Position numbers and translations under genes: made by a program. This document shows positions 1 through 64,000 of a DNA stretch of 64,000 nucleotides, one piece after another. Positions within the stretch are counted from its first letter, which is position 1, and the number at the start of each line of letters is the position of its first letter. This DNA comes from Candidatus Heimdallarchaeum aukensis (GTDB lineage Archaea; Asgardarchaeota; Heimdallarchaeia; Heimdallarchaeales; Heimdallarchaeaceae), in NCBI GenBank assembly GCA_021513695.1, contig CP084166.1, forward strand, positions 224,001-288,000, given 5' to 3'. Under the pieces are notes generated by a model. That model saw only the letters and a program-made list of their open reading frames with translations, was not told the origin of the DNA and made no database searches.

Positions 1-980
1 TCTAATAATTGATTAGCAGCAACAACAACAGAAGCTGAAGCAGGTTCAATAAATAAGCCTTCTTTTTTTGCTAAAAGAAGGGCTTGATCTATCATTTTTT
101 CTCCCTCTATTTCAATTTCTTTTCCTTTAGTTTTTAGAAGAATATCGCCGATTTTTTGAGAAAGTGTCTGAGGTGTAGGAATCTTTAGAGATTCTGCATA
201 AAAGTCTAAATCTTCTTGTTTCAAAGACACAGCATAAAATGAGGGGATTTTTTCTATCCAACCAGATGCTAAAGCATCTTCAAAACCCCTATATATAGAA
301 TAGAAAAGAGAGCCAGAACCTTTTGGAATAATAATATTTTCAATTGTTTCAGATAAGTGAGCGATTTCTAAACCTATAGTTTTCTGACCTTCAACAGTCA
401 AAATATTGTCAGATGAAGCGAAAAAAACTCCACCCTTTTGTAGTTCTCTCCCCTTCTCAATTGCTTCTTCAGTAGTAGAACCATGTTCGACTACTTTACT
501 TCCATAAACTTTCATCTGTTCAATTTTTGATAATTCTAAATTCGAAGGTACAATGTTAGTGAGTTCTAAACCTGCTAATGCAGAGTAAGCTGATAAACTT
601 ATGCCTAAAGAACCAGAACTAGAGCACACCAGTTTAGAAATAGAGGAAGAAGAAAGATAAGAAGCAATAAGTGAAGATGCACGGTCTCTGAATGATCCAG
701 TTGGATTTCTAAATTCAAGTTTTAGTTTTAATCCTTTTAGTGATGAAATGTTGTTAATTAATAAAATAGGTGTATTTCCTTCAGACAATGTATAAACCTT
801 CTCTAGTGAAGGTAAAAAAGGACTGAATGACCATATATTTGATATTTTTATCTTACTTTTTTCAGGTCCTTGAATAGGGTCTATGTTTTGGATAGAACCA
901 CAAAAAGGGCAAAGAAGATCAAAATTAATAGATAATGTATCTTTCTTACATTTGATACAATACGGTTTTTTCTTCCACAT
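1..980 (-). CDS. threonine synthase-like PLP-dependent enzyme (5' ~326 codons; 3' end runs off the window)
   Basis: My own minus-strand translation from the ATG at 980-978. It reads MWKKKPYCIKCKK..CPFCG (two CxxC pairs, Zn-ribbon-like), then LEFRNPTGSFRDRASS (ThrC-type PLP-motif region) and a GSGSL loop. It is absent from the ORF track because it is open at the window edge. Confidence 0.7.
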   Translation of the reverse strand, partial: MWKKKPYCIKCKKDTLSINFDLLCPFCGSIQNIDPIQGPEKSKIKISNIWSFSPFLPSLEKVYTLSEGNTPILLINNISSLKGLKLKLEFRNPTGSFRDRASSLIASYLSSSSISKLVCSSSGSLGISLSAYSALAGLELTNIVPSNLELSKIEQMKVYGSKVVEHGSTTEEAIEKGRELQKGGVFFASSDNILTVEGQKTIGLEIAHLSETIENIIIPKGSGSLFYSIYRGFEDALASGWIEKIPSFYAVSLKQEDLDFYAESLKIPTPQTLSQKIGDILLKTKGKEIEIEGEKMIDQALLLAKKEGLFIEPASASVVVAANQLL

Positions 981-991
981 TTTTTAGCTCC

Positions 992-1186
992 TTATTCTGT
1001 TAAAACAGGCTCTTCTTTTGGATCGATTCTAATATCGCTATTACAGAGTGCATCAAAAATTTCTTCGATCTTAAAAGAATCAGGGTCTTTAAAGTAGAGA
1101 TAAAGTTCCAAATCTCTCTTGATTAAGAAATCAAGAAGTTTTATAAGCAATTCTTTTTCTGTTTTTGAGTTAACAATAATTTGCAT
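992..1186 (-). CDS. hypothetical small acidic protein, probably co-transcribed with the ThrC-like gene
   Basis: 64-aa ORF. Its stop lies 11 nt upstream of the ThrC-like start on the same strand. No recognisable motif. Confidence 0.4.
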   Translation of the reverse strand: MQIIVNSKTEKELLIKLLDFLIKRDLELYLYFKDPDSFKIEEIFDALCNSDIRIDPKEEPVLTE

Positions 1187-1371
1187 TATATAAACATAGA
1201 TTTTCTATTCTTATATTTTTTGAATAAATATTACATTATTTTTGAATAAACAAAGTTGTCCTAAACATTCTTTAAATCAATATCTTTCATATTTTTTTGA
1301 TTTGAAAAATAATTGTTTTTAAGATAATTTTATAAATAACCTCTATCTTTTGATAAAATAAGGAGTTAAAA

Positions 1372-3081
1372 ATGCCACAGAAATTATGGAAATATATACC
1401 TTCAATACCTGATGAAATTGAAATACCAGATAAGAGTATTATTGAATTATTTAGAGAAACAGCTAGCAATTTTCAAGATTTACCACTAACTTATTTTGAA
1501 GGAAAATACAAAACCTACAAAGAAGTAGTTGATGACATTAATCGTTTAGCAAATGGTTTAAGAGATTTGGGTATAAAGAAAGGTGATAGGGTTGCAGCCT
1601 TTTTACCCAATAGCCCTCAATTTGTAGTAACTTTCTTAGCTGTACATTCATTAGGAGCTATTTTTACAGGTATTAGTGCACTCAGTTCCCAAAAAGAACT
1701 TCAATATCAACTAGAAGATAGTGGAGCAAAAGCTATAGTCACTTTTGATGTATTTTTAGACAAAGTCAGAGAAGTTAAAGGTGAAACATCACTAGAGCAT
1801 ATCATTGTCACATCTGCAGCTGATGAGTTGCCTTCAATTAAAGCATTTTTATATAGATTAATAATAGGTAGAAAGAATCCTAAAGTAAAAAATGAAATAA
1901 AATACAAGGATTTATTAAAGAAAAGTTCAAATGAACCAATTATTACAAAAGTAGATCCAAAGGAAGATATAGCAATTCTGCAATATACTGGTGGTACAAC
2001 TGGTGTAATGAAGGGTGCAATGCTTACTCACAGAAACTTAGTTGCCCAAGCGATTACTCTAGATTATTGGAAAAATTGGTTAGATAACGTGCCAGAAAAG
2101 CCATATAGAATAGTTGGAGCTTTACCGTTTTCTCATATTTTTGGACTTTCAACTTCGTTATTATGGCCTGCGATTGCTGGAGCAACAATATATCTGTTCC
2201 CTGACCCAAGAAAATTAGAAGCAATAATGAAGTCAATAGACAAATTCAAAATTCAATTTTTCATGGGTATTCCTGTAATGTTCTTGAAAATATCAGAACA
2301 TCCTAATGTGGATAAATATGATCTATCCTCTTTACTAATGTGCATTTCTGGAGGAGAATCCTTACCGCAAGTAACAGTTGAAAAATTTGAATCAAAAACA
2401 GGTAATGTTCTAGTTGAGGGATATGGTTTAACTGAATCTTCACCTGTTACACATGTCAACCCTGCAAATCGAAAATATAGGAAAATAGGAACAATCGGTA
2501 TACCAATACCTAATGTAAAAGCAATGATAGTCGATACAGATACATTAGAAGAAATAACAGAGTTTGGAAAACCAGGAGAATTATGGATTCGAGGACCTTC
2601 AGTGATGAAAGGATACTGGAACAATAAAGAAGCAACAGAAAACTCTCTAGTGAAAGGTTGGTTAAGAACAGGAGATATAGCTGTCATGGATGAAGAAGGG
2701 TTCTTTGCAATAGTAGATAGAATAAAAGATATGATTATCGTTTCAGGCTATAAAGTGTGGCCTAATGAAGTTGAGGATGTGCTATATAGTCACCCTGCAA
2801 TAAATATGGCAGCAGTAATTGGTGAAAAAGCTGAAACAAAAGAAATAGTAAAAGCATATCTAGTAAAAGAACCAGGACATGAAGAGTTGTCGCTAGAAGA
2901 AGTAAGAGAATATTGTAAGAAACACTTGGCTCCTTATAAAGTTCCAAGAAAAATAGAATACTTAGAAGAATTACCACGCACAGCTCTTGGAAAAGTTCTA
3001 AGAAAAGAACTAAGAGCATTATCAGCGGTAACATCTGCTCAATCATTACCAAAAGAAACTATTGAAAAACTAGCTAAATAG
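1372..3081 (+). CDS. AMP-dependent acyl-CoA synthetase (long-chain fatty acid--CoA ligase type)
   Basis: AMP-binding motif LQYTGGTTGVMKGAMLTH, plus GYGLTE, RTGD and C-terminal PRTALGKVLRKEL. 569 aa. Confidence 0.9.
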   Translation: MPQKLWKYIPSIPDEIEIPDKSIIELFRETASNFQDLPLTYFEGKYKTYKEVVDDINRLANGLRDLGIKKGDRVAAFLPNSPQFVVTFLAVHSLGAIFTGISALSSQKELQYQLEDSGAKAIVTFDVFLDKVREVKGETSLEHIIVTSAADELPSIKAFLYRLIIGRKNPKVKNEIKYKDLLKKSSNEPIITKVDPKEDIAILQYTGGTTGVMKGAMLTHRNLVAQAITLDYWKNWLDNVPEKPYRIVGALPFSHIFGLSTSLLWPAIAGATIYLFPDPRKLEAIMKSIDKFKIQFFMGIPVMFLKISEHPNVDKYDLSSLLMCISGGESLPQVTVEKFESKTGNVLVEGYGLTESSPVTHVNPANRKYRKIGTIGIPIPNVKAMIVDTDTLEEITEFGKPGELWIRGPSVMKGYWNNKEATENSLVKGWLRTGDIAVMDEEGFFAIVDRIKDMIIVSGYKVWPNEVEDVLYSHPAINMAAVIGEKAETKEIVKAYLVKEPGHEELSLEEVREYCKKHLAPYKVPRKIEYLEELPRTALGKVLRKELRALSAVTSAQSLPKETIEKLAK

Positions 3082-3083
3082 AC

Positions 3084-3114
3084 TTTTTTATTTTTATTTT
3101 TGTTTTTATTTTTC
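3084..3114 (+). terminator. oligo-T tract between convergent genes (archaeal-type terminator candidate)
   Basis: ttttttatttttatttttgtttttattttt sits directly after the 3081 stop. The region is shared with the convergent 3162..4112 gene. Confidence 0.3.
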
Positions 3115-3161
3115 TAAATTTTGGTCTTATTTTATTGGAAAATGAAGGTGATGTTAGTTTA

Positions 3162-4112
3162 TTACTTTGTTAGAAACTCAAGTTTCTCGATATTAATAAA
3201 ACCAAAACTCACTAGATTTGAAAATAAAGAGAGAAAATAGGGGAAAGAAATAATTAATTCTTCATTCTTAAAAATCTCATAAATATCGTAAATCGTATGA
3301 TTAATATTTCCACAGCATTCTTTTAGCATTTTTATGAAAAGTTTGTAAACTTTAACTGGTGTCATCGGGAAAATCTCATCAAAATTTTTTTCGAATATAT
3401 CAATATTTGTTTTGTAACTGTGTGGAATAGCGATTCTAGATTGTAATAACAAATCCAACTCTAGCAATGAAATATCATCAGGGGGATTTTCAATAATTCT
3501 ATCAATGTAAGCAGGGATAAAAGCTAGTGAAAAATTGTCTAAATAAACAAGCTGTTCTATTAAATCGTTAATTTTCTTAATCCACAGTTGAGCTATTTTA
3601 GTATTTAGTGATGAATTGATGCAGATCTTAGTTTCTATGAAGTTGAGAATAGAGTATTCAACAATTTCATTGCACTGTTTATCAGTATTATTGGAATTCT
3701 CTTCAAGATAGTATATTTCTTCTCTTAATTTGTCTATTATCTTAAGAGAGTATAGGTTTACTCCTCCGTAATCAATCGTTGGGGTTAATATTTGCTGATT
3801 ATATTTTGAAATTGATGGTATTGGAATCCCGAATTCTACATCTTGTTCTCCTATTATTGAAGGTGTTTTATCAATATCCGTACGCAAAAGAACATGAGAT
3901 CTAACTGAATTGTTAGTGTCTATAAAGAGTTTTGTAGCTCTTAATGAGCTATCTCCACACTCATGTACATCTACAAGTTCAAAGATATCTTTACCTTCGT
4001 TCAAAAAAGGTAAAATCGTCTTTGGAATGAAAATTATTCTTTGTTTTTGACATGCTGTACATAAATACTCTATTGAAACTCGAGATTCAGCTCTTATTGT
4101 CAATTTCTTCAA
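3162..4112 (-). CDS. hypothetical CxxC..HxC protein, paralog family A
   Basis: N-terminus reads IEYLCTACQKQRI..DVHECG. It is a full-length paralog of 16127..16990, sharing IEYxCxxCxKQRI, DVHxC, G[IL]P[IL]PS and a C-terminal LxNLVxxGxINI. It is divergent from the GTPase gene. Confidence 0.6.
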   Translation of the reverse strand: MKKLTIRAESRVSIEYLCTACQKQRIIFIPKTILPFLNEGKDIFELVDVHECGDSSLRATKLFIDTNNSVRSHVLLRTDIDKTPSIIGEQDVEFGIPIPSISKYNQQILTPTIDYGGVNLYSLKIIDKLREEIYYLEENSNNTDKQCNEIVEYSILNFIETKICINSSLNTKIAQLWIKKINDLIEQLVYLDNFSLAFIPAYIDRIIENPPDDISLLELDLLLQSRIAIPHSYKTNIDIFEKNFDEIFPMTPVKVYKLFIKMLKECCGNINHTIYDIYEIFKNEELIISFPYFLSLFSNLVSFGFINIEKLEFLTK

Positions 4113-4507
4113 TAAAAAGTATACTTAATTATTTATATATTTATACATACGGTTTTTCTTTCTACTCGATGTGAAGAGAAATACTTGTTGTATGTAATTT
4201 ACAGAAAATGAGAACTTAAGTTTCAATGAACATATGACCATTTTCTAGCCAAAAAAGACCTGAAAGAAAGTCAGTGTTTTGAAAATAAAAAGATAAAAAT
4301 TTATTTGAAAACAATTTTATTAAATAGAACCTTTGTCAAACAGTTTCAAAGTAAATAGAAGAATGTTTAGTATAGTTTTCTTTTTTAGTTTAAAAGATTT
4401 AAAAAGGGAGTTTATAGTTTAAGAAAAAAACATTTATTCTTTTAATTGAATATTGTTAGAGTAGATAAGTTTTAATAGAATAAAGGTGAATTATATTAAG
4501 TAAACCA

Positions 4508-5092
4508 GTGGTACAAATGAACTCATTGAATCAAAACATCTTTAAAATCGTACTCCTTGGAGAAGGAGCTGTAGGAAAAACCTCTTTAAAACGAACTTAT
4601 ATGGGTGAAGAATTCGTAGAAGGATATAAAATGACAGTAGGTGCTGATTTCGCAGTCAAGAAACTGGAGGTAGATTTCTACAAAATAACTTTGCAGATAT
4701 GGGATCTAGCAGGGCAACCTAGGTTTGATGCGGTAAGAGAGGCATACTATAGAGGAGCTAAAGGAGCTTTACTAGTTTTTGATATCTCTAGACCAGAAAC
4801 ATACGAAATACTACCTAAATGGCTAAATGAGTTAATAAAAAACAGTGGTGGACGAAAGGTACCAATAATTCTAATTGGAAATAAATCTGACTTGCGCGAA
4901 AAACATGATCAAACTGTTCCAATTAACTATGCTGAAGATTATGCTGAAAAGCTAACAATGTGGTCTGGATATCACGTGTCTTACGTTGAAACAAGTGCAA
5001 AAACGGGAGAAAATGTAGAAAAAGCCTTTAGTGAATTAGCTCTTCAACTTGTACGTAATTTAGAAAAATTAAAAGTTGAACTAGGGATATAA
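4508..5092 (+). CDS. Rab-like small GTPase (Ras superfamily)
   Basis: G1 GEGAVGKTS, switch I TVGADF, G3 WDLAGQPRF, YYRGAKGALLVFDIS, G4 GNKSDL and G5 ETSAKTGENVEKAF. There is no C-terminal Cys. The ATG at 4517 is an alternative to the GTG at 4508. Confidence 0.9.
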   Translation: MVQMNSLNQNIFKIVLLGEGAVGKTSLKRTYMGEEFVEGYKMTVGADFAVKKLEVDFYKITLQIWDLAGQPRFDAVREAYYRGAKGALLVFDISRPETYEILPKWLNELIKNSGGRKVPIILIGNKSDLREKHDQTVPINYAEDYAEKLTMWSGYHVSYVETSAKTGENVEKAFSELALQLVRNLEKLKVELGI

Positions 5093-5096
5093 AAAA

Positions 5097-5867
5097 TTAC
5101 TTTCTAAAATATGGTATTTTTACATAAGGTAATTTAATAATAAATTTGTCTTTTGAATAAACAATTATTCCACCAAGTCCTTTAACACAATGTTCGATAA
5201 AATCTTGTTCTATTGACTTTACTTTTTCTCTTTTACCTAAAGTTTCAACCAATTTAAACTTATCATAAAGATTAATTTTAAATACAAAATCCAGCATGTT
5301 CTGCTCATTACTGTATATAATTATAATCTCTGAATTTTTTTGTTGTTGCAATAAGGATTGAAACATAAGATATTCAAATAGGATATCGAGATTTTCATCT
5401 TTAACTATACATAAATCAGCAGAACCTTCAGGAAAAATAATGTCTGGAGATTGTTTAGTATAATGAGTGAGAAGATAGTGAGAAGTTAATTCTTTTATGA
5501 ACTCATGCAAGTTAACAAATGTCTTTTTGTACAATCTTCTAGATAATAACGTTATCAACTGTCTAGTAAATTTAATTTTAAAAATACTCTCTTCTAAAAG
5601 TAGAAGTGATTCATTATTCTCAAAACTTCCTTCTTTCATTGCTGATAAAATACTTAAATTATATACTGTATGGAGAAGATTTCCCATGTCATGGGTTAAA
5701 ATTTCAACTATTTTTGTTGTTCTTTGGTTTTCAGTCTCTATTTCTCGAGTCTTAATTTTTAGATTTTTACTTAACTGATAATTCCAAAGAAATAGAGATA
5801 TGATTAATATAAGTACTAAAGCGAATATAGAGACTACAGCGATTAGAAAAATTGCATAGCTATTCAA
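5097..5867 (-). CDS. membrane-anchored histidine-kinase-like protein with a weak/degenerate ATPase half
   Basis: One N-terminal TM helix and the H-box-like motif ILTHDMGNLLHTV. The C-terminal half lacks clear N/G1 boxes and has only the G2-like KGLGGIIVYSKDKFIIKLPY. Confidence 0.5.
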   Translation of the reverse strand: MNSYAIFLIAVVSIFALVLILIISLFLWNYQLSKNLKIKTREIETENQRTTKIVEILTHDMGNLLHTVYNLSILSAMKEGSFENNESLLLLEESIFKIKFTRQLITLLSRRLYKKTFVNLHEFIKELTSHYLLTHYTKQSPDIIFPEGSADLCIVKDENLDILFEYLMFQSLLQQQKNSEIIIIYSNEQNMLDFVFKINLYDKFKLVETLGKREKVKSIEQDFIEHCVKGLGGIIVYSKDKFIIKLPYVKIPYFRK

Positions 5868-5953
5868 GAATCTTCATTAATGTCTACATTTTATTACTTA
5901 TATTTTTTTTTAATTAGATAATGTGATGAAAAATAAAGAAAATAAAAAACGCT

Positions 5954-7330
5954 TTACCCTGAAACTGTAATATTGGCTATTGAAACAGCAGGAGCATCTA
6001 AAGGCCAAGGTGATTGTAGTACATCATCACCAATTGAAATAAAGTTTTCAAAGACTTGGTAATAGTTTCCTGCAATGCTTACAGATCTTAAAGGTAATGT
6101 ACGTTCTCCTTTTTCAATTAGAAAAGCGTTGTTTGAAGTTATACTGAAATCTCCTGTAATTACATTTGCTGTGAATAGTCCTATTGGTGTCTCTTCAATA
6201 TAGATTCCTTTATCTATTTCTGCTATCTGTTCTTCGAGGTTTTTCTTTACTGGTTCAACTACGAGTTTTCTAGGAGAAACACTTGGGATATTTTCGAAAG
6301 CAATTCCTCCCATCATACCTCCTCTGCTTGCATTAGCTGTTGTTTCTGTATTTGCAGCTTTAGCATACATTCTATCAAAGAGGAAAGTTTTCAAAATTCC
6401 TTTTTCGATGATTGAAGTTTTACCTACTGGGCTTCCTTCTCCGTCAATTGCTACTGTACTTTGACTTTCAGGTATTTGTCCGTCGTCAATTAAGTTGAAC
6501 CTTTCATCAGCAATCTTTTTACCTAGCTTGTCTCCTAAAGGATTCCTTTTTTCCACATATGCAGCTCCAGAGAGTGATTGCATAAATGGAACAGTAAGAA
6601 ATGCTGAAGAAGTATAAGGATGAAGTACAATAGGAAGTTTTTCACTCACATTAAAGGGTTTTGAACCTAAATGCTGAAAACCTTTTTCTACTGCTTTTTG
6701 ACCTAGTTCACTAATATCTTCATTCTTTCTACTAAGGACAAATTCAGATGCAGTTTTCCTATCTCCTTCTTTCATTACAACTGCATACGCTGATCCTCCA
6801 AAGACAGTAGATAAAGTAGAAACTAAACATCCTTCAGTAGTTCCAATAGCGTATCCTCTTACTACTTTTTCGACGTTTACAGATACACCTATGATTCTTT
6901 GATCATTTTTATCAACATTGTAAAGTAGTTCTGAAATTTTGTCTGCTAATTTCTCAGGAGTTAAATGTAAAACTTCATGGTCGAGAATACCATCTTTAGA
7001 TTGTTTACTTTCACTTACAAAACTTTCAAAAAGAGGATTTTTTGGGCTAGCTTTAGCAATAGCATAAGCTTTTCTTAAAGCTTCCTTGATTGATTTTTCA
7101 GAAAAACCAGTACAAGAGGAGAAACCTAGTTGTTTTCCTATTGCAACTCGAATTCCTACCCCCTGAACTACACCATCTCTACTGTCTACTTTACCTTTGT
7201 TTTCGCTTAAACTGGTCTCTAACGAATTATAAACAAAAGCTTCAGCAGACGGAATGTTAAGATCTCTAGCATATTTAATCGTAGTATCGGCAATATTCAA
7301 TATTTTTTCTCGTATTTCATTCAGTTCCAT
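5954..7330 (-). CDS. pmbA: PmbA/TldE family metalloprotease partner
   Basis: 458 aa of the PmbA_TldD family type, lacking HExxxH. Its start overlaps the tldD stop by 1 nt (ATGA). Confidence 0.85.
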   Translation of the reverse strand: MELNEIREKILNIADTTIKYARDLNIPSAEAFVYNSLETSLSENKGKVDSRDGVVQGVGIRVAIGKQLGFSSCTGFSEKSIKEALRKAYAIAKASPKNPLFESFVSESKQSKDGILDHEVLHLTPEKLADKISELLYNVDKNDQRIIGVSVNVEKVVRGYAIGTTEGCLVSTLSTVFGGSAYAVVMKEGDRKTASEFVLSRKNEDISELGQKAVEKGFQHLGSKPFNVSEKLPIVLHPYTSSAFLTVPFMQSLSGAAYVEKRNPLGDKLGKKIADERFNLIDDGQIPESQSTVAIDGEGSPVGKTSIIEKGILKTFLFDRMYAKAANTETTANASRGGMMGGIAFENIPSVSPRKLVVEPVKKNLEEQIAEIDKGIYIEETPIGLFTANVITGDFSITSNNAFLIEKGERTLPLRSVSIAGNYYQVFENFISIGDDVLQSPWPLDAPAVSIANITVSG

Positions 7331-8781
7331 TATTTTGCACCTCCAACTAAAACTTCATCTACAAGTAACTCTGCACCCCCAAGTCCAACAGGTAATGGAA
7401 ATTGTCCACCTTTACCACATCCACCAAAATAACCAGTCATAATGTTGAAATCTTTGGTTACTCCTTGAACTTGTTTGATTAATTCTAAGATATTTCCTGA
7501 AAGTGATGCATCTCTTACAGCATACTTTATCTCTCCATTTTCAACCCAATAACCTCTATTGCAATTGAATAGAAAGTTTCCATCTAAACCCACTTGACCA
7601 CCTGATGAAGAAACTGCATAAAAACCATCTTTAAGCTGTTCTAGAGCTTCCTCTAGACTTAAGTCTCCAGGAGCAAAGTAAGTATTTTTCATTCGTGGGA
7701 TAGGTGGATACATAAAGGTGATAGCTCTTGAATTTCCTGTTGGTTCAGCATTCATCTTTTTAGCTGTTCCTCTGTTATGTAAGTATCCTTTCAATACTCC
7801 TTTCTCTAAAAGAACAGTTTTGTCAGTTTTAATTCCTTGGTCATCATAAGGAAGCCACAGACCATTTGTTTCTCTTGGGATTGTTCCTTCATCGATAATT
7901 GTTGCCATTTCAGTACCTAAAACTTCGCCTATTTTATCAGATAATGGAGACATTCCAGTTACAACAAAATCACTTTCAGATAAATGTCCAAAGGATTCGT
8001 GAGCCAATACTCCTCCTAATCTCCATCCAATAAGGGCTTTCTGTTTTCCCGCTTTAATTGGCTTTGCTTCAGTTTGCTCTTTGCAATATTTTCCAGCATT
8101 GGTTCCAATTGTTTCAGGAAGATATTTCTCTTTTTCAAAAACTTCTAAACCAAGTGAAGAACCAATTCCATCAATACCCATAGCTCTTTTTCCTTCAATC
8201 ATGGATATAGCTTGTATTCGAAGGTCAACTATCAAAGGTTGCCAGAAGATTTCACTTTCTTCAGAATTCACAAAATATTTGTCTCCATATAGTTCTCCGT
8301 ATAACCCTGTTGTACTACTCGGTTGAATGTGATTTTCAATAGCTTTTACTCCCCGTTTTAACATGGATAATTTTTCATCAAACTCTACATTCTTAGGGTG
8401 CTTCTTTACCTCTGTAAATTGTTTATCAACAATAGGATTCTGTGTTTCAAATTCCATTTTGACTTTATTTCTAGGAGCTGTTGCTTTAGCTATCTTGACT
8501 GCATTTTCAACTGTCTGAAGAATACTTTCCCAGTTTCTCTCTGGAGTGAAAGAAAAACCAGGAGAACCATCGAAATAAGCCATTATTCCAAAACCTTTTC
8601 TTAATTTAGTAGAAGCCTCTCTAATTCTTTCGTTGAGCAGATTAACTGTCATTAAGCTCATATCATCGTATCTAGCCTCAACAAAATCTGCTCCTAAATC
8701 TAATCCTTTATTTACTGCTTTATGTAGTAAATCAAAAATATATTCGTCTATAGCCTTCATCTCGAAAACAACATTGCTCAA
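7330..8781 (-). CDS. tldD: TldD metalloprotease
   Basis: 483 aa. It has the HExxxH motif in LAHESFGHLSE and the C-terminal GGCGKGGQ region typical of TldD. Confidence 0.9.
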   Translation of the reverse strand: MSNVVFEMKAIDEYIFDLLHKAVNKGLDLGADFVEARYDDMSLMTVNLLNERIREASTKLRKGFGIMAYFDGSPGFSFTPERNWESILQTVENAVKIAKATAPRNKVKMEFETQNPIVDKQFTEVKKHPKNVEFDEKLSMLKRGVKAIENHIQPSSTTGLYGELYGDKYFVNSEESEIFWQPLIVDLRIQAISMIEGKRAMGIDGIGSSLGLEVFEKEKYLPETIGTNAGKYCKEQTEAKPIKAGKQKALIGWRLGGVLAHESFGHLSESDFVVTGMSPLSDKIGEVLGTEMATIIDEGTIPRETNGLWLPYDDQGIKTDKTVLLEKGVLKGYLHNRGTAKKMNAEPTGNSRAITFMYPPIPRMKNTYFAPGDLSLEEALEQLKDGFYAVSSSGGQVGLDGNFLFNCNRGYWVENGEIKYAVRDASLSGNILELIKQVQGVTKDFNIMTGYFGGCGKGGQFPLPVGLGGAELLVDEVLVGGAK

Positions 8782-8885
8782 GTATTAATAAATCTATACT
8801 TTCACTTTGAGCTAAATCATTTCACCCTTTGGTTAAAAATCTTTTTTTAACCGTTTTTCTTGATCTGATAAAGGTAAAGATAATT

Positions 8886-10922
8886 TTACTCAAAATAAAC
8901 TTCTTTGATCTTTGTATCAATATATTCTTTTATTTCTTCATATTCCAATATATCTTCATGAGGATACTCTAATAGCTTTTTTTCAATCAAGACGGCTATT
9001 TCTTCAGTCTTTTTCTTTAGTGCATACGAAAAACGGTCTACGAATAAAGCAATTGTAAATTCACTTTTTCCTAATAAAAGCATTATATATTCAGAGTGTT
9101 CCAAAATTCTTAGCTCTCCTTTCTTTAGTTTTAGAGTTTTGCTTATATTTTTTATAGCATTAATCATTCCAACAATAAGCAACTCATCAGAATGGAAAAT
9201 ATCTCCATAAGAGTAACTATAGAAAGGAACATTTTCAACAATTAATAAGAAATGAAAAAGATGGAAGTTATTTCTACTGCTTCTAATCTCTGAAGTGAGT
9301 AATCCCTTTGTAGTGTATTGTTTTATTAGATTATCTATTTCTAAAGAAAAATCCATAGAAAAGGGAGTTTGTTCGAATTCTGAGTTTGCTTTTGCCTTCT
9401 TTAGTAGTTGATAGATTTGTCTAATATTCTCTTCTTTATAATTTAAATTATGCTTTTTACATATTATTTCCACTCTTTTTAGCAAATCTTCTGAAAGGTG
9501 AAGTTTGTTTGTATATATGTAAACTGTTGCTAATAGCAACATATAATTTACTAATTGATAAAAGGCATTAAGTTCTTTCAATAGAATAATTATTTCTTGA
9601 GAATATAACTCGATTTCCTCTAATATTTTTTGCTTATTAATTTTATTAGTCTCGATTTTAAACATTACAAGATATAATTCAATCAAGTAAAGAAGAGCAT
9701 TTAATGCTTGGGGAAAAAGGTTCAATTCTCTGGCATAATTTATTCCTTTTAGTAAATAATCTCTGGATGAATAGTAATTCATTTTATAAAATTCAAAAAT
9801 GCCTTTAGTTGTAATATAGGTAGTATAATAAGCGTTAAGTTTAGGCTCATCTAATTTAAATGTCTTTGAATATTTTTCTAAATACAATCCTGCTTTATCA
9901 AAATTGTTAGATATAGCGTATGTCTCTGCTGCTAAAGGATAAATATAATCAAGAGCAATATTGTATTGTTCACTAATTTTAATAGCCTGTTCTAGAAATT
10001 TAAGGGATTCAGGAATGTTATTTAACAGTCTGTAAGCATAGATTATTTCTGCATTTATCATGGCTATATTTCTTAATTCTTTCTTTTTTTCCATAAAAAT
10101 AAGAATGTTAAATAAGTGTTTTAAACCCTCTTTGAAAAATCCTTGTTTGAGCAAAACTACTGCATAATTTGCTTTAGCAACTATTTTTCCTCTTTCAATT
10201 TTTTCAGAACTGAATAATTTAATTGCCTCTGCATAGGCAACCTTACTTTCTATTATTGATCCAGAATAAAGAAGGCAATTTCCTTGCATATTTAGTAAAT
10301 ATGCGTGCAAGTAAACATCTGAAATATCATGTTTTAGGATTTTTTGTAATGCTTTCTCTGAAATGTAAATTCCTTTAATATATTGATGTTTCATGTAGTT
10401 GAACAAGGTTTCTGTATAAAGATACATTATTTCGTAAAATCTACAAAGTTTTTTATCTTTTTCAAATTCACTAACTTGGTCCAATATCTCTAATGCTTTA
10501 TTCAAATATTCTTCTGCTTGCTCAAGTTCGTTTATAACAGAATAGTATTCTACTACATGAAGAAAAAAATCAAAAAGATAGATAATTTGAGTATTGATTT
10601 TACCTTTATCCAGTTTTTCTATTATTTCTTCGATTTTTGGATAATCTCCTTGTATTGCTACAATACGCGAAAAAGAAGCAAAAATTTCAAAAGATTTAAA
10701 CTTCAGATAAAACTCTGATAATTTTTCTCTATCATCATAAATTAATAGAATTTTAGCAATTAAAGCTTGATAATCTGAAGGAACTGAAGAAGATAGAATT
10801 TCATCCCAATACTTTAGGATTGTATTGTAGAAATCAAAATAAGTGTTAAACAACTTTGGATGCATTTTTCCATGTAAGAAATCTTCTTCTAAAAACCTCT
10901 CATATCGCTTTATTTGCATCAT
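8886..10922 (-). CDS. TPR-like repeat protein with C-terminal longin/roadblock-like domain
   Basis: 678 aa with helical repeats. The C-terminal ~100 aa read FLLIVENVPFYSYSYG..ELLIVGMINAIKNISKTL..LRILEHSEYIMLLLGKSEFTIALFVD. It is a tandem paralog of 11047..13095. Confidence 0.6.
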   Translation of the reverse strand: MMQIKRYERFLEEDFLHGKMHPKLFNTYFDFYNTILKYWDEILSSSVPSDYQALIAKILLIYDDREKLSEFYLKFKSFEIFASFSRIVAIQGDYPKIEEIIEKLDKGKINTQIIYLFDFFLHVVEYYSVINELEQAEEYLNKALEILDQVSEFEKDKKLCRFYEIMYLYTETLFNYMKHQYIKGIYISEKALQKILKHDISDVYLHAYLLNMQGNCLLYSGSIIESKVAYAEAIKLFSSEKIERGKIVAKANYAVVLLKQGFFKEGLKHLFNILIFMEKKKELRNIAMINAEIIYAYRLLNNIPESLKFLEQAIKISEQYNIALDYIYPLAAETYAISNNFDKAGLYLEKYSKTFKLDEPKLNAYYTTYITTKGIFEFYKMNYYSSRDYLLKGINYARELNLFPQALNALLYLIELYLVMFKIETNKINKQKILEEIELYSQEIIILLKELNAFYQLVNYMLLLATVYIYTNKLHLSEDLLKRVEIICKKHNLNYKEENIRQIYQLLKKAKANSEFEQTPFSMDFSLEIDNLIKQYTTKGLLTSEIRSSRNNFHLFHFLLIVENVPFYSYSYGDIFHSDELLIVGMINAIKNISKTLKLKKGELRILEHSEYIMLLLGKSEFTIALFVDRFSYALKKKTEEIAVLIEKKLLEYPHEDILEYEEIKEYIDTKIKEVYFE

Positions 10923-11046
10923 TTTATTTCATTATTACTTTATCATAGTATATCTCAAGAGTCGTTAAAAGTTTATCTGATTTTCAAAAATTGATTGATT
11001 CTCGGCGACTCAAAAATAATAAAATAGCTAGAGTTCAAAAGAATAA

Positions 11047-13095
11047 CTACTTTTCAAATATTTCAATTCTTAAATTATCTATTTCTTGTTTTATAGGAGT
11101 TAAAATCTTATTGGTAAAATAGTCAATCTGCAAAACTTCTGTTTGTTGCAATAAACTCTCAATTTTGTTAGCAAATTGAATCAAACGTTCTTTTACAGAA
11201 TAATAGAACTCATCAATGAAGAGAACAACTGAATATTTCTTTCGTTTTTCAATCATTACTATAAAATCAGTAAACTCGATAAGCTTAAAGATTCCATGTT
11301 TTTTTGTCAGAGAGTCACTGAACGATTCAATAGCTTTGAATAATCCAGATAGAAGAAGTTGTTTTTCTTCAATTTTTTCTCCTTTAAATTGATGTGAATA
11401 TAATGGTAAACCGTTAAAGTGAATAATTATTAGATTTATTAGGTGATCTTTGTTATATAAATTGAGGTTTACTTCTATGTTCCTAATTTCTGTAGAAGGT
11501 TTCTGTAATGTTTTTGTTATACTATTCAAACTGAATATTTGAAGAGCTTTATCATCTAACTTTTCAGGATTCTGTTCCATTTTTTTCAGTGTTTGCATTT
11601 CACGTAAAATTTCTTTAAGTTGAGTATTCATATTGTAGTTTTTACATAACTCTACAGTTAAAGAGTAAATATGGTTCGCAAGATCGAATTTCTCCTGAAG
11701 TGCATAAATCCTAGCTAAAAGTAATTGAAAATCTATTTTTAAGTAAATGTTGCTGTGTTTTCGTAATATTAGGGATATCTCTTCGCAAATTTCCTCTAAT
11801 TCACTTATAATTTCTTCAGAATACTGTATTTGTAATTTCTTAATCAAGTAAATTGAATGATATTTCAGTCCAGTTAGATAAAGGGGAAAATTTTTGATAC
11901 TTTTAGCTATTTCTATTCCTTTTTCCAGGAAAATAGATGCATTGTATAAATTTCCTCTTATTAATTCGTAATATCCCTTTAAAGAATAAAATGCACCATT
12001 ATGGAAACTGATGTTTTCTTTATCTTTTAAGATAATATTTTCAAATGTTTTCAAAAGTTTTTCAACAATATCAAATTTTTGAATTTGTATTGCGAACTCG
12101 ATTGATGATATTAATACTTCGTCGTCATAGACTAATCTTGTTTCTAAGAGTTTTATATTTTCTTTAAGATATTCTACTGCTTTTTCTGTTTTACCAATTT
12201 CTATTAGGCATTGCATAATCTCTCTATTTATTAAAGCTACATTTCTCAACTCATTGTTTTCAGAGAAAAATTCTTTGATTTTTATTAACTTAGGTAGAGC
12301 TTCTTTATGTTTTCCGAGTTTGATATCTAAAGAAGCTATATTTCCTTCTGTTACAATTTTTCCTCGATTATTATTCATTTCATTAAACAAATTAAATGAT
12401 TTATAGTAATTTGACTTCGATTGTTTAAGCAACCCTTTAAACATGTAAGCGTTACCTAGAGTGTTGTAAGTAACTGCTAAAAGAAATTCATCTGTTTTTT
12501 CAATATTTTCTAATATTTTTTTGGCTTCACTAAAGTAAAAAATAGCTTTATCTGACTCTCGATATCTAAAAACAGTGAAACCCAGAGTATAGAATAAATT
12601 TGCTTGAAGAAAAAGAAACAATTGACCTTCACTCTTATTTAAGAGAAGTTTGCATTGTGAAATTAGCTGAGAAGCTAATTCATTATTGAAAGTTGTAGCA
12701 AATATTTTTATTTCAGAGTTGTAGAAGTAAAATCTAGGAAAAATTGAAGATTTAGAAATAGATGCTAGATCAGTTTCTGCAATATATGTTTGTGCTTTAA
12801 TTAATCCTCTTTTTAATCGTAATATGTTGAGTAAAGGGCCTAAAGTTTCGATTGAATTATATTTTTTATAAAGAAATTCTAATTTATCATATTCTCCATA
12901 CATATTAAACAAATAACTAATTAAAAATTGAACATCAGGGGGTATGAAAATGTCTCTTATCTTTTTCCAATAATTTTGAACATTTCTGTAAAGATTAAAC
13001 TCTTTCACTTCTGTTATAGTTTTTAACTTTAGATATTTTTTTATCCAATTTTGATCATCAGAGTTTAATAACTGTAAATACCAATCCAAAACCAT
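11047..13095 (-). CDS. TPR-like repeat protein with C-terminal longin/roadblock-like domain (tandem paralog)
   Basis: 682 aa. It shares the blocks RGKIV, ELRN[IV]A[ML]IN and the C-terminal LIIIHFNGLPLYSHQF..LLLSGLFKAIESFSDSL..FKLIEFTDFIVMIEKRKKYSVVLFID with 8886..10922. Confidence 0.6.
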   Translation of the reverse strand: MVLDWYLQLLNSDDQNWIKKYLKLKTITEVKEFNLYRNVQNYWKKIRDIFIPPDVQFLISYLFNMYGEYDKLEFLYKKYNSIETLGPLLNILRLKRGLIKAQTYIAETDLASISKSSIFPRFYFYNSEIKIFATTFNNELASQLISQCKLLLNKSEGQLFLFLQANLFYTLGFTVFRYRESDKAIFYFSEAKKILENIEKTDEFLLAVTYNTLGNAYMFKGLLKQSKSNYYKSFNLFNEMNNNRGKIVTEGNIASLDIKLGKHKEALPKLIKIKEFFSENNELRNVALINREIMQCLIEIGKTEKAVEYLKENIKLLETRLVYDDEVLISSIEFAIQIQKFDIVEKLLKTFENIILKDKENISFHNGAFYSLKGYYELIRGNLYNASIFLEKGIEIAKSIKNFPLYLTGLKYHSIYLIKKLQIQYSEEIISELEEICEEISLILRKHSNIYLKIDFQLLLARIYALQEKFDLANHIYSLTVELCKNYNMNTQLKEILREMQTLKKMEQNPEKLDDKALQIFSLNSITKTLQKPSTEIRNIEVNLNLYNKDHLINLIIIHFNGLPLYSHQFKGEKIEEKQLLLSGLFKAIESFSDSLTKKHGIFKLIEFTDFIVMIEKRKKYSVVLFIDEFYYSVKERLIQFANKIESLLQQTEVLQIDYFTNKILTPIKQEIDNLRIEIFEK

Positions 13096-13104
13096 ATTTT
13101 TCCC

Positions 13105-13800
13105 CTAAGTATATCTATCTTTAGGTCTCCTTTCTGGTATCATTTCAATTTCTTGATTTTTTGTGAAATCATAATCTTTCTTAAAGAATAGAGCACAATA
13201 GCATCTTCCATATTCATTGATATCTTCTTCTGCATAATCACAAGGACAACAAATATCTCTATCAAGCTGAATATTTTCGTTTGTATCTCGACAAGGACAA
13301 TTAAAATAACCTATTCTATTATAATTATCTTTTAGTCCTTGTATTAACATGTCTAAAGTTCCATCGTTATTTGGATGTAACTTCCAATTCTTCTTTTTAG
13401 CTATATTCTGAACATATTTCTTTACTTCTTCAAAAGTTTTTGACTTTTTACTTCTTCCAATACCATGAAAGAGTTTCTCCCATTTCTTTTTGTTAAATCC
13501 CATTTCATATTTTTCTCCGTCAATAACTACGAATGGAAAAGCTATAAACTCCAAATTAAAAGCATGTCTTATTTCTTTTTTGATCTCTTTTTTTTCATTA
13601 TAGTTTATTAGATCTATATCGATAAAATAGTAAGAAATTTTATTATCTTTTAGCCAATTTTTACTTTTTTTACACCATTGACATGTAGAGATAGCAAAGA
13701 GAAAAACTTCAAAATCAGTTGTTGAATCTTCAAATAGCTCTAAATTATAGTTTGGCAAACTCTTAATTTTTTTTGCTATCTTTAAGTTTAGTTTCTCCAT
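13105..13800 (-). CDS. glutaredoxin-like / ferredoxin-thioredoxin-reductase catalytic-subunit-like fusion protein
   Basis: The N-terminal Grx/Trx-like part has CQWC and FPFVVIDG. The C-terminal part reads CPCR-x15-CCPC-x14-CYCALFF, matching the FTR catalytic-chain CPC..CPC..CHC pattern with H replaced by Y. Confidence 0.7.
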   Translation of the reverse strand: MEKLNLKIAKKIKSLPNYNLELFEDSTTDFEVFLFAISTCQWCKKSKNWLKDNKISYYFIDIDLINYNEKKEIKKEIRHAFNLEFIAFPFVVIDGEKYEMGFNKKKWEKLFHGIGRSKKSKTFEEVKKYVQNIAKKKNWKLHPNNDGTLDMLIQGLKDNYNRIGYFNCPCRDTNENIQLDRDICCPCDYAEEDINEYGRCYCALFFKKDYDFTKNQEIEMIPERRPKDRYT

Positions 13801-13875
13801 AGTATCACTTATTCGTCAATATTATACTAACTGTGTTGATTAATAATAAATGTTCTTCTACTATCAATCCAATAA

Positions 13876-14427
13876 TTATAAAGTATTTAAAAAGGCTATT
13901 TCATTGAAATTCTTTCTTGGAGGTCTATTTTTTTCAGAGTTTGCATCCTTTTCTGATAATACTTCAGTATAATTCTCATTATGTCTTCCCACTATAATTA
14001 ATGTAATAATTCTGTATTCTTGGGGAATATTCAATACATTTTTAGCTTCTTCTTCGTTAAACCCAGCTATTGGATGGGCAACAAGTCCCATTTCTGTTAA
14101 ACGTAGGATAATATTTGCTGTTGCCATTCCTGTATCAAAAAGATAGTATTCTCTTCCTTTAACTATACAATCTAAATCTGGTTTAGAGAAAACAGCAATT
14201 ACCATTGAAGCTTTTTTCGCCCAAGCATTTGCTTCAGATAAAGTAGAAAAGATTTTTTCCAGATTTTCTTTCCCGTAAACAAAGACAAATCTCCAAGGTT
14301 GTTTGTTAAAACAAGAAGGAGCTAAACTTGCTAATTCAACCAATTCCTTTATCATTTCTTCTTTTACTTCAAAGGGAAGTAATGATCTGTATGCTCTCCT
14401 TTTATTAACTATTTCATAAAAATTCAT
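13876..14427 (-). CDS. nitroreductase family protein
   Basis: RRAYRSL..APSCFNKQPWRFVFV is a typical nitroreductase N-terminus. 183 aa. It abuts bcp with no gap. Confidence 0.8.
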   Translation of the reverse strand: MNFYEIVNKRRAYRSLLPFEVKEEMIKELVELASLAPSCFNKQPWRFVFVYGKENLEKIFSTLSEANAWAKKASMVIAVFSKPDLDCIVKGREYYLFDTGMATANIILRLTEMGLVAHPIAGFNEEEAKNVLNIPQEYRIITLIIVGRHNENYTEVLSEKDANSEKNRPPRKNFNEIAFLNTL

Positions 14428-14904
14428 TTAATCACCTTTTATATTTAAAATTGTAGACAAAACATCCATAGAATGCTCTTTAACTTTTACTTTTTCCCAT
14501 ATCTTAGCAACTTTTCCTTCAGGAGAAATAAGGAAGGTCTTTCTAGCTGTACCAAAAAACTTCTTCGGTCCCATTTTCTTCTTAACCCAACAACCATAAG
14601 CTTCAATTATTTCATGGTTTTCATCGCTTAGTAAAATTACTTTTAGATCCTTTTTCTCTTCAAATTTCTTAAGTTTACTAATTGGGTCATTACTTATCCC
14701 AAAAATTATGGCATCTCTTTTCTTGAATTCTTCAATTTGTTCAGAGAATGTTTTTGCTTCAATTGTACATCCTGGAGTATTTGCTCTGGGGTAAAAATAA
14801 ACTACAACCCATTTTCCTAAATAGTCTTTTAGACAATGTTCTTTCCCATTTTGGTCCTTTAGACAAAAATCAATGGCTTTATCACCAACTTTTAAATTTG
14901 ACAT
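14428..14904 (-). CDS. bcp: peroxiredoxin, Bcp type
   Basis: The motif YFYPRANTPGCTIEA carries the peroxidatic Cys. 158 aa. Confidence 0.9.
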   Translation of the reverse strand: MSNLKVGDKAIDFCLKDQNGKEHCLKDYLGKWVVVYFYPRANTPGCTIEAKTFSEQIEEFKKRDAIIFGISNDPISKLKKFEEKKDLKVILLSDENHEIIEAYGCWVKKKMGPKKFFGTARKTFLISPEGKVAKIWEKVKVKEHSMDVLSTILNIKGD

Positions 14905-15006
14905 AATATCAAAGACTAGTTGTTTTTCAAATTATTTAAAAATGATGTTCTAACAAAAAAAATTTAGAAAGTTAGTTAAGAGAAAATTGAGAAAATTAAG
15001 AATTTT

Positions 15007-16023
15007 TTATCTGTGATATCCAACACCAATATCTTCTTTTACATCTAGATCAACAAAAATACATTCTTTCTTCTGTGGTACTGGATTAAGAGAATCTGCC
15101 ATCCAAAATTGATAATTTTTGAAGTTTGCAGCAGAAGCAACGTTTCCATCTTTATCCATTACCAAAATAGACAGAGTTCCTACATTAGGTTCCAAATTTT
15201 CAATCATTTTTATGGCATAAACAGCAGCTTCTTCTACATTTTTTCCTTTAGATAATTCATATACAGCTATTCTAGCGAGAGATAATCTGATGGCTATTTC
15301 TCCTACGCCTACACAAGCAGCTGCTCCATATCTGCTATCAGCATAATTCCCAGCACCAATTAAAGGAGAATCACCCGCTCTACCAGGAAACTTGAAAGAT
15401 AAACCACTAGTTGAAACTCCTGAGCAAATATTTCCATTAATATCTCGTGCAATAACATTGACTGTTCCATGTTTCTCTTTGGCATATTTTTCATACCAGG
15501 ACATTAAATCATTATTTTCGACCATTTTCTTGAAAGATTTAAAATATCTCTCTTTAAGTTTCATAGTTTTCTCGTTGTCGTAAGGATAAGTCTCGATCTT
15601 TTTCTTTTTTAAGAAATCATTGTATATAGCTTTGGCATTTTCTGTAAGTAATTCTGATTGAGGGAATCCAATAACATCTGCGAACAAATCAGCAAATTCC
15701 CCAACTAAAAGAACATGTGGGGTTAATTCTAATACTTTTCTTGCAATTGAAATGGGATTTTTGTGTTTTCTAACTCCTGCAACCGCTCCAGCTTTTAAGG
15801 TAGTTCCATCCATTATAGAGGCATCTAGTTCCACTTCACCTAGTAAATTGGCTAATCCTCCAATACCAACTGTCCAGTCATCCAAATTGTCTTCAACAAT
15901 CTTTATTGTCTCTTCTACAGCATCTATTGCCTTATTTCCTTGTAACAAAAGCTCAATCCCTTTAGGTAAACCAACATCAGAACGAATCGTTCCTGCAATA
16001 ACAGCTCTTTCCAATTTAATCAA
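15007..16023 (-). CDS. Ntn-hydrolase isoaspartyl peptidase / L-asparaginase (Asparaginase_2, taspase-like)
   Basis: The autoprocessing-site region reads KHGTVNVIARD, followed by GRAGDSPLIGAGNYAD. Confidence 0.85.
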   Translation of the reverse strand: MIKLERAVIAGTIRSDVGLPKGIELLLQGNKAIDAVEETIKIVEDNLDDWTVGIGGLANLLGEVELDASIMDGTTLKAGAVAGVRKHKNPISIARKVLELTPHVLLVGEFADLFADVIGFPQSELLTENAKAIYNDFLKKKKIETYPYDNEKTMKLKERYFKSFKKMVENNDLMSWYEKYAKEKHGTVNVIARDINGNICSGVSTSGLSFKFPGRAGDSPLIGAGNYADSRYGAAACVGVGEIAIRLSLARIAVYELSKGKNVEEAAVYAIKMIENLEPNVGTLSILVMDKDGNVASAANFKNYQFWMADSLNPVPQKKECIFVDLDVKEDIGVGYHR

Positions 16024-16126
16024 TTGAGAGTTCAGCTGGAATTAAAAAGATTTACTATTTGGAATCAGAAGATGAAGTCTTAAGCTATTTAATAGTAGAA
16101 AAACATGTGGATAAAGAAAAGAAAAA

Positions 16127-16990
16127 TTATTTTTTATCTACAAAATTTATGGTTAAGATATTAATTATACCTTTTTCAACTAAATTAGCTAAGATTGCGA
16201 TATATTCACTAAAAGAAAAATTATACTTTAGTTCATTGTATATTAGTAATATGTTGTTTTTATCATTGTTTTTACACTTTTCAATAATAGAAGCTAGATT
16301 TCGACTTTCAACAGTATCAAGGTCATTAAAAATCTCTCCAAATTCAGTGTCTTCTTTTATAGTTTGAGGAATTGAGCAAATACTATTTATTATTAATTCA
16401 AGAGCAAGTTTATCGCTCAAGTTCATCTCGTTCGTTACCTTATCATCTAAAAATTTTAGTACAAGTTCTAAAGCTTTGACATCAATATAGGTTGCTTTAG
16501 AGTAAGCTTCTTCAATTCCAGTTAACCATTTTTTAACTTGTTTTTTCTGAACTTCTTTTTCTGTTAATATTTGAATTTCAAGGAATTGGTCATCAATAAT
16601 TATTTTATCTAAGTCGTTTTTTTTAGTTTGATCAAAAACAAATATCTTATTTCTAATTTTATCGTTTATTTGGAAATAATCAATGTTTCTGATTCTAATA
16701 AGATGATCAGTAATGATTTCAATTTTCGATCTCTCTACTTTTTGAGGAGAAGGAAGAGGAAGTCCAGGAATACTAGATTCATCATTTTCCTTTTTTACTG
16801 GAATCTGTGTCCTTACATTTAAATCAGAATCCACATGAAGTAGAATAGCATTTTCCTTATTACCTTTGCATTTGTGAACATCAATAATATCCATTAAACC
16901 TCTCGTATCTACATTAAAATTTATATTTTCAGGAAGACCCATTATTCTTTGTTTTAAGCAGATGTTACATTGATATTCTATCTTCTTCAT
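16127..16990 (-). CDS. hypothetical CxxC..HxC protein, paralog family A
   Basis: IEYQCNICLKQRI..DVHKCKG, GLPLPS and a C-terminal ILANLVEKGIINIL. It is a paralog of 3162..4112. Confidence 0.6.
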   Translation of the reverse strand: MKKIEYQCNICLKQRIMGLPENINFNVDTRGLMDIIDVHKCKGNKENAILLHVDSDLNVRTQIPVKKENDESSIPGLPLPSPQKVERSKIEIITDHLIRIRNIDYFQINDKIRNKIFVFDQTKKNDLDKIIIDDQFLEIQILTEKEVQKKQVKKWLTGIEEAYSKATYIDVKALELVLKFLDDKVTNEMNLSDKLALELIINSICSIPQTIKEDTEFGEIFNDLDTVESRNLASIIEKCKNNDKNNILLIYNELKYNFSFSEYIAILANLVEKGIINILTINFVDKK

Positions 16991-17153
16991 TCAAACTCTA
17001 CCATTAAATTATATATTTATTTTATTCATGAAGGAATTAATTAATATTTTGGTTTTTTCTTTTAAAATTTCTTAGAGATAAAATTATATTTTAAAAAGTA
17101 ATCTTAAATTATGGCTTAAAACCTTTCTAGTTTAAACTTTTTTGTAATTTAAA

Positions 17154-18062
17154 TTAAGTTGGAATTTTATCAATTATTTTTTTCATTGTTTGTGTAAATT
17201 CGTATACACCAGGTTTGATATGAAAGTAATCATATGTTGGAACAGTTAATGTTTTACAGTTTGGAATAATCTCTTCTAATTTCTTTGACTCTTGATAATT
17301 GTGATATTTATCATGTTCTGTTAATATTAAGAAAACAGGGCTTTTAATACCTTTAAAGTCGTTTGTAGCATCCCACTTCCTAACTTGATTACAGTTTTTC
17401 CACTTTTCGATATTGATTTTTTCAACTCTCTGGTAATAAACTTCTTTCTGAAAACCTTCAGACACTTTGTTCCTTAAATACATTCTACCTATTTTTTTGC
17501 CTAACCAATTTACAATATTTTTAGGAAGAATTAGTGCTAATGTGATCAAAAAACCAGGCGCTCTAGGTTTTCTAGCAGGACTTGCAAAAAAGCAACACTT
17601 TGGCTCAATTTTTTCTTGAGTTATACAATGAGCAATGTATGTTGCTCCTACACTCGAACCGAAAAATACTATGTTCTTTTCTTCAATTTGGTAATGTTTA
17701 ATGATCTCTGCTATATCTTTTGCCATTCTCTGAACAGAACATTCTGAATCTTTTTGTAAATTGATAGTGTCTTTATCTCTAGGATCAATAACAAGTAAGT
17801 TGTATACTTCAGCTATAGCATCCCAAAGATCTGTCCATGTTTCTTTTTCAGAACCAAAACCTTGAATAAAGACAAAAGTGGTTCTATTAGTATTCTTATT
17901 TTTATTAGAATAAATGCAATAAATATCTAGGTTGTCAGAAACAGTAACATATTCTTTTTTTGCTTCATTAATGAATTTCCAATCGAACTTGTATTTTGAT
18001 TCAAAGTCGTTTTTAGGCATAAAAATGATTGTGAAAAACTTGTATAAAAAGTAATCCATCAT
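17154..18062 (-). CDS. alpha/beta hydrolase
   Basis: Nucleophile elbow FFGSSVGA (GxSxG) and a C-terminal IKSPVFLILTEHD. It is a distant paralog of 21917..22798. Confidence 0.7.
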   Translation of the reverse strand: MMDYFLYKFFTIIFMPKNDFESKYKFDWKFINEAKKEYVTVSDNLDIYCIYSNKNKNTNRTTFVFIQGFGSEKETWTDLWDAIAEVYNLLVIDPRDKDTINLQKDSECSVQRMAKDIAEIIKHYQIEEKNIVFFGSSVGATYIAHCITQEKIEPKCCFFASPARKPRAPGFLITLALILPKNIVNWLGKKIGRMYLRNKVSEGFQKEVYYQRVEKINIEKWKNCNQVRKWDATNDFKGIKSPVFLILTEHDKYHNYQESKKLEEIIPNCKTLTVPTYDYFHIKPGVYEFTQTMKKIIDKIPT

Positions 18063-18127
18063 AAATGGAATTTATAGGCCTTTAAACAAATAAATATACA
18101 AATTCGTGAAAATAAATTTATGTTGTT

Positions 18128-18219
18128 TCATAGGTTAATTTCAGTTTTATTCATTGTTAATCACATACCCTCGTAACCCACTTTCTATATTTTTGTTACC
18201 TATTTTTCTTGAGTAAACA
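18128..18219 (-). mobile_element. truncated left-end remnant of the IS481-family element found intact at 37789..38799
   Basis: The reverse complement is collinear, without indels, with IS positions 37789 to about 37880. It shares TGTTTACTC, then a 35-nt block at 33/35 identity (ggtaacaaa.a.atagaaagtgggttacgagggta), and an ATG at the same +65 offset. Similarity decays about 25 nt into the ORF. Confidence 0.7.
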
Positions 18220-18259
18220 AGATAGAACAGAGCCTTAAATGTTAAAAAAAAGAGAAGGC

Positions 18260-18730
18260 TTACTCTCCAAGAATTTTTGTTTTAAGATTAGCCATTTCAA
18301 TTGCTGAAAGAGCAGCATCTACTCCTTTATTTCCCATTTTTGTTCCTGCTCGCTCTATTGCTTGTTCTAGTGTATCAGTTGTTAATATTCCGTAACTTAT
18401 TGGTACATCTAGGTTCAATGATGCTTTAGCAACTCCTTTTGATACTTCACTGGCTACGTAATCAAAATGTGGCGTTGCACCTCTAATAACTGCCCCCAGA
18501 GCTATTATTGCATCATATTTTTTCTTTTCGCCCATTATTTTGAGAGTATAAGGTATTTCAAAAGCTCCTGGAGTCCATACTACATCTATATCTTCATTCT
18601 CGACTTCATGTCGTATTAATGTATCTATGGCTCCTTTTAGCAATTTACTTGTAATTAGTTCATTAAACCTACTTACAACTATTCCGATCTTTAAATTTTT
18701 TCCTGTTTGTTTTCCTTCAAAAATTTTCAT
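18260..18730 (-). CDS. ribH: 6,7-dimethyl-8-ribityllumazine synthase
   Basis: 156 aa with a typical RibH sequence ([23 protein letters not shown]). Confidence 0.95.
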
Positions 18731-18741
18731 TTATACTCCTC

Positions 18742-19944
18742 TCAATTATCGATAATATTCAACAAATGACCCAATTTCTCTTGTTTCGCTTTTAAGTAAG
18801 CATAATTTTGTATATTAGGATCCATTCTCAAAGGTATTCTCTGTGCTATTTTTATGTTGTATTTCTCAAGTTTTTTTATTTTATCAGGATTGTTTGTTAA
18901 TATTCTGATCTCGTTTATTCCTAAATCTTTCAAAATATCCGCAGCTATCTTATAATCTCGCAAATCTGCAGGAAAACCTAATTTTAGATTTGCATCGAAA
19001 GTATCATATCCACACTCTTGAAGTTTGTAAGCTTTCAATTTATTTAATAAACCAATTCCTCTTCCTTCTTGTCTTAAATAGAGTAGTACTCCCGTTCCTT
19101 CCTCTGCTATCATTTCCATAGATTTCTCAAGTTGCGAACCACAATCACATTTTAATGATTTTAAAACATCACCTGTAAGACATTCAGAATGTAATCGGAT
19201 CAATATTGACTGATTTTCTTTTATTTCTCCTTTAATTAAAGCAATATGTTCTAATCCATTATACTTGTCGCTATAACCTATAATCTTGAATGTTCCAAAT
19301 TTTGTAGGTATATTTGTTTCTACTACACGTTCAACAAAGCTCTCATTTTTTAATCTATATTCAATCAATGAAGATATTGTTATAATTTTCAATCCATATC
19401 TTTGAGCAAAAGAGAGTAACTCTGGAACTCTTGCCATGTGTCCATCATCTTTTATTATTTCGCAAATAACAGCTGCGGGAAAAGCATTACAGATTTTTGC
19501 TAAATCAACAGATGCTTCTGTATGTCCCTCTCTTTTTAGAACTCCTCCTTCTACAGCAATTAAAGGAAAAATGTGTCCGGGTCGTCTGAAATCTTCTGCT
19601 TTTTTAGTACGGTCTGTAATGTCACGAACAGTTTTTGCACGTTCATAAGCAGAAATTCCTGTAGTACAATCAATACTGTCAATCGATACCGTAAAAGCAG
19701 TTTGGTTGGGATCATTATTCTTTGTAACCATAAGAGACAAGTTTAACTCTCTTGCTCTTTCAGAAGTAATGGGCACACAGACCAACCCTCGAGCAAAACG
19801 GATCATAAAATTAATTGTATCTGGTGTGATTCTATCGGCTAAAGCTACAAGATCTCCCTCATTCTCTCTCTCTTCATTATCAATTACAATGATACATTTT
19901 CCTTCTTTTAAATCTTTTATGGCTTCTTCTATTGAATTAAACAT
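18742..19944 (-). CDS. ribBA: bifunctional 3,4-dihydroxy-2-butanone-4-phosphate synthase / GTP cyclohydrolase II
   Basis: 400 aa. The N-terminal half is DHBPS-like ([13 protein letters not shown]). The C-terminal half is GCH II-like ([20 protein letters not shown]). Confidence 0.95.
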
Positions 19945-19954
19945 TTAACCACTC

Positions 19955-20611
19955 CTAAAAACTATGTTCAAACAAAAATTCTTTTGAAAGAATGATTGAT
20001 TGCCTTTTCTCCTCATTGAACTTTTGCAGCAAATGTTCAACATATTTTGATAATATGTCGCACTCGATATTAACTACAGAACCTATCGAATATTTTCTCA
20101 TGATAGTATTTTCCAAAGTATGAGGAATAATAGAGACAGTAAAGCTACTAGAATTTTTATAGACACCGACAACAGTCAAACTTACACCATCAATAGCAAT
20201 CGAACCCTTTGGAACAATATAATTTAGAAGAAATGAACGAGTTTTTATTCTAAAAATTATTGAATTTTGTTTTGTTTCTTTCTTAACTATTTCTCCCATG
20301 GCATCAACATGCCCTTGTACAAAGTGGCCGTTTAATCGATCTTGTAACTTCAAAGCTCTCTCAAGATTAACAAATGAACCTCTCTGAAGAAATTTTAGAT
20401 TTGTTCGTTCTAATGTTTCTGGCATCATATCAGCTGTAAAGGCTGTACTAGTAAAACCAGTAACTGTTAAACATACTCCATTAACAGAAATACTTTCTCC
20501 AATACGTATATCTTGTAAAACTGTTCTAGCCTTTATCTCAATTTTACACTGGCTTCTTGACCTATTTAGATGATTAACTAAACCTATTTCTTCAATAATT
20601 CCTGTAAACAT
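19955..20611 (-). CDS. ribE: riboflavin synthase alpha chain (bacterial/eukaryotic type)
   Basis: MFTGIIEEIG start, duplicated lumazine-binding halves, 218 aa. Confidence 0.9.
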   Translation of the reverse strand: MFTGIIEEIGLVNHLNRSRSQCKIEIKARTVLQDIRIGESISVNGVCLTVTGFTSTAFTADMMPETLERTNLKFLQRGSFVNLERALKLQDRLNGHFVQGHVDAMGEIVKKETKQNSIIFRIKTRSFLLNYIVPKGSIAIDGVSLTVVGVYKNSSSFTVSIIPHTLENTIMRKYSIGSVVNIECDILSKYVEHLLQKFNEEKRQSIILSKEFLFEHSF

Positions 20612-20994
20612 TGGTTCGACCTACATTGTTCCATTTGTGTGAAATTACGGTAATTTGAATTTAGGAACTCTAATTGAATTAAAAACCTACTCATATATTA
20701 ACATTGTTACTCATATACTGGTAATTGCTCTATAGAGAAAACAAAGAAAAGAGTATTTTAAACGTAATTCTTTGTTATTATTCAAAAATAGGAGTACAAA
20801 ACTGTCAAAATATATAAAATACTAAACAAATTATTTTGATAAATCTGTTTTAAAATTAATTAAAAAACTTTCAAATAAAGAATAAGACCCTCAACAACCT
20901 TCTATGGCTTTACTTTTTAGTTTTGTTTTTTTATATCTGTTCTAAAAAGATGCCTTTTTGTAACAACCTCTTTCTTATTTATTACCCCCTTTAT

Positions 20995-21029
20995 TTCGAG
21001 TGGAAAGACCTTTTTTTCGAGTGGAAAAA
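20995..21029 (+). repeat. short direct repeat TTCGAGTGGAAA x2 with 21-bp period
   Basis: ttcgagtggaaaga at 20995 and ttcgagtggaaaaa at 21016. Both lie in the 550-bp ORF-free region upstream of ribE. Confidence 0.5.
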
Positions 21030-21163
21030 ATGATAGATAAAAGATTGGAATCATTAAAGTAGGACGTTGTAATAGGTCTGAAAATTTATTTAAAATGTAA
21101 TAATTTGAAAACTTAATTTCATTACTTTCTGGTAATAAGTATTAAATGAGGAAAAAGTAGAAA

Positions 21164-21802
21164 TTAAATTCCACTAGATATTAAGATATAGTGCAAAGCT
21201 GCTCCTATTATTATGAAGATATGGAAAAATTCATGTCCTTCAATTACTCCAGGAATGAGAATAGGCTTTTTGTAATAGCTCATTATCGCACCGACAGTGT
21301 AAGCAATTCCCCCTAAAAATAAAAACATAATCTTAACAAATCCTAGATTATTTAACATGTAAGGTAGAGCAAGGACTGCTAACCAACCCATTATTATGTA
21401 CATAGTTGTATCCCATATATTTTTTTTCTTTATTTTTTTAGACAACTTGAGATAAACGCCTGCTATAGCTACAATCCACTCTATAATAATCATGGGGATA
21501 TAGTATAATTTGGGAAGGAAAAGATAAGAAATAATGGTATAAGAGCCTGCAATCATTAGGTAAATAGCTGCATGATCTATTTTTCTTGCCAACAATTTCT
21601 CGTAATTATCACCCTTTTGGGAGTGATATATGGCACTAGCACTAAACATTGCTAACATACAGATTGAATAAAGAAGAGCAATAAAGAATACTCTTAAATC
21701 ACTAAAACTGTTAATAAGAAGAAAAACTGAACCAATTAAAGCTAAAACAGCTCCTAATGCATGACTAATAGTGTTAAAGGTTTCTTGTTTATTGTAGAAC
21801 AT
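21164..21802 (-). CDS. hemolysin III / PAQR family membrane protein
   Basis: Seven TM segments. Motifs SAIYHS, DHAAIYLMIAGSYT and HEFFHIFIIIGAALHY. Confidence 0.85.
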   Translation of the reverse strand: MFYNKQETFNTISHALGAVLALIGSVFLLINSFSDLRVFFIALLYSICMLAMFSASAIYHSQKGDNYEKLLARKIDHAAIYLMIAGSYTIISYLFLPKLYYIPMIIIEWIVAIAGVYLKLSKKIKKKNIWDTTMYIIMGWLAVLALPYMLNNLGFVKIMFLFLGGIAYTVGAIMSYYKKPILIPGVIEGHEFFHIFIIIGAALHYILISSGI

Positions 21803-21916
21803 AAGTAATGGTTTTCTAACTTGTATTTATTTATTTTCAAACAAAATTTTGTTAACCTAATTTTTGGAAAAAAGAAAGACTAATTAAGACAATGAATCTT
21901 TCGAAGTTAGACAAAG

Positions 21917-22798
21917 ATGGTTAGACGACCAAAAAAAGAATACTGGCTTGAAGAAGAAGCAGAAAAAATGATTTTAGAACTAGAAAATGGAGCAAAGTTA
22001 AGAATACTTTATTTTAAAGCAAAAAATAAAAGCAAAGAGACTTTAAATTTAGTGTTCTATTCTGGTTTTATTTCTTATGTTTATATCTGGGAAAAAGCTA
22101 TAGAAAAACTCCGAGAAAAGCATGATATTTACTTTATAGAAACAAGAGAAAAAGAATTTTCACGCTTTCCTAAAGATGAAGTAGTATATAACACAGAAAC
22201 TTTAGCTGAAGATTTCGTTTTGGTTCTTAAAGAATGTAAAATAATAGGGCATGATTTAGAAAATACTGTATTTATAGGTTCTTCAATAGCTTCTGTAGCT
22301 ATGCTTGAAGCAATGGGAAAATATGACATTAATCCTCTGATATCTTTCCACTCTTCTCCTCAAATGAAATATACAGCAGCTGACAGAAGAAAAAATATGC
22401 ATATAGTAGGAAGAATACCCTATTTTATTGTTCTTCTCATTAAACCACTGATTTTCTTCTTTTATGGTTTGAAATTTAGAAAGGATAGAGATTCTGCAAG
22501 AAGAAGAAAACATACATTAGCCAGATTGCTGCAACCTTCTCAACAAAAATGGATGAGAAAAGCTAAAACATTTGCAGCACCATATGAAGTAGATAAAGAA
22601 GCTCTAAAAAAGATTAAGTCCCCAGTAATAATAATTGGTGCAAAAGAAGATCCAGAACACGATGAAGAAGAAGTACAAAAACTAATAAATCTTATTCCTA
22701 GGAGCAAGTTCAGAAAAGTTAAAGAAAAAGCAGATACTCACAACGAAGTCTTAGCTGAGATAGTTTTTGAAGAATTAAGCAAATTAAGGAAAAAGTGA
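21917..22798 (+). CDS. alpha/beta hydrolase (paralog of 17154..18062)
   Basis: FIGSSIAS elbow and IKSPVIIIGAKEDPEHD. Same architecture as 17154..18062, in inverted orientation. Confidence 0.6.
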   Translation: MVRRPKKEYWLEEEAEKMILELENGAKLRILYFKAKNKSKETLNLVFYSGFISYVYIWEKAIEKLREKHDIYFIETREKEFSRFPKDEVVYNTETLAEDFVLVLKECKIIGHDLENTVFIGSSIASVAMLEAMGKYDINPLISFHSSPQMKYTAADRRKNMHIVGRIPYFIVLLIKPLIFFFYGLKFRKDRDSARRRKHTLARLLQPSQQKWMRKAKTFAAPYEVDKEALKKIKSPVIIIGAKEDPEHDEEEVQKLINLIPRSKFRKVKEKADTHNEVLAEIVFEELSKLRKK

Positions 22799-22931
22799 AA
22801 AAAAGAACTTTGCCCTAAATAATCAGAATAGTGTTTAGGAAATGATTCACTTTATTTTTAGACAAATCTCGCAAATATTTTTATAATAGTCAATTTTTTT
22901 TTAAGATATAACTCTTAAAGGCGAATTTTGT

Positions 22932-23565
22932 TTGAATATGCGAGAAAATGAAGAAATAGAAATTAAAGGAAAAAGTAAAATTAGAAGAATAGCATCTCTT
23001 GATTTTCAAAGAGGATTGGCAATTTGGATGATGGTTTTTTTACACGTCTGGAATCATATTTACGACTTTAGTTGGATAGATTTAGGAACAATATTTCAAG
23101 AAGCAAACTTTCTTTTTGGAATTTGGGTAATTTTCTGTGGATTTTTCGGCGGGTGGGCTGGATATTTCCTTTAATTTCTTCAACAGTTAACGCTTTAGCT
23201 TCTGTGAAAAAAGTAAGAAAAAGTGGAAGTGCTGAAAGAGTTTTAGCAAAGCAAATTCTTACAGGAATAGGGGTTCTTATAGCTGGAAGATTGACAGAAG
23301 CTTTTGGATACTACGGTTATTTTGAAGAGTCTTTAGGTCAGGAAAATCACTTTTTTCGATAGAAACTTGGACCGATACACACTACTACTCTTTTATTTGG
23401 AGAAGAATCTTTATGGTTGAAGCTCTTCAGATTATTGGCTGGGCTATGATAATTAACGCTGTTATTCAATTTTTCTTGATCAAGAATGGAGGAGCAGAAA
23501 AAACGGTAAGAAACTTGATGATTTATGCTTCTTTAGTTGTTCTTGTTGCTACTCCTTTCATATGA
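22932..23565 (+). pseudogene. frameshifted and 3'-truncated DUF1624/HGSNAT-like membrane acyltransferase gene
   Basis: Three consecutive fragments sit in different frames. The first is 22932..23174 (RIASLDFQRGLAIWMMVFLH). The second is 23072..23362. The third is 23413..23565 (MVEALQIIGWAMIINAV..). The total is far shorter than typical family members. Confidence 0.6.
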
Positions 23566-23590
23566 GTTGAAATTTTACTTAATTTCTTCA

Positions 23591-23760
23591 GGACTCTACC
23601 CAACCAGTCAACAAACATATCGAAAGTTGTGAGGACTGGGTTAAGAGAACATGAAAGACACAGTCTTAAGTGAGTTCTCTAAAGGGTTCATCTCCTGATC
23701 CCGGGCACTCATCACTCCCACATGGAAGACCGGGTGTCGTAGGAATGAAACCTACGTCTT
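23591..23760. other. GC-rich structured island (candidate ncRNA or mobile-element scar)
   Basis: Local GC is clearly above the flanks. A nested hairpin spans 23645-23679 (gagaac/gttctc enclosing aagac-aca-gtctt, with AUGA / AAGUGA internal loops). A second hairpin spans 23738-23756 (cgtagg-aatgaaa-cctacg). There is no convincing ORF. Confidence 0.25.
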
Positions 23761-24043
23761 TAAGCATATAGATCAAAACACTAGATAAATGAGAATTGAA
23801 TATATAAAGACTGCAGAAAAGTTGTGACACTTCCCAATATCGTGTATTCTTTATTAATCCAAATGTGCTTCTGGTTGTTCTTGGTCTAATAACTCCACAA
23901 ACTAAAAATTTAGTTCTTTACGTAAAAAAGTATTTCATCAAAACTAAACTTCAGAGAGATGCTAAAATAATGTGGAATGGTTAAATTATAAAGAACTTTC
24001 CAGATCCTAACTCTTTTTTTCTTTTAAAAAAATGAGAAAAAGA

Positions 24044-24856
24044 TTACTCTTTAACTGCTTTTAAGGCAAATAAAAGAGGAAAATCAATTTTTTCATCTTT
24101 GAAGTACCAATATCTGTCTTCATGTTGTACTAAAAAAGGAAATTGCTTAAATTCACTAAACGGATATTCGTTAAACAATTCAATTTTTAGTCCTTCTTTT
24201 ATCAAAGAATTGAGGATTTCACTTATAGTATGCATCCACTCGTAAGTCTTTAAATGTTCGATTTTTTTATCAGAATCAGTGTAAGTGTATTCAGAATCAA
24301 ATTCCATTGCTTCTTTTGAGAAATAACTGTATCTAATTTTTAGTTCTTTTTCATTTTCATCATCAAAGACATGTGAGAGAGGGTGCGATTCTACAATTAG
24401 AAAATTTCCACCTTTTCTTAAAAATTTGGAAATTATTTCTGCCCATTTTCTTATGTCAGGTAACCAAGGTAGAACACCATAAGTAGTGAAAACAATATCA
24501 AACTTTTCTTTTAGAAGCTTATCAAGATCATAAATGTTTGCACAAATAAATTTAGCACGAACATTAATTTGTTCACTTAATTTTTTGGCAAAGGTAATAG
24601 CTTTTTCAGAAAAGTCTACTCCAGTCACTTGAGCTCCCATTCTAGCTAAAGAAAGGGTATCCATTCCAAAGTGACATTGTAAATGGAGTATTTTTTTTCC
24701 TTTTATATTTCCAAGCAGTTCAAGCTCAACTGAGTGTAAAGAGTTTTTTCCTTTTAGAAAACCCTCTAAATCATAGCTTTTTGATTTTGAATGAATCTCA
24801 ACAAGTTCATCCCATCGCTTTTTATTTGTTTCCATAAATTCTTTGTTGCTATCCAT
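24044..24856 (-). CDS. class I SAM-dependent methyltransferase
   Basis: Motif I region ILHLQCHFGMDTLSLARMGAQVTGVDFS. 270 aa. Confidence 0.8.
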   Translation of the reverse strand: MDSNKEFMETNKKRWDELVEIHSKSKSYDLEGFLKGKNSLHSVELELLGNIKGKKILHLQCHFGMDTLSLARMGAQVTGVDFSEKAITFAKKLSEQINVRAKFICANIYDLDKLLKEKFDIVFTTYGVLPWLPDIRKWAEIISKFLRKGGNFLIVESHPLSHVFDDENEKELKIRYSYFSKEAMEFDSEYTYTDSDKKIEHLKTYEWMHTISEILNSLIKEGLKIELFNEYPFSEFKQFPFLVQHEDRYWYFKDEKIDFPLLFALKAVKE

Positions 24857-24967
24857 TATGGAAAACTGAAAAGTTAGCTAATAAGAATTTCTATATATTA
24901 TCTTTTACAATATTTTAAATAGAAGTTTTTTCTAAATAGGCAAAAAGCAAATACCTACGAAGAGTAG

Positions 24968-26365
24968 ATGATCTTGAATTTTAGAAAAATATCTATCAAA
25001 GAAAATTTATTGAAAATGGTTATTCCTTTAGTACTATTCATCATTTCAATTACTGTTCGTTTACTCCTCAGAAAATGGTTTTATGCAAATTATGATGTAA
25101 CACATTATATTTCTGAAGAAGGATACTATTGGGAAACATATTTAGACGCAGATACTTACTATCAGTACTACCTTTACGCTTTTAAGCATGAAAATTGGTT
25201 AATTTACGATCCTTCCAGTCCATATCCTCTCTCAGGATATGTTTATGGCCCTTTATTCGTATACTTTTTGACTATACTATCTTATTTTGTAGGTATATTT
25301 TTTCCTAACTCCACAAAACTTGAAATAGCTTGGAAAACAGTGATTTTTGCCCCTCAATTGTTTGACTCTCTATCAACAGTTGTTATTTATTATATTATTA
25401 AAGCAATGGCAAAAGAGATATCAGAAGAAAAAGTAAAAAGCAAAGTAAGAACAGAAATAATAGCTATTTCTACTTCCATCATTTTCATTTTTATGCCTGT
25501 AGTTTTATTCTACAATAATTTTCTTTATCTTAATTCTTATATGTATACCTTCTATGCGTTACTAGCTTTCTTATTTCTGATAAAAGAAAAGTTTGATCTT
25601 TCTGCATTTTGGTTAGCTATCTCGATAATGACAAAGCAATTATCTCTTTTTCTTCTCCCACTGTGGTTTTTGTATATTTTTAGAATAGATAAGAAAAAAG
25701 CGCTGAGATATGGGATTTTAACTTTCTTACTAGGTTCACTTCTTTCTCTTCCTTGGATAGTTCTTTTTCCTGAAAGCTTTTTGGTAAGAATGTTTTTTCA
25801 AGGTACTCCTAAACTCACTTCTTTCTCTATTGAATATAGATGGATTTTATGGTCAACAACTCCTTTCCATGCTTTCCTGTATTGGGGCTGGGATAAAGCT
25901 GCTTTGTTTTACTTTAAACTGAATCAGAAATATATTCCTTTTATAATATTCAATGTTTTGAGCTATTTCTGGATTATTTTAACAGGAAAAAAACTCAACG
26001 AAAATAAAAGTAATTTATTAACATCTCAAGCTCTTTTTGCTCTAGGGATGCACATTTTTCTGTCTAGAGGATGTTACAAATATTATGACGCATTTTTTAT
26101 TCCTTTTGTAATTCTTGCTTTAGGAGGAAAAACATTATCAATAAAGAGAGATTGGTTAAAAATCCTATATCTAAGTTCCTTTAGCATATGGATTTTCTTC
26201 TTAAATTTGTGGATAGTAATTAAAATTAAGTGGTTACATCAATTTTATGTTTTCTTGATATTTCTGACGGTATTATTGTTAATTGATGAAGATCTATTTC
26301 TTTACTTATTTAAGAAAGAAGCTTACTCCTCAATTATCAAAGAAATAGATTTTAGAAGAAAATAG
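24968..26365 (+). CDS. polytopic membrane protein, GT-C-like glycosyltransferase candidate
   Basis: 465 aa with at least 10 hydrophobic segments and aromatic-rich loops, resembling PMT_2/DUF2029-type enzymes. No catalytic motif was verified. Confidence 0.45.
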   Translation: MILNFRKISIKENLLKMVIPLVLFIISITVRLLLRKWFYANYDVTHYISEEGYYWETYLDADTYYQYYLYAFKHENWLIYDPSSPYPLSGYVYGPLFVYFLTILSYFVGIFFPNSTKLEIAWKTVIFAPQLFDSLSTVVIYYIIKAMAKEISEEKVKSKVRTEIIAISTSIIFIFMPVVLFYNNFLYLNSYMYTFYALLAFLFLIKEKFDLSAFWLAISIMTKQLSLFLLPLWFLYIFRIDKKKALRYGILTFLLGSLLSLPWIVLFPESFLVRMFFQGTPKLTSFSIEYRWILWSTTPFHAFLYWGWDKAALFYFKLNQKYIPFIIFNVLSYFWIILTGKKLNENKSNLLTSQALFALGMHIFLSRGCYKYYDAFFIPFVILALGGKTLSIKRDWLKILYLSSFSIWIFFLNLWIVIKIKWLHQFYVFLIFLTVLLLIDEDLFLYLFKKEAYSSIIKEIDFRRK

Positions 26366-26482
26366 ACTTATCACTTATATTTCTATTATTATGTATGTTC
26401 TTGGAAATTTTTAAGATTAATTATTGATTTGTTGTTAGTGTTAAAACAAAAAAGAAATAAAAAGATAGTTTGTGCTCTTACA

Positions 26483-27424
26483 ATGACCTCTCTACGCGAA
26501 ATTATCAAACCAAACAAAAAGTTCAATCTAATCAATTTAGATGAAAAAAAAACTGTAGAATTTTGGATTATTTGCTTAGTTGTTGTTATAGATTTGATTT
26601 TTTCAGTTATCATAAATTTGGTTATTTATCGCTTTGGAATATTTAATTGGATTTACGATATAACAGGTTTTGTAACGCCAACAATGCTTGCTTATACAAT
26701 ATTATATTTAGTTATTATAGGTTTATTAATAATTTATTTAGGAAAGCTAAAACCTAAAGATTTAGGATTTTCAACTAGCAAACTTTGGCAAGGTGTTTTA
26801 ATTGTGTTTGTTGGTTGGTTCATTATTCAAATTGCAGGTGTAATTTATTCACTAATTATAAGTGGGACATTAACAATTGATAGTTATATGGTTCAATCTT
26901 CTGCAAAGTTAATAATTATAAAAAACGTTGTTCAATGGTTTTTTAATGCACCATTTGAAGAATTTTTATTTAGAGAATTTTTACTTACACAACTATATTT
27001 ACAGTTCAAAAATAGATTAATTGATGATCCTAAATCGGTTAAGAAGTCTCTAACTCGTTCTTTGATAATATCACAACTAATATTCTCGTTTATGCATATT
27101 CCAAATCGTATTCTATGGGTAGTGAGTTCAGAAAGTTATACTGTAAAAGAAATAATCTGGGCAGCGGTTAATCCTCTTCAATACGGAGTTTTGTTCCTAA
27201 TAGGATTAACATTTGCCATGTTGTATCACAGGACTGATAATATTTTCATTGTTATAGGAATACATGCACTTTTTAATGAACCTAACTCTTTGTTCTTTCC
27301 TAAATGGATAGGTTCAATCTTAATTTATGTTCTTGCAATAATTATAATCCTTTTCTATCCGTTTTTCTTGAGTAAATACTCTAAAGAAAAAGAAATAATT
27401 ATTGAAAAAGATAAAATCCCTTAA
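26483..27424 (+). CDS. CPBP family intramembrane glutamic endopeptidase (CAAX protease/Abi family)
   Basis: FEEFLFREFL (EExxxR), FSFMHIPN (FxxxH) and IHALFNE (HxxxN). The ATG at 26483 is preferred over the track's TTG at 26429. Confidence 0.8.
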   Translation: MTSLREIIKPNKKFNLINLDEKKTVEFWIICLVVVIDLIFSVIINLVIYRFGIFNWIYDITGFVTPTMLAYTILYLVIIGLLIIYLGKLKPKDLGFSTSKLWQGVLIVFVGWFIIQIAGVIYSLIISGTLTIDSYMVQSSAKLIIIKNVVQWFFNAPFEEFLFREFLLTQLYLQFKNRLIDDPKSVKKSLTRSLIISQLIFSFMHIPNRILWVVSSESYTVKEIIWAAVNPLQYGVLFLIGLTFAMLYHRTDNIFIVIGIHALFNEPNSLFFPKWIGSILIYVLAIIIILFYPFFLSKYSKEKEIIIEKDKIP

Positions 27425-27509
27425 GCTTTTTCATTTTTCATCATATATTTTAGTCGTTTGCTAAACAATTGCTTCGTTTCGCTTTATATTTAAACGTAAA
27501 AGTTTTTTA

Positions 27510-28337
27510 ATGCAAAATAAAAAGCAATTTATGAAAAATCTTTCTTCAATTGAAGACATTGAAGATGAGTATGTAAGAATCCGTCTTCAAGAATTAGCTA
27601 AAGAAGATTATGTACTAGGAATTCAGATAAATGGTAGCAGAGCAACAGGTTTTGCTCGACCAAACGCTGATTGGGATGGTTTTTTGTATGTCACAGAGGA
27701 ATATTACAGTTCATTGTCTCTTAGAGAAATTCATATTTTAGAATTTGATGAAACAGTTGAACCAAAAAGATTACTTTTTGATTTTCTCCTAATTACAGAC
27801 AAATGGATGGGAGAAAGGTTAAACTCTCCTCAAGATGTAGAGCACTATGCATTTGTTGAAGGTAAAATAATTTATGATCCTACTGGAAAACTCAAAGCAT
27901 GGACAAAAAAAATAGCTCAATATCCTGAAGAAGAGCATGAAATTAGACTAAAAGCAAAATATATGCTGTGGAGAGAATCATTAGGTTTTGGACTAATAAA
28001 TGATAAACGGGGATTTGAAACAAATAAGAATGTTAATTTGCATAGAGCAGTTCTTGCTGCTGTTCATTTATGGTTTACAATTCGAAAAAGTTGGACTCCT
28101 CCTTTGAAGTGGTGGAGTTTTCATGCAAAGAAAATGGGTATGGATAATAATACTTACAAACTTTTTGAAAAAATAATTAATAATCCTGACTTAGAAGATA
28201 TGAAAAAGATAGATGCAAAGTTCAAGGAAATGATTAAGGAAAGTGGATTTGATTTTGTAGATAATATGTATGACGTTTATATGGAATATTATAGAGCAAA
28301 TCGCGATGAAGCTTTCCATAGACACATGTTCTTGTAA
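27510..28337 (+). CDS. minimal nucleotidyltransferase-fold protein with helical C-terminal domain
   Basis: NGSRATGFARPNADWDGF fits hG[GS]-x10-DxD. The helical C-terminus ends ..RANRDEAFHRHMFL. Confidence 0.55.
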   Translation: MQNKKQFMKNLSSIEDIEDEYVRIRLQELAKEDYVLGIQINGSRATGFARPNADWDGFLYVTEEYYSSLSLREIHILEFDETVEPKRLLFDFLLITDKWMGERLNSPQDVEHYAFVEGKIIYDPTGKLKAWTKKIAQYPEEEHEIRLKAKYMLWRESLGFGLINDKRGFETNKNVNLHRAVLAAVHLWFTIRKSWTPPLKWWSFHAKKMGMDNNTYKLFEKIINNPDLEDMKKIDAKFKEMIKESGFDFVDNMYDVYMEYYRANRDEAFHRHMFL

Positions 28338-28415
28338 TTTTTTTGTAAAAAAATTAAAAAGCGAATAGAGTATCTTCTATCTAGAATGTTTTTTTCCTTT
28401 GTTCTAAACTGAATA

Positions 28416-29279
28416 ATGATTTTTCTGATCTCTCTTAAAAAAATTCAAAAAAAAAATAAATATCAAGAAGAAGAAAAAAGAACCATGAGCGAAGAAAAAT
28501 CAAAAGTTAAGTCATTCTTTAATCCAATTTCTTTTGTAGTTATTTTGCTAATTTGGAATTGGTTAGGTGGTTATCTACTTGATCTTTTTTCAGTTCCGTC
28601 TCAATGGATAGGGACTTATTATCTAGCAGGAACACTTATTTGGAGTTTAGTTTTTGCTAGAGTAGTCAATAAGAAACTAGAAAATATTGGTGTTACAGTT
28701 AAAGTCAAATTTGATTTAAAGTCTTTATTACTAATTATTTTAGCTGCTTTAATAGGTTCAGTATATTTGCTTTTGTCTGCGATCTACAAGTATTCTTTAC
28801 CTTTGGTTGAAATAAACACAGAAATCATAGTCACACTTATTGTTTTACCTATCTCAATTCTAATACAAGCTTTTTTTGAAGAGATAGCTTGGGCAGGATG
28901 GCTTTATTCAAACTTGAAAATGAGAGAAGAAGTAAAGAACTTGATTATAGGTTTGGTATGGGCTGTCTGGCATGTTCCTTTCTATCTATGGGGAATCAAA
29001 TATTTCACATATACACCCTTGTTATACTCTCTTAATGTCATAGGGATAATCTTATCACGTTTTGTTATTAACTGGTTCAGAAAAGAAATGGACAATGTAT
29101 GGTGGCCAACTTTCTATCATGGAGGAATAAATTTAGGTGGATTTATAATCATAGTATTGTATCCTGGTATCGAAAAAATAGCTGAAGTTATAGTATATTC
29201 AGGGTTAATACGAACAGTTATAATCTTGATTTTACAGATTGTAATAACTTTTATTGGAAAGAAAAGAGAAAAAGTTTAA
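28416..29279 (+). CDS. CPBP family intramembrane protease (second copy)
   Basis: FFEEIAWAGW, VWAVWHVPF and FYHGGINL. The protein is polytopic. The ATG at 28485 is an alternative start. Confidence 0.7.
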   Translation: MIFLISLKKIQKKNKYQEEEKRTMSEEKSKVKSFFNPISFVVILLIWNWLGGYLLDLFSVPSQWIGTYYLAGTLIWSLVFARVVNKKLENIGVTVKVKFDLKSLLLIILAALIGSVYLLLSAIYKYSLPLVEINTEIIVTLIVLPISILIQAFFEEIAWAGWLYSNLKMREEVKNLIIGLVWAVWHVPFYLWGIKYFTYTPLLYSLNVIGIILSRFVINWFRKEMDNVWWPTFYHGGINLGGFIIIVLYPGIEKIAEVIVYSGLIRTVIILILQIVITFIGKKREKV

Positions 29280-29291
29280 TTTTTCTCCTTT

Positions 29292-32099
29292 TCAATCCAA
29301 TTTTAGCATTTTTATTTCTATTGGATCAAAGCCAACTTTTAATTTGTTTTCTACTTTTTCTAATTCCTTTACAACTGTTCCATCAATCATAATTTGATTT
29401 ACTTTAGAAACAGTAGCAGGTACTTGAATCGTAGTTTCTTGTTTCTTTTCAGATAGATTGTATAATGTAACTAAAATTGCTCCATCTTTCTTTCTTAATG
29501 AAGATATTCTGATAAAAGGGTTAGAATTGGTTATTATTGGTTCAATCTTTTTATTTTCACTGTTATTACTTACAACAATAGAAATAGGTTGTAAACAAGC
29601 ATTTTCAGAAAGATTATCTGAATAAACAATGTTCTTATTTTTGGAGTGAGCTACAATTGAATACTCAAACTCGAAAGACTTGTTTTCTTCTTGTGCTCCT
29701 GGAGTGTATAAAAAGGGGCCAGCATGCATAGGTCTTTCTGGAAAATCAGAACGAGATAACCAACCTACAGATCTGAGGAGTGTAAGACATAATTTTGAAC
29801 CTTCTACAAGCTCAACTTCAGGTAAACCTTTGTTTATTAAAGTAAAAGCTTCTTCACCTTTCTCATTTCCTACTCTGATCCACCTTTTCTGTGCTTGTAT
29901 TCCAGAAGGTTTTTCTACATAATTTTCTGCTTCTTTCGGATAAGAATTTCTTTCAATATAACCAAAATGAGTAGAAGTGTAAGTTTTTTTACTTGAGAAA
30001 GGTAATGAGAAAGTAATTCTTAAACGATGGTCTTTTGCAGTATTGAATATTTTTGTTTTTATATCAATTCGTGGAGAATCTCTGAAAAAAGTAAAATGAG
30101 TAACTACATCAATTTTTGTTTTTCCTATTCTCTTTTCTCTTTTCTCATCTAATTGCCTAAATGTTTTAAAAGTGGCTTTTTCTTCGACTACTGTGAAAAC
30201 TTCACCTTTTGTTATAATTCTTCTTTTAGTTTTTGACAATTTAGTCTTTACAGGACCTACAAAACTGTAAGTGTATTCATCTCCTCTATCTCCAGTGTCT
30301 TCAAATTGATGAAGTAGAGAATATTCAGTTTTTGTTTTCTTATCATAAAGAGAAAAGGAACCATTTCTCTTAAATTTGACAATATAATAATTGTTAGAAA
30401 TAGTATTCTTTGTTACATTAAATTCTTTTTGAGTTATTGTGTTATCATTTGCTTTTATTGATGAATTAACAGTAAAGCGAGTAAAAGACCAAGGTTTAAG
30501 AGGAGCAAATGAAGCGTATTTTTGCTTAACTCCTCTAGTAGCAACAACATGAAAAAGCTTAAACTTACCACTATTGATCATCTCTTTCAATTCTTTCTTC
30601 ATTTTATCGATATTTAGTTCACCAATAGGTTTCTTTCCACATATAATTTTAATCTCACAAATAGAGTTTTCCTCATCTTTGTTAATAATTACCTCATTGA
30701 TGTAATCATCAATTATTTTTCTACCAGGAAGAAGTTTTAATCCTGATTTTAACATCAATGGTTTCATCTTTTCGTCTAAAATTTTTTCTTGCGAACTATA
30801 AAGTGGTTGAATAGTGTATCTTTGACCGTCTTCACTTATTATCGTCTTTATAGGGAAGTCTAATGGAAAATCAAATTCAAAATAAGTAGGTTCACTACTA
30901 TTTGTCGGGTTGAAAATCATAATCTCTTTAGGCTTTTCAGATTCGTCTAAAGACATTTTAGCTAAAATATTTTCTAAAATGATGTTAGCAATACTTTCAG
31001 ACCAATAAAACCTTGATTTCATTTCTTCATGAGTTTGATCAATTGAACACCCACAAATCGAGTCATGAGGGTGGTTTTTTAGTAACCATTTCCAAGCTAA
31101 ATCTAAATAGGTTTTAGGATATTCAAACGTATAATAATAAGATAAATAAGTTGAAAGTGGTTCTGCATAATGTACAAGGAGATCCTCTATTTTTTGGTTC
31201 CACTGTTTAATCCAAACCCTACTGGAATATGTGTCTTGCAAAAGAGGAGCTCTTTCTGAAGAACGAAATTCTCCTGCATAATGAGCAGGTCCATAATTTT
31301 CCTTTTTCATTTTTTCATTCAATTTTTCTATGAATTCACTAAGAGAACCTAATTTTACTTCAAGATTTTCATATTTTATTTCTTTTAACATTCTGGGGAT
31401 TTTTTCCTTTGGAAATTGGTGGTCCGTTCCATTCATAAGTAAATATAAAGGAAAAGGAGAAAAACTTTCTAGATCTTTTACACAAGTTTCTATTTGAGAT
31501 TTAAGTTCTTCTTTATTTTCGTCTGTTAAATGAGCTGCATTTCCATATCCATAAGGCATGTAAATTCCTAAAATTGATTTAGTAGAGTTTTCATTTCCTT
31601 TCCAAATGAAGGGTACTGTATTTATTTCCTCTCCTACTCCTCTCCAGATAATAGAACCAGAAAAATCAGTTAAATCTGAAACTAATTGAGGAATAGCTCT
31701 TGTATGACCAAACTGGTCAGGAAGATAAGCGAGTTTCATTAATGGAATGTTGTATTTTTTTGAAAGATTATAACTAACTTCAAGATTTCTTATCAAACTT
31801 TCTTGTCCAACTAACCATTCGTCTGGAAGAACATACCAGGGTCCTACTTCAATTTTTCCTTTTTTAATCAAATCCAGTAATTCTTCTTTATTTTCTTTTC
31901 TAATCTCAAAATAATCTTCCAAAACTATAGTTTGTCCATCTAGCATAAAGTAATAATCTTGTTTTCTATTTATCTCAATTAGCTTGTCGATTAATTTTAC
32001 TAAGTTAGCTCTAAAATATTGAAAAGGTTTATACCATTCTCTATCCCAATGTGTATGAGGAACAATAATTACTTCTTTCTGTTTATCCTTGATGTCCAT
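29292..32099 (-). CDS. GH38 alpha-mannosidase
   Basis: N-terminal VIIVPHTHWDREWY, YLPDQFGH and the 935-aa size are typical of GH38. Confidence 0.9.
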   Translation of the reverse strand: MDIKDKQKEVIIVPHTHWDREWYKPFQYFRANLVKLIDKLIEINRKQDYYFMLDGQTIVLEDYFEIRKENKEELLDLIKKGKIEVGPWYVLPDEWLVGQESLIRNLEVSYNLSKKYNIPLMKLAYLPDQFGHTRAIPQLVSDLTDFSGSIIWRGVGEEINTVPFIWKGNENSTKSILGIYMPYGYGNAAHLTDENKEELKSQIETCVKDLESFSPFPLYLLMNGTDHQFPKEKIPRMLKEIKYENLEVKLGSLSEFIEKLNEKMKKENYGPAHYAGEFRSSERAPLLQDTYSSRVWIKQWNQKIEDLLVHYAEPLSTYLSYYYTFEYPKTYLDLAWKWLLKNHPHDSICGCSIDQTHEEMKSRFYWSESIANIILENILAKMSLDESEKPKEIMIFNPTNSSEPTYFEFDFPLDFPIKTIISEDGQRYTIQPLYSSQEKILDEKMKPLMLKSGLKLLPGRKIIDDYINEVIINKDEENSICEIKIICGKKPIGELNIDKMKKELKEMINSGKFKLFHVVATRGVKQKYASFAPLKPWSFTRFTVNSSIKANDNTITQKEFNVTKNTISNNYYIVKFKRNGSFSLYDKKTKTEYSLLHQFEDTGDRGDEYTYSFVGPVKTKLSKTKRRIITKGEVFTVVEEKATFKTFRQLDEKREKRIGKTKIDVVTHFTFFRDSPRIDIKTKIFNTAKDHRLRITFSLPFSSKKTYTSTHFGYIERNSYPKEAENYVEKPSGIQAQKRWIRVGNEKGEEAFTLINKGLPEVELVEGSKLCLTLLRSVGWLSRSDFPERPMHAGPFLYTPGAQEENKSFEFEYSIVAHSKNKNIVYSDNLSENACLQPISIVVSNNSENKKIEPIITNSNPFIRISSLRKKDGAILVTLYNLSEKKQETTIQVPATVSKVNQIMIDGTVVKELEKVENKLKVGFDPIEIKMLKLD

Positions 32100-32180
32100 A
32101 CTGATCTTTTCGAAGCTAAATAAATAAAAGTTATTCTCAAGAAAGGAGATATCTGAATATAAAAGAAAAAATATGTTTAT

Positions 32181-33065
32181 CTATTTTGTAGCAATGACAA
32201 AGTAAAATTCTTTAAAATCTTTAATTTTAACGTTTTCTTTTTCAAATACTTTGAAGAACAACTCTTCTAATTCTTCTTTTTTAAACTTCCTTAATTTTCT
32301 CTCTTTTATTGTTTTAGCAAAGTAAAAACTAAATCCCTTTGTTTCAGTTTCTATTGCGTCTACTATATAACTTTCGAAAAACTTGAATTCAAAAAATCCT
32401 GCTCTTCCTCCCTTTTTTAAGATTCTCTTTGTTTCATGAAGAAATTCTATAGAATCTTCATCATTAAGTAACCCTAAATTTAAAGTTGAAAGAAACCTGT
32501 CTAAAAGATTATCTTTTAGAGGTATTTCATCATATTTTGCCCTTATGTTTTGATAACTATCTATTGCTGTTTCATGTGCTTCTGGCATCAGGATATTATA
32601 ACGACTGAATTTCTCTTTTGGTCCAGCGTTAACACACTTTGTACATAGAGTTGGAATTAAAAATTGCTGATTACCAGAAGATATAGTACCAAAAGTTAAA
32701 TCTTTAGAACATTTCATTTGTTTTTTACAGTCATTATTTAGTTCAATTGCCATTTTCTTGCTTACTCCTTCTATCAAGGCACCTAAAGACCAATTCAGCA
32801 TAAATCCAATCTGTTTTTTTCCATACTCTGTTATAGACAAATATGATCGATACCCTTGCCCTTTTATTTGCTCATCCTTAATTAGTTTCTCTTGTTTTAA
32901 TCTTTCAAAAATAGCATAAAAAGAACTATCTGGTTTGTTTCCTAAAGAAGGGTATTTAGTTCTGATTATGTGAATAATCTCACTTTTGTATAAGGGCACG
33001 TTTGAATTTTTTAGGATAGTTAATATTTCTAGGCCTAACCAATTAATAGCGAATAAGGCATCCAT
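32181..33065 (-). CDS. PadR-like winged-helix protein with extra C-terminal domain
   Basis: LTILKNSNVPLYKSEIIHIIRTKY..FYAIFERLKQEKLI. Central cysteines CKKQMKC and CTKC. C-terminal LKKGGRAGFFEF (methyltransferase-like remnant). Confidence 0.5.
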   Translation of the reverse strand: MDALFAINWLGLEILTILKNSNVPLYKSEIIHIIRTKYPSLGNKPDSSFYAIFERLKQEKLIKDEQIKGQGYRSYLSITEYGKKQIGFMLNWSLGALIEGVSKKMAIELNNDCKKQMKCSKDLTFGTISSGNQQFLIPTLCTKCVNAGPKEKFSRYNILMPEAHETAIDSYQNIRAKYDEIPLKDNLLDRFLSTLNLGLLNDEDSIEFLHETKRILKKGGRAGFFEFKFFESYIVDAIETETKGFSFYFAKTIKERKLRKFKKEELEELFFKVFEKENVKIKDFKEFYFVIATK

Positions 33066-33237
33066 ATCTGTTGATTAAAAATGCAATTATTAAAAATTTT
33101 TCTTTTAAAAAAGTGTTTGTTCTCTTAATTTATAGTTTTTGATTATTATATAACTATCTTTAATAAACTTGAATTTATTCAGCGAATAAAAATTGACTCG
33201 GACAAATTGTTTAAATATTAATAAATATAAATGAATC

Positions 33238-33519
33238 TTGATAAGAATGGATTTAGTAGTTAAGGATCCTGAAAAAATAGTAGAAATCGCAAAAGTACTC
33301 TCAAGTACAACAAGATTCAAAATAATTCACTTATTGAAAGACAAAGAAATGACAATTAGTGATCTCGCAGATGAAATTCGTCAAACACAAGCAAATACAT
33401 CAGCTCAAATAAAAATGATAGAAAATGTAGGGTTGATGGAAAATAAGTATGAGCCTGGAGATCATGGAGTGAAAAAACTTTGTAAAACAAAGGTCAAAAG
33501 AATAATAATTGAGATATAG
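33238..33519 (+). CDS. ArsR/SmtB-type winged-helix regulator
   Basis: RFKIIHLLKDKEMTISDLADEIRQTQANTSAQIKMIENVGLM. The ATG at 33247 is more plausible than the TTG at 33238. Confidence 0.7.
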   Translation: MIRMDLVVKDPEKIVEIAKVLSSTTRFKIIHLLKDKEMTISDLADEIRQTQANTSAQIKMIENVGLMENKYEPGDHGVKKLCKTKVKRIIIEI

Positions 33520-33552
33520 ATATCATAAGTAGAAATATTGGAAATTTCTTAA

Positions 33553-33747
33553 TTATTTCTTTTCTAAATATATTACTTTTTCAAACATATTTGTAAGTGG
33601 TAATAAAACAAAAAGATTACTCTCTTCAGGTAAATTGTCGATAGAAGTGTAGAGTATAAAAGGCGAGTCTTCAGATTCTCTAATCATAATCTTAAAGAAA
33701 GGATTCAGAGAAACAATTTTTTTAATGTCTTCAATAGATATGGTCAT
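33553..33747 (-). CDS. hypothetical small protein
   Basis: 64-aa ORF with no recognisable motif. Confidence 0.3.
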   Translation of the reverse strand: MTISIEDIKKIVSLNPFFKIMIRESEDSPFILYTSIDNLPEESNLFVLLPLTNMFEKVIYLEKK

Positions 33748-33759
33748 GATTTACTTTTT

Positions 33760-34050
33760 TACGTAAAGTTTTTCACACTCTGTCTTGCAAGAGAGAAAAC
33801 TAAAGGAAGTTTAATCTCTTGAACTCAACCAAGCCATACAATGCCATGAAGGGGTTGAGACAGACATCATACACGAATCGTGGGAATCATAAAGAAGAAA
33901 AGAACTAAAAACTCTTTTCTTCACTCCACGAGAGACAAAAAAGAAAGAATTACTCCTATAATAGAGAAGGAGTTAAGTTCTTTTTTGTCTACTGGGGCTG
34001 CAACCAATGGCTGAGCCCTCGGCAAACAGTGAAATGGGAAGAACTGAACC
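33760..34050 (-). ncRNA. candidate omega (re)RNA of the TnpB element
   Basis: It sits where omega RNAs are expected, overlapping the tnpB 3' end and the ~240-nt ORF-free tail. A perfect 10-bp hairpin spans 33894-33922 (gaagaaaaga/tcttttcttc). A 7-bp hairpin spans 33824-33859 (ctcaacc/ggttgag). The palindromes tcttgcaaga and tttacgtaaa lie near the distal end. Confidence 0.4.
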
Positions 34051-35443
34051 TTTGACCAGTGAGGTAATCAGTGATAGTTGTTCCTCGAGGACGAAAAAGA
34101 GCACCAAGGAACTTACGAGCGATATTCATTGCTCCTGTGAGGTCAGAGTGGAAAGTGTAATTGCAAGAGGGGCAATGGACTAAACCTCTAACAGGACGGA
34201 CAACTTTCCTTCCACAACGAGTACAGTGAGAGGATGTCCCTCTTTCCTCTACGGTTAATATTCGATGAGGGTCAAAACCTCTTAATATCAATGCTCGACG
34301 GAGAAGAGTAAGAACTAGAGAAAAGTTCCACTGATGAAGTTTCCTGCGAAACTTACGCGCACTGTTCCCTTTTCCTTTATCTTTTCTCACATTTTTGGGG
34401 TAACCTACGACGACGAAAAGGTCATACCTTCGAGCATAGGTCTCTATCGTCTGCACAACCTCACTTATAAATTGGTGAATATAGGACAGTTTAACGTTTC
34501 TATATCTTCTTCGGAGAAGACTAAGAAAACGATAAACTTGGTGTTTTTTACCCGACTGGTCGTTTAAAGCTGCTTTCCTCTGAAGACGGGAAAGTTTGAG
34601 TTTATATCTATGATTGATTTTATTCCATTGTTTGGTATACCAGAATTTTATTTCTTCACTTGTTAATTTCTTTTTAGGGGTTAGTAACACTCCTGCAGCA
34701 GGAATGTTTATCCCTAGATCTATTCCCAGCACAGCTGGAGGAAGAGAAGAAGAACTTTTTTTTTTAGGAGGATAAAAAGAAGGAGGAGGAAGAACTCTTA
34801 GTTGGAAATACACCCACCACTCATGTGTAGAACGTTTATATCTTAGTTCTAAACTTTTTATTCGTCCTTTCTTTAATTCCTTCTGGTGGAAAGTGCTCAT
34901 CTCTAAAGGCAACCATAACTTCTGATGATATGGGGTATTTCTTTTCCACGTATCTAACGAGTCTCTTATCCCCACCCACCAACGAGCGAGAGTGTTATTC
35001 TTCTCTTTAGGTAAATGGACGAGAACGAACCTCTTTGCATTAATTAGTTGTCTTCTTGCTCTCTTTATTGGAGGACGAGTATTATTAGGTCTATACCCTT
35101 GTTCATATAATTGTACGGCTATATCTCTACACTCTTGAAATTCATTGTGGGAACAATAAGGGAACATTTTCTTCAGATCGTGAGGGACATTCTTTCTTCT
35201 CTCTTCTTCTTTAACTTTTGAAGTAGTTAGCGTCAACTCATCTAGTTTTCCTCTATGCACTCTTATTTTCCCTTTTTTAGTTTTAGTACATATTTTTCTT
35301 CTGTTGTGGTGTATAATTCTCACATACTTTTCTATTATCCTCGTATCTCTTCCCGTTATTCTCCTTAACCTTTCCTTCTTCCTCGTCGTCAATACCTCCT
35401 TCTTTATTCTCACTTTCAAGGTTTTGACGACGTCCTTCACCAT
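33989..35443 (-). CDS. tnpB: TnpB-like RNA-guided nuclease (IS605 OrfB family)
   Basis: RuvC-I LGIDLGINIPAAG, zinc finger CTRCGRKV..CPSCNYTFH and RuvC-III HSDLTGAMNIARKF. 484 aa with a K/R-rich N-terminus. The RuvC-II position reads VVVGYPKNV rather than the expected xxxEDL. Confidence 0.85.
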   Translation of the reverse strand: MVKDVVKTLKVRIKKEVLTTRKKERLRRITGRDTRIIEKYVRIIHHNRRKICTKTKKGKIRVHRGKLDELTLTTSKVKEEERRKNVPHDLKKMFPYCSHNEFQECRDIAVQLYEQGYRPNNTRPPIKRARRQLINAKRFVLVHLPKEKNNTLARWWVGIRDSLDTWKRNTPYHQKLWLPLEMSTFHQKELKKGRIKSLELRYKRSTHEWWVYFQLRVLPPPSFYPPKKKSSSSLPPAVLGIDLGINIPAAGVLLTPKKKLTSEEIKFWYTKQWNKINHRYKLKLSRLQRKAALNDQSGKKHQVYRFLSLLRRRYRNVKLSYIHQFISEVVQTIETYARRYDLFVVVGYPKNVRKDKGKGNSARKFRRKLHQWNFSLVLTLLRRALILRGFDPHRILTVEERGTSSHCTRCGRKVVRPVRGLVHCPSCNYTFHSDLTGAMNIARKFLGALFRPRGTTITDYLTGQRFSSSHFTVCRGLSHWLQPQ

Positions 35444-35569
35444 CTTTCTCTTTTCTCCTTCTTTCCTCTTTTTTTTGTTTCTTCTTCTCTTTTTTATTCT
35501 ACTTTTTTCCCTATAAAAACCCCTCTCCTTCCTCTCCTCTCCTTTCTTTTTTCTCTCTACATTTTCCTC
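35444..35569 (+). repeat. 126-bp polypyrimidine (+) / polypurine (-) tract immediately upstream of tnpB
   Basis: By my count 115 of 126 positions on the + strand are C or T. The tract contains ccctataaaaa (a TATA-like element on the minus strand). Confidence 0.8.
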
Positions 35570-35581
35570 AATAATTGTAAA

Positions 35582-36082
35582 TTACGTAAAAAATAGACGC
35601 ATGCTAGAAGTTAATTTCTTTAGAGATTCAAGAGGTATAGCTGAAAGATTATTTAGAATTGTAAACTCTAAATTCATTTTTGTTAATATTTGACTAAAAG
35701 CAGTTATCCTCTTCCTAGCATTAGACAGATGATCTCGTATGGTTGAAGGGCTATTTTGAGTAAACTTTGCTATTTCTTCTGATTTGAAATCTAAAATATC
35801 GTGAAGATAAAAACAAAGAAATTGTTTGTCAGATAAAACGGAAGAAACAGGATTAATATCAGAAAAATAACCAAGGTTTACTAATTTAGAAACAGTTTCT
35901 AAAAAATCTAATTCTTGAACTTCTTCTTTAATACTATCTTTCCTTTTAAAAGAAAAAAGAATAACTAAGGAAGCTCTTCTAATTTCCATGTTAATGAAGA
36001 GTTTTAAATGTTTAATACTTTCAGGAATTTTGGGTAAAAATTCTTTATGATCTTCATTTTTTACTAGAATCGAAAATTTCAT
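35582..36082 (-). CDS. sigma-70 region-4-like HTH protein
   Basis: LSDKQFLCFYLHDILDFKSEEIAKFTQNSPSTIRDHLSNARKRI fits the r4/LuxR-type HTH pattern. 166 aa. Confidence 0.45.
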   Translation of the reverse strand: MKFSILVKNEDHKEFLPKIPESIKHLKLFINMEIRRASLVILFSFKRKDSIKEEVQELDFLETVSKLVNLGYFSDINPVSSVLSDKQFLCFYLHDILDFKSEEIAKFTQNSPSTIRDHLSNARKRITAFSQILTKMNLEFTILNNLSAIPLESLKKLTSSMRLFFT

Positions 36083-36137
36083 TCAATAAATCAATCTCAC
36101 TAATTATTTATAAATGAAGAAAAAAAGATTTCTCATA

Positions 36138-36145
36138 TTTATAAA
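36138..36145 (+). promoter_or_regulatory. archaeal TATA box TTTATAAA
   Basis: It ends 24 nt upstream of the ATG at 36169, implying a leaderless or very short 5' UTR. Confidence 0.4.
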
Positions 36146-36168
36146 GAAATTCAATTATAAATCATTGA

Positions 36169-36801
36169 ATGAGAAAATTTCATGATTCAGAGAAAGAACA
36201 TCTATTTGAGCTAATAAGAATTATTCAAACAAGTTTAGATAGTATTCTTCAAAACAAAGATATCTATGAAAGTTCATATGTAGAAGAATTAGAAAAAAGA
36301 AATATTGCATTCATATCGTTATTAATCTATATCCAGAAAACGATTAGTGAAGTAATTTTGTGGGATTCTGAATTTGGAAAGGATTTATTTTTAGTCAATA
36401 AAGAAACTGATATTTCAAGAATTAGTAAATTAGACATTATAAAGGAAACAAATCTTATTGCTCAATCCATTACCCGACTAATTAAGCATTTAATTCAAAT
36501 TTTTTTGGATAGTAGAATGAAATATAAAATGGATATTTCTCAAGCAAATGAAACTCATCTTTTTCCTTTCCCCTTTTATTTTGAAAATGAAATGCAAATA
36601 CAGAGTTTAGCAGAAGCAGTTATAAAGATCGATAATCAATTAAGTAGATTATTTGACGAAGGATTTGTTACAAAATCTAGAAAAAGGAATATTAATTTAG
36701 ATTTGACAAATTCAATTTCTTTTGCAGATAAAGAAAATTTTAAACCTCACGAAAGACCTAATTTAGAAGATGTTCTTGATGAAATACTAATAGAAGGATA
36801 G
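36169..36801 (+). CDS. hypothetical helical protein
   Basis: 210-aa ORF preceded by a TATA box. No recognisable motif. Confidence 0.5.
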   Translation: MRKFHDSEKEHLFELIRIIQTSLDSILQNKDIYESSYVEELEKRNIAFISLLIYIQKTISEVILWDSEFGKDLFLVNKETDISRISKLDIIKETNLIAQSITRLIKHLIQIFLDSRMKYKMDISQANETHLFPFPFYFENEMQIQSLAEAVIKIDNQLSRLFDEGFVTKSRKRNINLDLTNSISFADKENFKPHERPNLEDVLDEILIEG

Positions 36802-36830
36802 CTATAGTCATTTTTTCTATTTCTTCTTTC

Positions 36831-36838
36831 TTTATAAA
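36831..36838 (+). promoter_or_regulatory. archaeal TATA box TTTATAAA
   Basis: It ends 29 nt upstream of the ATG at 36867. This favours ATG 36867 over the track's TTG at 36858 as the start. Confidence 0.4.
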
Positions 36839-36857
36839 GTAATATTAAGATAAGATT

Positions 36858-37595
36858 TTGAGTAAAATGATATTAAGTCAAGTTGAAAACATCTTACAAT
36901 ATGAGCAACCAGATGAAATTTCTCCTGCTTTACCAAGAAATCATTATATTTTTATTGAAAAACTTATCAAATTCCTATCAAATTCAATCAACTATCCTTC
37001 ATTGTGTGAAACAAGAAGAGTTTTTTTCTCAAATCTTCTAGTAATTACTGCATTAAATAACGAAAGTAAGTATTTAACAAAGAATTTTCTTACCTCTGCT
37101 TTTTTAGCTTTATTACGTAATGTTTCAGGGCATATAGACGCTAAATCTCTCCAAGATTTGATAAACCAAATTTCAGGTACATTTATAGGAGTATCAAAAG
37201 GAAAGGCTTTTTCGTTATCAAGCGTAAATAAAATAACAAATGAATTAATAAATCTAGGTATAATCAAAAAGTCAACTGTAGATTTTTTTACTTATGTTGA
37301 AAAAGAGGCATTAAAGTTGGCAAAAAAAACTTGTTCTCATTTTGAAGAAATTAGAAATATGTCAAAAAGTGTTTCGATAAAGATCTCAAGTTTAGTAAAG
37401 AAAAGAATTGTTCCAAGGATGAAAGTTAAACAATCATCAACAGTCTTAGTTCTATCTATCTTATTTAATTATTTACCAAGAAAAGGATATTATAGAGATA
37501 ATGTGTTCAAATTTGTTAGTGAAAAACAAAAAGTGGATTTTCAATTATTAAAGAAAAGAGTGTATAGATTTAGATCAAAATTTAATATTTCGTAG
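36858..37595 (+). CDS. TFB/TFIIB-core-like (double cyclin-fold) protein without Zn ribbon, tentative
   Basis: It is a paralog of 44359..45690. Paired blocks are KNFLTSAFLALLRN / NYFTSNLVAMYFLALLDH, FSLSSVNKITNELINLGIIKK / FSFYNIKKIQNDLYSRGILKRK, and KKRVYRFRSKF / KSVYRFRSRL (compare TFB IRNRYKEL). Confidence 0.35.
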   Translation: MSKMILSQVENILQYEQPDEISPALPRNHYIFIEKLIKFLSNSINYPSLCETRRVFFSNLLVITALNNESKYLTKNFLTSAFLALLRNVSGHIDAKSLQDLINQISGTFIGVSKGKAFSLSSVNKITNELINLGIIKKSTVDFFTYVEKEALKLAKKTCSHFEEIRNMSKSVSIKISSLVKKRIVPRMKVKQSSTVLVLSILFNYLPRKGYYRDNVFKFVSEKQKVDFQLLKKRVYRFRSKFNIS

Positions 37596-37678
37596 CTTTT
37601 TAGTAACTCAAGTTTGCTTTCTTTTCTTCTCTAAGATTAAATACTCAAAACTCTATTATTTATTAACTCTGAAAAAGA

Positions 37679-46425: not shown

Positions 46426-49400
46426 ATGAAAAAGAAGTTGAAATTCATGTTAATTATGTTTTTAGTTTTGCCATTATCATTAAATCATGTCTTAGCAGAA
46501 AATGTTATTGAACTATTAAATCTTCAATCAAGATATCCTATTAATTATAAAAGTAAAGATTCAGATGTTATTTCTATAAAATCAACAATTGGAAAAGACA
46601 ATGAATTATCTATCAGAAAAAAAGAGAATAGTGTAATAAGTTCGTTAAATAATGAGTTTGTTAGTCCTTATTCTCCTAAATTGAGTTATGGATTGTACAA
46701 AACTTTTACACAGATTTCATCTGTTCCTGAATCAATAAATAAAGGAGAAAATATTAGTGTAACTTCTTCAACAAAATTTGATTTAGGAACTTTATATCCT
46801 GTAGATCAAGGAACAATTTATTGGTATGATTTGAATTGTCTAGAAGAAGATCTGGGAGTAAGTACGAGTTTTGTAGAATCAAGTAAAATAGCTATCAGTT
46901 TTAATTTAACTTCTCCCTCTAACTATATGGGTGTTTATTTTGACATCTCAAATTTAGCAGATTTAACAGGAGATGTGTTAAACGTTTATCTTACTTCAGA
47001 TCTAGAAAACTATTCTACTGATTACCTGGCGAAAAGTGAACTGTCTTTTAAGTATTACAATTCTCAAGCTGGTGTATCTGGATTTTATGCTATTTATGAT
47101 AGTCCAACAACAACTCAAGTTGATAATTCCTTATTAGCAGGTGAAACATATTTTGTGGTTTTGGAAGGAGACAGTTCTTTGAGAATCGAAACATCACTTG
47201 ATTCAGAAGAATATGATGACAATAAAGTATATGTTTTTTCAGGGGGTTCTTGGGGTTTAGAACAAGGAATAGATGCAAAAATAAGAATATTCTCTGGTCA
47301 AAAAATTACTGAAAAAACTATTTCTTCTTCTAGCAATGGAGAAACTACAATAACTTATCAGTCATCTCAATCCTCTTTTAAATATCATACTTTAGTCGCT
47401 TTCTACTATGATACTTCTGGAATGTATGATCTTTCAAGTGATTCTTCAGATTTCAAAGTAATTGACAGCACAATTCCAGAGTATATTTCATTAAATAGTC
47501 CTTCTATAGCTGAATATACAGATTACATTGAGTTGAAAGCTTATGTTGAAAACTACTATCACCAAGAACTAGAAAATCAAACTGTATATTTCTATTACTC
47601 TGAAGATAACTCTTCATGGATAGAAATTGGTTCTTCCATTTCAGATAGTACAGGAGTGGCAAAGATAAATTTCTTAATCTCAAAAGCTTCTGGATACTAC
47701 TACTTTAAAGCAGTAACACAAAATTTAGAAACTTTTAACTATACTGAAACTACCAAAGAACAAGTAATTATTGAAACTCCTCTAGTTCAAACAATTTATG
47801 GAAATCTGAGTGGATCTGATACTTTAGAGACTTTTAGTTTGAAAGTACAAGTACATGATAATGATAATACTCCAATCTCTGGAGTAATGGTTTTCTTTTA
47901 TGTAGAAGGAAAAACTTTTGTTTACGACATTACTGATGAAAACGGTTACGCAAAAACGCATAGCTATTCAGTTAATTGGGCTGTTGGATACTATAACAAC
48001 AAATATTGGGTAAATATCGACTTAGATACTAATTTGTATTCATTTCCTGATACTCAATATGGTGACATTGAAGTACAAAAATCAAATTTACAAATATACA
48101 GTTTAGATAATAATACAATCAATGTCTGGATAAACGACTCCTATTTCTCTTTTGAAGTTAAAGACCCAGAAAATGATTCTGTAGCAAATATAGAATTTGA
48201 ATCAATTTTATATGATCCTTATTTTGATGAATATGTATCTTTAGGTTACGCATTTACAAATGATACAGGATATGGTAAAATTACCCTCCCAGCTTACTTT
48301 AAAGAACCAGGAAAGTATACTTTAATAATTCGCATTTCTGACCCTAACTACAATGTTATTGAAGAAAATCTGCAACTAGAATTATATGCTTCATCAAGTA
48401 TAATAGAGTGTAATTTACCTTCTTCAATCGAATATACATACAATTCTTCTTTACTAATTGAAGGGAATGTGACTGATATAAATGGTAAACCTCTAGCTAA
48501 CGCAAACATAACTGTAAAAATTACTGACCCAAGTATATCTAGTAATTGGGTATTATACATTTATACTACAGAGACAAATTCGCAAGGATACTTTTCTATG
48601 AATTTAACTCTAGATGTTGAAGTTGATCAGGAACTGGTTATAACTATTCATGTAGAAAATTATTATGGCTCTAATGGTGAGATTTCTTATTATGCTACAT
48701 CTTCACAAGAATACAATCTTCTATGTGTTAGGCGAGATGCTGAAATTTTAAATGTTCAAGACTTTATAACCCAGAATCAAGAAACAATAATAATATCTGG
48801 TTTGCTAATTGATTCTGGAGAACCTTTAAGTGGAAAAGAGATAAGAATAATTATTCAAGAAGAGAACTACTATATTATTACAGATACAGAAGGATGTTTT
48901 TACCTTAGTTACCAAGTAAATTTTGGTACAAATGTTAACTTTACAGTTGTTTTTGGGAGTGATAATCATTATAATGTTGTCAATTTAACAAGAACAATAT
49001 TTTCTTCTCCAATAAGTTTAAACATCGAAATTGAAGATGTTATTTGCAATCCAAACACTTTAATCTATTTATCAAGCTATGTCTATTCTGATTTAGGAAC
49101 AACACCTGAAAATGTGCAAGTAGAATTTTATTGGTATGATGAACAATGGATACTTTTAGGAATAGTTTTTACAAATGAATCAGGTATAGCTCAACTGAAT
49201 ATTACAAGTCCTGATAAGGTCGGAGAATTTAGCTGGAAAGCAATAGTTGTTCAAACTGAAGATTGGTTAGAATCATCTTCTAATTTGAAATTATTCCAAA
49301 TAGGTTATCACACCTCAATAAGTATGGAAGCACCAATACAAGGACAATATGGAAATGAAATTAGAATTAATTTCACAGTTACAGATCAATTTGGACAACC

Positions 49401-52400
49401 AATAGGTGTTAACATAAACTTCTATATTGATGGACTGTTGTTAAGTGAAATATCTACAGATTCAAATGGTTTTGGAAGCTATTATTGGACAATTGATTTA
49501 AGTTCTGGTAATTATTCCTTTAAAGCTGTGGTTTTAAATCAATCTATCTATATTTCTTCTTCTTGTATCCAGGAATTTGAAATAATAAAGGCTGACGTAT
49601 ATATTCAAAGTTCAGATTTGATTATGACCTGCAATGAAACAAAAACAATGGAATTTTATGTTTATTCTATTAATGGAGAGATAACAAATCTATCGTTAAA
49701 CATATCATTGTCTAACGGTTATTCAACAGTTTTAACCAGCAATAGCTCAGGTTATGCTGTTTGGAGTATTCCTATTCTCCCATCTGGTGTATACACAGTA
49801 AACGTTACCTTTAATGGAGATGATAAATATAATACGATATCTGTTAGCTATTCACTTGTTGTTAATAAGATTGAGACAAATGTTATTCTTTTTGCAGAAG
49901 ATAGTTTTTATTCTGAAAACTATAAGATCTGTGGATATGTTGAAAATTCAGAAGGACAAGGAATTGAGGGTATTGCTGTAAATCTATTAATTAATGAAAC
50001 ATTTACTCTTTCAACAACTACATTATCTGATGGAAGTTATTTATTCCTCGTTCTTCTACTTCCTGATTATTATAATATCGAGGTACAAATAGAAGGGAAT
50101 GATTATATTAATCCAAGTTCAAGAAGCACAAGTGTTTATATCTATAAACTTTCGTCTTCTTTGAACGGAAAAATTGAGTTTATAAATGACACAATGATAA
50201 TAACGGCTAATCTAACTAGTTCATCAGAACCTGTAGAAGGACAAATAATCTATTTCTATGTGAATAATTCACTAGTAGGGACTAATCTTACTGATGTATA
50301 TGGTCAAGCAAGAGTTGAATTGTTAAATATTACTCCTAGCTTATATTCTGTAAACATTGAGTATAAAGGTAATGAAATATATCAAGAATCTTCAACAAAT
50401 ATTCAAGCAGAGAAAGATAAAGAACAGACAGAAATCAAAGTTAGTGTTGAAGAAGGTGTTTATTCTCAATCTCCAACCAATATTTTTATTTCATTAAGTT
50501 CTAATGGAGAAGCTTTATCTAACCAATATATTAAGCTGAATTTTGATAACGATAGTTATTTAGCTTTAACCAATTCTTCAGGTGTAGCAGTTATTGCTTT
50601 AGATATAAACTACCTGCCTGGAAATTATAACGGAGAGATAGTCTATGAAGGAAGTGAAATATACTCATCAAATGCTGTTTCAGTGAATATAACTATTTAC
50701 AAGTCAAACTGTGTTTTCAGTTCTCTTGAAATTCAATACTTAGAAACTCTGACAATCCTAAATGGAAAAATAGAAGGTAAATATCCATTAGAAAATGAAA
50801 GCATATTCATTGAAATAAATGGGAGTAGTTACAATGTTCTTCAAACTGATGAAAATGGAGTTTTTTCTTCAGTTTTAATTTTAAATCCTGGTGAATATAC
50901 ATTAACTGCTATATTCTTAGGAAATGATTGCTATTTACCTGTAAATCAGTCAATTTACTTTTCTATCTCTAAAATAGCTTCAGGGTTGGAAATATATGAC
51001 TTTTCTAAAACTCTGGAATATGGAAAAGAAGAACTTGTAGAGTTCAAACTTTATTCATACAACAATGAATCAGGAATTGAAGGACAAATCTCTGTTATGA
51101 TTAATGGTTCATTAATAACTATTGTAGAAACAAGTAGCGATGGATTAGGTTCATTTCTACTTCCTAATGATTTATCAGTAGGGACTTATATTCTCCAGAT
51201 TTCTTTTGCTGGAGATGATCTATATTACTCTACTTCAGAATCAATAACAATCAAAGTGAAATATAAACTTGAAATTTCAATTACTGAATCAGACTTGAAG
51301 AACTATGGAATAGAAGCTTCTATCAGCGGTATTCTAAATATTCCTCTAGAAGGAATAAGTCTAACGCTAAATATTACTAACCTAAATTATTCAAATGTCG
51401 TAAAAACCAACAGCGATGGAGAATTCATTTTTGTTATTCCAAGCAATATTCCATCAGGAAATATGACAATTGTATTGTTTATTGAAAAAACTGAAACTAT
51501 TTTAGATACAAACTATTCGTTTGAGACAACAAGGGGTTATGGAGAATATTCTGTTTTATTTACTAACCTTGAATTTGATATAAATAGCACAGAGAGTATC
51601 ACTGGTAAAATATCTTATAATGGTGATTACAGTTCTTCAGGAAAGATATATATCAAAATAAACGATACTATTGTTCTTACACAGGAATTCAACGAACTAG
51701 GTGAATTTAACATAGCTCATTCAATATTTGATCTACTTCCTGGAGATTACAACATTAAATTCTATTTTGAGTTTGATAACGAGAATTTTAGAAGCCAAGA
51801 ATTGACAATTAAAATAGAAATATTAAAACTTGAATTAAATCTGGAAGTCACTACTAGCAGTTCTGAAATTCAAGTCTATGATGTTTTATCATTAAATATA
51901 AGCGCAAATTATCCATTAGATAAGGATAGAATAAAACTATTAGTTAACAATACTGAATATTCGAATAATGAGTTTGAAATTATAGAATATGAGAATTATC
52001 TTACCGCAAACATAGTAATTGAATTAGCAGGTAATATAAACATAACTGTGATATTTGAAGAAAATGACTTCTTTTATAGAAGCGAAAAAAGTTTAATTAT
52101 TCAAGTTCTTAAAAGAGATGTTGGCTTTGAATATAATCGAGATACATTTTATTACAATTCCAGCATTCCATTGATAATAGAACTTATTTCATTTAAGAAT
52201 GAGACAGATATTGAATTTACAGTTCTTCTGGGAGAAAGAGCCGAAACAGGAGTAAAGACAATAAGTTTCATACTCACTAATATTTTCATTGGAGACTATC
52301 AAGTGTATATGTTGTTTGAAGGAAATTCTTATTACAACTCTTTTAACTCTTCATTTGTTATCCATATTATTCCTCAACCAACAAAGATAGTTTTCAAAGA

Positions 52401-52791
52401 AAATAAATCAGATTATCTTCTAACATTACTTTTACTAGATTCAGAGAATAGAAGTATTTCTAATGCAGAAACAACGATATTCTTCTTAGATACTACTCAT
52501 CTGGTTTTAGAAAATCGTACTCTCTTCACTGATGCAAATGGTTATTTGTATTTAGATGTCAGTACATTTCCTGAAAAAACAACAATGATAAGGATTGTTT
52601 TTGATGGAGATGTGGTATATGAGGATACGATGATCGATATAGAAGTTGAAGATATTGTCAAAACTTATACCCAGAATGTAAAAATCCCGAAAATGAATAT
52701 GATACATATGCTAATCTCTATTCCTGTAAGCATTATAGGATTAATAGTATATTCAAAAAAAGACATTTTCAAGAATCTTAAAAAACATTAG
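46426..52791 (+). CDS. giant repetitive cell-surface protein (signal peptide, ~20 beta-sandwich modules, C-terminal TM anchor)
   Basis: N-terminal signal MKKKLKFMLIMFLVLPLSLNHVLA. At least 15 recurrences of the T[DN]xxG[YFVI] module motif (TDENGYAKT, TNDTGYGKI, TNSQGYFSM, TDSNGFGSY, TDANGYLYL and others). Dozens of NxS/T sequons. C-terminal anchor MIHMLISIPVSIIGLIVYSKK. Confidence 0.8.
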   Translation: MKKKLKFMLIMFLVLPLSLNHVLAENVIELLNLQSRYPINYKSKDSDVISIKSTIGKDNELSIRKKENSVISSLNNEFVSPYSPKLSYGLYKTFTQISSVPESINKGENISVTSSTKFDLGTLYPVDQGTIYWYDLNCLEEDLGVSTSFVESSKIAISFNLTSPSNYMGVYFDISNLADLTGDVLNVYLTSDLENYSTDYLAKSELSFKYYNSQAGVSGFYAIYDSPTTTQVDNSLLAGETYFVVLEGDSSLRIETSLDSEEYDDNKVYVFSGGSWGLEQGIDAKIRIFSGQKITEKTISSSSNGETTITYQSSQSSFKYHTLVAFYYDTSGMYDLSSDSSDFKVIDSTIPEYISLNSPSIAEYTDYIELKAYVENYYHQELENQTVYFYYSEDNSSWIEIGSSISDSTGVAKINFLISKASGYYYFKAVTQNLETFNYTETTKEQVIIETPLVQTIYGNLSGSDTLETFSLKVQVHDNDNTPISGVMVFFYVEGKTFVYDITDENGYAKTHSYSVNWAVGYYNNKYWVNIDLDTNLYSFPDTQYGDIEVQKSNLQIYSLDNNTINVWINDSYFSFEVKDPENDSVANIEFESILYDPYFDEYVSLGYAFTNDTGYGKITLPAYFKEPGKYTLIIRISDPNYNVIEENLQLELYASSSIIECNLPSSIEYTYNSSLLIEGNVTDINGKPLANANITVKITDPSISSNWVLYIYTTETNSQGYFSMNLTLDVEVDQELVITIHVENYYGSNGEISYYATSSQEYNLLCVRRDAEILNVQDFITQNQETIIISGLLIDSGEPLSGKEIRIIIQEENYYIITDTEGCFYLSYQVNFGTNVNFTVVFGSDNHYNVVNLTRTIFSSPISLNIEIEDVICNPNTLIYLSSYVYSDLGTTPENVQVEFYWYDEQWILLGIVFTNESGIAQLNITSPDKVGEFSWKAIVVQTEDWLESSSNLKLFQIGYHTSISMEAPIQGQYGNEIRINFTVTDQFGQPIGVNINFYIDGLLLSEISTDSNGFGSYYWTIDLSSGNYSFKAVVLNQSIYISSSCIQEFEIIKADVYIQSSDLIMTCNETKTMEFYVYSINGEITNLSLNISLSNGYSTVLTSNSSGYAVWSIPILPSGVYTVNVTFNGDDKYNTISVSYSLVVNKIETNVILFAEDSFYSENYKICGYVENSEGQGIEGIAVNLLINETFTLSTTTLSDGSYLFLVLLLPDYYNIEVQIEGNDYINPSSRSTSVYIYKLSSSLNGKIEFINDTMIITANLTSSSEPVEGQIIYFYVNNSLVGTNLTDVYGQARVELLNITPSLYSVNIEYKGNEIYQESSTNIQAEKDKEQTEIKVSVEEGVYSQSPTNIFISLSSNGEALSNQYIKLNFDNDSYLALTNSSGVAVIALDINYLPGNYNGEIVYEGSEIYSSNAVSVNITIYKSNCVFSSLEIQYLETLTILNGKIEGKYPLENESIFIEINGSSYNVLQTDENGVFSSVLILNPGEYTLTAIFLGNDCYLPVNQSIYFSISKIASGLEIYDFSKTLEYGKEELVEFKLYSYNNESGIEGQISVMINGSLITIVETSSDGLGSFLLPNDLSVGTYILQISFAGDDLYYSTSESITIKVKYKLEISITESDLKNYGIEASISGILNIPLEGISLTLNITNLNYSNVVKTNSDGEFIFVIPSNIPSGNMTIVLFIEKTETILDTNYSFETTRGYGEYSVLFTNLEFDINSTESITGKISYNGDYSSSGKIYIKINDTIVLTQEFNELGEFNIAHSIFDLLPGDYNIKFYFEFDNENFRSQELTIKIEILKLELNLEVTTSSSEIQVYDVLSLNISANYPLDKDRIKLLVNNTEYSNNEFEIIEYENYLTANIVIELAGNINITVIFEENDFFYRSEKSLIIQVLKRDVGFEYNRDTFYYNSSIPLIIELISFKNETDIEFTVLLGERAETGVKTISFILTNIFIGDYQVYMLFEGNSYYNSFNSSFVIHIIPQPTKIVFKENKSDYLLTLLLLDSENRSISNAETTIFFLDTTHLVLENRTLFTDANGYLYLDVSTFPEKTTMIRIVFDGDVVYEDTMIDIEVEDIVKTYTQNVKIPKMNMIHMLISIPVSIIGLIVYSKKDIFKNLKKH

Positions 52792-52806
52792 ACCATTTTT
52801 TCTTTC

Positions 52807-52814
52807 TTTATAAA
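52807..52814 (+). promoter_or_regulatory. archaeal TATA box TTTATAAA
   Basis: It ends 35 nt upstream of the ATG at 52849, suggesting an internal promoter within the cluster. Confidence 0.35.
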
Positions 52815-52848
52815 TAAATTACAAAATAATCCTAGTAAGGTTGAATCT

Positions 52849-54264
52849 ATGAACAACAAAGAGAAAAATCAAAAACTATCCTTTTTAAAAAATCAATATA
52901 GTAGACTACTCGATAAATTATCAAAGTCAATTGTAGTAAAAATCAGAGAACAAGGAAAACTCCCTTTCTTTTTAGTAGTTTTAATTTGGATAGTTTTCTG
53001 GGGAAGCTCCTTTTACTTTATTACAGTCTTTATGCCTGTTAATTTGTTGTGGTTAAGAGTATTCTTACCTGTATTTATTTCTCTTATTGTTGTTAATGCT
53101 TCAACAGAATTAGGAAAAAAGGTAGTGGGTTATCATAATGAAAAAGAAGAGAAAGTTGAGAAAGAAAGTTCTTCTTCTCTCTTAAGTGAAGAAAAGGACA
53201 TTTCTACAAAAGAAGGTTATTCTTTGAAATCAACTTTCATTCTTCGTGATAAGAAAGGGAAAAAAATTTTTCTTATTAATAAAGGCAAAATTATTCCTGT
53301 TTTTTTGGTTAGCATATTGAGTACAGGAAACAAAGAAAAAGGATACACATTTTCTTCTTTGTTGAATTATCCTTTAAGAAATGAAATGAAAGAAATAGAA
53401 TTTTCAGTTTTAGACACAGATAAAGGAGAATATTTGCTTTTTCTAGGAAAAGAATACAAAACTAAAAACAAAAATTATACAGAATTATTAAAGGAAAATG
53501 AACAGTTTTTCTCAAAAATAGAGATTATAGTTGCTGAATTAAAGAGAGACAATAATTTAGAATTAGAAGCTGTTGAAGATTCAATACTTAATGAGCTTTT
53601 TCCTCTTTATTCTGAAGTATTATGTTGTAAAAATGAAGACACTAACAAAAAGGAACAAAAAATAGAAGAAAAAAATCATCTACAGTTAAAGAGTGAAAAT
53701 AATAATCTAAATAATGCAAATAATGGAAAAGAATATAATCAAAATGGTGAGAGCAGTAATAGATTCAGACCTTTTTCAGTTAAAACTGAACTTACACCAT
53801 ACCAATTAACGAAGGTTGCAGAAAAAAAAGAACTACTATTATCTGAACTCACTTATTCTTTTGATAATTTCATTGATATGTCTAAAGTATTTTATAAAAA
53901 AGCTCTTGAACATCAATTGAACGCAAAGTTTCCTATCTCCGAGGATAATTTTCTTAAACTTATACAACTCTTTGTAGAAAAGAATAAGTATGAATTCTTT
54001 TATCCAAGTTTCTTTAAACTAGAGAAGTATGAATCTTTCAAAGTCTTTGAAACTCCTAGTTCAGAAGAGATAGAAGAGTTTTCTGAAGAACTAGTAAAAG
54101 AATGTATGTTTACTAATTTAGATACTGAAGTAAAGAAAGAGTTGCATTCCTTCCTTACTCAAAAAATCAAAAATAGGAAGCATAGGCAAGAAGTAAAACC
54201 TGTAGGAATTAAAGTATCTTCTACAATTCCTAGGCCATCAGTAAAATCTTTATCAGAATCTTGA
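52849..54264 (+). CDS. membrane-anchored hypothetical protein
   Basis: 471 aa. Two to three N-terminal TM segments, then a soluble region with a low-complexity N/K/E linker. Confidence 0.5.
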   Translation: MNNKEKNQKLSFLKNQYSRLLDKLSKSIVVKIREQGKLPFFLVVLIWIVFWGSSFYFITVFMPVNLLWLRVFLPVFISLIVVNASTELGKKVVGYHNEKEEKVEKESSSSLLSEEKDISTKEGYSLKSTFILRDKKGKKIFLINKGKIIPVFLVSILSTGNKEKGYTFSSLLNYPLRNEMKEIEFSVLDTDKGEYLLFLGKEYKTKNKNYTELLKENEQFFSKIEIIVAELKRDNNLELEAVEDSILNELFPLYSEVLCCKNEDTNKKEQKIEEKNHLQLKSENNNLNNANNGKEYNQNGESSNRFRPFSVKTELTPYQLTKVAEKKELLLSELTYSFDNFIDMSKVFYKKALEHQLNAKFPISEDNFLKLIQLFVEKNKYEFFYPSFFKLEKYESFKVFETPSSEEIEEFSEELVKECMFTNLDTEVKKELHSFLTQKIKNRKHRQEVKPVGIKVSSTIPRPSVKSLSES

Positions 54265-54273
54265 GGAGATTGA

Positions 54274-54909
54274 ATGATTGAAATAGTTTTTTTGAATTTC
54301 TTGAATCTCTTTGTTAAAATATGGCTATCAGCTCTTTTAATTAATATTCTACTTTCCACTCTCTTAAAACCAATTTATAAACATCTGTTGGCAATAGGCT
54401 TGGTTTTCAATTTACCAATTAAGCGACTATTTTATTGGATCTATAGAGTACCCATTGAGAATATAGATTGGGAAAACGGTCTAATTAGAACAAAGAAAGT
54501 GAATAATATGGATTGTCTAGCAACTACAGTTGTGATCATGCCTGTATTTATTTTAAGCTACTTATCTAGTTGGTTATTCTATTTTGCAGGTAAAATCTAT
54601 CCCTATGGTTACAAGTTCTTTGGAATTGTTCTTTATATTGTCGCTTCGTTAAGTCTAGCTTTCAGTATTCCTAACTTTGAGGAATTGAAATTGTTTAATA
54701 ACATTAATCTTCATTCCTCTTTGGTCTATTTACTAAAATGGGTATTTGTAGTTATAGTTGTCTTTTCAATAGTTGAGTTTACTTCTATCTCTCTTGATGT
54801 ATTAACTACAGTGATATTAGTTCTTTTAGCTACTCCATTTTATAGTTATAAAGAAGATGAAGAAAATGTAGAGAATATTAAGAAAATTATTGGTGATCCA
54901 TTTGCATAA
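54274..54909 (+). CDS. polytopic membrane protein (paralog of 45683..46423)
   Basis: 211 aa. LAFSIPNFEELKLF pairs with FAFFSIPDVQDLMLPF in 45683..46423. Confidence 0.5.
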   Translation: MIEIVFLNFLNLFVKIWLSALLINILLSTLLKPIYKHLLAIGLVFNLPIKRLFYWIYRVPIENIDWENGLIRTKKVNNMDCLATTVVIMPVFILSYLSSWLFYFAGKIYPYGYKFFGIVLYIVASLSLAFSIPNFEELKLFNNINLHSSLVYLLKWVFVVIVVFSIVEFTSISLDVLTTVILVLLATPFYSYKEDEENVENIKKIIGDPFA

Positions 54910-55525
54910 ATGGACTCTTTCCAAAAATGAGCGAATGATACATCTTTATGGTCCCCCAGCAAGTGGTAAGACTACTTTAGCAATTCAATTATCTAGAAAA
55001 GTCTTTCCTCGCTCAACAATTTATTTCATTACTTCGCATAGAAACGCAATTACAAAAAGAGCAAAACAGATACTAAACAAGAATTATCTTAAAGAATTTT
55101 ATTTAATTAAAGTTTCTAGTTTAGATGATTTATTTGAAAAAATTCAATCTATTAATAGCTTAGGAAAAACAATAGGATTGATTGTAATAGATTATATCTC
55201 TGATTTTGTTAGAGGGAAGCTATACAAGGAAGAAGTAAAAAACAAGGTAAGGAAGATATTAGAAAAACTTTTTATTTTCTCCTCACAAAAAGATTGTTTA
55301 GTTGTGATAGTCAATAGTTTTTCAATAAAAAATGAAGCTCCTTTGAATTCTTTAGTTGAAAGTTTTTGTGACATGTCAGTTTATTTGTCGATTAAAGATG
55401 ACAAATACAATTTGGAATCAAATGGTAAAAATATAAAAAGAACTTTTGTAGTCGATGAAAAAATTATTTCCAGCTTCGTTATTGATGAAAAAGGAATTAA
55501 AGATTTAATTATTGTGTCTGAATAA
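54890..55525 (+). CDS. RadB/KaiC-like RecA-superfamily P-loop ATPase
   Basis: Walker A HLYGPPASGKTTLAIQLS, Walker B GLIVIDYISDFVRG, then LVVIVNSFS and a C-terminal FVIDEKGIKDL, giving a RadB-like layout. The start is ambiguous (TTG 54890, GTG 54893 or ATG 54935). Confidence 0.65.
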   Translation: MVIHLHKWTLSKNERMIHLYGPPASGKTTLAIQLSRKVFPRSTIYFITSHRNAITKRAKQILNKNYLKEFYLIKVSSLDDLFEKIQSINSLGKTIGLIVIDYISDFVRGKLYKEEVKNKVRKILEKLFIFSSQKDCLVVIVNSFSIKNEAPLNSLVESFCDMSVYLSIKDDKYNLESNGKNIKRTFVVDEKIISSFVIDEKGIKDLIIVSE

Positions 55526-55585
55526 ATTTTTTTCCTTTAAATAGTATTCTTTAGATTAACTAATAAAAAAGGAAGTCAATGGTTA

Positions 55586-56056
55586 ATGTATTCAGAGCAA
55601 GAAGTGATAAGAAAAATAACAGAAACTTGGAAATTTGAAAATAAAGTATGCGTGAAAGAACTACAAATTCCTTTAGTAGGCAAAAATATCAATTATCCTT
55701 TTTTAGAAAATAGAAAAAGCATTCGTATAGATCTTGCTTGCTATGATATTGTATCTGATAAAATTATTTTTGTTGAAGCAGAAAATGGTCTGTGGCTTCC
55801 TCATCCCCAAATTTATAGACCTTTTTGTGATATGTTATATGTTGCTACTCCCTATGATGATAGTTACTATAGAGAAAAGCAACTTGAGTGGGCAAAAAAT
55901 GAAGGAATAGGAGTAATTGAAGTTCTTTATGATGGTTACATTATAGAAACATTAAAACCTGTAGTTTTTCCTGATTCGATGGATATCTCTTTAAGAGAAG
56001 AAGTTCTAGCACATTTTGTTAAGAAACTCAAAAAAAACGAAAAAATAGCTGATTGA
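55586..56056 (+). CDS. MmcB-like / PD-(D/E)xK nuclease-fold protein, tentative
   Basis: IRIDLACYD..KIIFVEAENG is a D..ExK-like core with K replaced by E. It is followed by YRPFCDMLYVATPYD and EGIGVIEV, resembling the MmcB-family Y..CD.fYfa.P..G pattern. Confidence 0.4.
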   Translation: MYSEQEVIRKITETWKFENKVCVKELQIPLVGKNINYPFLENRKSIRIDLACYDIVSDKIIFVEAENGLWLPHPQIYRPFCDMLYVATPYDDSYYREKQLEWAKNEGIGVIEVLYDGYIIETLKPVVFPDSMDISLREEVLAHFVKKLKKNEKIAD

Positions 56057-56113
56057 TTTTTTATTACTAATTTTTTCTCTCTTTTAAAAACAATTTTATT
56101 TATAATTTAGCTG

Positions 56114-59100
56114 ATGAAAGGAACTGCTATTGCCACATCAAAATTTCAAGGTAAGAATCAAGCTATTTATTCAATAAAAAAAGATGATAAAATTACTTTA
56201 TACTGTGCGTTCATTATTAGACCAAAAAAGAAAGAAGTTGAGAAAAAAGGAGATTATGAAAAAAAAACTACTATTTTTGTAACAGATACTAAAAGTCTTT
56301 TTTTGCCTTTGAATATTGATTCAAGTCTAAAAATTATGCTTCACCGCTTTATTTTACCAGCTAAACTCAGAAAAATAACAAAAGAAAAAAATAAAGGAAT
56401 AGAAATCTCTAGAAAAAAAGAAGAGAGTGAAGAAATCAATGTATTTTTAACTTATTATATCTTTAAAATCTCAAAAACTTATGATCTTACCGTAAATTTA
56501 CTTTCAATGAATACATTGTTAGAAGATTTTGCAGAAACTGTTAGATCTAATTTAAAAGAGTTGTTCTTATCTTTAGGAGCAGTAGGAAGAATAACAGGAG
56601 AATTATTAGAAAAAATCGTTTGTTTGAATGTTACAGATAAATCGTCTATTATCAATAACAACTCTAAAGAATTTTTAACAGAGCTTGCAAAAGAGTTTGT
56701 TGTAATAGAAAAAAGTACAGAAATCCAATCAATTTTCCTCCCTGGTCCTTCCGTAGATTTAAGAACTTCGAGTGTATTTTTTACTCCTTCAAGAATAGAA
56801 TCTGCTTTTCCTTTAGGGAAGACGGAAGAAGGTTTTCTTGTAGGCTTTCCTCCCTCTTTCTCTTACCCCATACTTTTGTGTGGAGATAAGAAAATAAGAA
56901 AAATTTTACTCTCCAAAATTTTAGAAAATTCATCTGCTAAATTTATTGTTTTAGGAGAGATAAATGGAAAAATAAGAAAAAAGAATGTAAAGTTAAGTTT
57001 AGGAGAGAATTTTACATTTAATATCTTATCTCCTATGTTTATGCGAAAAGTACTGTCAGAGAGAGATTATTGGCGTTATCTGAGTGATTTTCTACTCATA
57101 GTTAAAGAAGTAACCGAAGTTAGAAATGAAAATCTTTTACAAATTCCTGAAATAATTAAATTTTATATCCAAGAATATGAACAAAGTGAAGATAACCTCT
57201 TTACTCCTTTTGATTATAGTTCTGTAACTATTGACGATATTTATACAATGCTTACATCTGAACCTGGAGGATTAATAATTTCAGATTATCAATTAGCTGC
57301 TTTACGTTCTGTTTTTACTGATATTAGCGATAATTCAGTTAGCACGGTAACTAATATTAATGGAAAACATGGAATTGAAGCATTAATTGACCAGAACCAT
57401 ATAATTGACTTCAGTAAACATTCAATAAAAGTTAGAAAAATATTCGTTTATTCGTTATTGCTTCAACTTTATTTATATTTTCAAACAGATTTAATTTCTA
57501 AACCAGTAATAGTAGTAATCGACAATGCAGAATTATTCTTTTCAACTGAAGTTGAAAGAACTTTTATTTCAAAACTACTCACACTATTTGAATCTCTACC
57601 TGTAAATATTATCCTTTCAACAAGTTTTCCTTCTCATCTAGCTCTTACTGCTTTTGATTTAACAAATAATAGAATTATAGCTAATCTTCGCTCTGCTAAG
57701 TGTGCAAAATTAATTGCTGATTCACATAATTTATTAAAAGAACAGAAAGAAATGCTTCTTCGCCTTCCACAAAATTCCTTTCTTATCCTCCGGGAAGATT
57801 TTTTTGAGAAACCCTTTCTTGCTTACTTACAAAGAGAAGATCTAAATTTGTTTTCTAATTCCAGACGATTCAATCTTGAAAAATTGGATTCATTAGTAGA
57901 TATTGGAAACACTAGTGCAATTTTAGAAGATGAAAATAGAGTAATTGAACCTATTTTTGATGAAGAAGATCTTCTTCCTATTATGATTGATATTTTAAGA
58001 AAACTTGATTCTAAAGCTCAAAGGGGAATCAACTCTGAATCATTGGTTAATCTCTTTCCTGACTATCCTGCAATTGAAGTTAAGAATGCTGTAAAATTAT
58101 TAGAGTTAAGAGGATTGATTTTTCGTGAGACAGTTGATAAAGAAGGAAGAAAAGGTGAATTTTGGACAAAAATAAGTCCTTTAGGCAAGAAAATGTTATC
58201 TAGATTCGAGATTCAATCCATAGCAAAGAATGATAAAATTGACAAAGTTGAACGAAAAGAAGAGGAGATAACTATTTTAAAAAATGAACAAAGTCATAAT
58301 GAAAAAATATCTAACAAAAAGCAAAACAATGGAAAAAAAGATTCTTTAGAACAATCAGAAGTTATTAACCATTTAGAGAAGGTACAAAACAATTTAAAAA
58401 ATAGTAGGAATCCTGTTGATGCTTTTTTGGATTCAATAATGAAAGTTGAAAAAAAAGCCATACAAATATTCTCAAGAAAAGGTAAAAAGATAGGTAAAAT
58501 TTCAGATTTTTACATTTTGTTACATGACTTTATCCAAAAGGCAAAAGCTGTAGATTTCAATATTCAATCAGAGCTAAAAGAGTTTGAGCAGTACTTAAAC
58601 TCACTTTATGATGTTTTAGAAGATAGTGAATCCCTTGAACAAATGTCAGATGAAATATTAGAAAGAGTAATGAGAAAAGGATTAAATCTCTTAGATCAGA
58701 TACATGTTAAATGTTCTTTTGATAAGATCGAAAGAAACTCCAGTAATCTTCCAGAACTTCTTGAAAAAGAATTAAATTCTGATAAATGGGAAAACATTGA
58801 AACTAAATTTGATGATGAAGTAGTGAGTGATATTAAGCATAATATAAAGAATGACATACAATCAATGTTCTTAACTGATTCTGAAAAACAAGTTTTTCAG
58901 GTACTTAATCATGCATTAGAAGCTCCTAAAGACAGTTTTATTGATTATGCTAGAAAAGCTATAGCAAGACTAATGAAAATAAAAATGCAGTTTTACCCTA
59001 ATCTCGATGATAAAGAGTTTATTATTATTTTTGTAAGATTCTTTGAAAAAAATCAATTACCAATACCGTTTAATGAATCGATTCTGATGGTTGATGAACT

Positions 59101-59269
59101 AGCTTTTCTTAGCACAATTTCCAAACAAAAGAAAAAGGAAATAATCGCGAAAATAATAGAGGAAAATAACTCATTTGTGTTTGATTTAGATGATAAAAGT
59201 AAAGATAGTCTTGTTATTCAGTTAAAGGAAATTGTCTCAAAAAGTCTAAGAAAGTTAAAAGAGGAATAA
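56114..59269 (+). CDS. large HerA/FtsK-superfamily-like protein with degenerate Walker motifs plus a winged-helix-like segment
   Basis: PLGKTEEGFLVGF..YPILLCGDKKIRKILLSKIL occupies the P-loop position. PVIVVIDNAELFF occupies the Walker B position. It continues with NIILSTSFPS. Later comes VKNAVKLLELRGLIFRETVDKEGRKGEFWTKISPLGKKML. 1051 aa. Confidence 0.45.
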   Translation: MKGTAIATSKFQGKNQAIYSIKKDDKITLYCAFIIRPKKKEVEKKGDYEKKTTIFVTDTKSLFLPLNIDSSLKIMLHRFILPAKLRKITKEKNKGIEISRKKEESEEINVFLTYYIFKISKTYDLTVNLLSMNTLLEDFAETVRSNLKELFLSLGAVGRITGELLEKIVCLNVTDKSSIINNNSKEFLTELAKEFVVIEKSTEIQSIFLPGPSVDLRTSSVFFTPSRIESAFPLGKTEEGFLVGFPPSFSYPILLCGDKKIRKILLSKILENSSAKFIVLGEINGKIRKKNVKLSLGENFTFNILSPMFMRKVLSERDYWRYLSDFLLIVKEVTEVRNENLLQIPEIIKFYIQEYEQSEDNLFTPFDYSSVTIDDIYTMLTSEPGGLIISDYQLAALRSVFTDISDNSVSTVTNINGKHGIEALIDQNHIIDFSKHSIKVRKIFVYSLLLQLYLYFQTDLISKPVIVVIDNAELFFSTEVERTFISKLLTLFESLPVNIILSTSFPSHLALTAFDLTNNRIIANLRSAKCAKLIADSHNLLKEQKEMLLRLPQNSFLILREDFFEKPFLAYLQREDLNLFSNSRRFNLEKLDSLVDIGNTSAILEDENRVIEPIFDEEDLLPIMIDILRKLDSKAQRGINSESLVNLFPDYPAIEVKNAVKLLELRGLIFRETVDKEGRKGEFWTKISPLGKKMLSRFEIQSIAKNDKIDKVERKEEEITILKNEQSHNEKISNKKQNNGKKDSLEQSEVINHLEKVQNNLKNSRNPVDAFLDSIMKVEKKAIQIFSRKGKKIGKISDFYILLHDFIQKAKAVDFNIQSELKEFEQYLNSLYDVLEDSESLEQMSDEILERVMRKGLNLLDQIHVKCSFDKIERNSSNLPELLEKELNSDKWENIETKFDDEVVSDIKHNIKNDIQSMFLTDSEKQVFQVLNHALEAPKDSFIDYARKAIARLMKIKMQFYPNLDDKEFIIIFVRFFEKNQLPIPFNESILMVDELAFLSTISKQKKKEIIAKIIEENNSFVFDLDDKSKDSLVIQLKEIVSKSLRKLKEE

Positions 59270-59281
59270 AAAGGGAGAAGG

Positions 59282-61393
59282 ATGAATGAAATAGAGTTAA
59301 GTTCTGAAAAACTAGAGGATTTTCAACAGAGGTGTATGGAAACTTTTTTGAAAAAAGAAAATTGCCTTATTTCTTCTCCTTCTTCTACAGGAAAAACATT
59401 TCTAGTTAAAGAATATATTAAAAATTACATTATAGAAAACTACTCAACTATTCTACGATCTCCTAAAAAAATGAAAATAGTGCTACTGTTTCCTTATAAG
59501 GCGATTGCTATACAAGAATTTAACTCACTAGTCGATTTTGCAGAAAAAAAGATGATCAAGATATTCTTATCTGTTGGAGGAGTAAAGTTAAACAAAGAAA
59601 CAGTAATGGAAGCAAATATTATTGTTGGAACATTTGAAAAGTTTTACTTCATTTTGAATCTATTCCCTGAAATTCAAAAGAACTTGAAAATATTGGTAAT
59701 AGATGAATTTCACTTTTTAGGTTATAATAGGGGAAAAGTGATAGAAAGTATATTATTAAAAGTTAAGGAAAACAAAAATACACAGATTATTCTTTTATCC
59801 TCATCAATCGGGAATCCTGAGGAAATAGCAAGTTGGTTAGGCTTTAAACTTTTGCAATATAATAAACGCTTAGTACCGTTGGAATTGAATATAAAAAAAA
59901 TTGAAAAATCTCTTATACAAGAAATATTTTCAATCAGCAAAGCTAACTTACCTGCTATTATATTTCAAAACTCAAGATCTAAAGTAGAAAAATTAGCTCT
60001 AGAATTAGCAAAAAAAAGAAAAGATGTATTGATAAAGAATTTCGAAGAGTTTTTCGTAAATTCTCCTAACCTTATTTCAATAATGGAAGAAGTTTATTTC
60101 CCTGATAAACTAAAAGAAGCAATTTCAAAGAGAGTGGCTTATCATCATGCAGGTTTAAGTGATATAGTTAGAGTATTTGTAGAACAATTATTTCTTTCTG
60201 GAGAGATTGATTACTTGATTTCTACTTCCACTCTGTCAGCTGGAATAAATCTTCCAGCTAAAATGTCAATTTTTGTTATAGAAAGAAAACAATCTGAAGT
60301 TGATAATAATTTAATTTTTCAAATTCTGGGGAGAGCAGGAAGATTTGAGTTTCAAGATAAAGGAATAGGAATTCTATTAATAAGACCAGCTTATTTGAAA
60401 GAATATAGCGACAAACTTTTTGACCAAAGAGGAAAACCTATTTACAGTAGTTTAAAAAGCCAATTTTTTGACTATGATTTTTTGATCAAATATTTTCTGG
60501 TAGAAATCGCATTTTCTAAGGAACCTGTTTCAGTAAGGATAGAAGATTTATTAAAAAAAATCGAGAATTCACTATGGTTTTATAGTAACAAAGAAATATT
60601 CTTAGTATTTAACTCTAAAGATGTTCATTATGCACTTTTTTCTCAAGCCTACTCAAGTTTGGATTATGAAGAGATAGTTGATTATTATGAGAAATTAGAT
60701 GAAGCTTTTGGTATAAAGCCTTCTAATTTACAACTCGTTTCTAAGCAAGAAAAAGGCAAAGGTAACTTCTCTTTTATAATTTTAGAGAATGAAAAAAAAT
60801 ACAAAGTAATTATGAATTTAGAAAGAAGACAATGTTCTTGTCAGTCAAAGTACAGCAATTATCTTTGTAGACATCAGCGTTTTTTGATTAAGATGTATCC
60901 TTTCATGAAAGAATATTGGTTAAATAAATATGGAATAATCGATTGGCTGATCGATAATGGTTTTTTAGTTAGAAGCAAAGGAATGAAGGTTAATCCTACT
61001 TTATTGGGAAAAATTTCTGCAAAATTTTTTATTCACCCTTATTCTTTTCTTCATTTTCTTCATTTATTAATTATCTATCCTAACATTAACTTTTCCTCTT
61101 TTTTTACTAAAGTTGTTCTATTCGATGAACAAATAAAGAGAGATATTAAGTCAAATGAACTAACAAATATACAAGCTTTGCAAATATTTCAACTATTAGT
61201 AAAACAAGAACCATTAACAATATGCTCAAAATACAATATTTCAGACAGTCTATTAGAAAATTGGCAAGAAATATATACCAAGTACAAGAGTTTATTTTTT
61301 GAATTAAAGAAACTTATGGGAAAAAATCTAGCAAAAGGGAACTTTACAAATAATTTCCTCACGAAAAATGAAGTTGAAGAAACAATTCGTTAA
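59282..61393 (+). CDS. Ski2/Hel308-like DExH helicase with SWIM-type zinc finger
   Basis: Motif I SSPSSTGKTFLV, II VIDEFHFLG, III LSSSIGN, then HHAGL, STSTLSAGINLPA and VI QILGRAGR. The SWIM finger reads RRQCSCQSKYSNYLCRHQ (CxC..CxH). Confidence 0.8.
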   Translation: MNEIELSSEKLEDFQQRCMETFLKKENCLISSPSSTGKTFLVKEYIKNYIIENYSTILRSPKKMKIVLLFPYKAIAIQEFNSLVDFAEKKMIKIFLSVGGVKLNKETVMEANIIVGTFEKFYFILNLFPEIQKNLKILVIDEFHFLGYNRGKVIESILLKVKENKNTQIILLSSSIGNPEEIASWLGFKLLQYNKRLVPLELNIKKIEKSLIQEIFSISKANLPAIIFQNSRSKVEKLALELAKKRKDVLIKNFEEFFVNSPNLISIMEEVYFPDKLKEAISKRVAYHHAGLSDIVRVFVEQLFLSGEIDYLISTSTLSAGINLPAKMSIFVIERKQSEVDNNLIFQILGRAGRFEFQDKGIGILLIRPAYLKEYSDKLFDQRGKPIYSSLKSQFFDYDFLIKYFLVEIAFSKEPVSVRIEDLLKKIENSLWFYSNKEIFLVFNSKDVHYALFSQAYSSLDYEEIVDYYEKLDEAFGIKPSNLQLVSKQEKGKGNFSFIILENEKKYKVIMNLERRQCSCQSKYSNYLCRHQRFLIKMYPFMKEYWLNKYGIIDWLIDNGFLVRSKGMKVNPTLLGKISAKFFIHPYSFLHFLHLLIIYPNINFSSFFTKVVLFDEQIKRDIKSNELTNIQALQIFQLLVKQEPLTICSKYNISDSLLENWQEIYTKYKSLFFELKKLMGKNLAKGNFTNNFLTKNEVEETIR

Positions 61394-61404
61394 ATATTTC
61401 TCGG

Positions 61405-61412
61405 TTTATAAA
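61405..61412 (+). promoter_or_regulatory. archaeal TATA box TTTATAAA
   Basis: It ends 29 nt upstream of the ATG at 61441. This favours ATG 61441 over the track's TTG at 61432. Confidence 0.35.
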
Positions 61413-61431
61413 TTATTTCTTTTATTATCAT

Positions 61432-63276
61432 TTGAAGCTGATGAAAAGAGATAATTTCCTACTTACATTTTTAATTTTAATTATAGTATGTACAATTTTA
61501 CTTATTCCGCTTTATTTTACTGAAGCTCACTATTTAGAACAAGAGGAAGAAAAAAAGCAAATAAAAAATGAGCTTCAATCTACTATCCTTATTCCTCATG
61601 ATATTGTCTTTAATTTCACAGATAAACTTTCTAAATACACTTACTCTTTTGTTCAGAATCTTACATTAAGTGGATTATATGGTTTAGAAATTCTGTTTAA
61701 AACTGGTGGGAGTTTAGCTTTAAGTGATACCTTAAAAGTAAAGATAGTTATGGAGGATAGAATAAATATCAGCTTCACAATAGATAAATTATTTCAAGAC
61801 TCCAATATTCATTCTTTAACAAAAAGTCTTTATTGTGAAAATATTGGAGAAGAAGCAAAGATAACAATATATTTTGAAGGACAATGTTTCATTGGAAAAG
61901 AGGGTAATCTAACTCTTTTCAAAACTATTAATCTTTATTCTTATGATATTCTATCTTTAAAAACAGAAAAAATTATTAGTCCTGACGTTATCCCTCATTC
62001 TATCTCTTTTTCAGGGAATTCTTTCTCCAAAAAGACTTTTTCTGTAAAATCATTTTTTAATGTAGAAAATACAAACATCACAAAAATTAAGTTAAATTTT
62101 ACATTTAATACAAATGATTTTGTTTCACTAGAAAGAAAAATAACTTTTCAGATAGGTTCAAACCTTACAGAAAAGGATTTTAGTTCAGGATTAAACACAA
62201 TTTTATTGTCATTAGATTGTGGAAGTGATCTAAATATTTTGAATATCTCTTTTACAGTAGGTTATAGCTCTGATATCATACATTTAGAGGATTTTAGTTT
62301 AAGTATTGAAGTAGAGAAAGAAGAAGAAACAAGTAAAGAAAGAGAAATTCTTGAATTTAAAGAATGGGAAGGAGATAAGATAGATTTAACTTTTGACATC
62401 TCAATTCTAAAAAATGAGCAGAGTTCTAAGGAGTTAATAATAAACTTAAATCTTAGTTGTGGTTTTGAAGGTGCAACTGTAACTCCTTACATTGAATTTA
62501 GAATTATTTCTGGAATATATACTATTTATACAGGAAAAGTAATGAGTTATGAACAAAGCGAAGAAGAGTTAATAAAAATAAATACTTATACCTACACTTA
62601 CAATAAACCTCTATTAGTTAACTTTTACGCTAAATTAGAAAATAGTGGGAAAGGACAGATCTTTATTTACAATTCTTCTAATCTTACTGCTTCAAAAATC
62701 CCACAAATGTCTTCTAAAGGTTTATTTAGGGAAGTAGAATCAGAGAAAAACGTCTACACTCCTCAACTAGGTGCAGTCATCCTAAATTACTACGATGTCT
62801 TTTTCAATGATTATTCATTAACAATAGATTATGTTTTTAATTTGACTTTTACCCTTTTCACAGATTATGATGAAGTTTTTGATAGAATAAATGTTGGAAT
62901 AACAATAGGCGTAAATACTTCAATAAATAAGATTTTTAGTAAACCTGGTAAGATCTCAATTACTGAAGACGTTAAAATCTATCAAGGATATAACGAGGTT
63001 AAAATCAAGTTAACAATTTATGGTTCAGGAACCTATGTCTCTCTCAGAAATATAACTTATAGACTTAATCCGATTAAAGATTTTTCTTTTCAAGATGAAA
63101 ATCAAACAATTAGTTCGGTAAATATTCCCTTGATAAAACCCCCTTATACAATAAGTTTAGGAATAAGTTCGATTTTAGGTCAATGGGTAATTGGAGGAGT
63201 ATTCGCTAGAGTGTTTAACAGTAGCAAAAAGAAAAATAAACTCTCTAAAAATATGAAATATAAGTTAGAGTTTTAA
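61432..63276 (+). CDS. beta-rich surface protein with N- and C-terminal hydrophobic anchors
   Basis: N-terminal TM/signal FLLTFLILIIVCTILLIPLYF, many NxS/T sequons, and a C-terminal ISLGISSILGQWVIGGVFARVF followed by a basic tail. Confidence 0.6.
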   Translation: MKLMKRDNFLLTFLILIIVCTILLIPLYFTEAHYLEQEEEKKQIKNELQSTILIPHDIVFNFTDKLSKYTYSFVQNLTLSGLYGLEILFKTGGSLALSDTLKVKIVMEDRINISFTIDKLFQDSNIHSLTKSLYCENIGEEAKITIYFEGQCFIGKEGNLTLFKTINLYSYDILSLKTEKIISPDVIPHSISFSGNSFSKKTFSVKSFFNVENTNITKIKLNFTFNTNDFVSLERKITFQIGSNLTEKDFSSGLNTILLSLDCGSDLNILNISFTVGYSSDIIHLEDFSLSIEVEKEEETSKEREILEFKEWEGDKIDLTFDISILKNEQSSKELIINLNLSCGFEGATVTPYIEFRIISGIYTIYTGKVMSYEQSEEELIKINTYTYTYNKPLLVNFYAKLENSGKGQIFIYNSSNLTASKIPQMSSKGLFREVESEKNVYTPQLGAVILNYYDVFFNDYSLTIDYVFNLTFTLFTDYDEVFDRINVGITIGVNTSINKIFSKPGKISITEDVKIYQGYNEVKIKLTIYGSGTYVSLRNITYRLNPIKDFSFQDENQTISSVNIPLIKPPYTISLGISSILGQWVIGGVFARVFNSSKKKNKLSKNMKYKLEF

Positions 63277-63473
63277 TTCTAATATTTTCTGTTTCTAAAT
63301 AAAAAGTGCTATTAGAAAGCTAAAAATTCTTAATTTGTTCATTGATATTTATTTAACCAATTAAACATTTTTAAGATACTCCTAATACAGATTTTAGAAC
63401 TCTTTAATAAAAGAACTACAACAAGAAGATTATTCATCATGTTAAAAACTTAAGAAAAGTTTATTAAAGATAA

Positions 63474-64000
63474 ATGACGTCATCTGTCATGTCAACAACT
63501 GTCCTAAAATCATTATTGTTAATTCTAGTTCTTGCTCCAACAATAGTAATGATAAATAATAATGAAAATAATTTATTTAACCTACAAAATGAAGAAAATA
63601 GTAAGAATGAGATTTATTCATTAAACAACAGTAATGAGAATTTTATTGACATATCGAATAAAAAAAATAATGATAATATTCTAGAAAACGACGTAAGAGC
63701 TAGTAATAAGGATAGAATACTTTTATCTTCTCTTCCAGATAGCGCTAATTGGGTAGAAAAAAATGAGTCATTTACTGGTAGATTTTATCAATCATTAAGT
63801 GATTTAGATGAAGATAAAATCCCAGAGCTTATAACTCTTTCTGATACTAATGGGCAAATTCAAGATATTGGAGAACCTGGTTATACAAAATTTTTGGAAT
63901 ATAACGAAACAACAGGAACTTTTTCAAATGAACTATTGTCTATTAGTACAGCGGGCCCTACAATTTATTATCCTGTTGAAGCTTATGCTGATAATGCTGT
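63474..64000 (+). CDS. secreted/surface protein, 5' part (open at the window end)
   Basis: My own translation from the ATG at 63474. It reads MTSSVMSTTVLKSLLLILVLAPTIVMINNNENN.. (signal-like), then an N-rich linker and ..DEDKIPELITLSDTNGQIQDIGEPGY... There is no stop before 64000. Confidence 0.55.
   Translation, partial: MTSSVMSTTVLKSLLLILVLAPTIVMINNNENNLFNLQNEENSKNEIYSLNNSNENFIDISNKKNNDNILENDVRASNKDRILLSSLPDSANWVEKNESFTGRFYQSLSDLDEDKIPELITLSDTNGQIQDIGEPGYTKFLEYNETTGTFSNELLSISTAGPTIYYPVEAYADNA

Follow-up and report, generated by a model that had tools for sequence, protein, structure and literature searches.

A longin-type domain at the C-termini of TPR and membrane proteins of Asgard archaea

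Known longin proteins and the Heimdallarchaeum locus

In eukaryotes, the longin fold provides the surface on which Rab-type GTPases dock. The closest described systems differ in how the domain is built into its protein. TRAPP Bet5/TRAPPC1 and Trs23/TRAPPC4 (Sybindin, PF04099) are stand-alone subunits of approximately 140-220 aa working with the Bet3 family (TRAPPC3/5/6). The tri-longin Rab GEFs (Mon1-Ccz1, Fuzzy-Inturned CPLANE and HPS1-HPS4; PF19036, PF19031) carry three consecutive longins, the first of them N-terminal. In Ragulator/LAMTOR-Rag and SR-alpha(SRX)-SR-beta, a membrane-attached longin or roadblock module tethers a GTPase lacking its own lipid anchor. Ragulator is composed of subunits of roadblock topology and is anchored by the lipidated LAMTOR1; SRX, a longin domain at the N-terminus, is monomeric. 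Helix α1 and strand β3 form the dimer interface of longin domains, and their top face binds the GTPase (Levine, 2013; PMC3747258). Longin and roadblock proteins have also been described from Asgard archaea (Klinger, 2016; Liu, 2021, asCOGs; Tran, 2024), including the Loki Roadblock-Longin structure (PDB 8yqg).

The window analyzed here is a stretch of 64,000 nt from Candidatus Heimdallarchaeum aukensis (contig CP084166.1, positions 224,001 to 288,000). According to an earlier reading of the sequence only, three proteins encoded in the window end in a common module, and the three ORFs are indeed present:

4508..5092, plus strand: Rab-like small GTPase of 194 aa (Pfam Ras), nearby, linkage not conserved
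8886..10922, minus strand: TPR-A gene, ORF of 678 aa on the same strand as TPR-B and 124 nt downstream of it
8889..9272, minus strand: TPR-A longin module, residues ~551-678, from alignment and hmmsearch
11047..13095, minus strand: TPR-B gene, ORF of 682 aa, with an N-terminal TPR solenoid of ~545 aa and the longin module C-terminally
11050..11463, minus strand: TPR-B longin module, residues ~545-682, the sequence used for the structure model
42753..43907, plus strand: 7-TM-longin gene, ORF of 384 aa
42753..43448, plus strand: seven-helix membrane domain of the 7-TM-longin protein, residues ~1-232, from family-averaged hydropathy
43458..43904, plus strand: longin module of the 7-TM protein, residues ~236-384, directly after TM7, from alignment and hmmsearch

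Among the 230 six-frame stop-to-stop ORFs of at least 50 aa in the window, the module HMM matches only TPR-A (E=4.6e-55, positions 553-676 of the stop-to-stop ORF), TPR-B and the 7-TM protein (E=1.8e-55, positions 244-390 of a stop-to-stop ORF that begins 7 codons upstream of the called start); the next best ORF has E=0.09. The three modules share 25-30% identity, and their alignment recovers the motif proposed previously. The module is longer than the ~100 aa then assumed, approximately 130 aa with its two C-terminal helices.

There is one module per protein, both in the window and at the other loci of the family, and it is placed at the C-terminus. Unlike the stand-alone TRAPP longins, to which its identity is approximately 13%, the module is thus a fused C-terminal domain of 380-680-aa proteins; the window proteins score below the Sybindin threshold, and no Bet3/TRAPPC3 or other TRAPP-domain gene was found with Pfam in the scanned ORFs of the window and of 10 other loci. 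In contrast to the tri-longin Rab GEFs, the Asgard proteins carry a single longin behind TPR or transmembrane regions. The tethering logic of Ragulator and SRX may apply to the 7-TM, MFS and single-pass forms, although these proteins are anchored by a polytopic or single-pass membrane domain fused to the longin, and any GTPase partner would be putative.

Fold and distribution of the module

In the AF2 model of the module (pLDDT 89.1), the secondary structure elements follow the order β1-β2-α1-β3-β4-β5-α2-α3, with strands at residues 8-15, 20-25, 61-63, 68-73 and 77-83 and helices at 35-52, 88-106 and 118-137; a model built from the three-sequence alignment reached a pLDDT of 43.6 and was discarded. 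This is the longin order, in which one helix lies above a five-stranded sheet and two lie beneath it. Roadblock/LC7 domains are permuted (α1-β1-β2-α2-β3-β4-β5), with a helix before β1 and at most one after β5, whereas the module has no helix before β1 and two after β5. The best structural matches of the model are TRAPP Bet5/Trs23, Mon1/Ccz1, HPS4, Fuzzy and the AP sigma subunits, and its similarity to known longin structures is significant across the greater part of the module (119-129 of 138 residues aligned), versus 80-105 residues, only about 100 of the 138, for roadblock/MglB proteins.

At the sequence level, the family profile gave borderline E-values against PDB entries (Bet5 0.003, Trs23 0.014, MON1 0.09), the α1 motif L-x-x-G-x-x-x-A being aligned with LLYGMIFSL of Bet5 and TMGVMVAL of MON1; the first PDB sequence match of the module was dynein LC7b. 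Fuz_longin_1 is matched by 22 of 60 family members (best E-value 9e-7), Robl_LC7 by 14, Sybindin by 10 and Intu_longin_1 by nine, and none of the three window proteins individually reaches a Pfam longin or roadblock threshold. The sequence-only reading had called a longin/TRAPP/roadblock type of domain and suggested comparing its fold with longin, roadblock/LC7, MglB and TRAPP subunits. The call was right, and the order of helices and strands and the structural matches to Bet5/Trs23 narrow it to the longin and TRAPP side, with which the partial sequence-profile matches agree; the roadblock/LC7 and MglB part is disfavored. Judged from the predicted structure, the module is a longin domain of a previously unannotated, sequence-divergent subfamily. 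A SNARE-like longin was rejected as well: the domain sits at the C-terminus with no sequence behind it, and Pfam gave no SNARE domain.

An exhaustive HMMER search found 554 representative proteins (counted at 50% identity) with the module at E<=1e-3, and non-orthologous family matches reach E=3e-26; therefore, the similarity reflects homology and not chance. All named members are from Asgard archaea. Of the 150 representatives listed, 142 have a module that ends at most 30 aa before the C-terminus, and in 132 it is preceded by more than 100 aa. Word-indexed homologue searches gave no matches with the module alone or with a 60-sequence module alignment, and the full-length TPR-B retrieved two near-identical orthologues only. 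In public records the family proteins are named "hypothetical," "tetratricopeptide repeat protein" or "MalT-like TPR region."

By iterated profile searches, the TPR-longin family comprises 45 representatives and the 7-TM-longin family at least 34. The phyletic distribution of the TPR-longin fusion had been proposed as a check; both fusions are real, each a conserved family. Further fusion partners are MFS, LRR repeats, 12-TM domains and single-pass (one TM) proteins with Ig-like/MG2 ectodomains, in which the module begins 13-22 residues past the TM segment. The TPR-longin and 7-TM/receptor-longin architectures are absent from the texts on Asgard longins examined.

TPR proteins, 7-TM protein and gene neighborhoods

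The N-terminal regions of TPR-A and TPR-B form a TPR solenoid, as was suggested earlier, with its extent revised from ~570 to ~545 aa and significant TPR similarity restricted to approximately profile positions 85-360. TPR-B matches Pfam TPR_12 (36.5 bits vs. a cutoff of 30.1), and the TPR_12 and TPR_MalT matches of TPR-A fall under the cutoffs. The TPR family profile (A3) has significant matches to kinesin light chain TPR (2.6e-9), LGN/GPSM2 (3.7e-7) and RapJ (4e-7), and the region resembles the peptide-binding KLC/LGN type. Membership in anti-phage defense was rejected, PADLOC giving only a generic TPR match of 18.5 bits.

TPR-A and TPR-B are collinear over their full length, with 25% identity in 663 aligned columns (E=5e-51). 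The proteins previously described as tandem duplicates are ancient, adjacent paralogues. A hypothetical protein from a Candidatus Heimdallarchaeaceae MAG shares 99% identity with TPR-B. At a related locus (L005) there is a B-type orthologue with 35% identity and the tandem order B-then-A is kept, another locus (L006) has a further adjacent pair of TPR-longin paralogues, and three loci (L008, L009, L010) have single TPR-longin genes. The conserved B-then-A tandem is consistent with obligate heterodimerization of the kind seen in Bet5-Trs23 and Mon1-Ccz1; since some of the genes are single, such a heterodimer would not be universal.

The polytopic membrane domain proposed for the third protein is confirmed by seven conserved hydrophobic segments (residues 8-26, 40-56, 70-86, 100-117, 139-150, 168-192 and 213-227, family-averaged over 22 sequences). 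The mean number of K+R per loop is 0.4, 3.7, 0.7, 1.6, 0.6, 3.6 and 0.7, followed by more than 1.5 past TM7, and from the hydropathy and these alternating K+R-rich loops in the 22 members the N-terminus is predicted to be outside and the C-terminus inside. An orthologue with 83% identity is found in Ca. Heimdallarchaeum endolithica PR6. None of the domain's matches in Pfam or PDB is significant; the best PDB profile matches are the class-A GPCRs GPR15 (0.028) and PAF receptor (0.033), and 7TMR-DISM_7TM is matched by one of 29 family members at a non-significant E-value of 0.085. Homology to GPCRs, 7TMR-DISM or SWEET is thus unsupported (all E >=0.03).

The GTPase is truly Rab-like (Pfam Ras, 1e-48), its top PDB matches being a Thorarchaeota Rab (~3.2e-40) and then Rab11, Ypt31/32, Rab7 and Rab1, and it has no C-terminal prenylation Cys. 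It lies 3.8 kb from TPR-A, close to the ~4 kb given before, on the opposite strand and not in one operon, with three unrelated genes in between (a 256-aa membrane protein, PmbA and TldD). The 176.6 kb of flanks at 10 other family loci contain one small GTPase only, 3.3 kb off and on the opposite strand, a density no higher than the window's own 1 per 64 kb. The genomic evidence thus does not support the functional tie to the neighboring GTPase that had been suggested. A conserved operon was likewise rejected, as no gene besides the paralogous partner recurs beside family members. Asparaginase_2 and HlyIII neighbors are common only to the window and the related locus L005.

Dimerization, small GTPases and alternative readings

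Conservation of the module is highest in α1 (L37, G40 and A44 at 92-95%, I45 at 68%), in the β1-β2 hairpin (G18, P20, Y22) and at I62 of β3, and lowest in α2 and α3. We infer that the modules dimerize and bind small GTPases, by analogy with known longins, and at about even probability the family may be seen as a dimerizing longin output or platform coupling scaffolds and membrane receptors to small GTPases. The module is the constant C-terminal part on variable N-terminal parts and would act as their output or platform. Two modules would pair side by side via helix α1 and strand β3, as other longin/roadblock domains do: TPR-A would join TPR-B in a heterodimer, and each membrane form would pair with another copy of itself or with a soluble protein. 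The two-helix top face of the paired modules would dock a small GTPase or another partner. A non-lipidated Asgard GTPase would thereby be recruited either to a TPR scaffold of the peptide-binding type or to the cytoplasmic face of the membrane, beside a receptor or transporter. Such a mechanism would be comparable to Ragulator tethering Rag GTPases, SR-alpha binding SR-beta, and TRAPP or Mon1-Ccz1 presenting Rabs; in regulatory terms the module might be a GEF, GAP, tether or effector.

A possible but rather improbable alternative is that the module serves dimerization or assembly only, with no GTPase partner, pairing TPR-A with TPR-B and oligomerizing the membrane proteins like the prokaryotic PAS/GAF/profilin-like signaling domains. 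Prokaryotic signal transduction typically has variable input with constant output, Liu et al. describe Asgard proteins in which a longin domain is joined to prokaryotic two-component signaling modules, and GTPases are not enriched in the gene neighborhoods of the family. In addition, conservation is concentrated on the dimer-interface elements α1 and β3; however, it cannot separate this alternative from GTPase docking because in known structures the α1 face serves both. The nearest structural neighbors of the module are GTPase-binding longins, and every named member belongs to the Asgard archaea, a group with many small GTPases; both observations argue against this alternative.

Less probable still is an adaptor- or coat-like assembly, in which solenoid and longin are joined in one chain and two chains pair into a cargo-binding core. 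In AP, COPI and TSET each large alpha-solenoid subunit holds a longin-fold small/medium subunit, and an alpha-solenoid with a longin is found here as two conserved adjacent paralogues. Makarova et al. have also described Asgard proteins in which an adaptin appendage, Vps28-C and longin occur together, sometimes with TPR repeats. Nevertheless, the TPR region is of the KLC/LGN type and unlike the adaptin HEAT/ARM solenoids, neither an appendage nor a mu-homology domain was detected with Pfam, and the occurrence of the module on 7-TM, MFS and single-pass proteins fits a coat poorly.

Streptomyces conservons combine a membrane sensor, a roadblock protein and a GTPase. The least probable reading is that the module works in a similar way, as a roadblock/MglB-type platform exerting GAP activity on an MglA-like GTPase, a role known from bacterial polarity systems: the membrane-sensor logic of the family, the Robl_LC7 matches and dynein LC7b would agree with it, but the topology of the model and the short roadblock alignments disfavor it, and the sole nearby GTPase is Rab-like, not MglA-like.

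The coupling of scaffolds and receptors to small GTPases can be extended to a broader proposal, which we consider doubtful. Asgard 7-TM, MFS, 12-TM and Ig-like single-pass proteins and TPR scaffolds would share a GEF-type longin output and, as membrane tethers or activators dedicated to non-lipidated Rab/Arf/Rag-like GTPases, would make up a prokaryotic receptor-coupled small-GTPase system. The tandem TPR-longin heterodimer would in this case foreshadow the heterodimeric longin Rab GEFs or adaptor cores.

A sizeable longin subfamily escapes current Pfam and NCBIfam annotation, and therefore the Asgard counts of "eukaryotic signature" longin domains are too low. Asgard Rab-, Arf- and Rag-like GTPases are many and have no eukaryotic lipid anchors, and how they are recruited to membranes and partners bears on models of endomembrane origin. 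The Asgard-wide longin fusions with 7-TM, transporter and single-pass receptor proteins and with TPR scaffolds offer concrete, clonable candidates for GTPase coupling.

A longin module at the C-terminus of three proteins

The sequence-only reading had singled out three open reading frames (ORFs) with a common C-terminal motif. All three are present, and their C-termini align with 25-30% identity:

8886..10922, minus strand: TPR-A, ORF of 678 aa
11047..13095, minus strand: TPR-B, ORF of 682 aa
42753..43907, plus strand: 7-TM-longin membrane protein, ORF of 384 aa

In the alignment of the three proteins the motifs follow each other in the order hhhh..G.P.Y, L..G...AI..F, h..IE and hhhhh.D. A module HMM run against the six-frame stop-to-stop ORFs of the window (at least 50 aa, n=230; G+C 29%) matched these three only, the next best match having E=0.09. 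The homologue search gave P0001, a protein of a Candidatus Heimdallarchaeaceae MAG, at 99% identity, and Ca. Heimdallarchaeum endolithica PR6, a close relative (complete genome CP084167.1), encodes an 83% identical orthologue of the 7-TM protein.

The module was modelled by AlphaFold2 from a 60-sequence alignment (A2), with pLDDT 89.1 and pTM 0.84; the three sequences alone give pLDDT 43.6. The elements of the model are b1 (8-15), b2 (20-25), a1 (35-52), b3 (61-63), b4 (68-73), b5 (77-83), a2 (88-106) and a3 (118-137). This predicted order is that of longin domains and differs from the circularly permuted order of roadblock domains. Of the proposed longin/roadblock-type fold, the longin half is supported and the roadblock half disfavoured. 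Sequence profiles point the same way. Compared with the PDB, the A2 profile found Bet5 (E=0.003), Trs23 (0.014), MON1A (0.09) and dynein roadblock (0.16), and when the 60 members were scanned singly against Pfam, 22 matched Fuz_longin_1 (best 9e-7), 14 Robl_LC7, 10 Sybindin and nine Intu_longin_1. Each alone, TPR-A, TPR-B and the 7-TM protein stay below the thresholds of these four families and the NCBIfam scan found no family for the module, which is why the public names read 'hypothetical' or 'tetratricopeptide repeat protein'.

Architectures and spread of the family

A word-indexed search with the module alone as query returned no homologues. Exhaustive HMMER with the three-sequence module profile matched 554 representatives at E<=1e-3, 20 of them at E<=1e-10. 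Among the best 150 of the 554, the two main architectures are soluble proteins of about 610-715 aa with a C-terminal module, and proteins of about 350-420 aa in which 5-7 predicted TM segments precede it. The module ends no more than 30 aa from the C-terminus in 142 of these 150, and more than 100 aa lie N-terminal to it in 132. Since iterated profiles of the N-terminal parts gather 45 representatives for the TPR region (at convergence) and at least 34, still rising, for the membrane domain, both fusions proposed earlier are conserved families rather than one-off events. Other N-terminal partners were also found:

P0074: MFS transporter (MFS_1, 33.8 bits)
P0122: LRR repeats
P0025 (Baldrarchaeia): 12-TM domain
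P0066, P0124, P0133, P0148: signal/anchor segment, Ig-like or MG2 ectodomain of ~520 aa and one TM, the module lying 13-22 residues beyond the TM
P0138: two-module protein, the second module ahead of the membrane domain

Some members that seem to stand alone have ORFs cut short by a contig end. P0023 (4799 aa, E=2e-10) was left out; its nine short matches cover profile positions 99-130 only (the a2-a3 helical region) and almost certainly reflect coiled coil or low complexity, not membership of the family. All clusters with an organism name are Asgard (Heimdallarchaeota/Heimdallarchaeaceae, Ca. Heimdallarchaeum endolithica, Baldrarchaeia, Hermodarchaeota, Odinarchaeota and 'Promethearchaeota'), and restriction of the family to Asgard is provisional because the majority of clusters are unnamed.

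TPR-A and TPR-B align collinearly from end to end at 25% identity (E=5e-51). They had been taken for tandem duplicates; neighbouring paralogues they are, but old ones, and the duplication is not recent. A 10-sequence profile of the TPR family matches kinesin light chain TPR (2.6e-9), LGN/Pins (3.7e-7) and RapJ, and TPR-B exceeds the Pfam TPR_12 cutoff; on these matches roughly positions 85-360 of the profile are bona fide TPR, and the remainder of the N-terminal region is assumed to be helical repeat too. TPR-A starts 124 nt past TPR-B, both within a long minus-strand gene run that includes AhpC, nitroreductase, TldD and PmbA. The compared locus L005 has the same B-then-A order on a single strand (35% identity to TPR-B and 34% to TPR-A, respectively; 24% between the partners), and L006 has another adjacent TPR-longin pair (34% identity). 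L008, L009 and L010 each have just one TPR-longin gene. L009, a 736-kb JGI contig, also encodes a 353-aa module protein (3303-4391, minus strand; E=9.5e-17 with the A2 HMM) 5.6 kb from its TPR-longin gene (10001-11983, plus strand). Tandem TPR pairs aside, no second locus was seen with two different module genes close together.

Family-averaged hydropathy of 22 members reveals seven conserved hydrophobic segments in the 7-TM domain. Mean K+R of successive loops alternates (0.4, 3.7, 0.7, 1.6, 0.6, 3.6, 0.7, then >1.5), which indicates that the N-terminus lies outside and the C-terminus inside, with the longin domain cytoplasmic, directly past TM7. No known family matched the domain significantly; class-A GPCRs gave weak collinear matches (E~0.03) and 7TMR-DISM one match (E=0.085).

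Gene neighbourhoods

Other genes of the window include the following:

4508..5092: Rab-like small GTPase without C-terminal cysteine
18260-20611, minus strand: riboflavin biosynthesis cluster (DMRL synthase, DHBP synthase/GTP cyclohydrolase II, riboflavin synthase)
26429-27424 and 28416-29279, plus strand: two Rce1-like (CPBP/CAAX-protease family) membrane proteins, 1 kb apart
33989-35443, minus strand: TnpB/Cas12f-like protein, 484 aa, with Cas12f1-like_TNB domain; mobile-element gene
37854-38792, plus strand: rve-family integrase with HTH domains; mobile-element gene
54890-55525: small AAA/KaiC-like ATPase

The GTPase, which the sequence-only reading had connected with the module, is clearly Rab-like and lies 3.8 kb from TPR-A, on the opposite strand and with three genes between. 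A uniform scan of 176.6 kb of flanks at 10 other loci found one small GTPase, in L011, 3.3 kb off and on the opposite strand, a density not above the window's own 1 per 64 kb. This agrees with MK-D1, where GTPase genes are generally outside operons with roadblock or longin genes (Tran et al., 2024). The proximity is therefore best treated as chance and counts neither for nor against a functional link between GTPase and module. Convergent with the GTPase gene (gap 4 nt) is the gene of a 256-aa protein (5097-5867, minus strand) with one N-terminal TM and an H-box-like stretch, 'ILTHDMGNLLHTV'. Neither Pfam nor NCBIfam gives a significant match for this protein, which could be a degenerate histidine-kinase-like sensor.

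Directly upstream of TPR-B, 9 nt from its start, a tight redox cluster (13105-14904, minus strand; AhpC/Redoxin, nitroreductase, and a fusion of glutaredoxin with the ferredoxin-thioredoxin reductase catalytic chain) may be co-transcribed with it. The cluster is missing at L005, where Asparaginase_2 is directly upstream of the B-type gene. Riboflavin-related genes occur 1.6-7 kb from longin-fusion genes at three independent loci: the window, L006 (1-2974) and L007 (12665-15995), the latter two with ECF riboflavin-type S component, ABC and CbiQ genes. As none of them directly neighbours a longin gene, the co-occurrence is probably coincidence. The Rce1-like pair is no evidence for prenyl-protein processing, the CPBP/CAAX-protease family being common in prokaryotes.

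Two distant paralogues of no known family (36858-37595 and 44359-45690, both plus strand) are kept in Ca. H. endolithica, one of them directly downstream of the 7-TM-longin gene; each matches the other's orthologue at locus L002 at ~26% over 175-224 aa (E=8e-10 and 3e-14). None of the L002 matches corresponds to the integrase, despite synteny of the flanking genes, which suggests an insertion specific to the genome of the window. A 2121-aa protein (46426-52791, plus strand; 80% conserved in Ca. H. endolithica) has many Big_1, Big_3_5 (Ig-like), CarboxypepD_reg and MG4/A2M (alpha-2-macroglobulin-type) domains. After it come several ORFs without known family, the ATPase, and a 1051-aa ORF (56114-59269) with no Pfam match.

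Conservation and a proposed role

Longin and roadblock domains pair via b3 and a1, and their two-helix top face docks the GTPase, SRX being a monomeric exception to the pairing rule (Levine, 2013, PMC3747258). In the module family conservation peaks on a1 (L37, G40 and A44, 92-95%; I45, 68%), at G18/P20/Y22 of the b1-b2 hairpin and at I62 of b3, and drops to its lowest on the bottom-face helices a2 and a3. The G-x-x-x-A spacing of a1 aligns with G-x-x-x-S of Bet5 and G-x-x-x-A of MON1. Taken with the pairing rule, this conservation peak suggests that the module may serve as a dimerising platform or output domain.

The same module could instead be a pure dimerisation or signalling domain, or else an adaptor- or coat-like core. 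A roadblock/MglB-type GAP platform failed the topology test.

As a dimerising platform, the module would let the tandem paralogues form an A/B heterodimer with two peptide-binding TPR arms, and the membrane forms would hold it against the membrane on the inner side. Its most plausible docking partner would be a non-lipidated small GTPase of Asgard archaea, on the model of Ragulator-Rag, SR-alpha/SR-beta, TRAPP-Rab1 and Mon1-Ccz1-Rab7. What the analysis shows for the family is its fold, its architectures, its topology and its pattern of conservation; that it dimerises, which partner it docks and in which direction it regulates are inferred.

Longin and roadblock domains are abundant in Asgard archaea and extensively shuffled, with 41 longin-like domains reported in Loki, 130 asCOGs in the superfamily, and GTPases, TRAPPC3, Vps28-C/adaptin appendage and two-component modules as reported fusion partners. 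The longin fold and its Asgard expansion are thus known already. No description of TPR-longin or 7-TM/receptor-longin proteins was found in the texts consulted on Asgard longin and roadblock domains; asCOG tables may already list them. What is new against these texts is a divergent, unannotated longin subfamily that consistently supplies scaffold and receptor-like proteins with their C-terminal, proposed output domain.

Follow-up and report, generated by a model that had tools for sequence, protein, structure and literature searches.

A TnpB with a predicted relocated RuvC-II glutamate on an inverted-repeat mobile element of Candidatus Heimdallarchaeum aukensis

Described TnpB nucleases and the window TnpB

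The TnpB2 proteins (Jiang et al. 2023), for example Thermoplasma volcanium TvTnpB, and the RIIr clades (Altae-Tran et al. 2023) have a non-acidic residue in the beta4 slot of RuvC-II and a compensating, conserved glutamate on beta5, approximately 45-53 residues downstream and just before the zinc finger; the largest RIIr clade has exchanged glutamate for glycine, and some RIIr branches are found almost only in archaea (Altae-Tran et al. 2023). The beta5-for-beta4 swap of the RuvC-II glutamate has been described, and the rearrangement arose in many branches (PMC10691335). The published definition of the alternative glutamate (E-alt) places it six residues before CxxC (PMC10711439, Yoon et al. 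2023). E-alt enzymes are active: ApmFNuc is dead as an E467A mutant, and TvTnpB (E323) cuts in a TAM-dependent manner (PMC10530073). The cryo-EM structure of ApmFanzor2 has a spacing of 34 from glutamate to aspartate (E467 to D501) and a shift of 50 (PMC11832414), and the alternative glutamate is near the RuvC aspartates both in this structure and in published AF2 models (PMC11832414, PMC10530073, PMC10691335). Fanzor2 and Fanzor1 (ApmFz2, PDB 9b0l; SpuFz1, PDB 8gkh) share the glutamate six residues before CxxC, and the published ancestry of the Fanzors leads to cyanobacterial IS607 TnpBs (PMC10711439). TnpB elements associated with Y1 or serine transposases have asymmetric ends, whereas all DDE-associated TnpBs have inverted repeats (PMC10691335).

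The window, by which is meant the whole stretch of 64,000 nucleotides of Ca. H. aukensis DNA that was analysed, contains on its minus strand a real ORF of 484 aa (33989..35443) that encodes a TnpB, as a first-pass annotation made from the DNA letters had proposed. Every motif quoted in that annotation could be located at defined residues: GIDLG at residues 240-244, with D242 as the RuvC-I aspartate; LFVVVGYPKNVRKDKGKG at residues 342-359, containing G347; LTVEERGTSSHC at residues 396-407, containing E399 and E400; the zinc-finger cysteine pairs CTRC (407-410) and CPSC (424-427); and HSDLTGAMNIA at residues 432-442, with D434 as the RuvC-III aspartate. The Pfam family PF07282 (Cas12f1-like TNB) matches residues 395-441 (E = 1.6e-9, 38.2 bits against a cut-off of 26.3), and the NCBIfam model guided_TnpB matches with E = 9e-25 and 87.7 bits, below its curated cut-off of 100. 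A search of PDB sequences with the single protein gave zinc-finger noise only; matches to Cas12f and TnpB needed the family profile, with which solved Cas12f/TnpB chains are found at E of about 1e-19. The AF2 model of the protein (pLDDT 83.8) retrieves AsCas12f (3.6e-14), ISFba1 TnpB (5.6e-13) and ISDra2 TnpB (2.4e-11) in a Foldseek search. On both profile and fold, the ORF belongs to the TnpB/Cas12 superfamily of RNA-guided RuvC nucleases. Of the solved structures, ISDra2 TnpB and Cas12f match the protein best in sequence and in fold; they share its overall fold and its domain order (WED/REC, RuvC-I, helical insert, RuvC-II, zinc finger, RuvC-III), but have the canonical glutamate on beta4 and a proline at the position equivalent to E400, and ISDra2 differs further in having asymmetric IS200/IS605 ends and a Y1 TnpA. 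The label IS605 OrfB in the first-pass annotation is only loosely right: the ends of the element described below are symmetric inverted repeats rather than the asymmetric ends of the IS200/IS605 type.

Arrangement of the RuvC active site

The first-pass annotation had noticed a residue other than glutamate in the canonical RuvC-II slot, and the alignments agree: profile alignments pair FVVVGYP with the hhhMEDL strand and put G347 (codon 34403..34405, minus strand) opposite the glutamate of MEDL in Cas12f. The conservation set consisted of 113 full-length relatives of the window TnpB, down to 33% identity, and glycine is found at position 347 in 112 of them. D242 (34718..34720, minus strand), E400 (34244..34246, minus strand) and D434 (34142..34144, minus strand) are invariant in all 113, so that the acidic RuvC triad is complete with its glutamate in the alternative position. 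E400 is the second glutamate of VEERGTS, the neighbouring E399 being variable; the two residues follow G347 by 53 and 52 positions, which bears out the glutamate pair that had been placed about 52 residues downstream. In the zinc finger of the TNB domain (34163..34225, minus strand), C407, C410 and C424 are invariant and C427 is cysteine in 112 of the 113 relatives. Profile alignments with solved Cas12f/TnpB chains pair E400 with the proline of the canonical (D/N)-P-x-Y-T-S-Q. Among 119 cluster representatives in which both glutamate columns are aligned, 108 combine glycine with the alternative glutamate, eight combine the canonical glutamate with proline or alanine, and none has both glutamates; the canonical state first appears at rank 109. 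The mutual exclusion of the two glutamates implies compensation, not loss.

Both hallmarks of E-alt/TnpB2/RIIr TnpBs, an inert residue in the canonical slot and an alternative glutamate, are present in the window TnpB, with E400 exactly six residues ahead of the first zinc-finger cysteine. The E-alt RegEx, D{P}G x(120,160) E x6 CxxC x(12,18) CxxC x(4,8) D (PMC10711439), matches its residues 242-434 and also matches 110 of the 113 relatives. In the AF2 model, one strand spans residues 341-348 (beta4, ending in G347/Y348) and another spans residues 395-399 (beta5), with E400 just after it; G347 at the end of beta4 and E400 at the end of beta5 agree with the published beta5-for-beta4 swap. From E400 to D434 there are 34 residues, the same spacing as in ApmFz2, and the shift from G347 to E400 is 53 residues. 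On topology and on the published structures of other E-alt enzymes, E400 would be spatially equivalent to the catalytic glutamate; because Fanzor chains go undetected by the family profile, the equivalence of E400 to E467 in particular rests on the RegEx definition and the spacing. It is strongly supported, from alignment, that the seemingly missing RuvC-II glutamate has moved to the neighbouring active-site strand, an arrangement already known from TnpB2, the RIIr clades and all Fanzors, and like TnpB2 and RIIr the window TnpB has this as a clade-wide trait, together with compact size and a candidate 3' RNA region. TvTnpB differs in belonging to an IS605 element with a TnpA and asymmetric ends, the window element being solo with inverted-repeat ends, and in that its activity has been shown biochemically. 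Since the oddity of the active site is the published alternative-glutamate RuvC arrangement, it opens no new question; the feature is real but ordinary, and belongs to an intact, mobile TnpB gene in a Heimdall-group archaeon.

Fourteen further loci were found in Ca. Heimdallarchaeum endolithica (L001-L014), eight of them intact and the others (L007, L009, L011-L014) frameshifted or truncated. The dN/dS of the window copy against the eight other intact copies is 0.12-0.22, and the copies are under purifying selection. Very probably, then, the TnpB is a functional member of its superfamily with a rearranged RuvC site, predicted to be catalytic, that is made up of D242 on strand beta1, E400 at the end of beta5 and D434 in the C-terminal helix. 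The first-pass annotation had left a choice between an inactive binder and a relocated glutamate. Of its two options, the relocation is strongly supported by the invariance of E400, the exclusive glutamate states and the match to the E-alt definition; the inactive binder goes unsupported given the complete triad, the dN/dS values and the multiple intact copies, and the same three observations leave simple decay, the adverse case foreseen in that annotation, without support. A catalytically dead TnpB, turned into an RNA-guided DNA binder or regulator by loss of the canonical glutamate, would explain the glycine at position 347 and would have precedent in inactivated, exapted TnpBs (PMC10691335), but is highly improbable where both catalytic aspartates and E400 are kept throughout the 113 relatives, where the exclusion of one glutamate by the other speaks of compensation, where the gene is carried by a multi-copy mobile element rather than an immobilised locus, and where activity has been demonstrated for other E-alt enzymes (PMC10530073, PMC11832414). 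Practically no weight attaches to the view that GYP arose by chance in a decaying IS605-type orfB pseudogene: the disabled copies in H. endolithica are of the kind that it would predict, but the window ORF is full length with no private disabling change seen, it is constrained relative to all eight intact copies, and G347 is kept to 33% identity and in 108 of 119 clusters, a conservation by which this reading is already refuted.

The first-pass annotation had also suggested that a TnpB in an Asgard host bears on the relationship between TnpB and Fanzor, and this was not borne out. An Asgard relative or ancestor of the Fanzors that shares the relocated glutamate with them by descent would account for the common E-alt position, for the Asgard host, and for inverted repeats with a possible short TSD like those of the Fanzor1/Fanzor2* transposons (PMC10711439). 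Such a lineage is exceedingly unlikely here, however. RuvC-I reads D-Phi-G (DLG in the window TnpB), the residue after the aspartate being L, F, M, I or V in the cluster representatives; the DPG RegEx matches none of the 113 relatives, and DPG occurs in none of the 150 representatives listed. No IS607 serine TnpA lies beside tnpB in the window or in the distant relatives L015-L017. The family profile that finds Cas12f/TnpB at 1e-19 finds no Fanzor chain even at E <= 10, and in the Foldseek search ApmFz2 (rank 15) and SpuFz1 (rank 41) come behind Cas12f/TnpB. The window TnpB also differs from the Fanzors in having no NLS and no intron. With the DPG motif and the IS607 link both absent, the E-alt position in common with the Fanzors does not imply kinship, and the cyanobacterial IS607 ancestry of the Fanzors (PMC10711439) and the repeated origin of the rearrangement (PMC10691335) also argue against it.

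Boundaries, insertion site and mobilisation of the element

The tnpB gene and its candidate 3' RNA region lie between inverted repeats in a mobile element of 1,855 bp (33745..35599, minus strand), the limits of which are set by nucleotide similarity to the 14 H. endolithica copies, beginning and ending sharply at 33745 and 35599. The higher GC content claimed in the first-pass annotation holds: the element has 38.3% GC compared to 29.1% in the remainder of the window, and no other stretch of its length in the window is as rich in GC. It interrupts a gene for a sigma-70 region-4-like HTH protein, the N-terminal part of which is at 35600..36082 and the C-terminal part at 33553..33744 (both minus strand, assigned by ORF joining). 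The annotated host product of 166 aa takes its last five codons and its stop from the element, and the interrupted-gene ORF in the window matches the Ca. H. aukensis protein P0121 with 100% identity. Removal of the element restores a continuous host ORF of 224 aa with 75% identity, end to end and with no gap at the junction, to the uninterrupted 223-aa orthologue P0122. Upstream of tnpB, a purine-rich leader contains the TATA-box-like motif GGGGTTTTTATAGGG (35509..35523, minus strand), which is conserved among element copies and is a candidate archaeal promoter.

The left terminal inverted repeat (CGTCTATTTTTTACGTAATTTA..., 35578..35599, minus strand) can be aligned to the reverse-complemented right end, where the right terminal inverted repeat (33745..33766, minus strand) finishes in ...AAAAAGTAAATCATG, including a terminal CATG (33745-33748) right after which similarity between copies stops. 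The repeat is approximately 22 bp long and the ends are mutually inverted over 22-36 bp; left end and reverse-complemented right end agree at 26 of 40 positions in the window copy and at 32 of 38 in subfamily 2, terminal CATG included. A CATG also lies just outside the left end (35600..35603, minus strand) and may be a target, a candidate TAM or half of a 4-bp duplication; the left end is preceded by CATG in 12 of the 13 copies examined and by CATA in one, and at this site the uninterrupted orthologue contains (T)ATG only once. The flanking CATG may be a 4-bp duplication or may reflect a CATG borne by the element, both of which fit the observed sites. A pattern search for the repeat gave three hits, compared to 0.06 expected. 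The third of these TIR-like sites (23916-23939) was considered as a further copy or a guide-RNA MITE and rejected, as blastn and nhmmer found no more similarity.

The element is proposed to be non-autonomous and to be moved in trans by a transposase encoded elsewhere, which the symmetric ends suggest to be of the DDE type. The terminal inverted repeats typical of TIR/TSD (DDE-type) TnpB transposons are present, and the asymmetric ends typical of IS200/IS605 elements (Y1 TnpA) are not. DDE-associated and trans-mobilised solo TnpBs (Altae-Tran et al. 2023) likewise have symmetric inverted-repeat ends, a tnpB whose 3' end lies no more than 250 bp from the end of the transposon, and solo copies that carry no transposase; DDE-associated TnpBs differ in that, within the window, neither a DDE gene nor any other partner with matching ends was found for this element. 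There is no TnpA adjacent to tnpB in the window or in L015-L017, and no transposase with matching ends in the window. A second GC-rich island (37750-38800) was rejected as a related element or partner transposase, being a DDE-type IS gene (37854-38792) with unrelated ends, and ORFs of about 230 aa, unannotated, beside tnpB in L015-L017 were rejected as a conserved partner, being mutually unrelated. One rival concerns the mode of movement alone, namely a classical IS200/IS605 element (IS1341-type) whose Y1 HUH TnpA is encoded elsewhere and which inserts 3' of CATG with no duplication. It would fit the solo tnpB, the specific tetranucleotide that precedes the left end, a candidate 3' RNA region no more than 250 bp from the end, and the subterminal palindromes TTTACGTAAA, and IS200/IS605 elements are the most frequent IS family of Asgard genomes (PMC13343696). 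Movement of this kind is unlikely nonetheless, for the ends are inverted copies of each other that extend through CATG, an organisation found with DDE-associated elements rather than with the asymmetric Y1- and serine-associated ones (PMC10691335), and no Y1 gene adjoins tnpB in any of the relatives examined (L015-L017).

What is documented here, in the Asgard lineage that stands nearest to eukaryotes, is a large E-alt TnpB family in active transposition; publications on Heimdallarchaeum genomes do not discuss this TnpB family.

Candidate guide RNA and the Thorarchaeota sister branch

A candidate omega/reRNA scaffold (33749..34027, minus strand), conserved in 15 copies, takes in about 40 nt from the end of the ORF, the 244-nt non-coding region 3' of it and the right inverted repeat. 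The RNAalifold consensus of the 3' region across these copies has 68 pairs, five of which show compensatory changes. Paired cells amount to 98.9% here and to 39-52% in the slid controls, with a covariation score of 0.105 compared to at most 0.059, but the count of five pairs with compensatory changes is not above shuffles (195/500). There are few independent covariation events because the alignment covers essentially two subfamilies. An Rfam search gave no family match in the element or anywhere in the window, and a tRNA search of the window gave none.

By the mechanism proposed here, the 3' stretch of approximately 280 nt, including the right inverted repeat, would be transcribed as a structured omega/reRNA, whose 3' extension, read from the flanking DNA, would act as the guide. 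Characterised TnpB and Fanzor systems take the guide from DNA just outside the right end, and by analogy the predicted guide template would be the host flank directly 3' of the right end (ACCATATCTATTGAAGAC..., 33725..33744, minus strand). The TnpB-RNA complex would then cut DNA that has a CATG-type motif beside a match to the guide, most plausibly the restored empty site, and this cutting would help the element to be retained or to spread. If the TAM were simply CATG, the right end, in which CATG is followed by the guide-matching flank, would itself be targeted. None of 13 sites has a T before the left CATG, whereas the right end reads T-CATG; the pattern, noticed post hoc, has a probability by chance of about 0.3% (0.645^13, from the T frequency), and the difference between T-CATG and non-T-CATG is the sole hint of discrimination between self and target. 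E-alt enzymes are reported to lack collateral cleavage of single-stranded DNA. The clean boundaries, the candidate guide RNA and the candidate CATG TAM make this TnpB directly testable as a compact nuclease.

The Cas1H-Asgard TnpB groups (Altae-Tran et al. 2023), recognised here by a GTTCACTCA motif 3' of tnpB, belong to the family of the window TnpB (33-36% identity over 92% of the protein), with the same Gly/Glu-alt triad and Asgard hosts. The motif is present in 14 Thor-type loci, is absent from L001-L014 and was not seen in the 3' region of the window element. The window element and the other Heimdallarchaeum copies differ from Cas1H-Asgard in a TnpB shorter by approximately 80 residues, in different ends, and in having no linked large gene or Cas1; no Cas1 adjoins the window tnpB. 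In the Thorarchaeota sister branch, tnpB is linked to a gene for a protein of 1,400-1,700 aa across a divergent spacer of 255-265 bp.

The right repeat of the Heimdallarchaeum element lies inside the candidate guide RNA, and Fanzor1 and Fanzor2* likewise travel on TIR/TSD transposons whose TIR forms part of the folded guide RNA scaffold. It is a doubtful speculation that the Heimdallarchaeial Gly/Glu-alt TnpB, on a cut-and-paste-style element with inverted repeats and a CATG duplication that is mobilised in trans, is an archaeal counterpart of Fanzor1/Fanzor2* independent of the cyanobacterial pro-Fanzor route, and that the giant Thorarchaeota protein might represent either a transposase of a new kind or a nuclease that partners TnpB. 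The symmetric ends, and the tight linkage to this protein in the Thorarchaeota branch, offer clues to the passage of TnpB from one transposon type to another.

The 1,400-1,700-aa neighbour, which has an HxxxxCP...HxxCW region towards its C terminus, is recognised by no family library; in a test of its identity with the published aCas1, Pfam, PADLOC, NCBIfam and a PDB profile search gave no Cas1 signal. The 7.25-kb Thorarchaeota module has no convincing inverted repeats at its ends. The first 992 residues of the neighbour give weak RecA/KaiC-like matches only in a fold search.

RuvC site and its putative relocated glutamate

The tnpB ORF (33989-35443, minus strand) encodes a protein of 484 aa, the translation of which contains every motif quoted in the first-pass annotation: RuvC-I GIDLG with its aspartate D242, a beta4 segment (LFVVVGYPKNVRKDKGKG) that holds G347, a segment with a glutamate pair (LTVEERGTSSHC, E399 and E400), the zinc-finger cysteines C407-x2-C410 and C424-x2-C427, and RuvC-III HSDLTGAMNIA with its aspartate D434. 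Four lines of evidence identify the protein as a member of the TnpB superfamily: Pfam PF07282 matches it above its cut-off; NCBIfam guided_TnpB matches it with E = 9e-25 at 87.7 bits, which falls below the curated cut-off of 100; the family profile matches solved Cas12f/TnpB chains at about 1e-19; and a fold search with its AF2 model (pLDDT 83.8) retrieves AsCas12f, ISFba1 TnpB and ISDra2 TnpB at 4e-14 to 2e-11.

The glycine of GYP had been proposed to replace the canonical RuvC-II glutamate, leaving the protein either an inactive RNA-guided binder or a nuclease with a relocated catalytic glutamate. The replacement was upheld by profile alignments to solved Cas12f/TnpB chains, in which the FVVVGYP strand lies over the canonical hhhMEDL, so that Gly347 fills the glutamate slot, and E400 aligns with the proline of the canonical (D/N)-P-x-Y-T-S-Q. 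Strands beta4 and beta5 span residues 341-348 and 395-399 of the AF2 model, which places E400 at the C-terminal end of beta5. Among 113 full-length family members, D242, E400, T403, S404, C407, C410, C424, D434 and N440 are invariant, position 347 is glycine in 112, and E399, the first glutamate of the pair, varies. When 1.84 billion cluster representatives were searched exhaustively with the profile, 12,494 clusters matched at E <= 1e-3; of the top matches, 119 align at both the beta4 and the beta5 position, with glycine in the first slot and glutamate in the second in 108, canonical glutamate accompanied by proline or alanine in the beta5 slot in eight, and both glutamates at once in none. 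The earliest protein with the canonical glutamate ranks 109th. Mutual exclusivity of the canonical and alternative glutamates is expected under compensation rather than loss and, together with the invariance of E400 (113/113), argues against the inactive binder and for the relocated glutamate. The predicted RuvC triad is D242/E400/D434.

Such relocation has been described before. All Fanzors and the "TnpB2" set of TnpBs have proline or glycine instead of the RuvC-II glutamate and an alternative conserved glutamate about 45 residues downstream; the ApmFNuc mutant E467A is inactive, and TvTnpB of Thermoplasma volcanium (E323) is a nuclease that depends on a TAM and lacks collateral activity (Jiang et al., PMC10530073). 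Clades with a rearranged RuvC-II have been termed "RIIr"; the largest has glycine for glutamate and a new glutamate on beta5, like RuvX, and several branches are nearly exclusive to archaea (Altae-Tran et al., PMC10691335). The alternative glutamate (E-alt) was defined operationally, with a RegEx, as a glutamate six residues ahead of the first CxxC (Yoon et al., PMC10711439); the D{P}G version of this RegEx fits residues 242-434 of the window protein and 110 of 113 relatives. In the cryo-EM structure of ApmFanzor2 (triad D324/E467/D501) the glutamate is shifted by 50 residues, compared to 53 in the window TnpB, and the spacing from glutamate to aspartate is 34 residues in both. Thus, the feature is of a known kind, widespread and biochemically validated in other enzymes, to which the window gene adds a well-behaved E-alt TnpB on a solo inverted-repeat element.

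The suggestion that an Asgard host makes the gene relevant to the origin of Fanzors was not borne out. E-alt is combined with a DPG motif at RuvC-I in Fanzors and in the cyanobacterial IS607 lineage proposed as ancestral to them (PMC10711439). DPG occurs in none of 113 relatives of the window TnpB, and the residue after the RuvC-I aspartate is hydrophobic in all 150 listed cluster representatives. The family profile picked up no Fanzor chain even at E <= 10, and in the fold search ApmFz2 ranked 15th and SpuFz1 41st, behind Cas12f and TnpB. The window tnpB has neither a serine nor a Y1 TnpA beside it, and the same is true of three distant relatives. With no DPG, no Fanzor match to the profile and no adjacent TnpA, the host gives this gene no special bearing on the question.

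The mobile element and its candidate guide RNA

Nucleotide similarity to all copies starts and stops sharply, which delimits an element of 1,855 bp (33745-35599). Its GC content is above that of the host DNA, as had been claimed (0.383 versus 0.291), and is the highest of any stretch of that size in the window. The element interrupts a host gene: an annotated upstream ORF of 166 aa, which matches a Ca. H. aukensis protein at 100% identity, borrows its final five codons and stop from the left end of the element, and a downstream ORF of 64 aa begins at the ATG within the terminal CATG. Removal of the element plus one CATG yields an ORF of 224 aa that aligns end to end, at 75% identity, with an uninterrupted orthologue of 223 aa; the sole gap is one residue, far from the junction, and (T)ATG stands just once at the insertion site in the DNA of the orthologue.

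The left end imperfectly matches the right end read as its reverse complement (CATGCGTCTATTTTTTACGTAA versus CATGATTTACTTTTTTACGTAA in the window; 32 of 38 positions identical in a second subfamily), and a search of the window for the end pattern gives three hits versus 0.06 expected. The element thus has terminal inverted repeats with CATG at each side, which may be a 4-bp duplication or element-borne, both being compatible with the ends. Such ends are unlike those of IS200/IS605. Y1- and serine-associated TnpBs have asymmetric ends, all DDE-associated TnpBs have inverted repeats, and solo TnpBs are apparently mobilised in trans (Altae-Tran et al., PMC10691335); by this pattern, the element would be moved in trans by a transposase, probably of DDE type, and no such partner turned up in the window. 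The base preceding the left CATG is T in none of 13 sites, whereas the right end reads T-CATG; given the window's T frequency of about 0.356, the chance of this pattern, which was spotted post hoc, is about 0.645^13 = 0.3%. A candidate VCATG-type TAM might thereby spare the occupied site. An unusually purine-rich (GA) leader of ~130 nt (35445-35580, minus strand), with a TATA-like GGGGTTTTTATAGGG inside, separates the left repeat from the tnpB start codon and is kept in all copies. A solitary TIR-like site (23916-23939, minus strand; GATGAAATACTTTTTTACGTAAAG) shares an exact 17-mer with the right repeat, and nothing else around it resembles the element.

The database search found 277 relatives of the window TnpB, the closest of which (86-91% identical) are named "transposases" and come from Ca. 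Heimdallarchaeum endolithica and aukensis. A complete chromosome of Ca. H. endolithica carries 14 loci, of which 8 are intact, 4 are disrupted and 2 are 3' fragments. Nine intact copies, the window's among them, give dN/dS values of 0.12-0.22 when compared in pairs. Judged from these sequences, the window tnpB is a functional and mobile gene.

Conservation in 15 of 15 copies covers the 244 nt from the stop codon to the right end and, ahead of them, the final ~40 nt of the ORF. The structure predicted by RNAalifold has 9 helices with 68 pairs, 5 of which show compensatory changes. The predicted structure exceeds slid controls in cells paired (98.9% versus 39-52%), double-changed cells (28 versus <= 10) and covariation score (0.105 versus <= 0.059); the number of covarying pairs is not above shuffles, and support is limited because the 15 copies are essentially two subfamilies. 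No Rfam family matches this 3' region. The right inverted repeat falls within the predicted scaffold, as does the inverted repeat of Fanzor1 and Fanzor2* and the flanking nucleotide of IS607 TnpBs (PMC10711439). The guide would be taken from the flank (ACCATATCTATTGAAGAC...) beyond the right end.

Thorarchaeota branch, and other GC-rich stretches of the window

The family reaches Thorarchaeota, where the TnpB is about 560 aa, 33-36% identical to the window's, and retains the Gly/Glu-alt triad. A GTTCACTCA motif, described for "Cas1H-Asgard" TnpB groups (Altae-Tran et al., PMC10691335), lies some 100 nt beyond the tnpB stop codon and marks this whole branch (loci L020, L021, L023, L024, L026, L029, L032, L034, L036, L037, L090, L094, L098 and L101). 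It was not found in the Ca. H. endolithica loci (L001-L014) or on reading the 3' region of the window element. The branches therefore differ at their 3' ends, and probably in their guide RNAs.

A recognisable copy is present in 7 metagenomic loci, and in these, as in three more contigs reached from the neighbour's side, a giant ORF (1,400-1,680 aa) is divergent from the Thorarchaeota-type tnpB; the spacer is 255-265 bp in the three contigs with called genes. Examples of the giant gene are at L019:477-4739 (-), L025:420-4787 (-), L098:6001-10233, L099:6001-11034 and L101:6001-10230. Neither the window nor the sequence flanking the H. endolithica loci contains it. Giant ORFs are only 24-47% identical between loci. 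The database has 38 relatives of the giant protein, almost all of them from named Thorarchaeota, and every one is "hypothetical" and lacks Pfam domains; no match was found in Pfam, PADLOC, NCBIfam or PDB sequences. A fold search with an AF2 model that covers residues 1-992 (pLDDT 77, pTM 0.80) gives only weak matches, of RecA/RadA/KaiC-like type (best E = 4e-3), and an invariant E...GxGxxD...K signature looks PD-(D/E)xK-like by eye. Two related genomes (L098 and L101) have in common a discrete unit of 7.25 kb, 88% identical with unrelated flanks, that contains tnpB, the giant gene and a gene of 205 aa. tRNA genes about 100-700 nt from module ends (L101:11361-11435, Ala; L099:11706-11783, Glu; L021:6901-6977, Ala) hint at tRNA-adjacent integration.

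Across the 64-kb window, a 29%-GC segment, neither tRNA genes nor Rfam families at the gathering threshold were found. A second GC-rich island (37854-38792, plus strand; GC up to 0.44) encodes a product of 312 aa with an N-terminal HTH and DDE/rve-like motifs. This island is probably a further insertion sequence, and its ends bear no relation to the TnpB element's. GC is also raised (0.34-0.40) at 23000-23900, where there is no long ORF. A 67-nt piece of it (about 23560-23625) matches L002:7236-7302 at 81% identity; in that H. endolithica locus the match falls outside the TnpB element, so the piece is another dispersed repeat or a non-coding RNA. Directly upstream of this stretch, two overlapping ORFs of 80 and 96 aa in different frames (22932-23362, plus strand) look like fragments of one broken membrane-protein gene.

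Follow-up and report, generated by a model that had tools for sequence, protein, structure and literature searches.

We propose that positions 34018-33746 on the minus strand of the window (the whole 64,000-nucleotide stretch of DNA that was analysed, from Candidatus Heimdallarchaeum aukensis) are the scaffold of an omega RNA (reRNA) belonging to an Asgard-archaeal TnpB transposon, a reading we consider quite probable. The preliminary description of this DNA had already suggested such a scaffold, and the suggestion is supported by an intact TnpB on the same strand, an end at the right boundary of the element, covarying helices and a predicted helix joining a conserved core to the terminus. As expected of an omega RNA, tnpB lies directly upstream on the same strand, with a first hairpin (H0) in its last codons; the scaffold ends at the right end of the element with variable sequence beyond it, as seen in 27 right ends and an empty-site orthologue; and its secondary structure covaries, on few independent events. 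The 3' end of TnpB genes is commonly no more than 250 bp from the transposon end (PMC10691335), and in archaea non-coding RNAs are known from the 3' termini of tnpB genes of the IS1341 type (PMC4615843).

The RNA family is new, in that it is absent from Rfam, and its kind is well known. Apart from the inverted repeats at the ends of the element, which are the sole unusual feature, a scaffold downstream of a tnpB gene is to be expected. The results provide a complete, testable parts list for a TnpB system of Heimdallarchaeia, which of all archaea stand closest to eukaryotes. It comprises the limits of the element, a scaffold model, a predicted pseudoknot, a predicted guide start and a candidate TAM. 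Such a list would permit the direct reconstitution of an Asgard RNA-guided nuclease. In the literature we found no paper describing this RNA family, and the main text of the Wu 2022 genome paper mentions neither TnpB nor IS200/IS605.

The TnpB element, its limits and the interrupted host gene

The window's TnpB matches the Pfam family Cas12f1-like_TNB (E = 1.6e-9) and scores 87.7 bits with the NCBIfam model guided_TnpB, under the curated cut-off of 100 bits. Its RuvC triad (D242, E400, D434) and CxxC...CxxC zinc finger show no variation across 22 TnpB relatives. When a profile of these 22 relatives is compared with the PDB, the matches are Cas12f/TnpB-like chains, the top one being 8hr5 (E = 2e-15), and the chains of ISDra2 TnpB and Fanzor are absent from the matches at E < 0.01. 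All of the closest relatives (80-92% identity) come from Heimdallarchaeaceae, and the window's TnpB is a divergent Asgard TnpB lineage. The Lys/Arg-rich N-terminal third of the protein (residues 1-160; window 34960-35443, minus strand) is well conserved across Asgard relatives and has no Pfam match. The G+C content of the element is 0.35-0.46 vs about 0.25 in its surroundings. An ORF next to the element is 99% identical to a protein of the Ca. H. aukensis genome. The coordinates of the features are collected in Table 1, where the TATA-like box is a putative promoter.

Table 1. Features of the TnpB element and its host gene, by position in the window
Feature	Position	Strand	Remarks
HTH gene, 5' part	35604-36082	minus	3' part at 33553-33745; split by the element
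Left junction	35577-35603	minus	flank-derived CAT (35603-35601, predicted TAM), then left terminal inverted repeat
TATA-like box TTTTTATA	35512-35519	minus	5' of tnpB; kept in the alignments of clades A and B
tnpB	33989-35443	minus	intact 484-aa ORF; identified by Pfam and catalytic residues
Candidate omega RNA scaffold	33746-34018	minus	about 273 nt, from hairpin H0 through the last scaffold base; 5' extent predicted
Hairpin H0	33995-34018	minus	ten pairs; covers tnpB codons G-L-S-H-W-L-Q-P
Stem H1	33931-33993	minus	12-13 bp, spans the stop codon; apical hairpin actcct/aggagt variable
Hairpin H2	33894-33922	minus	perfect 10-bp stem GAAGAAAAGA/TCTTTTCTTC at 33894-33903 and 33913-33922
Conserved core UUUAUGAUUCCC	33882-33893	minus	invariant in clade A; hexamer AUGAUU at 33890-33885
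Conserved box 2 GUGUAUGAU	33866-33874	minus	GAGAUGA in other clades
Outer stem GUCU/AGAC	33865-33862 and 33785-33782	minus	encloses H3 and H4
Hairpin H3	33824-33859	minus	7-bp stem; loop with conserved motif UGUAUG
Hairpin H4	33788-33821	minus	7-bp stem 33821-33788
Right terminal inverted repeat	33746-33775	minus	final six bases AAUCAU (33751-33746) complement the core hexamer
Predicted guide GACCAUAUCUAUUGAAGACA	33726-33745	minus	host-gene sequence directly outside the right end; flanks differ in every copy

The genome of Ca. H. endolithica PR6 contains 12 full and 2 partial copies of the element, and extra copies come from metagenomes and other MAGs. The ends were mapped with 27 right ends, 20 left ends and one empty-site orthologue, the initial alignment having 15 copies. 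On the tnpB strand, the sequence shared by the copies runs from CATG (35603-35600) to ...AAAAAGTAAATCAT, the final base of which is 33746, and the flanks outside these points are unrelated. The right terminus, AAAAGTAAATCAT, is invariant in 18 copies and homology ceases immediately after it. The comparison of other copies, proposed in the preliminary description as the way to define the right-end boundary, has thus fixed it at 33746, together with the empty-site orthologue. This corrects the distal end near 33760, at the palindrome tttacgtaaa, that the same description had assumed: the true end is 14 nt past 33760 and 12 nt past the palindrome. A boundary at TTAC within the palindrome can be ruled out, as all copies share the 12 further bases. 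No second full copy of the element was found within the 64-kb window, and a scan of viral contigs with the 14-mer of the right end gave AT-rich unspecific matches only.

The element interrupts a host gene. ORF 35582-36082 and ORF 33553-33747 fuse in frame to a sigma-70-region-4-type HTH protein of 224 amino acids, which aligns end to end with the uninterrupted 223-aa orthologue P0122, without a gap at the junction. The empty-site DNA, found in L095, has one ATG at the insertion site. The inserted unit in Ca. H. aukensis is therefore 1855 bp (a 1.86-kb element), because the alignment of copies, the ungapped orthologue and the single ATG of the empty site agree on it. The upstream HTH fragment acquires six codons encoded by the element (MRLFFT) and then a stop. 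An ArsR-type gene (33238-33519, plus strand) adjoins the split HTH gene and also neighbours the intact orthologue in L095.

Several models of the insertion were considered. The right end reads ...CATG, from which came the idea of insertion at start codons; it was ruled out, as most copies have no ORF beginning there. An element running from ATG to CAT without a duplication is ruled out by the empty site, which retains its ATG. A duplication of 4 bp (CATG) or 2 bp (AT) is disfavoured by the outer C of the left end, which varies in 0 of 20 copies, vs the G at the mirror position of the right end, which varies in 9 of 27 (Fisher p = 0.006). There is no clear target-site duplication at the element junctions, and the insertion may have produced a duplication of 3 bp.

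Structure and conservation of the candidate scaffold

From the tnpB stop codon (33989-33991) it is 243 nt to the end of the element at 33746. The view that this tail is free of ORFs holds, since only trivial ORFs of 44 aa touch it; the tail is 235-257 nt long in 18 copies and these lengths differ by non-multiples of three, so that no conserved ORF is present. All of the structures that were noticed at first sight exist in the sequence: the perfect 10-bp stem of H2, the 7-bp stem ctcaacc/ggttgag of H3 (33824-33830 and 33853-33859) and the palindromes tcttgcaaga (33783-33792) and tttacgtaaa (33758-33767). The stem actcct/aggagt exists too, about 7 nt away from where it had been placed (33952-33957 and 33968-33973). 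The list was incomplete, with additional stems at 33993-33931 and 33821-33788 and a hairpin at 34018-33995. The last of these lies within the coding sequence, so the 5' part of the scaffold is not confined to the tail past the tnpB stop, as the preliminary description had it.

The minus strand of 33740-34060 has a minimum free energy of -100.1 kcal/mol vs -69.0 +/- 5.0 for shuffled sequences (z = -6.2), and 0 of 100 dinucleotide shuffles fold as well. The plus strand of the same region reaches z = -5.5; both strands fold well and energy alone therefore cannot pick the strand. Rfam has nothing at gathering score over the 64-kb window, the scaffold region is without a match even at E <= 10, save chance-level matches elsewhere, and ARAGORN found no tRNA. 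A short G+C-rich stretch in an AT-rich intergenic region of the window (23690-23760, cccgggcactcatcactcccacatggaagaccgggtgtcgtagg...) likewise has no Rfam or tRNA match.

The covariation analysis used 15 copies of clade A, aligned from the last 75 nt of tnpB through the right end (alignment A1). RNAalifold predicts 72 pairs on these copies, 5 of them with compensatory changes. For testing we specified 61 pairs in 8 helices. Standard pairing is found in 99.0% of the 914 cells (61 pairs in 15 copies) vs 44-55% when the partners are slid by 1-3 columns. Changes on both sides of a pair occur in 28 cells vs 11.3 +/- 2.8 in shuffles, and 0 of 500 shuffles reach 28, a comparison in which kinship alone can beat the shuffles without any structure. 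The compensatory pairs are located in H0, H2, H3 (two pairs) and H4; clade A consists of two subfamilies and the five pairs represent few independent events. In H0, pair 51/70 changes from A-U to G-C in 4 copies, by way of one synonymous Gly change and one Pro-to-Ser change, which points to selection on the RNA. At pair 162/185 of H2, 11 copies have A-U and 4 have G-C; at pair 273/303 of H4 the numbers are 8 and 7. The stem of H1 is paired in 98.9% of cells, and its tip differs in sequence and length among copies. There are also many G-U pairs (for example 56/64, 153/330 and 86/137), which would be A-C mismatches on the plus strand, so that the RNA reads in the direction of tnpB. In clade A, the only clade in which it could be traced, GUGGAGU (33929-33923) and ACUUUAC (33769-33763) form another long-range pairing, which survives by changes to G-U on one side. 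The tail has a mean pairwise identity of 0.83, higher than that of third codon positions (0.78) or of the 5' leader (0.71). Related elements, in which conservation or covariation of the structures was to be looked for, therefore keep the helices and show compensatory changes.

A covariance model, also proposed as a check in the preliminary description, gave a divided answer. The model of clade A (R1) recovers 33746-33894 on the minus strand at 177 bits and a relative of 53% identity (L017) at E = 1e-4, but clades B and C are not significant, the best hit being L020 at E = 0.18. The window also contains two decayed right-end-like pieces with core and terminus, at 23820-23938 (+) and 17967-18059 (+), which R1 scores at 13.5 and 20.6 bits and whose local alignment scores are about 5 sd over shuffles. 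One of them contains CTTTACGTAAAAAAGTATTTCAT, matching in 21 of 23 bases; the other contains GTGAAAAACTTGTATAAAAAGTAATCCAT and overlaps the beginning of the opposite-strand ORF 17154-18062. These pieces may be remnants of older insertions.

More distant relatives are found in clades B and B2 (TnpB identity 42-45%) and clade C (35-39%), all of them solo genes of Heimdall-type genomes. We compared the clades by folds of each sequence, because the MAFFT alignment across clades (A4) put the stems out of register. H0, core, box 2, H3 and terminus are modules shared across clades at 35-45% protein identity, with entirely different stem sequences. The common layout begins with a hairpin over the conserved ...LSxWL codons, followed by the core UWAUGAKUCCC and the box GAGAUGA or GUAUGA, and continues with a hairpin that has UGUAUG or UGUGUG in its loop and with the terminus AAnAAMUCAU. 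Clades B and C have UAAUGAGUCCC or UAAUGAGUGUC as the core, and the outer stem of H0 differs clade by clade. For H3, the stems of the clades are CUCAACC/GGUUGAG, CUUAAUCC/GGAUUAAG, CACCUCC/GGAGGUG, UUCACUCU/AGAGUGAA and GAGCAGA/UCUGUUC. Clade B has an equivalent of H2 after GGAGUGA. The tails of distant relatives fold with z = -3.0, -5.8 and -1.8, the last being the weakly structured tail of L099. The clade-C element in L099 has the right-end terminus GAGAATAACTCAT twice (at 6842 and 7024), the second 182 nt downstream, which suggests a leftover or an alternative right end.

In every complete sequence examined, the last six bases of the scaffold exactly complement the core hexamer. Clade A combines the core AUGAUU with the terminus AAUCAU, and clades B, B2 and C combine AUGAGU with ACUCAU, a two-sided change that counts as a single event (clade A vs the rest). 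The L017 type has AUGCGU as its core hexamer, for which the predicted terminus is ACGCAU. The omega RNA of ISDra2 has a pseudoknot in which nt -6..-2 pair with nt -102..-106 (PMC10097598), and the predicted helix of positions -6..-1 with about -145..-140 in the window's scaffold resembles this contact.

Alternative readings, predicted guide and TAM

The best surviving alternative is that the tail is a structured 3' UTR or a separate regulatory small RNA without a guide role, acting on the stability of the tnpB mRNA, on the control of tnpB or on other genes. RNAs over the 3' ends of archaeal tnpB genes were initially described as regulatory ncRNAs (PMC4615843), and the guide role is here predicted from sequence alone. 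We nevertheless think this alternative improbable, because the structure stops exactly at the transposon boundary, its final bases form a predicted pseudoknot-like helix typical of TnpB/Cas12 guide RNAs and the TnpB retains its catalytic residues. The 3'-end tnpB RNAs of Halobacterium, regulatory ncRNAs by their description, are presumably omega RNAs themselves. The RNAs of PMC4615843 sit at the 3' end of tnpB, where omega RNAs are also located.

A second alternative is that the tail acts as DNA, as a right end bound by the transposase with helices that are hairpins of single-stranded DNA, as in IS200/IS605. The last 24-31 nt are truly an inverted copy of the left end and hence must act as DNA, and the good folding of both strands agrees with such a role. 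But the left end mirrors no more than about 30 nt and the remaining 240 nt or so have no counterpart there, while short subterminal hairpins suffice for the known ends of IS200/IS605 (PMC3119063; Meers preprint). The structure moreover begins within the coding sequence and is found solely downstream of tnpB, like that of omega RNAs, and the G-U pairs in the helices favour one RNA strand. As an account of the whole tail we consider this reading very unlikely. Finally, long A-rich and U-rich runs pair easily and the tail of L099 is weakly structured, but the idea that the stems are a product of chance in purine/pyrimidine-skewed AT-rich sequence can practically be dismissed, given that no dinucleotide shuffle folds as well, that 15 copies retain 99% of the pairs and show compensatory changes and that the same modules recur at 35-45% protein identity.

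The scaffold reading has points against it as well. Two U tracts, UUUUUU at 33942-33937 and UUUUU near 33907, lie within the scaffold, and such tracts could terminate archaeal RNA polymerase. The length of about 270 nt, the small number of independent covariation events and the lack of significant hits of the clade-A model in clades B and C also count against it.

If the region is an omega RNA scaffold, its guide is predicted to start at 33745, by analogy with the TnpB paradigm (PMC8612924, PMC10097598). CAT is invariant both in the left flank (20/20 copies) and at the right end (27/27). The base 5' of the left CAT is T in none of the 20 copies (p = 1.6e-4), whereas the CAT of the right end follows a T; the position just past that end is occupied by G in 18 of 27 copies. 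The fixed CAT and the consistent absence of T before it on the left point to a predicted TAM ending in [A/C/G]CAT, that is, not-T and then CAT. In Geobacillus elements one or two bases distinguish the TAM from the TEM (Meers preprint), and by comparison with these the CAT at both ends, the variable base after the right end and the single ATG of the empty site would fit a TAM/TEM scheme, though a 3-bp duplication is also conceivable.

In the mechanism that we propose, the RNA would derive from the tnpB transcript, with the TATA-like box at 35519-35512, or from an internal start, and its scaffold would be bound by TnpB. The AAUCAU terminus would pair with the core AUGAUU about 140 nt upstream, forming a pseudoknot-like helix beside the guide as in ISDra2, and the 16-20 nt past 33746 (GACCAUAUCUAUUGAAGACA) would act as the guide. 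The target would be an unoccupied HTH gene, where the left-flank motif and the right flank are directly joined, so that ...[not T]CAT is followed by the match to the guide. The complex would cut this unoccupied copy and the element would be copied back by repair. The difference of one base between the T-CAT of the right end and the CAT of the left flanks, which is never preceded by T, may spare the occupied site. Self-targeting would be avoided only if the TAM excludes T, because the right end carries TCAT beside the guide match.

Terminal inverted repeats and relation to known systems

The elements of clades A and B have terminal inverted repeats of 24-31 bp with ends in CATG, which are seen in the window (35577-35603 and 33746-33775), in L001-L012 and in L096-L098. 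The right terminus is an inverted copy of the left end. The sequence of the repeat is CATGMTTYTAYTTTTTRCG (and its complement); subfamily 2 has CATGATTTACTTTTTGCG...CGCAAAAAGTAAATCATG, extending to about 31 nt, and clade B has CATGGTTGTTTTTCCCCACTTT and AAAGTGGGGAAAATAACTCATG. The left end carries just one arm of the right-end hairpin and has no hairpin of its own. IS605-type elements are described as being without ITRs (PMC3119063). IS200/IS605 elements are recognised by the lack of terminal inverted repeats and by a subterminal hairpin at each end, both on the same strand, a description that does not apply to the window's element.

The junction rule is strand-asymmetric, with CAT on the tnpB strand at both ends and a variable next base at the right end. 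The fixed outer C of the left end (0/20 varying) vs the varying mirror G of the right end (9/27) suggests that each end is cleaved just after CAT on a single strand. The inverted-repeat ends raise the question which enzyme moves these elements. No transposase gene is present within the element, and no transposase gene, such as that of the Y1 HUH TnpA that mobilises IS200/IS605 elements, and no Cas1 gene is adjacent in the 8 relatives whose neighbours were read. Altae-Tran et al. 2023 describe TnpBs with DDE transposases and symmetrical ends, Asgard groups of TnpB linked to Cas1, and solo TnpBs moved in trans (PMC10691335).

We tentatively raise the possibility, itself rather doubtful, that the Asgard elements are a separate family of TnpB transposons outside IS200/IS605 and IS607. 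Such a family would be marked by inverted repeats of 24-31 bp and by strand-specific cutting after CAT at either end, and its members would be moved in trans by a transposase of the Asgard Cas1-like, serine or DDE type. If this were true, the inverted repeat would contain the 3' end of the omega RNA, an arrangement shared with eukaryotic Fanzor elements, and the archaea nearest to eukaryotes would provide a prokaryotic case in which TnpB guide RNAs have adapted to transposons with inverted repeats. Fanzor elements have symmetrical inverted-repeat ends and a guide-RNA gene that enters the right repeat. TnpB genes in DDE (IS630-type) transposons resemble the window's element in the same way, with symmetrical inverted-repeat ends (PMC10691335) and a guide-RNA gene running into the right repeat. 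Unlike both, the window's element has no transposase gene, an asymmetric CAT junction rule and no clear target-site duplication, and Fanzor proteins are not among the PDB matches of its TnpB profile.

Among the closest known systems is ISDra2, an IS200/IS605 element of Deinococcus radiodurans. Its omega RNA is likewise encoded on the strand of tnpB, includes the end of that gene and has several stems (PMC8612924, PMC10097598). It ends at the right transposon end and takes its guide from the flank, as predicted here, and the bases preceding the guide are paired with a segment far upstream, again a prediction in our case. A short fixed motif in the left flank (the TAM, a predicted one in the window) and a similar motif at the right end are common to both. 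The ISDra2 scaffold is 116 nt long, vs roughly twice that, about 270 nt with a predicted 5' limit, in the window. The window's scaffold differs from known omega RNAs in having no sequence similarity to them and no Rfam match, and its TnpB differs from those of IS200/IS605 in being a divergent Asgard lineage with an NCBIfam score under the cut-off. The 24-31-bp terminal inverted repeats and the missing left-end hairpin set the element itself apart from ISDra2 and IS200/IS605. Among archaea, the sotRNAs of IS1341-type tnpB genes of Halobacterium are likewise sense-overlapping RNAs at the 3' end of a solo tnpB (PMC4615843). They were found by transcript mapping and are unrelated in sequence, whereas the window's RNA is predicted from its DNA.

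Cas1H-Asgard-1 and -2 (PMC10691335) are Asgard-restricted TnpB lineages too, with loci flanked by repeats and scaffolds that end in ...CAU or ...CAY ahead of a variable stretch. The window's clade differs in that GTTCACTCA does not follow the variable stretch, which is ordinary flanking DNA, and in that no Cas1 is adjacent in the 8 relatives read. The published GTTCACTCA motif (PMC10691335) is carried by Thorarchaeota-type relatives of about 35% identity (L101, L222-L228), whose tails have GGAACAY, then about 20 nt and then GTTCACTCA, inside a called ORF in one relative. In three of these relatives tnpB is divergently paired, at a distance of 250 bp, with an ORF of >1400-1600 aa that has no Pfam match.

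The window also contains a separate, G+C-richer insertion sequence at 37774-38814 with an rve-type (DDE) integrase (37854-38792, plus strand). The two copies of a 15-nt direct repeat, TGTTTATCTCACGAC, flank it (37774-37788 and 38800-38814), and 89 nt of its left part have a 76% match, in inverted orientation, at 18131-18219.

Follow-up and report, generated by a model that had tools for sequence, protein, structure and literature searches.

A palindromic TATA-like octamer and a box-anchored TTGA element as predicted core promoters of leaderless and short-leader genes in Candidatus Heimdallarchaeum aukensis

We found that the intergenic copies of the octamer TTTATAAA, a perfect palindrome, stand within a narrow range of distances upstream of start codons in a 64,000-nucleotide stretch of archaeal DNA (the window). 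In all likelihood these boxes belong to core promoters of the TBP/TFB type that would give an Asgard archaeon its leaderless or mini-leader mRNAs. This reading of the sequence is supported by the placement of the boxes, by the conservation of the islands in which they lie, by a TTGA element that is anchored on the box, by the mutual exclusion of boxes and SD sites, and by a spacer that fits published geometry.

Results

Source of the DNA and its relatives

A protein encoded in the window is 100% identical to K9W45_01060 of Candidatus Heimdallarchaeum aukensis, which is the source of this DNA; the archaeal assignment made in the earlier note on the sequence was borne out. The closest sequenced relative, Ca. 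H. endolithica PR6, carries a syntenic ortholog cluster. Another locus of PR6 (L003) was considered as a divergent comparator and dropped, as it is a decayed pseudogene fragment. The 602-aa, 611-aa and 242-aa proteins belong to families confined to Heimdallarchaeum, with identities of at least 75%; a search for remoter homologs found none. Rfam and tRNA scans of the whole window gave no matches. The 36-63 kb cluster, on which we concentrate here, showed no match to a known defence system or virus in PADLOC and PHROGs scans. For the cluster, these scans yielded only a helicase resembling HamB and a weak match to a mad8-like ATPase.

Placement of the octamer

Six copies of TTTATAAA had been listed in the earlier note (36138, 36831, 38941, 39376, 52807 and 61405). 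All six are real and lie 5' of + strand ORFs, at distances of 24, 29, 24, 28, 35 and 29 nt, respectively (counted from the end of the box to the A of the ATG), which agrees with the claimed spacing of 24-35 nt. The list was incomplete within its own range: five further copies had been omitted, two of which (36107 and 41504) belong to predicted minus-strand promoters, while three (50179, 53891 and 54374) lie inside genes and show none of the other features of a promoter. An additional promoter-positioned copy was identified outside the cluster, at 1329.

The window contains 14 copies in all, against 13.1 +/- 3.5 expected from dinucleotide shuffles, which is not above chance. In a genome with a GC content of 29%, this total would be consistent with the octamers being functionless words that arise by chance in AT-rich intergenic DNA. 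Since the total equals the chance expectation, it was dropped as evidence and the signal was sought in placement, by means of compartment-specific and positional tests. With intergenic DNA (12% of the window) and coding DNA each given a Markov model of its own, 2.6 fully intergenic copies are expected, as against the eight that were found (or nine, should the gene begin at 38972), and 11.2 copies are expected in coding DNA, as against five; the octamer is therefore enriched approximately 3-fold in the former and depleted approximately 2-fold in the latter. Moreover, a start codon lies 31-43 nt from the first T in all nine intergenic octamers, whereas this is true of only 6% of intergenic positions (P~1e-11). 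Among the 21 box-proximal genes, 20 have TTTATAAA or a variant with one or two mismatches whose first T lies 31-37 nt before the start.

Conservation across lineages also runs counter to the chance origin of these words, since every box that can be compared with a diverged relative is conserved while its flanks diverge. All six boxes located between 36 and 41.5 kb (36107, 36138, 36831, 38941, 39376 and 41504) are present at equivalent positions in PR6, and each of the five alignable upstream regions is conserved in three to four Heimdallarchaeum lineages. The stretch from about 10 nt 5' of the box through the ATG is ~100% identical while the neighbouring coding sequences diverge. In the case of the 61405 island, there are three variable sites among four lineages, with protein identity as low as 81%; the 52807 box was compared with one 96%-identical relative only. 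In orthologous loci of three to four lineages, the box is thus under purifying selection. Taken together with the TTGA element described below, which accompanies the boxes in an orientation-specific manner, these observations effectively refute the explanation by chance, and we consider it extremely improbable.

A TTGA element in fixed register with the box

The boxes are accompanied by a second element, absent from the earlier note. In six of the ten gene-facing exact boxes (P~2e-9), TTGA (more generally N-TGA) follows the first T by 27-28 nt, compared with one of nine reversed boxes and none of ten intragenic boxes. Its register with the box is fixed, and its distance to the start codon is variable (4, 5, 7, 8, 9 or 11 nt). 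Because the register follows the box and not the ATG, we interpret TTGA as an initiator (Inr). Lying at offset 27/28, it would supply the two bases expected of an initiator, a pyrimidine at -1 and a purine at +1, and its spacing from the box is constant. Comparison of lineages points in the same direction: at the 39376 promoter the bases on either side of TTGA differ while TTGA itself is constant, and at the 38941 promoter the element reads GTGA in the window, TTGA in PR6 and CTGA in L004, with TGA invariant.

The individual predicted promoters

The individual promoters are described below with the distance d, the number of nucleotides by which the first T of the box precedes the start codon. 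At the head of the cluster, two boxes face away from each other. The minus-strand box at 36107..36114 (conserved in PR6 and L005) precedes the HTH gene 35582-36082, with TTGA at 36086-36083 and ATG 36082 (d=32), and the plus-strand box at 36138..36145, also conserved, precedes the gene 36169-36801, where TTGA (36165-36168) directly adjoins ATG 36169 (d=31; predicted leader 1-2 nt). Between the stop codon of this gene (36801) and the next box there is a plus-strand pyrimidine/oligo-T tract (36809..36830, with T6 at 36811), whose box-proximal TTCTTTC is kept in PR6. This tract probably terminates the upstream gene, or is an element that flanks the box in this class of promoters, or both. The box that follows it (36831..36838, plus strand; conserved in relatives) belongs to the cyclin-fold gene 36867..37595, which, read from its revised ATG start, encodes 242 aa with two cyclin-box repeats. 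The TTGA of this promoter (36858..36861, offset 27) places the predicted TSS at G36860 or A36861, and its TTG would be a spurious start of the longest ORF.

The next plus-strand box (38941..38948), which is again conserved in relatives, shares its final A with ATG 38948, the start codon that we reject. The last A of its N-TGA element (38969..38972) is that of ATG 38972 (d=31; predicted leader 0-1 nt), the revised start of the plus-strand gene 38972..39349, which would encode 125 aa and not 133. The box at 39376..39383 (plus strand) precedes the 602-aa gene starting at ATG 39411 (d=35), with TTGA at 39404-39407 and its TTG out of frame. On the minus strand, the box at 41504..41511 (d=32) serves an 83-aa ORF (41228-41479), which is conserved and called in all relatives.

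Less exact boxes were also found. The plus-strand TATA-like box TTTAAATA occurs at 41542..41549, upstream of a RadA paralog (ATG 41578, d=36), and again at 42727..42734, where the TTGA at 42753-42756 contains the TTG of the longest ORF and GTG 42762 is the likely start (an independent gene call gives 381 aa). Another plus-strand variant, TTTAAAAA, at 56083..56090 (d=31), precedes 56114-61393 and has a TTTTTTCTCTCT tract 5' of it. The remaining exact boxes in promoter position are all on the plus strand. That at 52807..52814 (d=42) precedes the operon 52849-55525, in which the predicted leader of ~12 nt, AAGGTTGAATCT (52837-52848), holds a weak SD. The box at 61405..61412 is followed by TTGA at 61432..61435 (offset 27), whose TTG would likewise be a spurious longest-ORF start, and by the membrane protein gene 61441..63276, which from its revised ATG encodes 611 aa (orthologs are called as 611, 611 and 609 aa). 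Outside the cluster, the box at 1329..1336, whose 5' flank is purine-rich, precedes the gene of an AMP-binding enzyme (d=43, with ATG 1372); the predicted leader is ~12 nt long and holds the SD AGGAG.

Predicted leaders and translation signals

Predicted from the geometry of box and TTGA, leaders are 0-2 nt long for 36169, 38972, 36082 and 41479, 4-5 nt for 39411, 6-7 nt for 36867 and 61441, and 12 nt for 52849 and 1372. If leaderless is taken as 0-5 nt, the term would apply strictly only to 36169 and 38972; 39411 would be a borderline case, and 36867, 61441 and 52849 would have longer leaders. In Haloferax, for which leaderless transcripts are defined by a 5' UTR of 0-5 nt, leaders of this length are common, AUG is dominant among leaderless starts, and a leader of 7 nt falls outside the range (PMC4983044). 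Of the 21 box-proximal starts, only 52849, for which the predicted leader is 12 nt long, has an SD, compared with 13 of the 25 other starts (Fisher P=0.0009). Genes internal to operons have strong GGAGG/GGTGA SD sites.

These data suggest the following course of events. TBP would bind the palindromic box TTTATAAA, and the asymmetric flanks would set the direction of transcription. RNA polymerase would then initiate ~29-30 nt past the first T, at the G or A of the T-T/N-G-A initiator. Because the start codon is only 31-36 nt from the box, the resulting mRNAs would be leaderless or carry mini-leaders of 1-7 nt without an SD, and with leaders so short and SD-less, translation would begin at the first AUG (36169, 36867, 38972, 39411 and 61441). 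The 52807 and 1329 promoters, placed 42-43 nt upstream, would instead produce leaders of ~12 nt opening with an SD-like AAGG, and genes internal to operons would be translated via their GGAGG/GGTGA SD.

At 36811, 39364, 52796, 55527 and 56057/56071, the stretch from the upstream stop codon to the box contains an oligo-T run of 6-7, which supports the previously suggested presence of internal promoters in the co-directional cluster. The oligo-T found just 5' of most boxes probably terminates the preceding gene, and in this case the long co-directional cluster would consist of about a dozen separate transcription units.

Choice of start codons

Our results argue for the start codons preferred in the earlier note at all three genes in which alternatives had been raised, i.e. 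ATG 36867 over TTG 36858, ATG 38972 over ATG 38948, and ATG 61441 over TTG 61432. In the second of these genes, ATG 38948 overlaps the box, and substitutions within the 24-nt extension fall at codon positions 1 and 2 only. In the other two, the rejected TTG is part of the TTGA element.

One might suppose that TTG 36858 and TTG 61432 are the true starts, in which case the transcript would open with the first T of TTGA (offset 27) and its leaderless UUG would be translated. In favour of this, TTGA lies exactly 9 nt before the start, and in frame with it, in six genes, and the TTG-to-ATG stretch is conserved, its 9 nt being invariant at 36858 among the compared lineages. It also agrees with the annotation of one ortholog of the 36867 gene, called by NCBI as 245 aa from the TTG; the call of JGI/ENA is 242 aa, and other pipelines choose the ATG. 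Direct alignment is non-discriminating in both genes: between the window and PR6 the box-to-ATG stretch at 36858 is invariant, and among the four lineages aligned at 61432 the sole change (CTG to CTT, upstream of ATG 61441) would be synonymous if coding. The choice between TTG and ATG in these two genes is therefore decided only by analogy with other promoters.

This analogy speaks against the TTG starts. TTGA at the same offset is out of frame, or soon runs into a stop codon, at 36138, 36107, 39376 and L006:17804. In the window gene 21917, TAGA, with an in-frame TAG stop, occupies the exact site of TTGA in the PR6 ortholog, although the two align without gaps and share the N-terminus MVRRPK; the TTG is dispensable. 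Were the TTG the start, all six of these genes would happen to have a second start codon as their fourth codon, which is implausible, and in Haloferax the mutation of AUG to UUG abolished leaderless translation (PMC4983044). On the other hand, a TTG or GTG start on a very short leader appears to be needed in the window genes 4103, 16014 and 42762 and in a gene of a relative (L006:18019), so the preference for AUG is not absolute here. All six of the cited genes have an ATG at the expected position. We judge initiation at TTG 36858 and TTG 61432 to be improbable. A TldD paralog whose start was revised to 8760 has its first Pfam domain at residue 27, compared with 29 in its neighbour.

Possible other roles for the conserved islands

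The conserved islands (~60 nt) extend from ~10 nt 5' of the box to the ATG, which exceeds what a box and an Inr require. They might therefore be primarily operators for a cluster-specific regulator, for which the divergent HTH gene at the head of the cluster, with its Sigma70_r4_2-like product, could be a candidate, or 5' UTR/RNA elements within longer transcripts beginning farther upstream, in which case ATG 38948 and the two TTGs could be part of the mRNA and serve as starts. With respect to the latter, the spacer before 61405 has no oligo-T run of five or more, and read-through from 59282-61393 is plausible. Against both stands the same geometry of box, TTGA and start at unrelated housekeeping genes whose spacers have diverged (21917 in comparison with PR6, an aldehyde dehydrogenase of L006, AhpC 14904 and TldD 8760), and no SD was found before 36858, 38948 or 61432. 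An operator or UTR function is compatible with the boxes being promoters and does not exclude it; as an explanation of the islands we regard it as unlikely.

Pyrimidine flank and cyclin-box proteins of the cluster

The promoters of the cluster differ from the others in their 5' flank. At positions -8..-1 they have a median of 7/8 pyrimidines, compared with 3/8 elsewhere in the window and in L006 (Mann-Whitney P=0.0003), and in ~9 of 11 cluster promoters the sequence directly 5' of the box fits TTTCTYYY. An A/purine-rich BRE just 5' of the TATA box occurs only in the non-cluster promoters. We rejected the possibility that the pyrimidine tract is solely the oligo-T terminator of the upstream gene, since it is also found at the divergent promoters 36107, 36138 and L006:17804, where there is no gene upstream, and co-directional promoters that lie elsewhere do not have it.

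The cluster also encodes two cyclin-box (TFB-core-like) paralogs (36867-37595 and 44359-45690), which have a C-terminal core of two cyclin-box repeats, with TM-scores of only 0.3-0.4. In the 242-aa product of the former, a disordered stretch (residues 1-20) precedes the helices, the first of which begins at residue 24, and a CxxC pair is lacking; the N-terminus lacks a zinc ribbon, B-reader and B-linker. No Pfam family, those of TFIIB and cyclins included, matched this protein at E<=0.01, and no PDB match was obtained by phmmer or profile. Its family is confined to Heimdallarchaeum, and hhalign revealed no relationship with the neighbouring ORFans 36169 and 38972.

It is conceivable, though rather doubtful, that the 36-63 kb cluster forms a self-contained transcription module with its own class of promoters (TTTATAAA plus TTTCTYYY), the flank of which would be read by the zinc-ribbon-less paralogs 36867 and 44359, co-regulating the RadA paralog, the helicases and a giant surface protein. 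If true, the archaeal lineage nearest to eukaryotes would possess a specificity factor resembling the TFB core, or else an archaeal cyclin-like protein.

Discussion

The arrangement described here resembles the gene-start architecture of group D of GeneMarkS-2 (Halobacterium, Haloferax, Sulfolobus/Saccharolobus and Thermococci), in which a box is located ~22-26 nt before the starts of first-in-operon genes, without an SD, while internal genes have an RBS of SD type (PMC6028130). According to the same study, the promoter box of archaea lies ~26 nt from leaderless starts (22-24 nt in H. salinarum), with RBSs serving the remaining genes. The spacer of our d=31-32 class (23-24 nt) and the significant exclusion of SD sites agree with this pattern. 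Unlike group D, however, there is a second, equally populated class with a spacer of 27-29 nt (d=35-37) and implied leaders of 4-7 nt, which are rare in Haloferax (PMC4983044). The host lineage, moreover, is Asgard, in contrast to the group D examples.

With the canonical BRE/TATA/Inr core promoter (Methanocaldococcus, Saccharolobus, Pyrococcus), the predicted promoters have in common a TATA element of 7-8 bp and a putative Inr with T(A/G) at -1/+1. If the TSS is the G of TTGA, the centre of the box would be at approximately -25.5 to -26.5; published work on archaeal promoters places the TATA box ~28 nt upstream of the TSS (PMC8553660). They differ in two respects: pyrimidines prevail directly 5' of the cluster boxes, whereas characterised archaea have an A-rich BRE, and the four-base TTGA is more extended than the archaeal dinucleotide Inr, T(A/G) at -1/+1 (PMC7289017). 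The closest fold for the 36867 product and its 44359 paralog is the core domain of TFB/TFIIB together with cyclins; in contrast to TFB/TFIIB, the 36867 protein has only this core and gave no profile match. A literature search for promoter studies in Heimdallarchaeum or the Asgard lineage found none.

The mechanism is well known in other archaea, and our finding is therefore confirmatory rather than surprising. The only candidates for new biology could be the promoter class with the pyrimidine flank and the cyclin-box proteins encoded by the cluster. Of practical value is a gene-start rule for Heimdallarchaeum, according to which a TTG located 27-28 nt past a TATA-like box would be read as part of an initiator and not as a start codon. 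The rule revises at least eight starts in this window, and public pipelines disagree on the starts of Heimdallarchaeum genes, as in the case of the 245-aa and 242-aa calls mentioned above. The four-base initiator TTGA is a prediction that is open to direct test.

To conclude, this in silico analysis suggests that an Asgard archaeon uses the classical dual system of archaea, in which box-proximal first genes would be expressed from leaderless or mini-leader mRNAs and internal genes would be led by an SD. This may serve as a baseline for studies on the origin of eukaryotic transcription and translation initiation.

Octamer placement

This analysis revealed that the palindromic octamer TTTATAAA, a TATA-type box identical to its own reverse complement, occurs 14 times in the window. 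Dinucleotide shuffles of the whole window yield 13.1 +/- 3.5 copies, so its frequency by itself carries no signal. The coding and intergenic compartments were separated by means of 48 non-overlapping ORFs (coding fraction 88%), and expected counts were taken from a first-order Markov model fitted once per compartment. Eight octamers lie fully inside intergenic DNA (nine if the gene downstream of the 38941 box starts at 38972), compared with 2.6 expected (P=0.005), and five lie in coding DNA, compared with 11.2 expected. Each of the nine non-coding copies is followed, in gene orientation, by a start codon 31-43 nt from the first T of the box, a placement shared by 6% of intergenic positions (P~1e-11). 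Across the promoters, box-to-start distances (d) form two classes, of 31-32 and 35-37 nt.

The six copies recorded in the earlier note (36138, 36831, 38941, 39376, 52807 and 61405) were all found again at these coordinates, and its spacing of 24-35 nt is right if counted from the last base of the box. Its list lacked two copies serving minus-strand genes, at 36107 (gene 35582-36082) and 41504 (an 83-aa ORF, 41228-41479), each with d=32, as well as the intragenic copies 50179, 53891 and 54374 within the same range. The 83-aa ORF, which is convergent with a 602-aa gene and has a perfect TTTATAAA box to itself, appears as a gene call in all related contigs; the sequence around its start hardly varies over four lineages.

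Conservation of the promoters and the gene cluster

The 602-aa protein encoded from 39411 matches K9W45_01060 of Candidatus Heimdallarchaeum aukensis at 100% identity, and a syntenic cluster is present in Ca. H. endolithica PR6 (CP084167.1), which confirms the proposed archaeal assignment. Wu et al. 2022 (PMC8813620) reported both as circular Asgard genomes, in a paper that makes no mention of TATA, promoter, leaderless or start codons; our literature search on promoters in the Heimdallarchaeum lineage found no paper. Further contigs of related Heimdallarchaeaceae were included in the comparison.

In the left part of the cluster the octamer is kept in PR6 at all six equivalent positions. The alignments are essentially invariant from about 10 nt 5' of the box through the ATG, and the adjoining coding DNA has diverged. 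The clearest case is 61405, where an island of ~60 nt has three variable sites over four lineages (down to 81% protein identity) and the coding sequences on both sides are heavily substituted. The 52807 box is kept in the sole comparator recovered (L006, 96% identical), which gives little information on selection. PR6 also contains a fragment of the 602-aa gene that has decayed to a pseudogene (L003 9966-10700, within 141954-162619 of CP084167.1), at most roughly 20 kb from the intact cluster and in opposite orientation; it retains the TTTATAAA box and spacer and has lost the ATG and reading frame.

About 140 nt 5' of the 38941 box, whose promoter is intact, H. aukensis carries a 1,011-bp insertion sequence (37789-38799) with an rve/IS481-like transposase (37854-38792). 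A 15-bp target-site duplication, TGTTTATCTCACGAC (37774-37788 and 38800-38814), borders the insertion and is single-copy in PR6, where the transposase is absent. The insertion is recent in H. aukensis.

The cluster also brings together a DEAD-box helicase (59282-61393), a 1,051-aa protein (56114-59269), a small RecA/KaiC-like ATPase (54890-55525) and a RadA paralog (41578-42669). The helicase is HamB-like with a SWIM finger (PADLOC E~3e-34) and the 1,051-aa protein has a weak mad8-like ATPase match; comparison with known defence systems and viruses gave no complete match. At least four Heimdallarchaeum lineages retain the cluster. A nearby 484-aa gene (33989-35443, minus strand) appears absent from the syntenic PR6 interval; its upstream region is extremely purine-rich (aaaaagaggaaagaaggagaaaagagaaag), and PR6 (L002 249-608) has a similar purine-rich leader before an unrelated ORF.

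An initiator-like element in register with the box

In promoter-positioned boxes, anchored in gene orientation, the tetranucleotide TTGA begins at offset 27 or 28 from the first T. Counted on exact octamers, whose placement leaves no freedom, it occurs there in six of ten gene-facing boxes (P~2e-9; background 0.0073 per position), in one of nine of the same boxes read in reverse, and in none of ten intragenic octamers in either orientation. The distance from TTGA to the start codon varies (4, 5, 7, 8, 9 or 11 nt; exactly 9 nt in six genes). Its register thus follows the box and not the start codon, which marks it as a signal for transcription, not for translation. Lineage L004 has substitutions on both sides of the 39376 TTGA and none inside it; across three lineages the 38941 element opens with G, T or C and keeps TGA unchanged.

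TTGA matches the archaeal initiator, T(A/G) at -1/+1 (PMC7289017). With transcription predicted to start at its G, the box centre lies at about -25.5 to -26.5, in agreement with the archaeal TATA distance of ~28 nt quoted in PMC8553660 and with the 22-26 nt that separate box and start in leaderless archaeal genes (PMC6028130).

In its reverse orientation the 38941 box is likewise followed by TTGA, again at offset 27, and the 70 nt on its 5' side (38870-38940) are as conserved as the promoter itself in four lineages; this reverse signal may represent a divergent non-coding transcript or a bidirectional promoter.

Start codons

The earlier note preferred ATG 36867 to TTG 36858 and ATG 61441 to TTG 61432. 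Both TTG codons are the TTG of the respective TTGA, so with transcription predicted to begin at its G or A they would be absent from the mRNA. Direct comparison does not discriminate: the 9 nt from TTG 36858 to the ATG are invariant between lineages, and the sole change at 61432 (CTG to CTT) is synonymous if coding. At testable loci elsewhere, the rule that the TTG of TTGA is not a start holds. The alignment of gene 21917 with its PR6 ortholog has no gap between box and ATG, and both products begin MVRRPK; PR6 has TTGA at offset 27, giving a longest-ORF TTG start 9 nt 5' of the ATG, and at that codon the window has an in-frame TAG stop (TAGA in place of TTGA). At 36138, 36107, 39376 and the L006 aldehyde dehydrogenase promoter (tttccttc-TTTATAAA-N19-TTGA-N7-ATG), TTGA is either out of frame or runs into a stop shortly afterwards. 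Ortholog calls in JGI/ENA start at the ATG (242 aa; 611, 611 and 609 aa) and one NCBI call starts at the TTG (245 aa), so the ambiguity is real in public annotation. ATG 36867 and ATG 61441 are very probably the true starts.

The choice of ATG 38972 over ATG 38948 was likewise upheld. The A of ATG 38948 is the last base of the box, and this codon therefore cannot be on a transcript from the 38941 promoter; ATG 38972 lies at the canonical d=31. Among lineages the intervening 24 nt differ by two substitutions, one at a second codon position (TAT to TGT), one at a first and none at a third, a pattern that hints faintly against coding. We consider ATG 38972 a probable true start.

By the same geometry, five further longest-ORF starts look wrong: TTG 8781 of a TldD homolog (minus strand; revised to ATG 8760, d=32), TTG 33238 of an HTH gene (plus; revised to ATG 33247), TTG 42753 of a membrane protein (plus; revised to GTG 42762), and two minus-strand cases, 4112/4103 and 16023/16014, in which a TTGA-type TTG is followed by another TTG 9 nt on, with no ATG nearby.

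Predicted leaders and Shine-Dalgarno motifs

With transcription starting at the initiator's G or A, predicted leaders are 0-2 nt for starts 36169, 38972, 36082 and 41479, 4-5 nt for 39411, and 6-7 nt for 36867 and 61441. The two exact boxes with longer spacing (d=42-43) would give 12-nt leaders for 1372 (1359-1371, AAGGAGTTAAAA) and 52849 (52837-52848, AAGGTTGAATCT). Both begin with the SD-like AAGG, so that the mRNA would open with its Shine-Dalgarno motif (SD). The proposal that transcription begins at the first ATG or a few nt 5' of it therefore agrees with the predicted leaders at five of the six sites, the exception being 52849 with its short SD-bearing leader. In Haloferax the strict leaderless definition is 0-5 nt, and longer short leaders are rare (PMC4983044).

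Window-wide, an SD accompanies one of 21 starts with a TATA-like box 27-39 nt upstream, compared with 13 of 25 others (Fisher P=0.0009); the two features are nearly mutually exclusive. Operon-internal genes carry GGAGG/GGTGA. This combination of box-proximal starts lacking an SD and SD-led internal genes is the dual "group D" architecture described by GeneMarkS-2 for most archaea (PMC6028130).

Probable internal promoters and terminators, and the upstream flank

Archaeal transcription terminates at oligo-T. Runs of 6-7 T separate the stop codon of the preceding gene from the box that follows at 36811, 39364, 52796, 55527 and 56057/56071, positions that fit such termination; the 19 co-directional genes would then be divided among about a dozen units. 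Internal promoters in the long cluster, as earlier suggested, gain support from these runs. At 61405 no T-run precedes the box, so read-through from 59282-61393 is possible.

A hairpin at 37679-37737 (GGAGAGTGT...ACACTCTCC; -25.3 kcal/mol, z=-3.3, none of 200 shuffles as stable) begins about 80 nt 3' of the stop (37595) of gene 36867-37595 and is followed by a T8 run (37749-37756). It is conserved in PR6 (L002 9294-9350), has no match in Rfam, and is a possible terminator-like element or small RNA.

The 8 nt 5' of the cluster boxes follow TTTCTYYY (pyrimidine median 7/8), in contrast to a purine-rich flank elsewhere (1329, 8785, 21881, 33210; median 3/8; Mann-Whitney P=0.0003). The pyrimidine-rich flank is found in about nine of 11 cluster promoters (e.g. 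36823-36830, 38933-38940, 39368-39375, 52799-52806, 56075-56082), including divergent ones with no upstream gene to terminate; its composition is opposite to that of the A-rich BRE in characterised archaea. The protein from 36867 has a TFB-core-like or cyclin-like fold; since it lacks a zinc ribbon and gave no Pfam hits and no PDB sequence hits, it is not filed as TFB. A link between the cyclin-fold proteins and the unusual flank is speculation and seems unlikely.

Conclusions

The octamer observation is confirmed, and several independent computational lines support its interpretation as a promoter element of transcripts with short leaders. The system has the ordinary promoter/leaderless architecture of archaea, here reported from a Heimdallarchaeum, which adds a further case to an architecture already known in archaea.

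Follow-up and report, generated by a model that had tools for sequence, protein, structure and literature searches.

The Heimdallarchaeum aukensis genome encodes a 1051-residue protein, called pseudo-HerA here, whose core resembles HerA/VirB4-type ATPases and in which every alignable element for nucleotide hydrolysis is degenerate. Its gene shows a tight and evolutionarily persistent linkage to two others, one encoding a nuclease-like protein of 156 residues (p156) and one encoding a Ski2/Hel308-like helicase; the first is always its neighbor and the second usually so. Our preferred reading, held with moderate confidence, is that pseudo-HerA is an ATPase-dead scaffold of a helicase-nuclease DNA repair complex that has been retained as a structural platform.

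The window, meaning the whole stretch of DNA analyzed, is 64,000 nucleotides long, and the coordinates of all features within it are collected in Table 1. The open reading frame claimed for pseudo-HerA in the initial annotation was recovered at exactly the same position, on the + strand and encoding 1051 aa, and the strings reported from it for the P-loop position (YPILLCGDKKIRKILLSKIL, aa 251–270) and the Walker B position (PVIVVIDNAELFF, aa 464–476) are both present. No transmembrane (TM) segments are predicted. The full-length structural model is poor (mean pLDDT of 52). In the N-terminal domain, strands are predicted at aa 19–57, 73–86 and 107–124 (pLDDT 60–74); this domain is also conserved within the family, did not yield a structural match of its own, and may correspond to the N-terminal barrel of HerA. 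The winged-helix-like segment and the roughly 350 residues of charged helices that had been described as following the core were located as well. The helical region is modelled as helices throughout at low pLDDT, has 35% charged residues, and is partly conserved in the Kariarchaeaceae subfamily, where protein P0027 matches profile positions 444–934.

Table 1. Features of the pseudo-HerA locus, in coordinates of the window.
Feature	Coordinates	Strand	Basis
g2121, giant surface protein with signal peptide, repeats and C-terminal anchor; conserved-cluster member	46426..52791	+	
g471, two N-terminal TM helices and large soluble domain; conserved-cluster member	52849..54264	+	TM prediction, synteny
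g211, polytopic membrane protein with conserved C-terminal DPFG tail	54274..54909	+	~5 TM segments
RadB/KaiC-like small RecA-fold ATPase	54890..55525	+	TIGR02237 RadB, E = 2.5e-14, below cutoff
p156, 156 aa, PD-(D/E)xK-fold nuclease-like	55586..56056	+	fold search on model
Pseudo-HerA, 1051 aa, HerA/VirB4-type core without ATPase motifs	56114..59269	+	ORF
N-terminal beta-rich domain and helices, aa 1–224	56114..56785	+	predicted strands, family conservation
Degenerate RecA-like ATPase core, aa 225–583	56786..57862	+	hhalign range 222–583
Walker A remnant SYPILLCGDKKIR, aa 250–262, GD turn replacing P-loop	56861..56899	+	alignment, model
Walker B remnant IVVIDNAELFF, aa 466–476	57509..57541	+	aligned to viDEAHxxF (hhalign)
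Winged helix domain, aa 620–697	57971..58204	+	most conserved segment of pseudo-HerA
C-terminal all-helical charged region, aa 698–1051	58205..59269	+	model, composition
Ski2/Hel308-like SF2 helicase, motifs intact	59282..61393	+	DEAD and Helicase_C domains
SWIM-type zinc finger, helicase aa 507–536, C-terminal half	60800..60889	+	Pfam SWIM, E = 0.007, below cutoff
g614, N-terminal TM helix; conserved-cluster member	61432..63276	+	TM prediction, synteny

Pfam, NCBIfam, PHROGs and PDB sequence searches with pseudo-HerA returned nothing usable, and word-indexed homologue searches found only seven relatives, to which a profile built on top of them added none. Canonical ATPases came within reach only through an exhaustive search of representatives, in which a profile of the family was run over 1.84 billion proteins. 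The profile found canonical DUF87/HerA_C proteins at whole-library E-values of 6e-7 to 4e-4, and alignment of the family to these proteins with hhalign gave a probability of 99.6% and an E-value of 1.1e-24 over 344 columns (target aa 222–583). A canonical HerA-like HMM matches pseudo-HerA at aa 278–577, beginning past the P-loop site. VirB4 was among the best structural matches, and the protein contains a RecA-like alpha/beta core with the motif order of the HerA/VirB4/TraG clade of the FtsK-HerA superfamily. Among PDB sequences, the sole match to the family profile was the HerA-like protein YjgR at a non-significant E-value of 1.5. The resemblance of the core to HerA-type ATPases is far beyond chance, and the profile-profile comparison upholds the initial proposal of a HerA/FtsK-like core; the core is of the HerA/VirB4 type.

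The motifs expected of such a core are another matter. The Walker A motif GxxxxGK[ST] is absent in 32 of 32 family members examined, as had been proposed for the P-loop position of pseudo-HerA, and scanning of whole proteins detected [AG]xxxxGK[ST] nowhere in pseudo-HerA or its full-length relatives. In the hhalign alignment, a five-residue gap lies opposite GxTGSGKT and leaves a two-residue GD turn. The structure prediction likewise places this turn where the P-loop is expected, with strand 253–256 running almost straight into helix 259–271. The site reads GD[KN]K in Heimdallarchaeaceae members and GGLQK or GEEK in sister clades. At Walker B, the suggested change of DEAH to DNAE is borne out by the alignment: the sequence is IDNAE in pseudo-HerA, INNAE in its closest relative, IDDAE in most others, and LENAE or IPQME in sister clades, with N, D or Q at the position of the catalytic Glu across the family. 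The arginine finger ExRKxG has also been lost, with SLPVN or ENSxFK aligned opposite RKxG and the R not conserved, and the TQxPS sensor motif is aligned to ST(S/P)(F/Y)PS, in which the Q is not conserved. The string AFPLGKT, which had been raised as a possible Walker A with atypical spacing, was rejected as a hidden P-loop because K236 is V, A or L in relatives of 34% identity and because the string pairs with the 'iG' motif, which precedes the P-loop strand (strand 1); no other P-loop was found. Together, the alignments and the model suggest that pseudo-HerA has lost both ATP binding and ATP hydrolysis.

The pseudo-HerA gene was found in 23 species-level Heimdallarchaeota genomes, and the module to which it belongs turned up in no organisms other than Asgard archaea related to Heimdallarchaeia. 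The loss of motifs is not peculiar to one gene but goes back to the ancestor of an entire Asgard family with four subfamilies. The core (aa 225–583, 54 invariant columns out of 357) and the winged helix (21 invariant columns) are the best conserved parts of the protein, and the dead core is kept under strong purifying selection. A decaying pseudogene was rejected given the intact 1051-codon reading frame, the many invariant positions and the occurrence in 23 species genomes. A mobile-element origin was also considered, and nothing points to it because the window has no tRNA and phage genomes have no match to pseudo-HerA. No description of the family came up when the literature was searched for inactivated HerA proteins of Asgard archaea.

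The gene directly upstream of pseudo-HerA, overlooked by the initial annotation, encodes the most informative neighbor, p156. Pfam and PDB sequence-profile searches with p156 gave nothing, and it was identified only by a fold search, for which its structure was modelled from database homologues. The alpha-beta-beta-beta-alpha-beta core of the PD-(D/E)xK superfamily is present in the model. Its invariant acidic residues are E25, D49, E64 and E66, with D49 on strand 2, E64-A-E66 at the end of strand 3, and a Glu at the canonical Lys position. The resulting motif is D...ExE as opposed to the canonical D...ExK, and nuclease function is predicted from the fold together with these residues. BamHI carries the same D...ExE variant.

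The downstream gene encodes an SF2 helicase with PDB matches to ASCC3 (1.7e-49), Brr2 (4e-45), Hjm (2.6e-42) and HamB (1.6e-9). NCBIfam Hel308/Hjm models matched it at an E-value of 1e-47 with 131–161 bits, which is below their cutoffs of 887–1216, and they cover only its N-terminal ~465 aa. Full-length equivalence to Hel308/Hjm, with the C-terminal winged helix, ratchet and HhH, was not found; a SWIM finger occupies the C-terminal half instead. Helicase motifs I (PSSxGKT), II (DEFH) and VI (QxxGRAGR), as well as the CxC...CxH residues of the finger, are conserved in 22 orthologues. The earlier description of pseudo-HerA as sitting next to intact ATPases holds for the Ski2-like helicase but not fully for the RadB-like protein: 7 of its 22 orthologues have an atypical Walker A, with A, C or S in place of the second Gly.

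In most of the 23 Heimdallarchaeota species genomes, the genes for p156, pseudo-HerA and the helicase overlap or abut; in most lineages, genes of the three that do not overlap are separated by no more than 4 nt. All eight genes of the larger cluster are kept together at 25–45% identity in Heimdallarchaeota loci with sufficient flanking DNA, and this is so even though two surface-protein genes have swapped ends of the cluster between lineages. The p156/pseudo-HerA pair recurs in one unlabelled Asgard contig, in Kariarchaeaceae, and in MAGs that carry the label Hodarchaeota or Wukongarchaeota. In Kariarchaeaceae, the two genes are separated by a Hef-like helicase gene and a gene of 557 aa, and the pair is not co-directional there or at locus L032. 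Outside Heimdallarchaeaceae, three loci have Hef-type helicase-ERCC4 genes beside the pair and two have XPD-like genes, and RadB/Rad51-like ATPase genes also lie near it. Locus L031 has the p156/pseudo-HerA/helicase trio together with Hef and XPD, and no g211 homologue within the available DNA. Mre11, Rad50 and NurA were not seen in the annotated flanks of pseudo-HerA loci.

The remaining cluster genes encode the RadB-like ATPase and several membrane or surface proteins. The RadB-like protein has Pfam matches to KaiC, AAA_25 and other P-loop families and a PDB match to RadB (E = 0.0017). The start of its gene overlaps the end of g211, and it seems to go with the membrane genes, not with pseudo-HerA. 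Orthologues of g211 occur in Heimdallarchaeaceae, Kariarchaeaceae and L032. It has no Pfam or PDB match; its profile gave only a weak PDB match to NIPA2, probably driven by TM composition, and no similarity to VirB6/CedA or any other family was detectable in the Pfam and PDB profile searches. A Pfam family match was also lacking for g471, while an orthologue of g2121 gave faint Big_1/Big_3_5 matches. Giant surface proteins of the Big_1 type recur at L032 and L034. The g614 product is probably surface-exposed, and in most other species its counterpart is found at the opposite end of the cluster. The proteins g471, g211, g614, g246 and g443 and those corresponding to them in other lineages showed no recurring Pfam signal. 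A purely cytoplasmic repair complex does not explain why the linkage to membrane proteins and giant surface proteins persists.

According to the scaffold reading, pseudo-HerA would be a catalytically inert HerA/VirB4-type descendant kept as a structural platform that binds the upstream-encoded p156 nuclease and the downstream-encoded SWIM helicase, while its winged helix and C-terminal helices would hold DNA and/or further partners. The SF2 helicase would supply the ATP-driven unwinding or translocation that is HerA's own job in HerA-NurA, and the complex would act on DNA that is broken or branched (stalled forks, recombination intermediates, ends) in Heimdallarchaeia-related Asgard archaea. 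The repair role is supported by the intact motifs of the conserved Hel308-like helicase and by the nearby Hef-, XPD- and RadB/Rad51-like genes. Here we infer the physical complex of pseudo-HerA with p156 and the helicase, the oligomeric state of pseudo-HerA, and DNA repair as the biological role. Canonical HerA needs nucleotide binding at its subunit interfaces for ring assembly and partner activation, and a ring may not form without it, which counts against the scaffold reading. Also counted against the scaffold reading were the D...ExE motif of p156, the non-co-directional pairs in Kariarchaeaceae and L032, and the poor full-length model.

An alternative that we consider unlikely is that the whole conserved cluster encodes a single machine, anchored in the envelope, through which cells would make contact and exchange or import DNA, as a functional analogue of Ced/Ted or a Gram-positive-type T4SS. 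Pseudo-HerA would be its hub on the cytoplasmic side of the membrane, and incoming or outgoing DNA would be processed by the helicase and the nuclease. Co-retention of the eight genes despite the surface-gene swap, the recurrence of g211-like proteins in Kariarchaeaceae and L032 and of Big_1-type proteins in L032 and L034, and the structural match to VirB4 all favor such a machine, and the VirB4/HerA-like ATPase and 6–7 TM channel of Ced/Ted provide a parallel (PMC9905601). On the other hand, VirB4 and CedB must hydrolyse ATP, and pseudo-HerA has neither an ATPase site nor a TM segment; g211 lacks detectable similarity to VirB6/CedA, no pilin was identified, and the L031 trio with Hef and XPD has no accompanying g211 homologue in the available DNA. 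Moreover, two adjacent but separate modules are equally possible because the membrane genes are coupled through overlapping starts to the RadB-like gene and not to the trio. The more specific proposal is quite unlikely: a single Asgard apparatus of eight genes, encoding giant adhesin-like surface proteins, two membrane proteins, the KaiC/RadB-like ATPase, the nuclease, pseudo-HerA as a VirB4-like hub and the SF2 helicase as motor, in which surface contact is coupled both to the uptake or exchange of DNA and to recombinational repair. If true, the archaeal lineages closest to eukaryotes would possess a previously unrecognised system that functionally corresponds to the crenarchaeal Ced/Ted systems.

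It is similarly improbable that these genes encode an anti-virus or anti-plasmid helicase-nuclease defence, Hachiman- or HerA-effector-like, in which the dead HerA-like protein would serve as sensor or scaffold. The helicase does match HamB profiles (E = 1e-34), residues 458–558 of pseudo-HerA match the PADLOC mad8 profile (E = 9e-9), and a BsaWI-like restriction-modification pair lies just past the cluster in one related contig (L003). Defence systems are usually patchy and located in variable islands, whereas pseudo-HerA occupies the same chromosomal neighborhood in 23 species-level genomes with vertical-looking divergence. Its recurrent neighbors are the repair genes Hef, XPD and RadB, it has no match in phage genomes, p156 has no match among PADLOC profiles, and the helicase is far closer to ASCC3/Brr2/Hjm/Hel308 (1e-42 to 1e-49) than to HamB. 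Because PDB homologues aligned by HHpred are the source of the mad profiles (10.1101/2023.03.30.534895), the mad8 match reflects only generic HerA-type similarity. Membership in MADS, where mad8 occurs with a methylase, a kinase and a specificity subunit, was rejected, as this match is partial and the seven cluster proteins scanned have no other mad match; Hachiman was rejected because p156 does not match HamA (DUF1837) in PADLOC and the helicase matches HamB in the PDB at only 1.6e-9. Very unlikely, finally, is that pseudo-HerA is still an NTPase or nucleotide sensor through a non-canonical site, such as one composed of the invariant GDKKxR with D470 and E473. G257, D258, K259 and R262 are invariant in one alignment of relatives, conservation of R262 and E473 extends to the whole Heimdallarchaeaceae subfamily, most relatives keep one acidic Walker B residue (IDDAE), and G257, D258, K259, R262 and E473 sit at the expected nucleotide position. 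However, the phosphate-binding loop itself is deleted, the arginine finger and sensor glutamine are absent, and there is no common catalytic set, because the closest relative has NN at Walker B and one sister clade has PQ and lacks GDKK.

Several known systems resemble parts of this arrangement, and HerA-NurA, the HerA-effector complexes and the PINA network serve as precedents for the scaffold reading. HerA-NurA is an archaeal DNA end-resection complex in which HerA is an active hexameric translocase of ~500 aa and NurA is RNase H-like (PMC3326311). By comparison, pseudo-HerA has double the length because it also carries a winged helix and a helical tail of 350 aa, and its core lacks the P-loop, catalytic Glu and Arg finger; the nuclease has a PD-(D/E)xK fold and is not NurA, an SF2 helicase lies within the operon, and no Mre11 or Rad50, the usual companions of HerA-NurA, was seen in the flanks examined here. 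HerA hexamers scaffold and activate effectors in DUF4297-HerA (PMC11291478) and Sir2-HerA/Nezha (PMC11514289). These two-gene, patchily distributed defence systems use active HerA ATPases (PMC11291478; PMC11514289), whereas pseudo-HerA is ATPase-dead as judged from its sequence, clade-wide, syntenic, and linked to a helicase and repair genes. Identity to the C-terminal domain of DptH/DndH (PDB 7es4), which functions in DNA-phosphorothioate-dependent restriction, is only 12%, and the locus has no DptF/DptG or Dnd genes and no PADLOC Dpt/Dnd profile match. Ted loci also carry a HerA helicase and Rad50 (PMC9905601). VirB4, CedB and TedB are active ATPases bound to VirB3/VirB6-type partners; in pseudo-HerA the site is gone, and no VirB6, VirB2 or CedA similarity came out of the Pfam and PDB searches at the locus. 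In Sulfolobales, the hexameric ATPase PINA works with Hjm/Hel308 and the PD-(D/E)xK resolvase Hjc (PMC6061704). The likeness lies in combining a ring-type P-loop protein, a Hel308-family helicase and a PD-(D/E)xK nuclease at forks or Holliday junctions, but PINA is an active ATPase of another family (PIN and KH) and forms no operon with Hjm and Hjc, making this an analogy and not homology. The degenerate domains of EccC and EssC usually still bind nucleotide. In these type VII secretion proteins, extra degenerate FtsK-like domains stand beside an active ATPase domain (PMC9436818), whereas the only P-loop-fold domain of pseudo-HerA has lost the loop.

In repair, defence and DNA transfer, complexes with nucleases or effectors normally have a HerA-type ATPase as their motor. 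The pseudo-HerA family thus lets nature itself show what, besides hydrolysing ATP, the HerA scaffold does. Heimdallarchaeia-related Asgard archaea are generally placed closest to eukaryotes among prokaryotes, and the linked genes include several with relatives in eukaryotic fork repair and recombination: Hel308/ASCC3-like, Hef (XPF/FANCM), XPD, Rad51-paralogue-like and SWIM finger. The membrane and giant-surface-protein linkage adds an unexplained and potentially more interesting dimension to a module that would define an uncharacterised, lineage-wide component of genome maintenance.

Pseudo-HerA, the protein under study, has an identical deposited counterpart from a Candidatus Heimdallarchaeaceae MAG; coordinates of its gene and of others are collected in the table below. 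G+C of the window is ~28-30%. Nothing in the protein was recognised by Pfam, NCBIfam or PDB sequence searches, and word-indexed searches returned seven relatives only, all from Heimdallarchaeaceae MAGs. An exhaustive search of 1.84 billion representative proteins with a profile built from these seven (A1) gave 34 matches. They included more members of the family, P0021 and P0027 (both also ~1100 aa), and a tail of 500-700-aa proteins aligned at profile positions ~380-620 only. Pfam DUF87, the HerA central domain, was found in 12 and HerA_C in 9 of the 19 matched sequences examined, with weaker matches to TrwB, AAA_10, FtsK and TraG; almost every full-length sequence among them carries canonical GxxGxGK[ST] and hhhhDEAH motifs. 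When the family alignment (A3) was compared with twelve of these canonical proteins (A4) using hhalign, pseudo-HerA residues 222-583 aligned over 344 columns (99.6% probability, E 1.1e-24), and the reverse HMM search from canonical proteins matched residues 278-577, starting just past the P-loop site. A Foldseek search with the predicted model retrieved VirB4/TrwK (E 3e-10), many HerA hexamers, TrwB and FtsK. Because of these profile, hhalign, reverse HMM and structural matches, the core is assigned to the HerA/VirB4/TraG/DptH branch, with DUF87/HerA proteins as its nearest sequence relatives, in agreement with the HerA-like core proposed in the initial annotation.

That annotation had also described degenerate Walker A and Walker B positions, and the strings it quoted are present in the protein. 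A motif scan of the whole window protein found [AG]xxxxGK[ST] nowhere, and hhalign placed YPILLCGDKK-----IRKI opposite hHxxIxGxTGSGKTNxxxxI, a five-residue P-loop deletion that takes out GK[ST]. In the structural model, G257-D258 alone joins strand 253-256 to helix 259-271, so that the predicted fold is missing the loop that would hold phosphates. The change of Walker B from DEAH to DNAE was likewise borne out: the canonical viDEAH reads IDNAE in the window, INNAE in the closest relative, IDDAE in most others, and LENAE and IPQME in two sister clades. The arginine-finger motif ExRKxG is replaced by SLPVN or ENSxFK across the family, and TQxPS by ST(S/P)(F/Y)PS. Degeneration is common to all 32 unique members extracted, and a fourth subfamily is also degenerate (GEPK and LVLENLDD). 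The AFPLGKT segment, raised earlier as a possible substitute P-loop, was rejected: relatives have V, A or L in place of its lysine (K236), and it aligns upstream of strand 1. HerA homology with loss of the motifs is nearly certain, and the alignments and model suggest that pseudo-HerA is without ATPase activity.

AlphaFold modelled the full-length protein weakly on the whole (mean pLDDT 52), with the core at 58-84. The N-terminal ~224 residues are beta-rich, and the C-terminal ~350 are helical, 35% charged and poorly modelled. The best conserved parts of the protein are the motif-less core (72% mean top-residue frequency, 54 invariant columns) and the winged helix (79%, 21 invariant columns). 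Since this conservation persists despite the motif loss, pseudo-HerA is a retained pseudo-enzyme, and a decaying gene is ruled out.

Coordinates of the genes discussed
Feature	Locus	Coordinates	Strand	Remark
Rce1-like CAAX prenyl protease homologue	window	26429-27424	+	unrelated to pseudo-HerA
GH38 alpha-mannosidase	window	29292-32099	-	unrelated to pseudo-HerA
TnpB/Cas12f-like protein	window	33989-35443	-	Cas12f1-like TNB domain, E 1.6e-9
rve-family integrase	window	37854-38792	+	HTH domains
RadA/Rad51 recombinase	window	41578-42669	+	genuine; Pfam Rad51 E 1.9e-51
g2121, giant surface protein	window	46426-52791	+	
g211, polytopic membrane protein	window	54274-54909	+	alignment A8
RadB-like ATPase	window	54890-55525	+	211 aa
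p156, PD-(D/E)xK nuclease-like	window	55586-56056	+	156 aa
pseudo-HerA	window	56114-59269	+	1051 aa, position exact
Ski2/Hel308-like helicase	window	59282-61393	+	703 aa
g614	window	61432-63276	+	
BsaWI-like restriction endonuclease and N6/N4 methyltransferase	L003	10896-13007	-	directly beyond g614
Arf/Ras-like small GTPase	L031	2150-2758	-	
Arf/Ras-like small GTPase	L034	4349-4957	-	
pseudo-HerA	L032	3995-7177	-	

When one genome per GTDB species was scanned, the family turned up in 23, each of them a Heimdallarchaeota MAG; the set includes AB_125 and the complete chromosome of Ca. Heimdallarchaeum endolithica. Where enough flanking DNA was available, an eight-gene cluster (g614, g471, g211, RadB-like ATPase, p156, pseudo-HerA, helicase and g2121) is kept at 25-45% identity. 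The ends g2121 and g614 are swapped in the window/H. endolithica clade relative to all other Heimdallarchaeota loci (L007-L026), with both still inside the cluster. Genes for p156, pseudo-HerA and the helicase overlap or lie at most 4 nt apart in most lineages; the gaps in the window's clade are 57 nt and 13 nt. The RadB-like gene, which overlaps the end of g211, sits 50-80 nt upstream of this trio in most loci.

Four further contexts were reached through more distant p156 homologues. A Kariarchaeaceae locus encodes a g211-like protein, an XPD-like helicase and p151, with a Hef-like helicase, a 557-aa gene and a 1207-aa pseudo-HerA on the opposite strand. L031 and L034/L035, from MAGs labelled Hodarchaeota or Wukongarchaeota, carry p18x, a 1142-aa pseudo-HerA, a Hel308-like helicase, a Hef-type helicase-ERCC4-HhH gene and an XPD-like gene. 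Their proteins are near-identical (phmmer E 0 to 1e-98), yet one source labels their p156 clusters Hodarchaeota and another Wukongarchaeota, so the taxon labels are inconsistent. Divergent from the nuclease/pseudo-HerA pair in L031 and L034 are an Arf/Ras-like GTPase and a ~500-aa protein, with a Big_1 surface protein upstream beyond them. The unlabelled Asgard contig L032 has p158, a 1060-aa pseudo-HerA and Hef, then a Rad51/RadB-like ATPase, a g211-like protein, 208-aa and 402-aa proteins and a giant Big_1 protein, the last five in window order. Its pseudo-HerA was rejected by the HMMER composition-bias filter and scored E 4.5e-19 with the filter off (hhalign 92.5%); low-G+C, lysine-rich members are probably under-counted by standard searches. 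The pair recurs in all these contexts, and the nuclease and pseudo-HerA therefore form the invariant core of the locus. Two themes recur around it: DNA repair helicases and nucleases, and a membrane/surface module that includes the RadB-like ATPase.

Fold matches of p156 include many restriction enzymes as well as Hjc and HamA, and E25, D49, E64 and E66, on strands 1, 2 and 3, are invariant across all lineages. The 703-aa helicase matched NCBIfam Hel308/Hjm models far below cutoff and over its N-terminal part only (E 1e-47); its best PDB sequence matches were ASCC3 (1.7e-49), Brr2 (4e-45) and Hjm (2.6e-42), with HamB at just 1.6e-9. The neighbouring ATPases had been described as intact. This held for the helicase, of which 22 orthologues conserve motifs I, II (DEFH) and VI and the CxC...CxH SWIM finger, but less fully for the RadB-like ATPase (TIGR02237 E 2.5e-14, below cutoff). 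The latter keeps Walker A and B, but of 22 orthologues (L005-L026), 7 have A, C or S in place of the second glycine of GPPxxGKT. Read from the first possible start codon, the RadB-like frame is ~80-100 aa longer upstream in most other lineages, and this stretch, absent from the window's clade, contains a conserved helix and a P(Y/F)(P/A)S(V/I)RYP motif. The g211 stop overlaps the RadB-like start, and in Heimdallarchaeaceae the extreme C-terminus of g211 is a conserved acidic DPFG motif, a tail to which a cytoplasmic partner could dock. Among 24 membrane-side proteins from several loci (A7), there was one isolated PrgU-like Pfam match (E 4.9e-4).

Elsewhere in the window, ~4 kb separate the RadA/Rad51 gene from the downstream gene for the giant surface protein that opens the cluster, and the TnpB/Cas12f-like and rve integrase genes suggest insertion-sequence elements upstream of the cluster. 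The Rce1-like CAAX protease and the GH38 alpha-mannosidase belong to families that are usually discussed with reference to eukaryotes. The L003 contig is 82% identical to the window; its endonuclease/methyltransferase pair was absent from the equivalent position in the other loci examined.

The simplest mechanism consistent with all findings, to which we give slightly better than even chances, is that a HerA-derived, ATPase-dead platform would act on DNA as the organiser of a PD-(D/E)xK nuclease and an SF2 helicase, motor function having shifted from the ring to the helicase. Gene linkage points to complex formation and a repair role. Precedents for such a platform are HerA-NurA (PMC3326311), effector-scaffolding HerA hexamers (PMC11291478, PMC11514289) and the PINA-Hjm-Hjc network (PMC6061704). 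A defence role is rated below this platform and seems unlikely, because the family occurs clade-wide with conserved synteny, and both the helicase and the genes around it resemble repair proteins. The lasting association with g211 and giant surface proteins would fit an envelope machine that includes pseudo-HerA, as would the precedent of Ced/Ted, in which VirB4/HerA-like ATPases and membrane channels are found together with HerA/Rad50 genes (PMC9905601). However, g211 resembled nothing known in family and PDB profile searches, and the membrane genes seem to be tied to the RadB-like ATPase, not to the trio; we regard such a machine as quite improbable.

The literature searched contained no account of an inactivated HerA family from Asgard archaea. 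Judged from sequence and modelling, the ATPase-dead platform would belong to a known kind, the HerA-class scaffold with a nuclease; what would be new here is that the scaffold is catalytically dead and coupled to a helicase.
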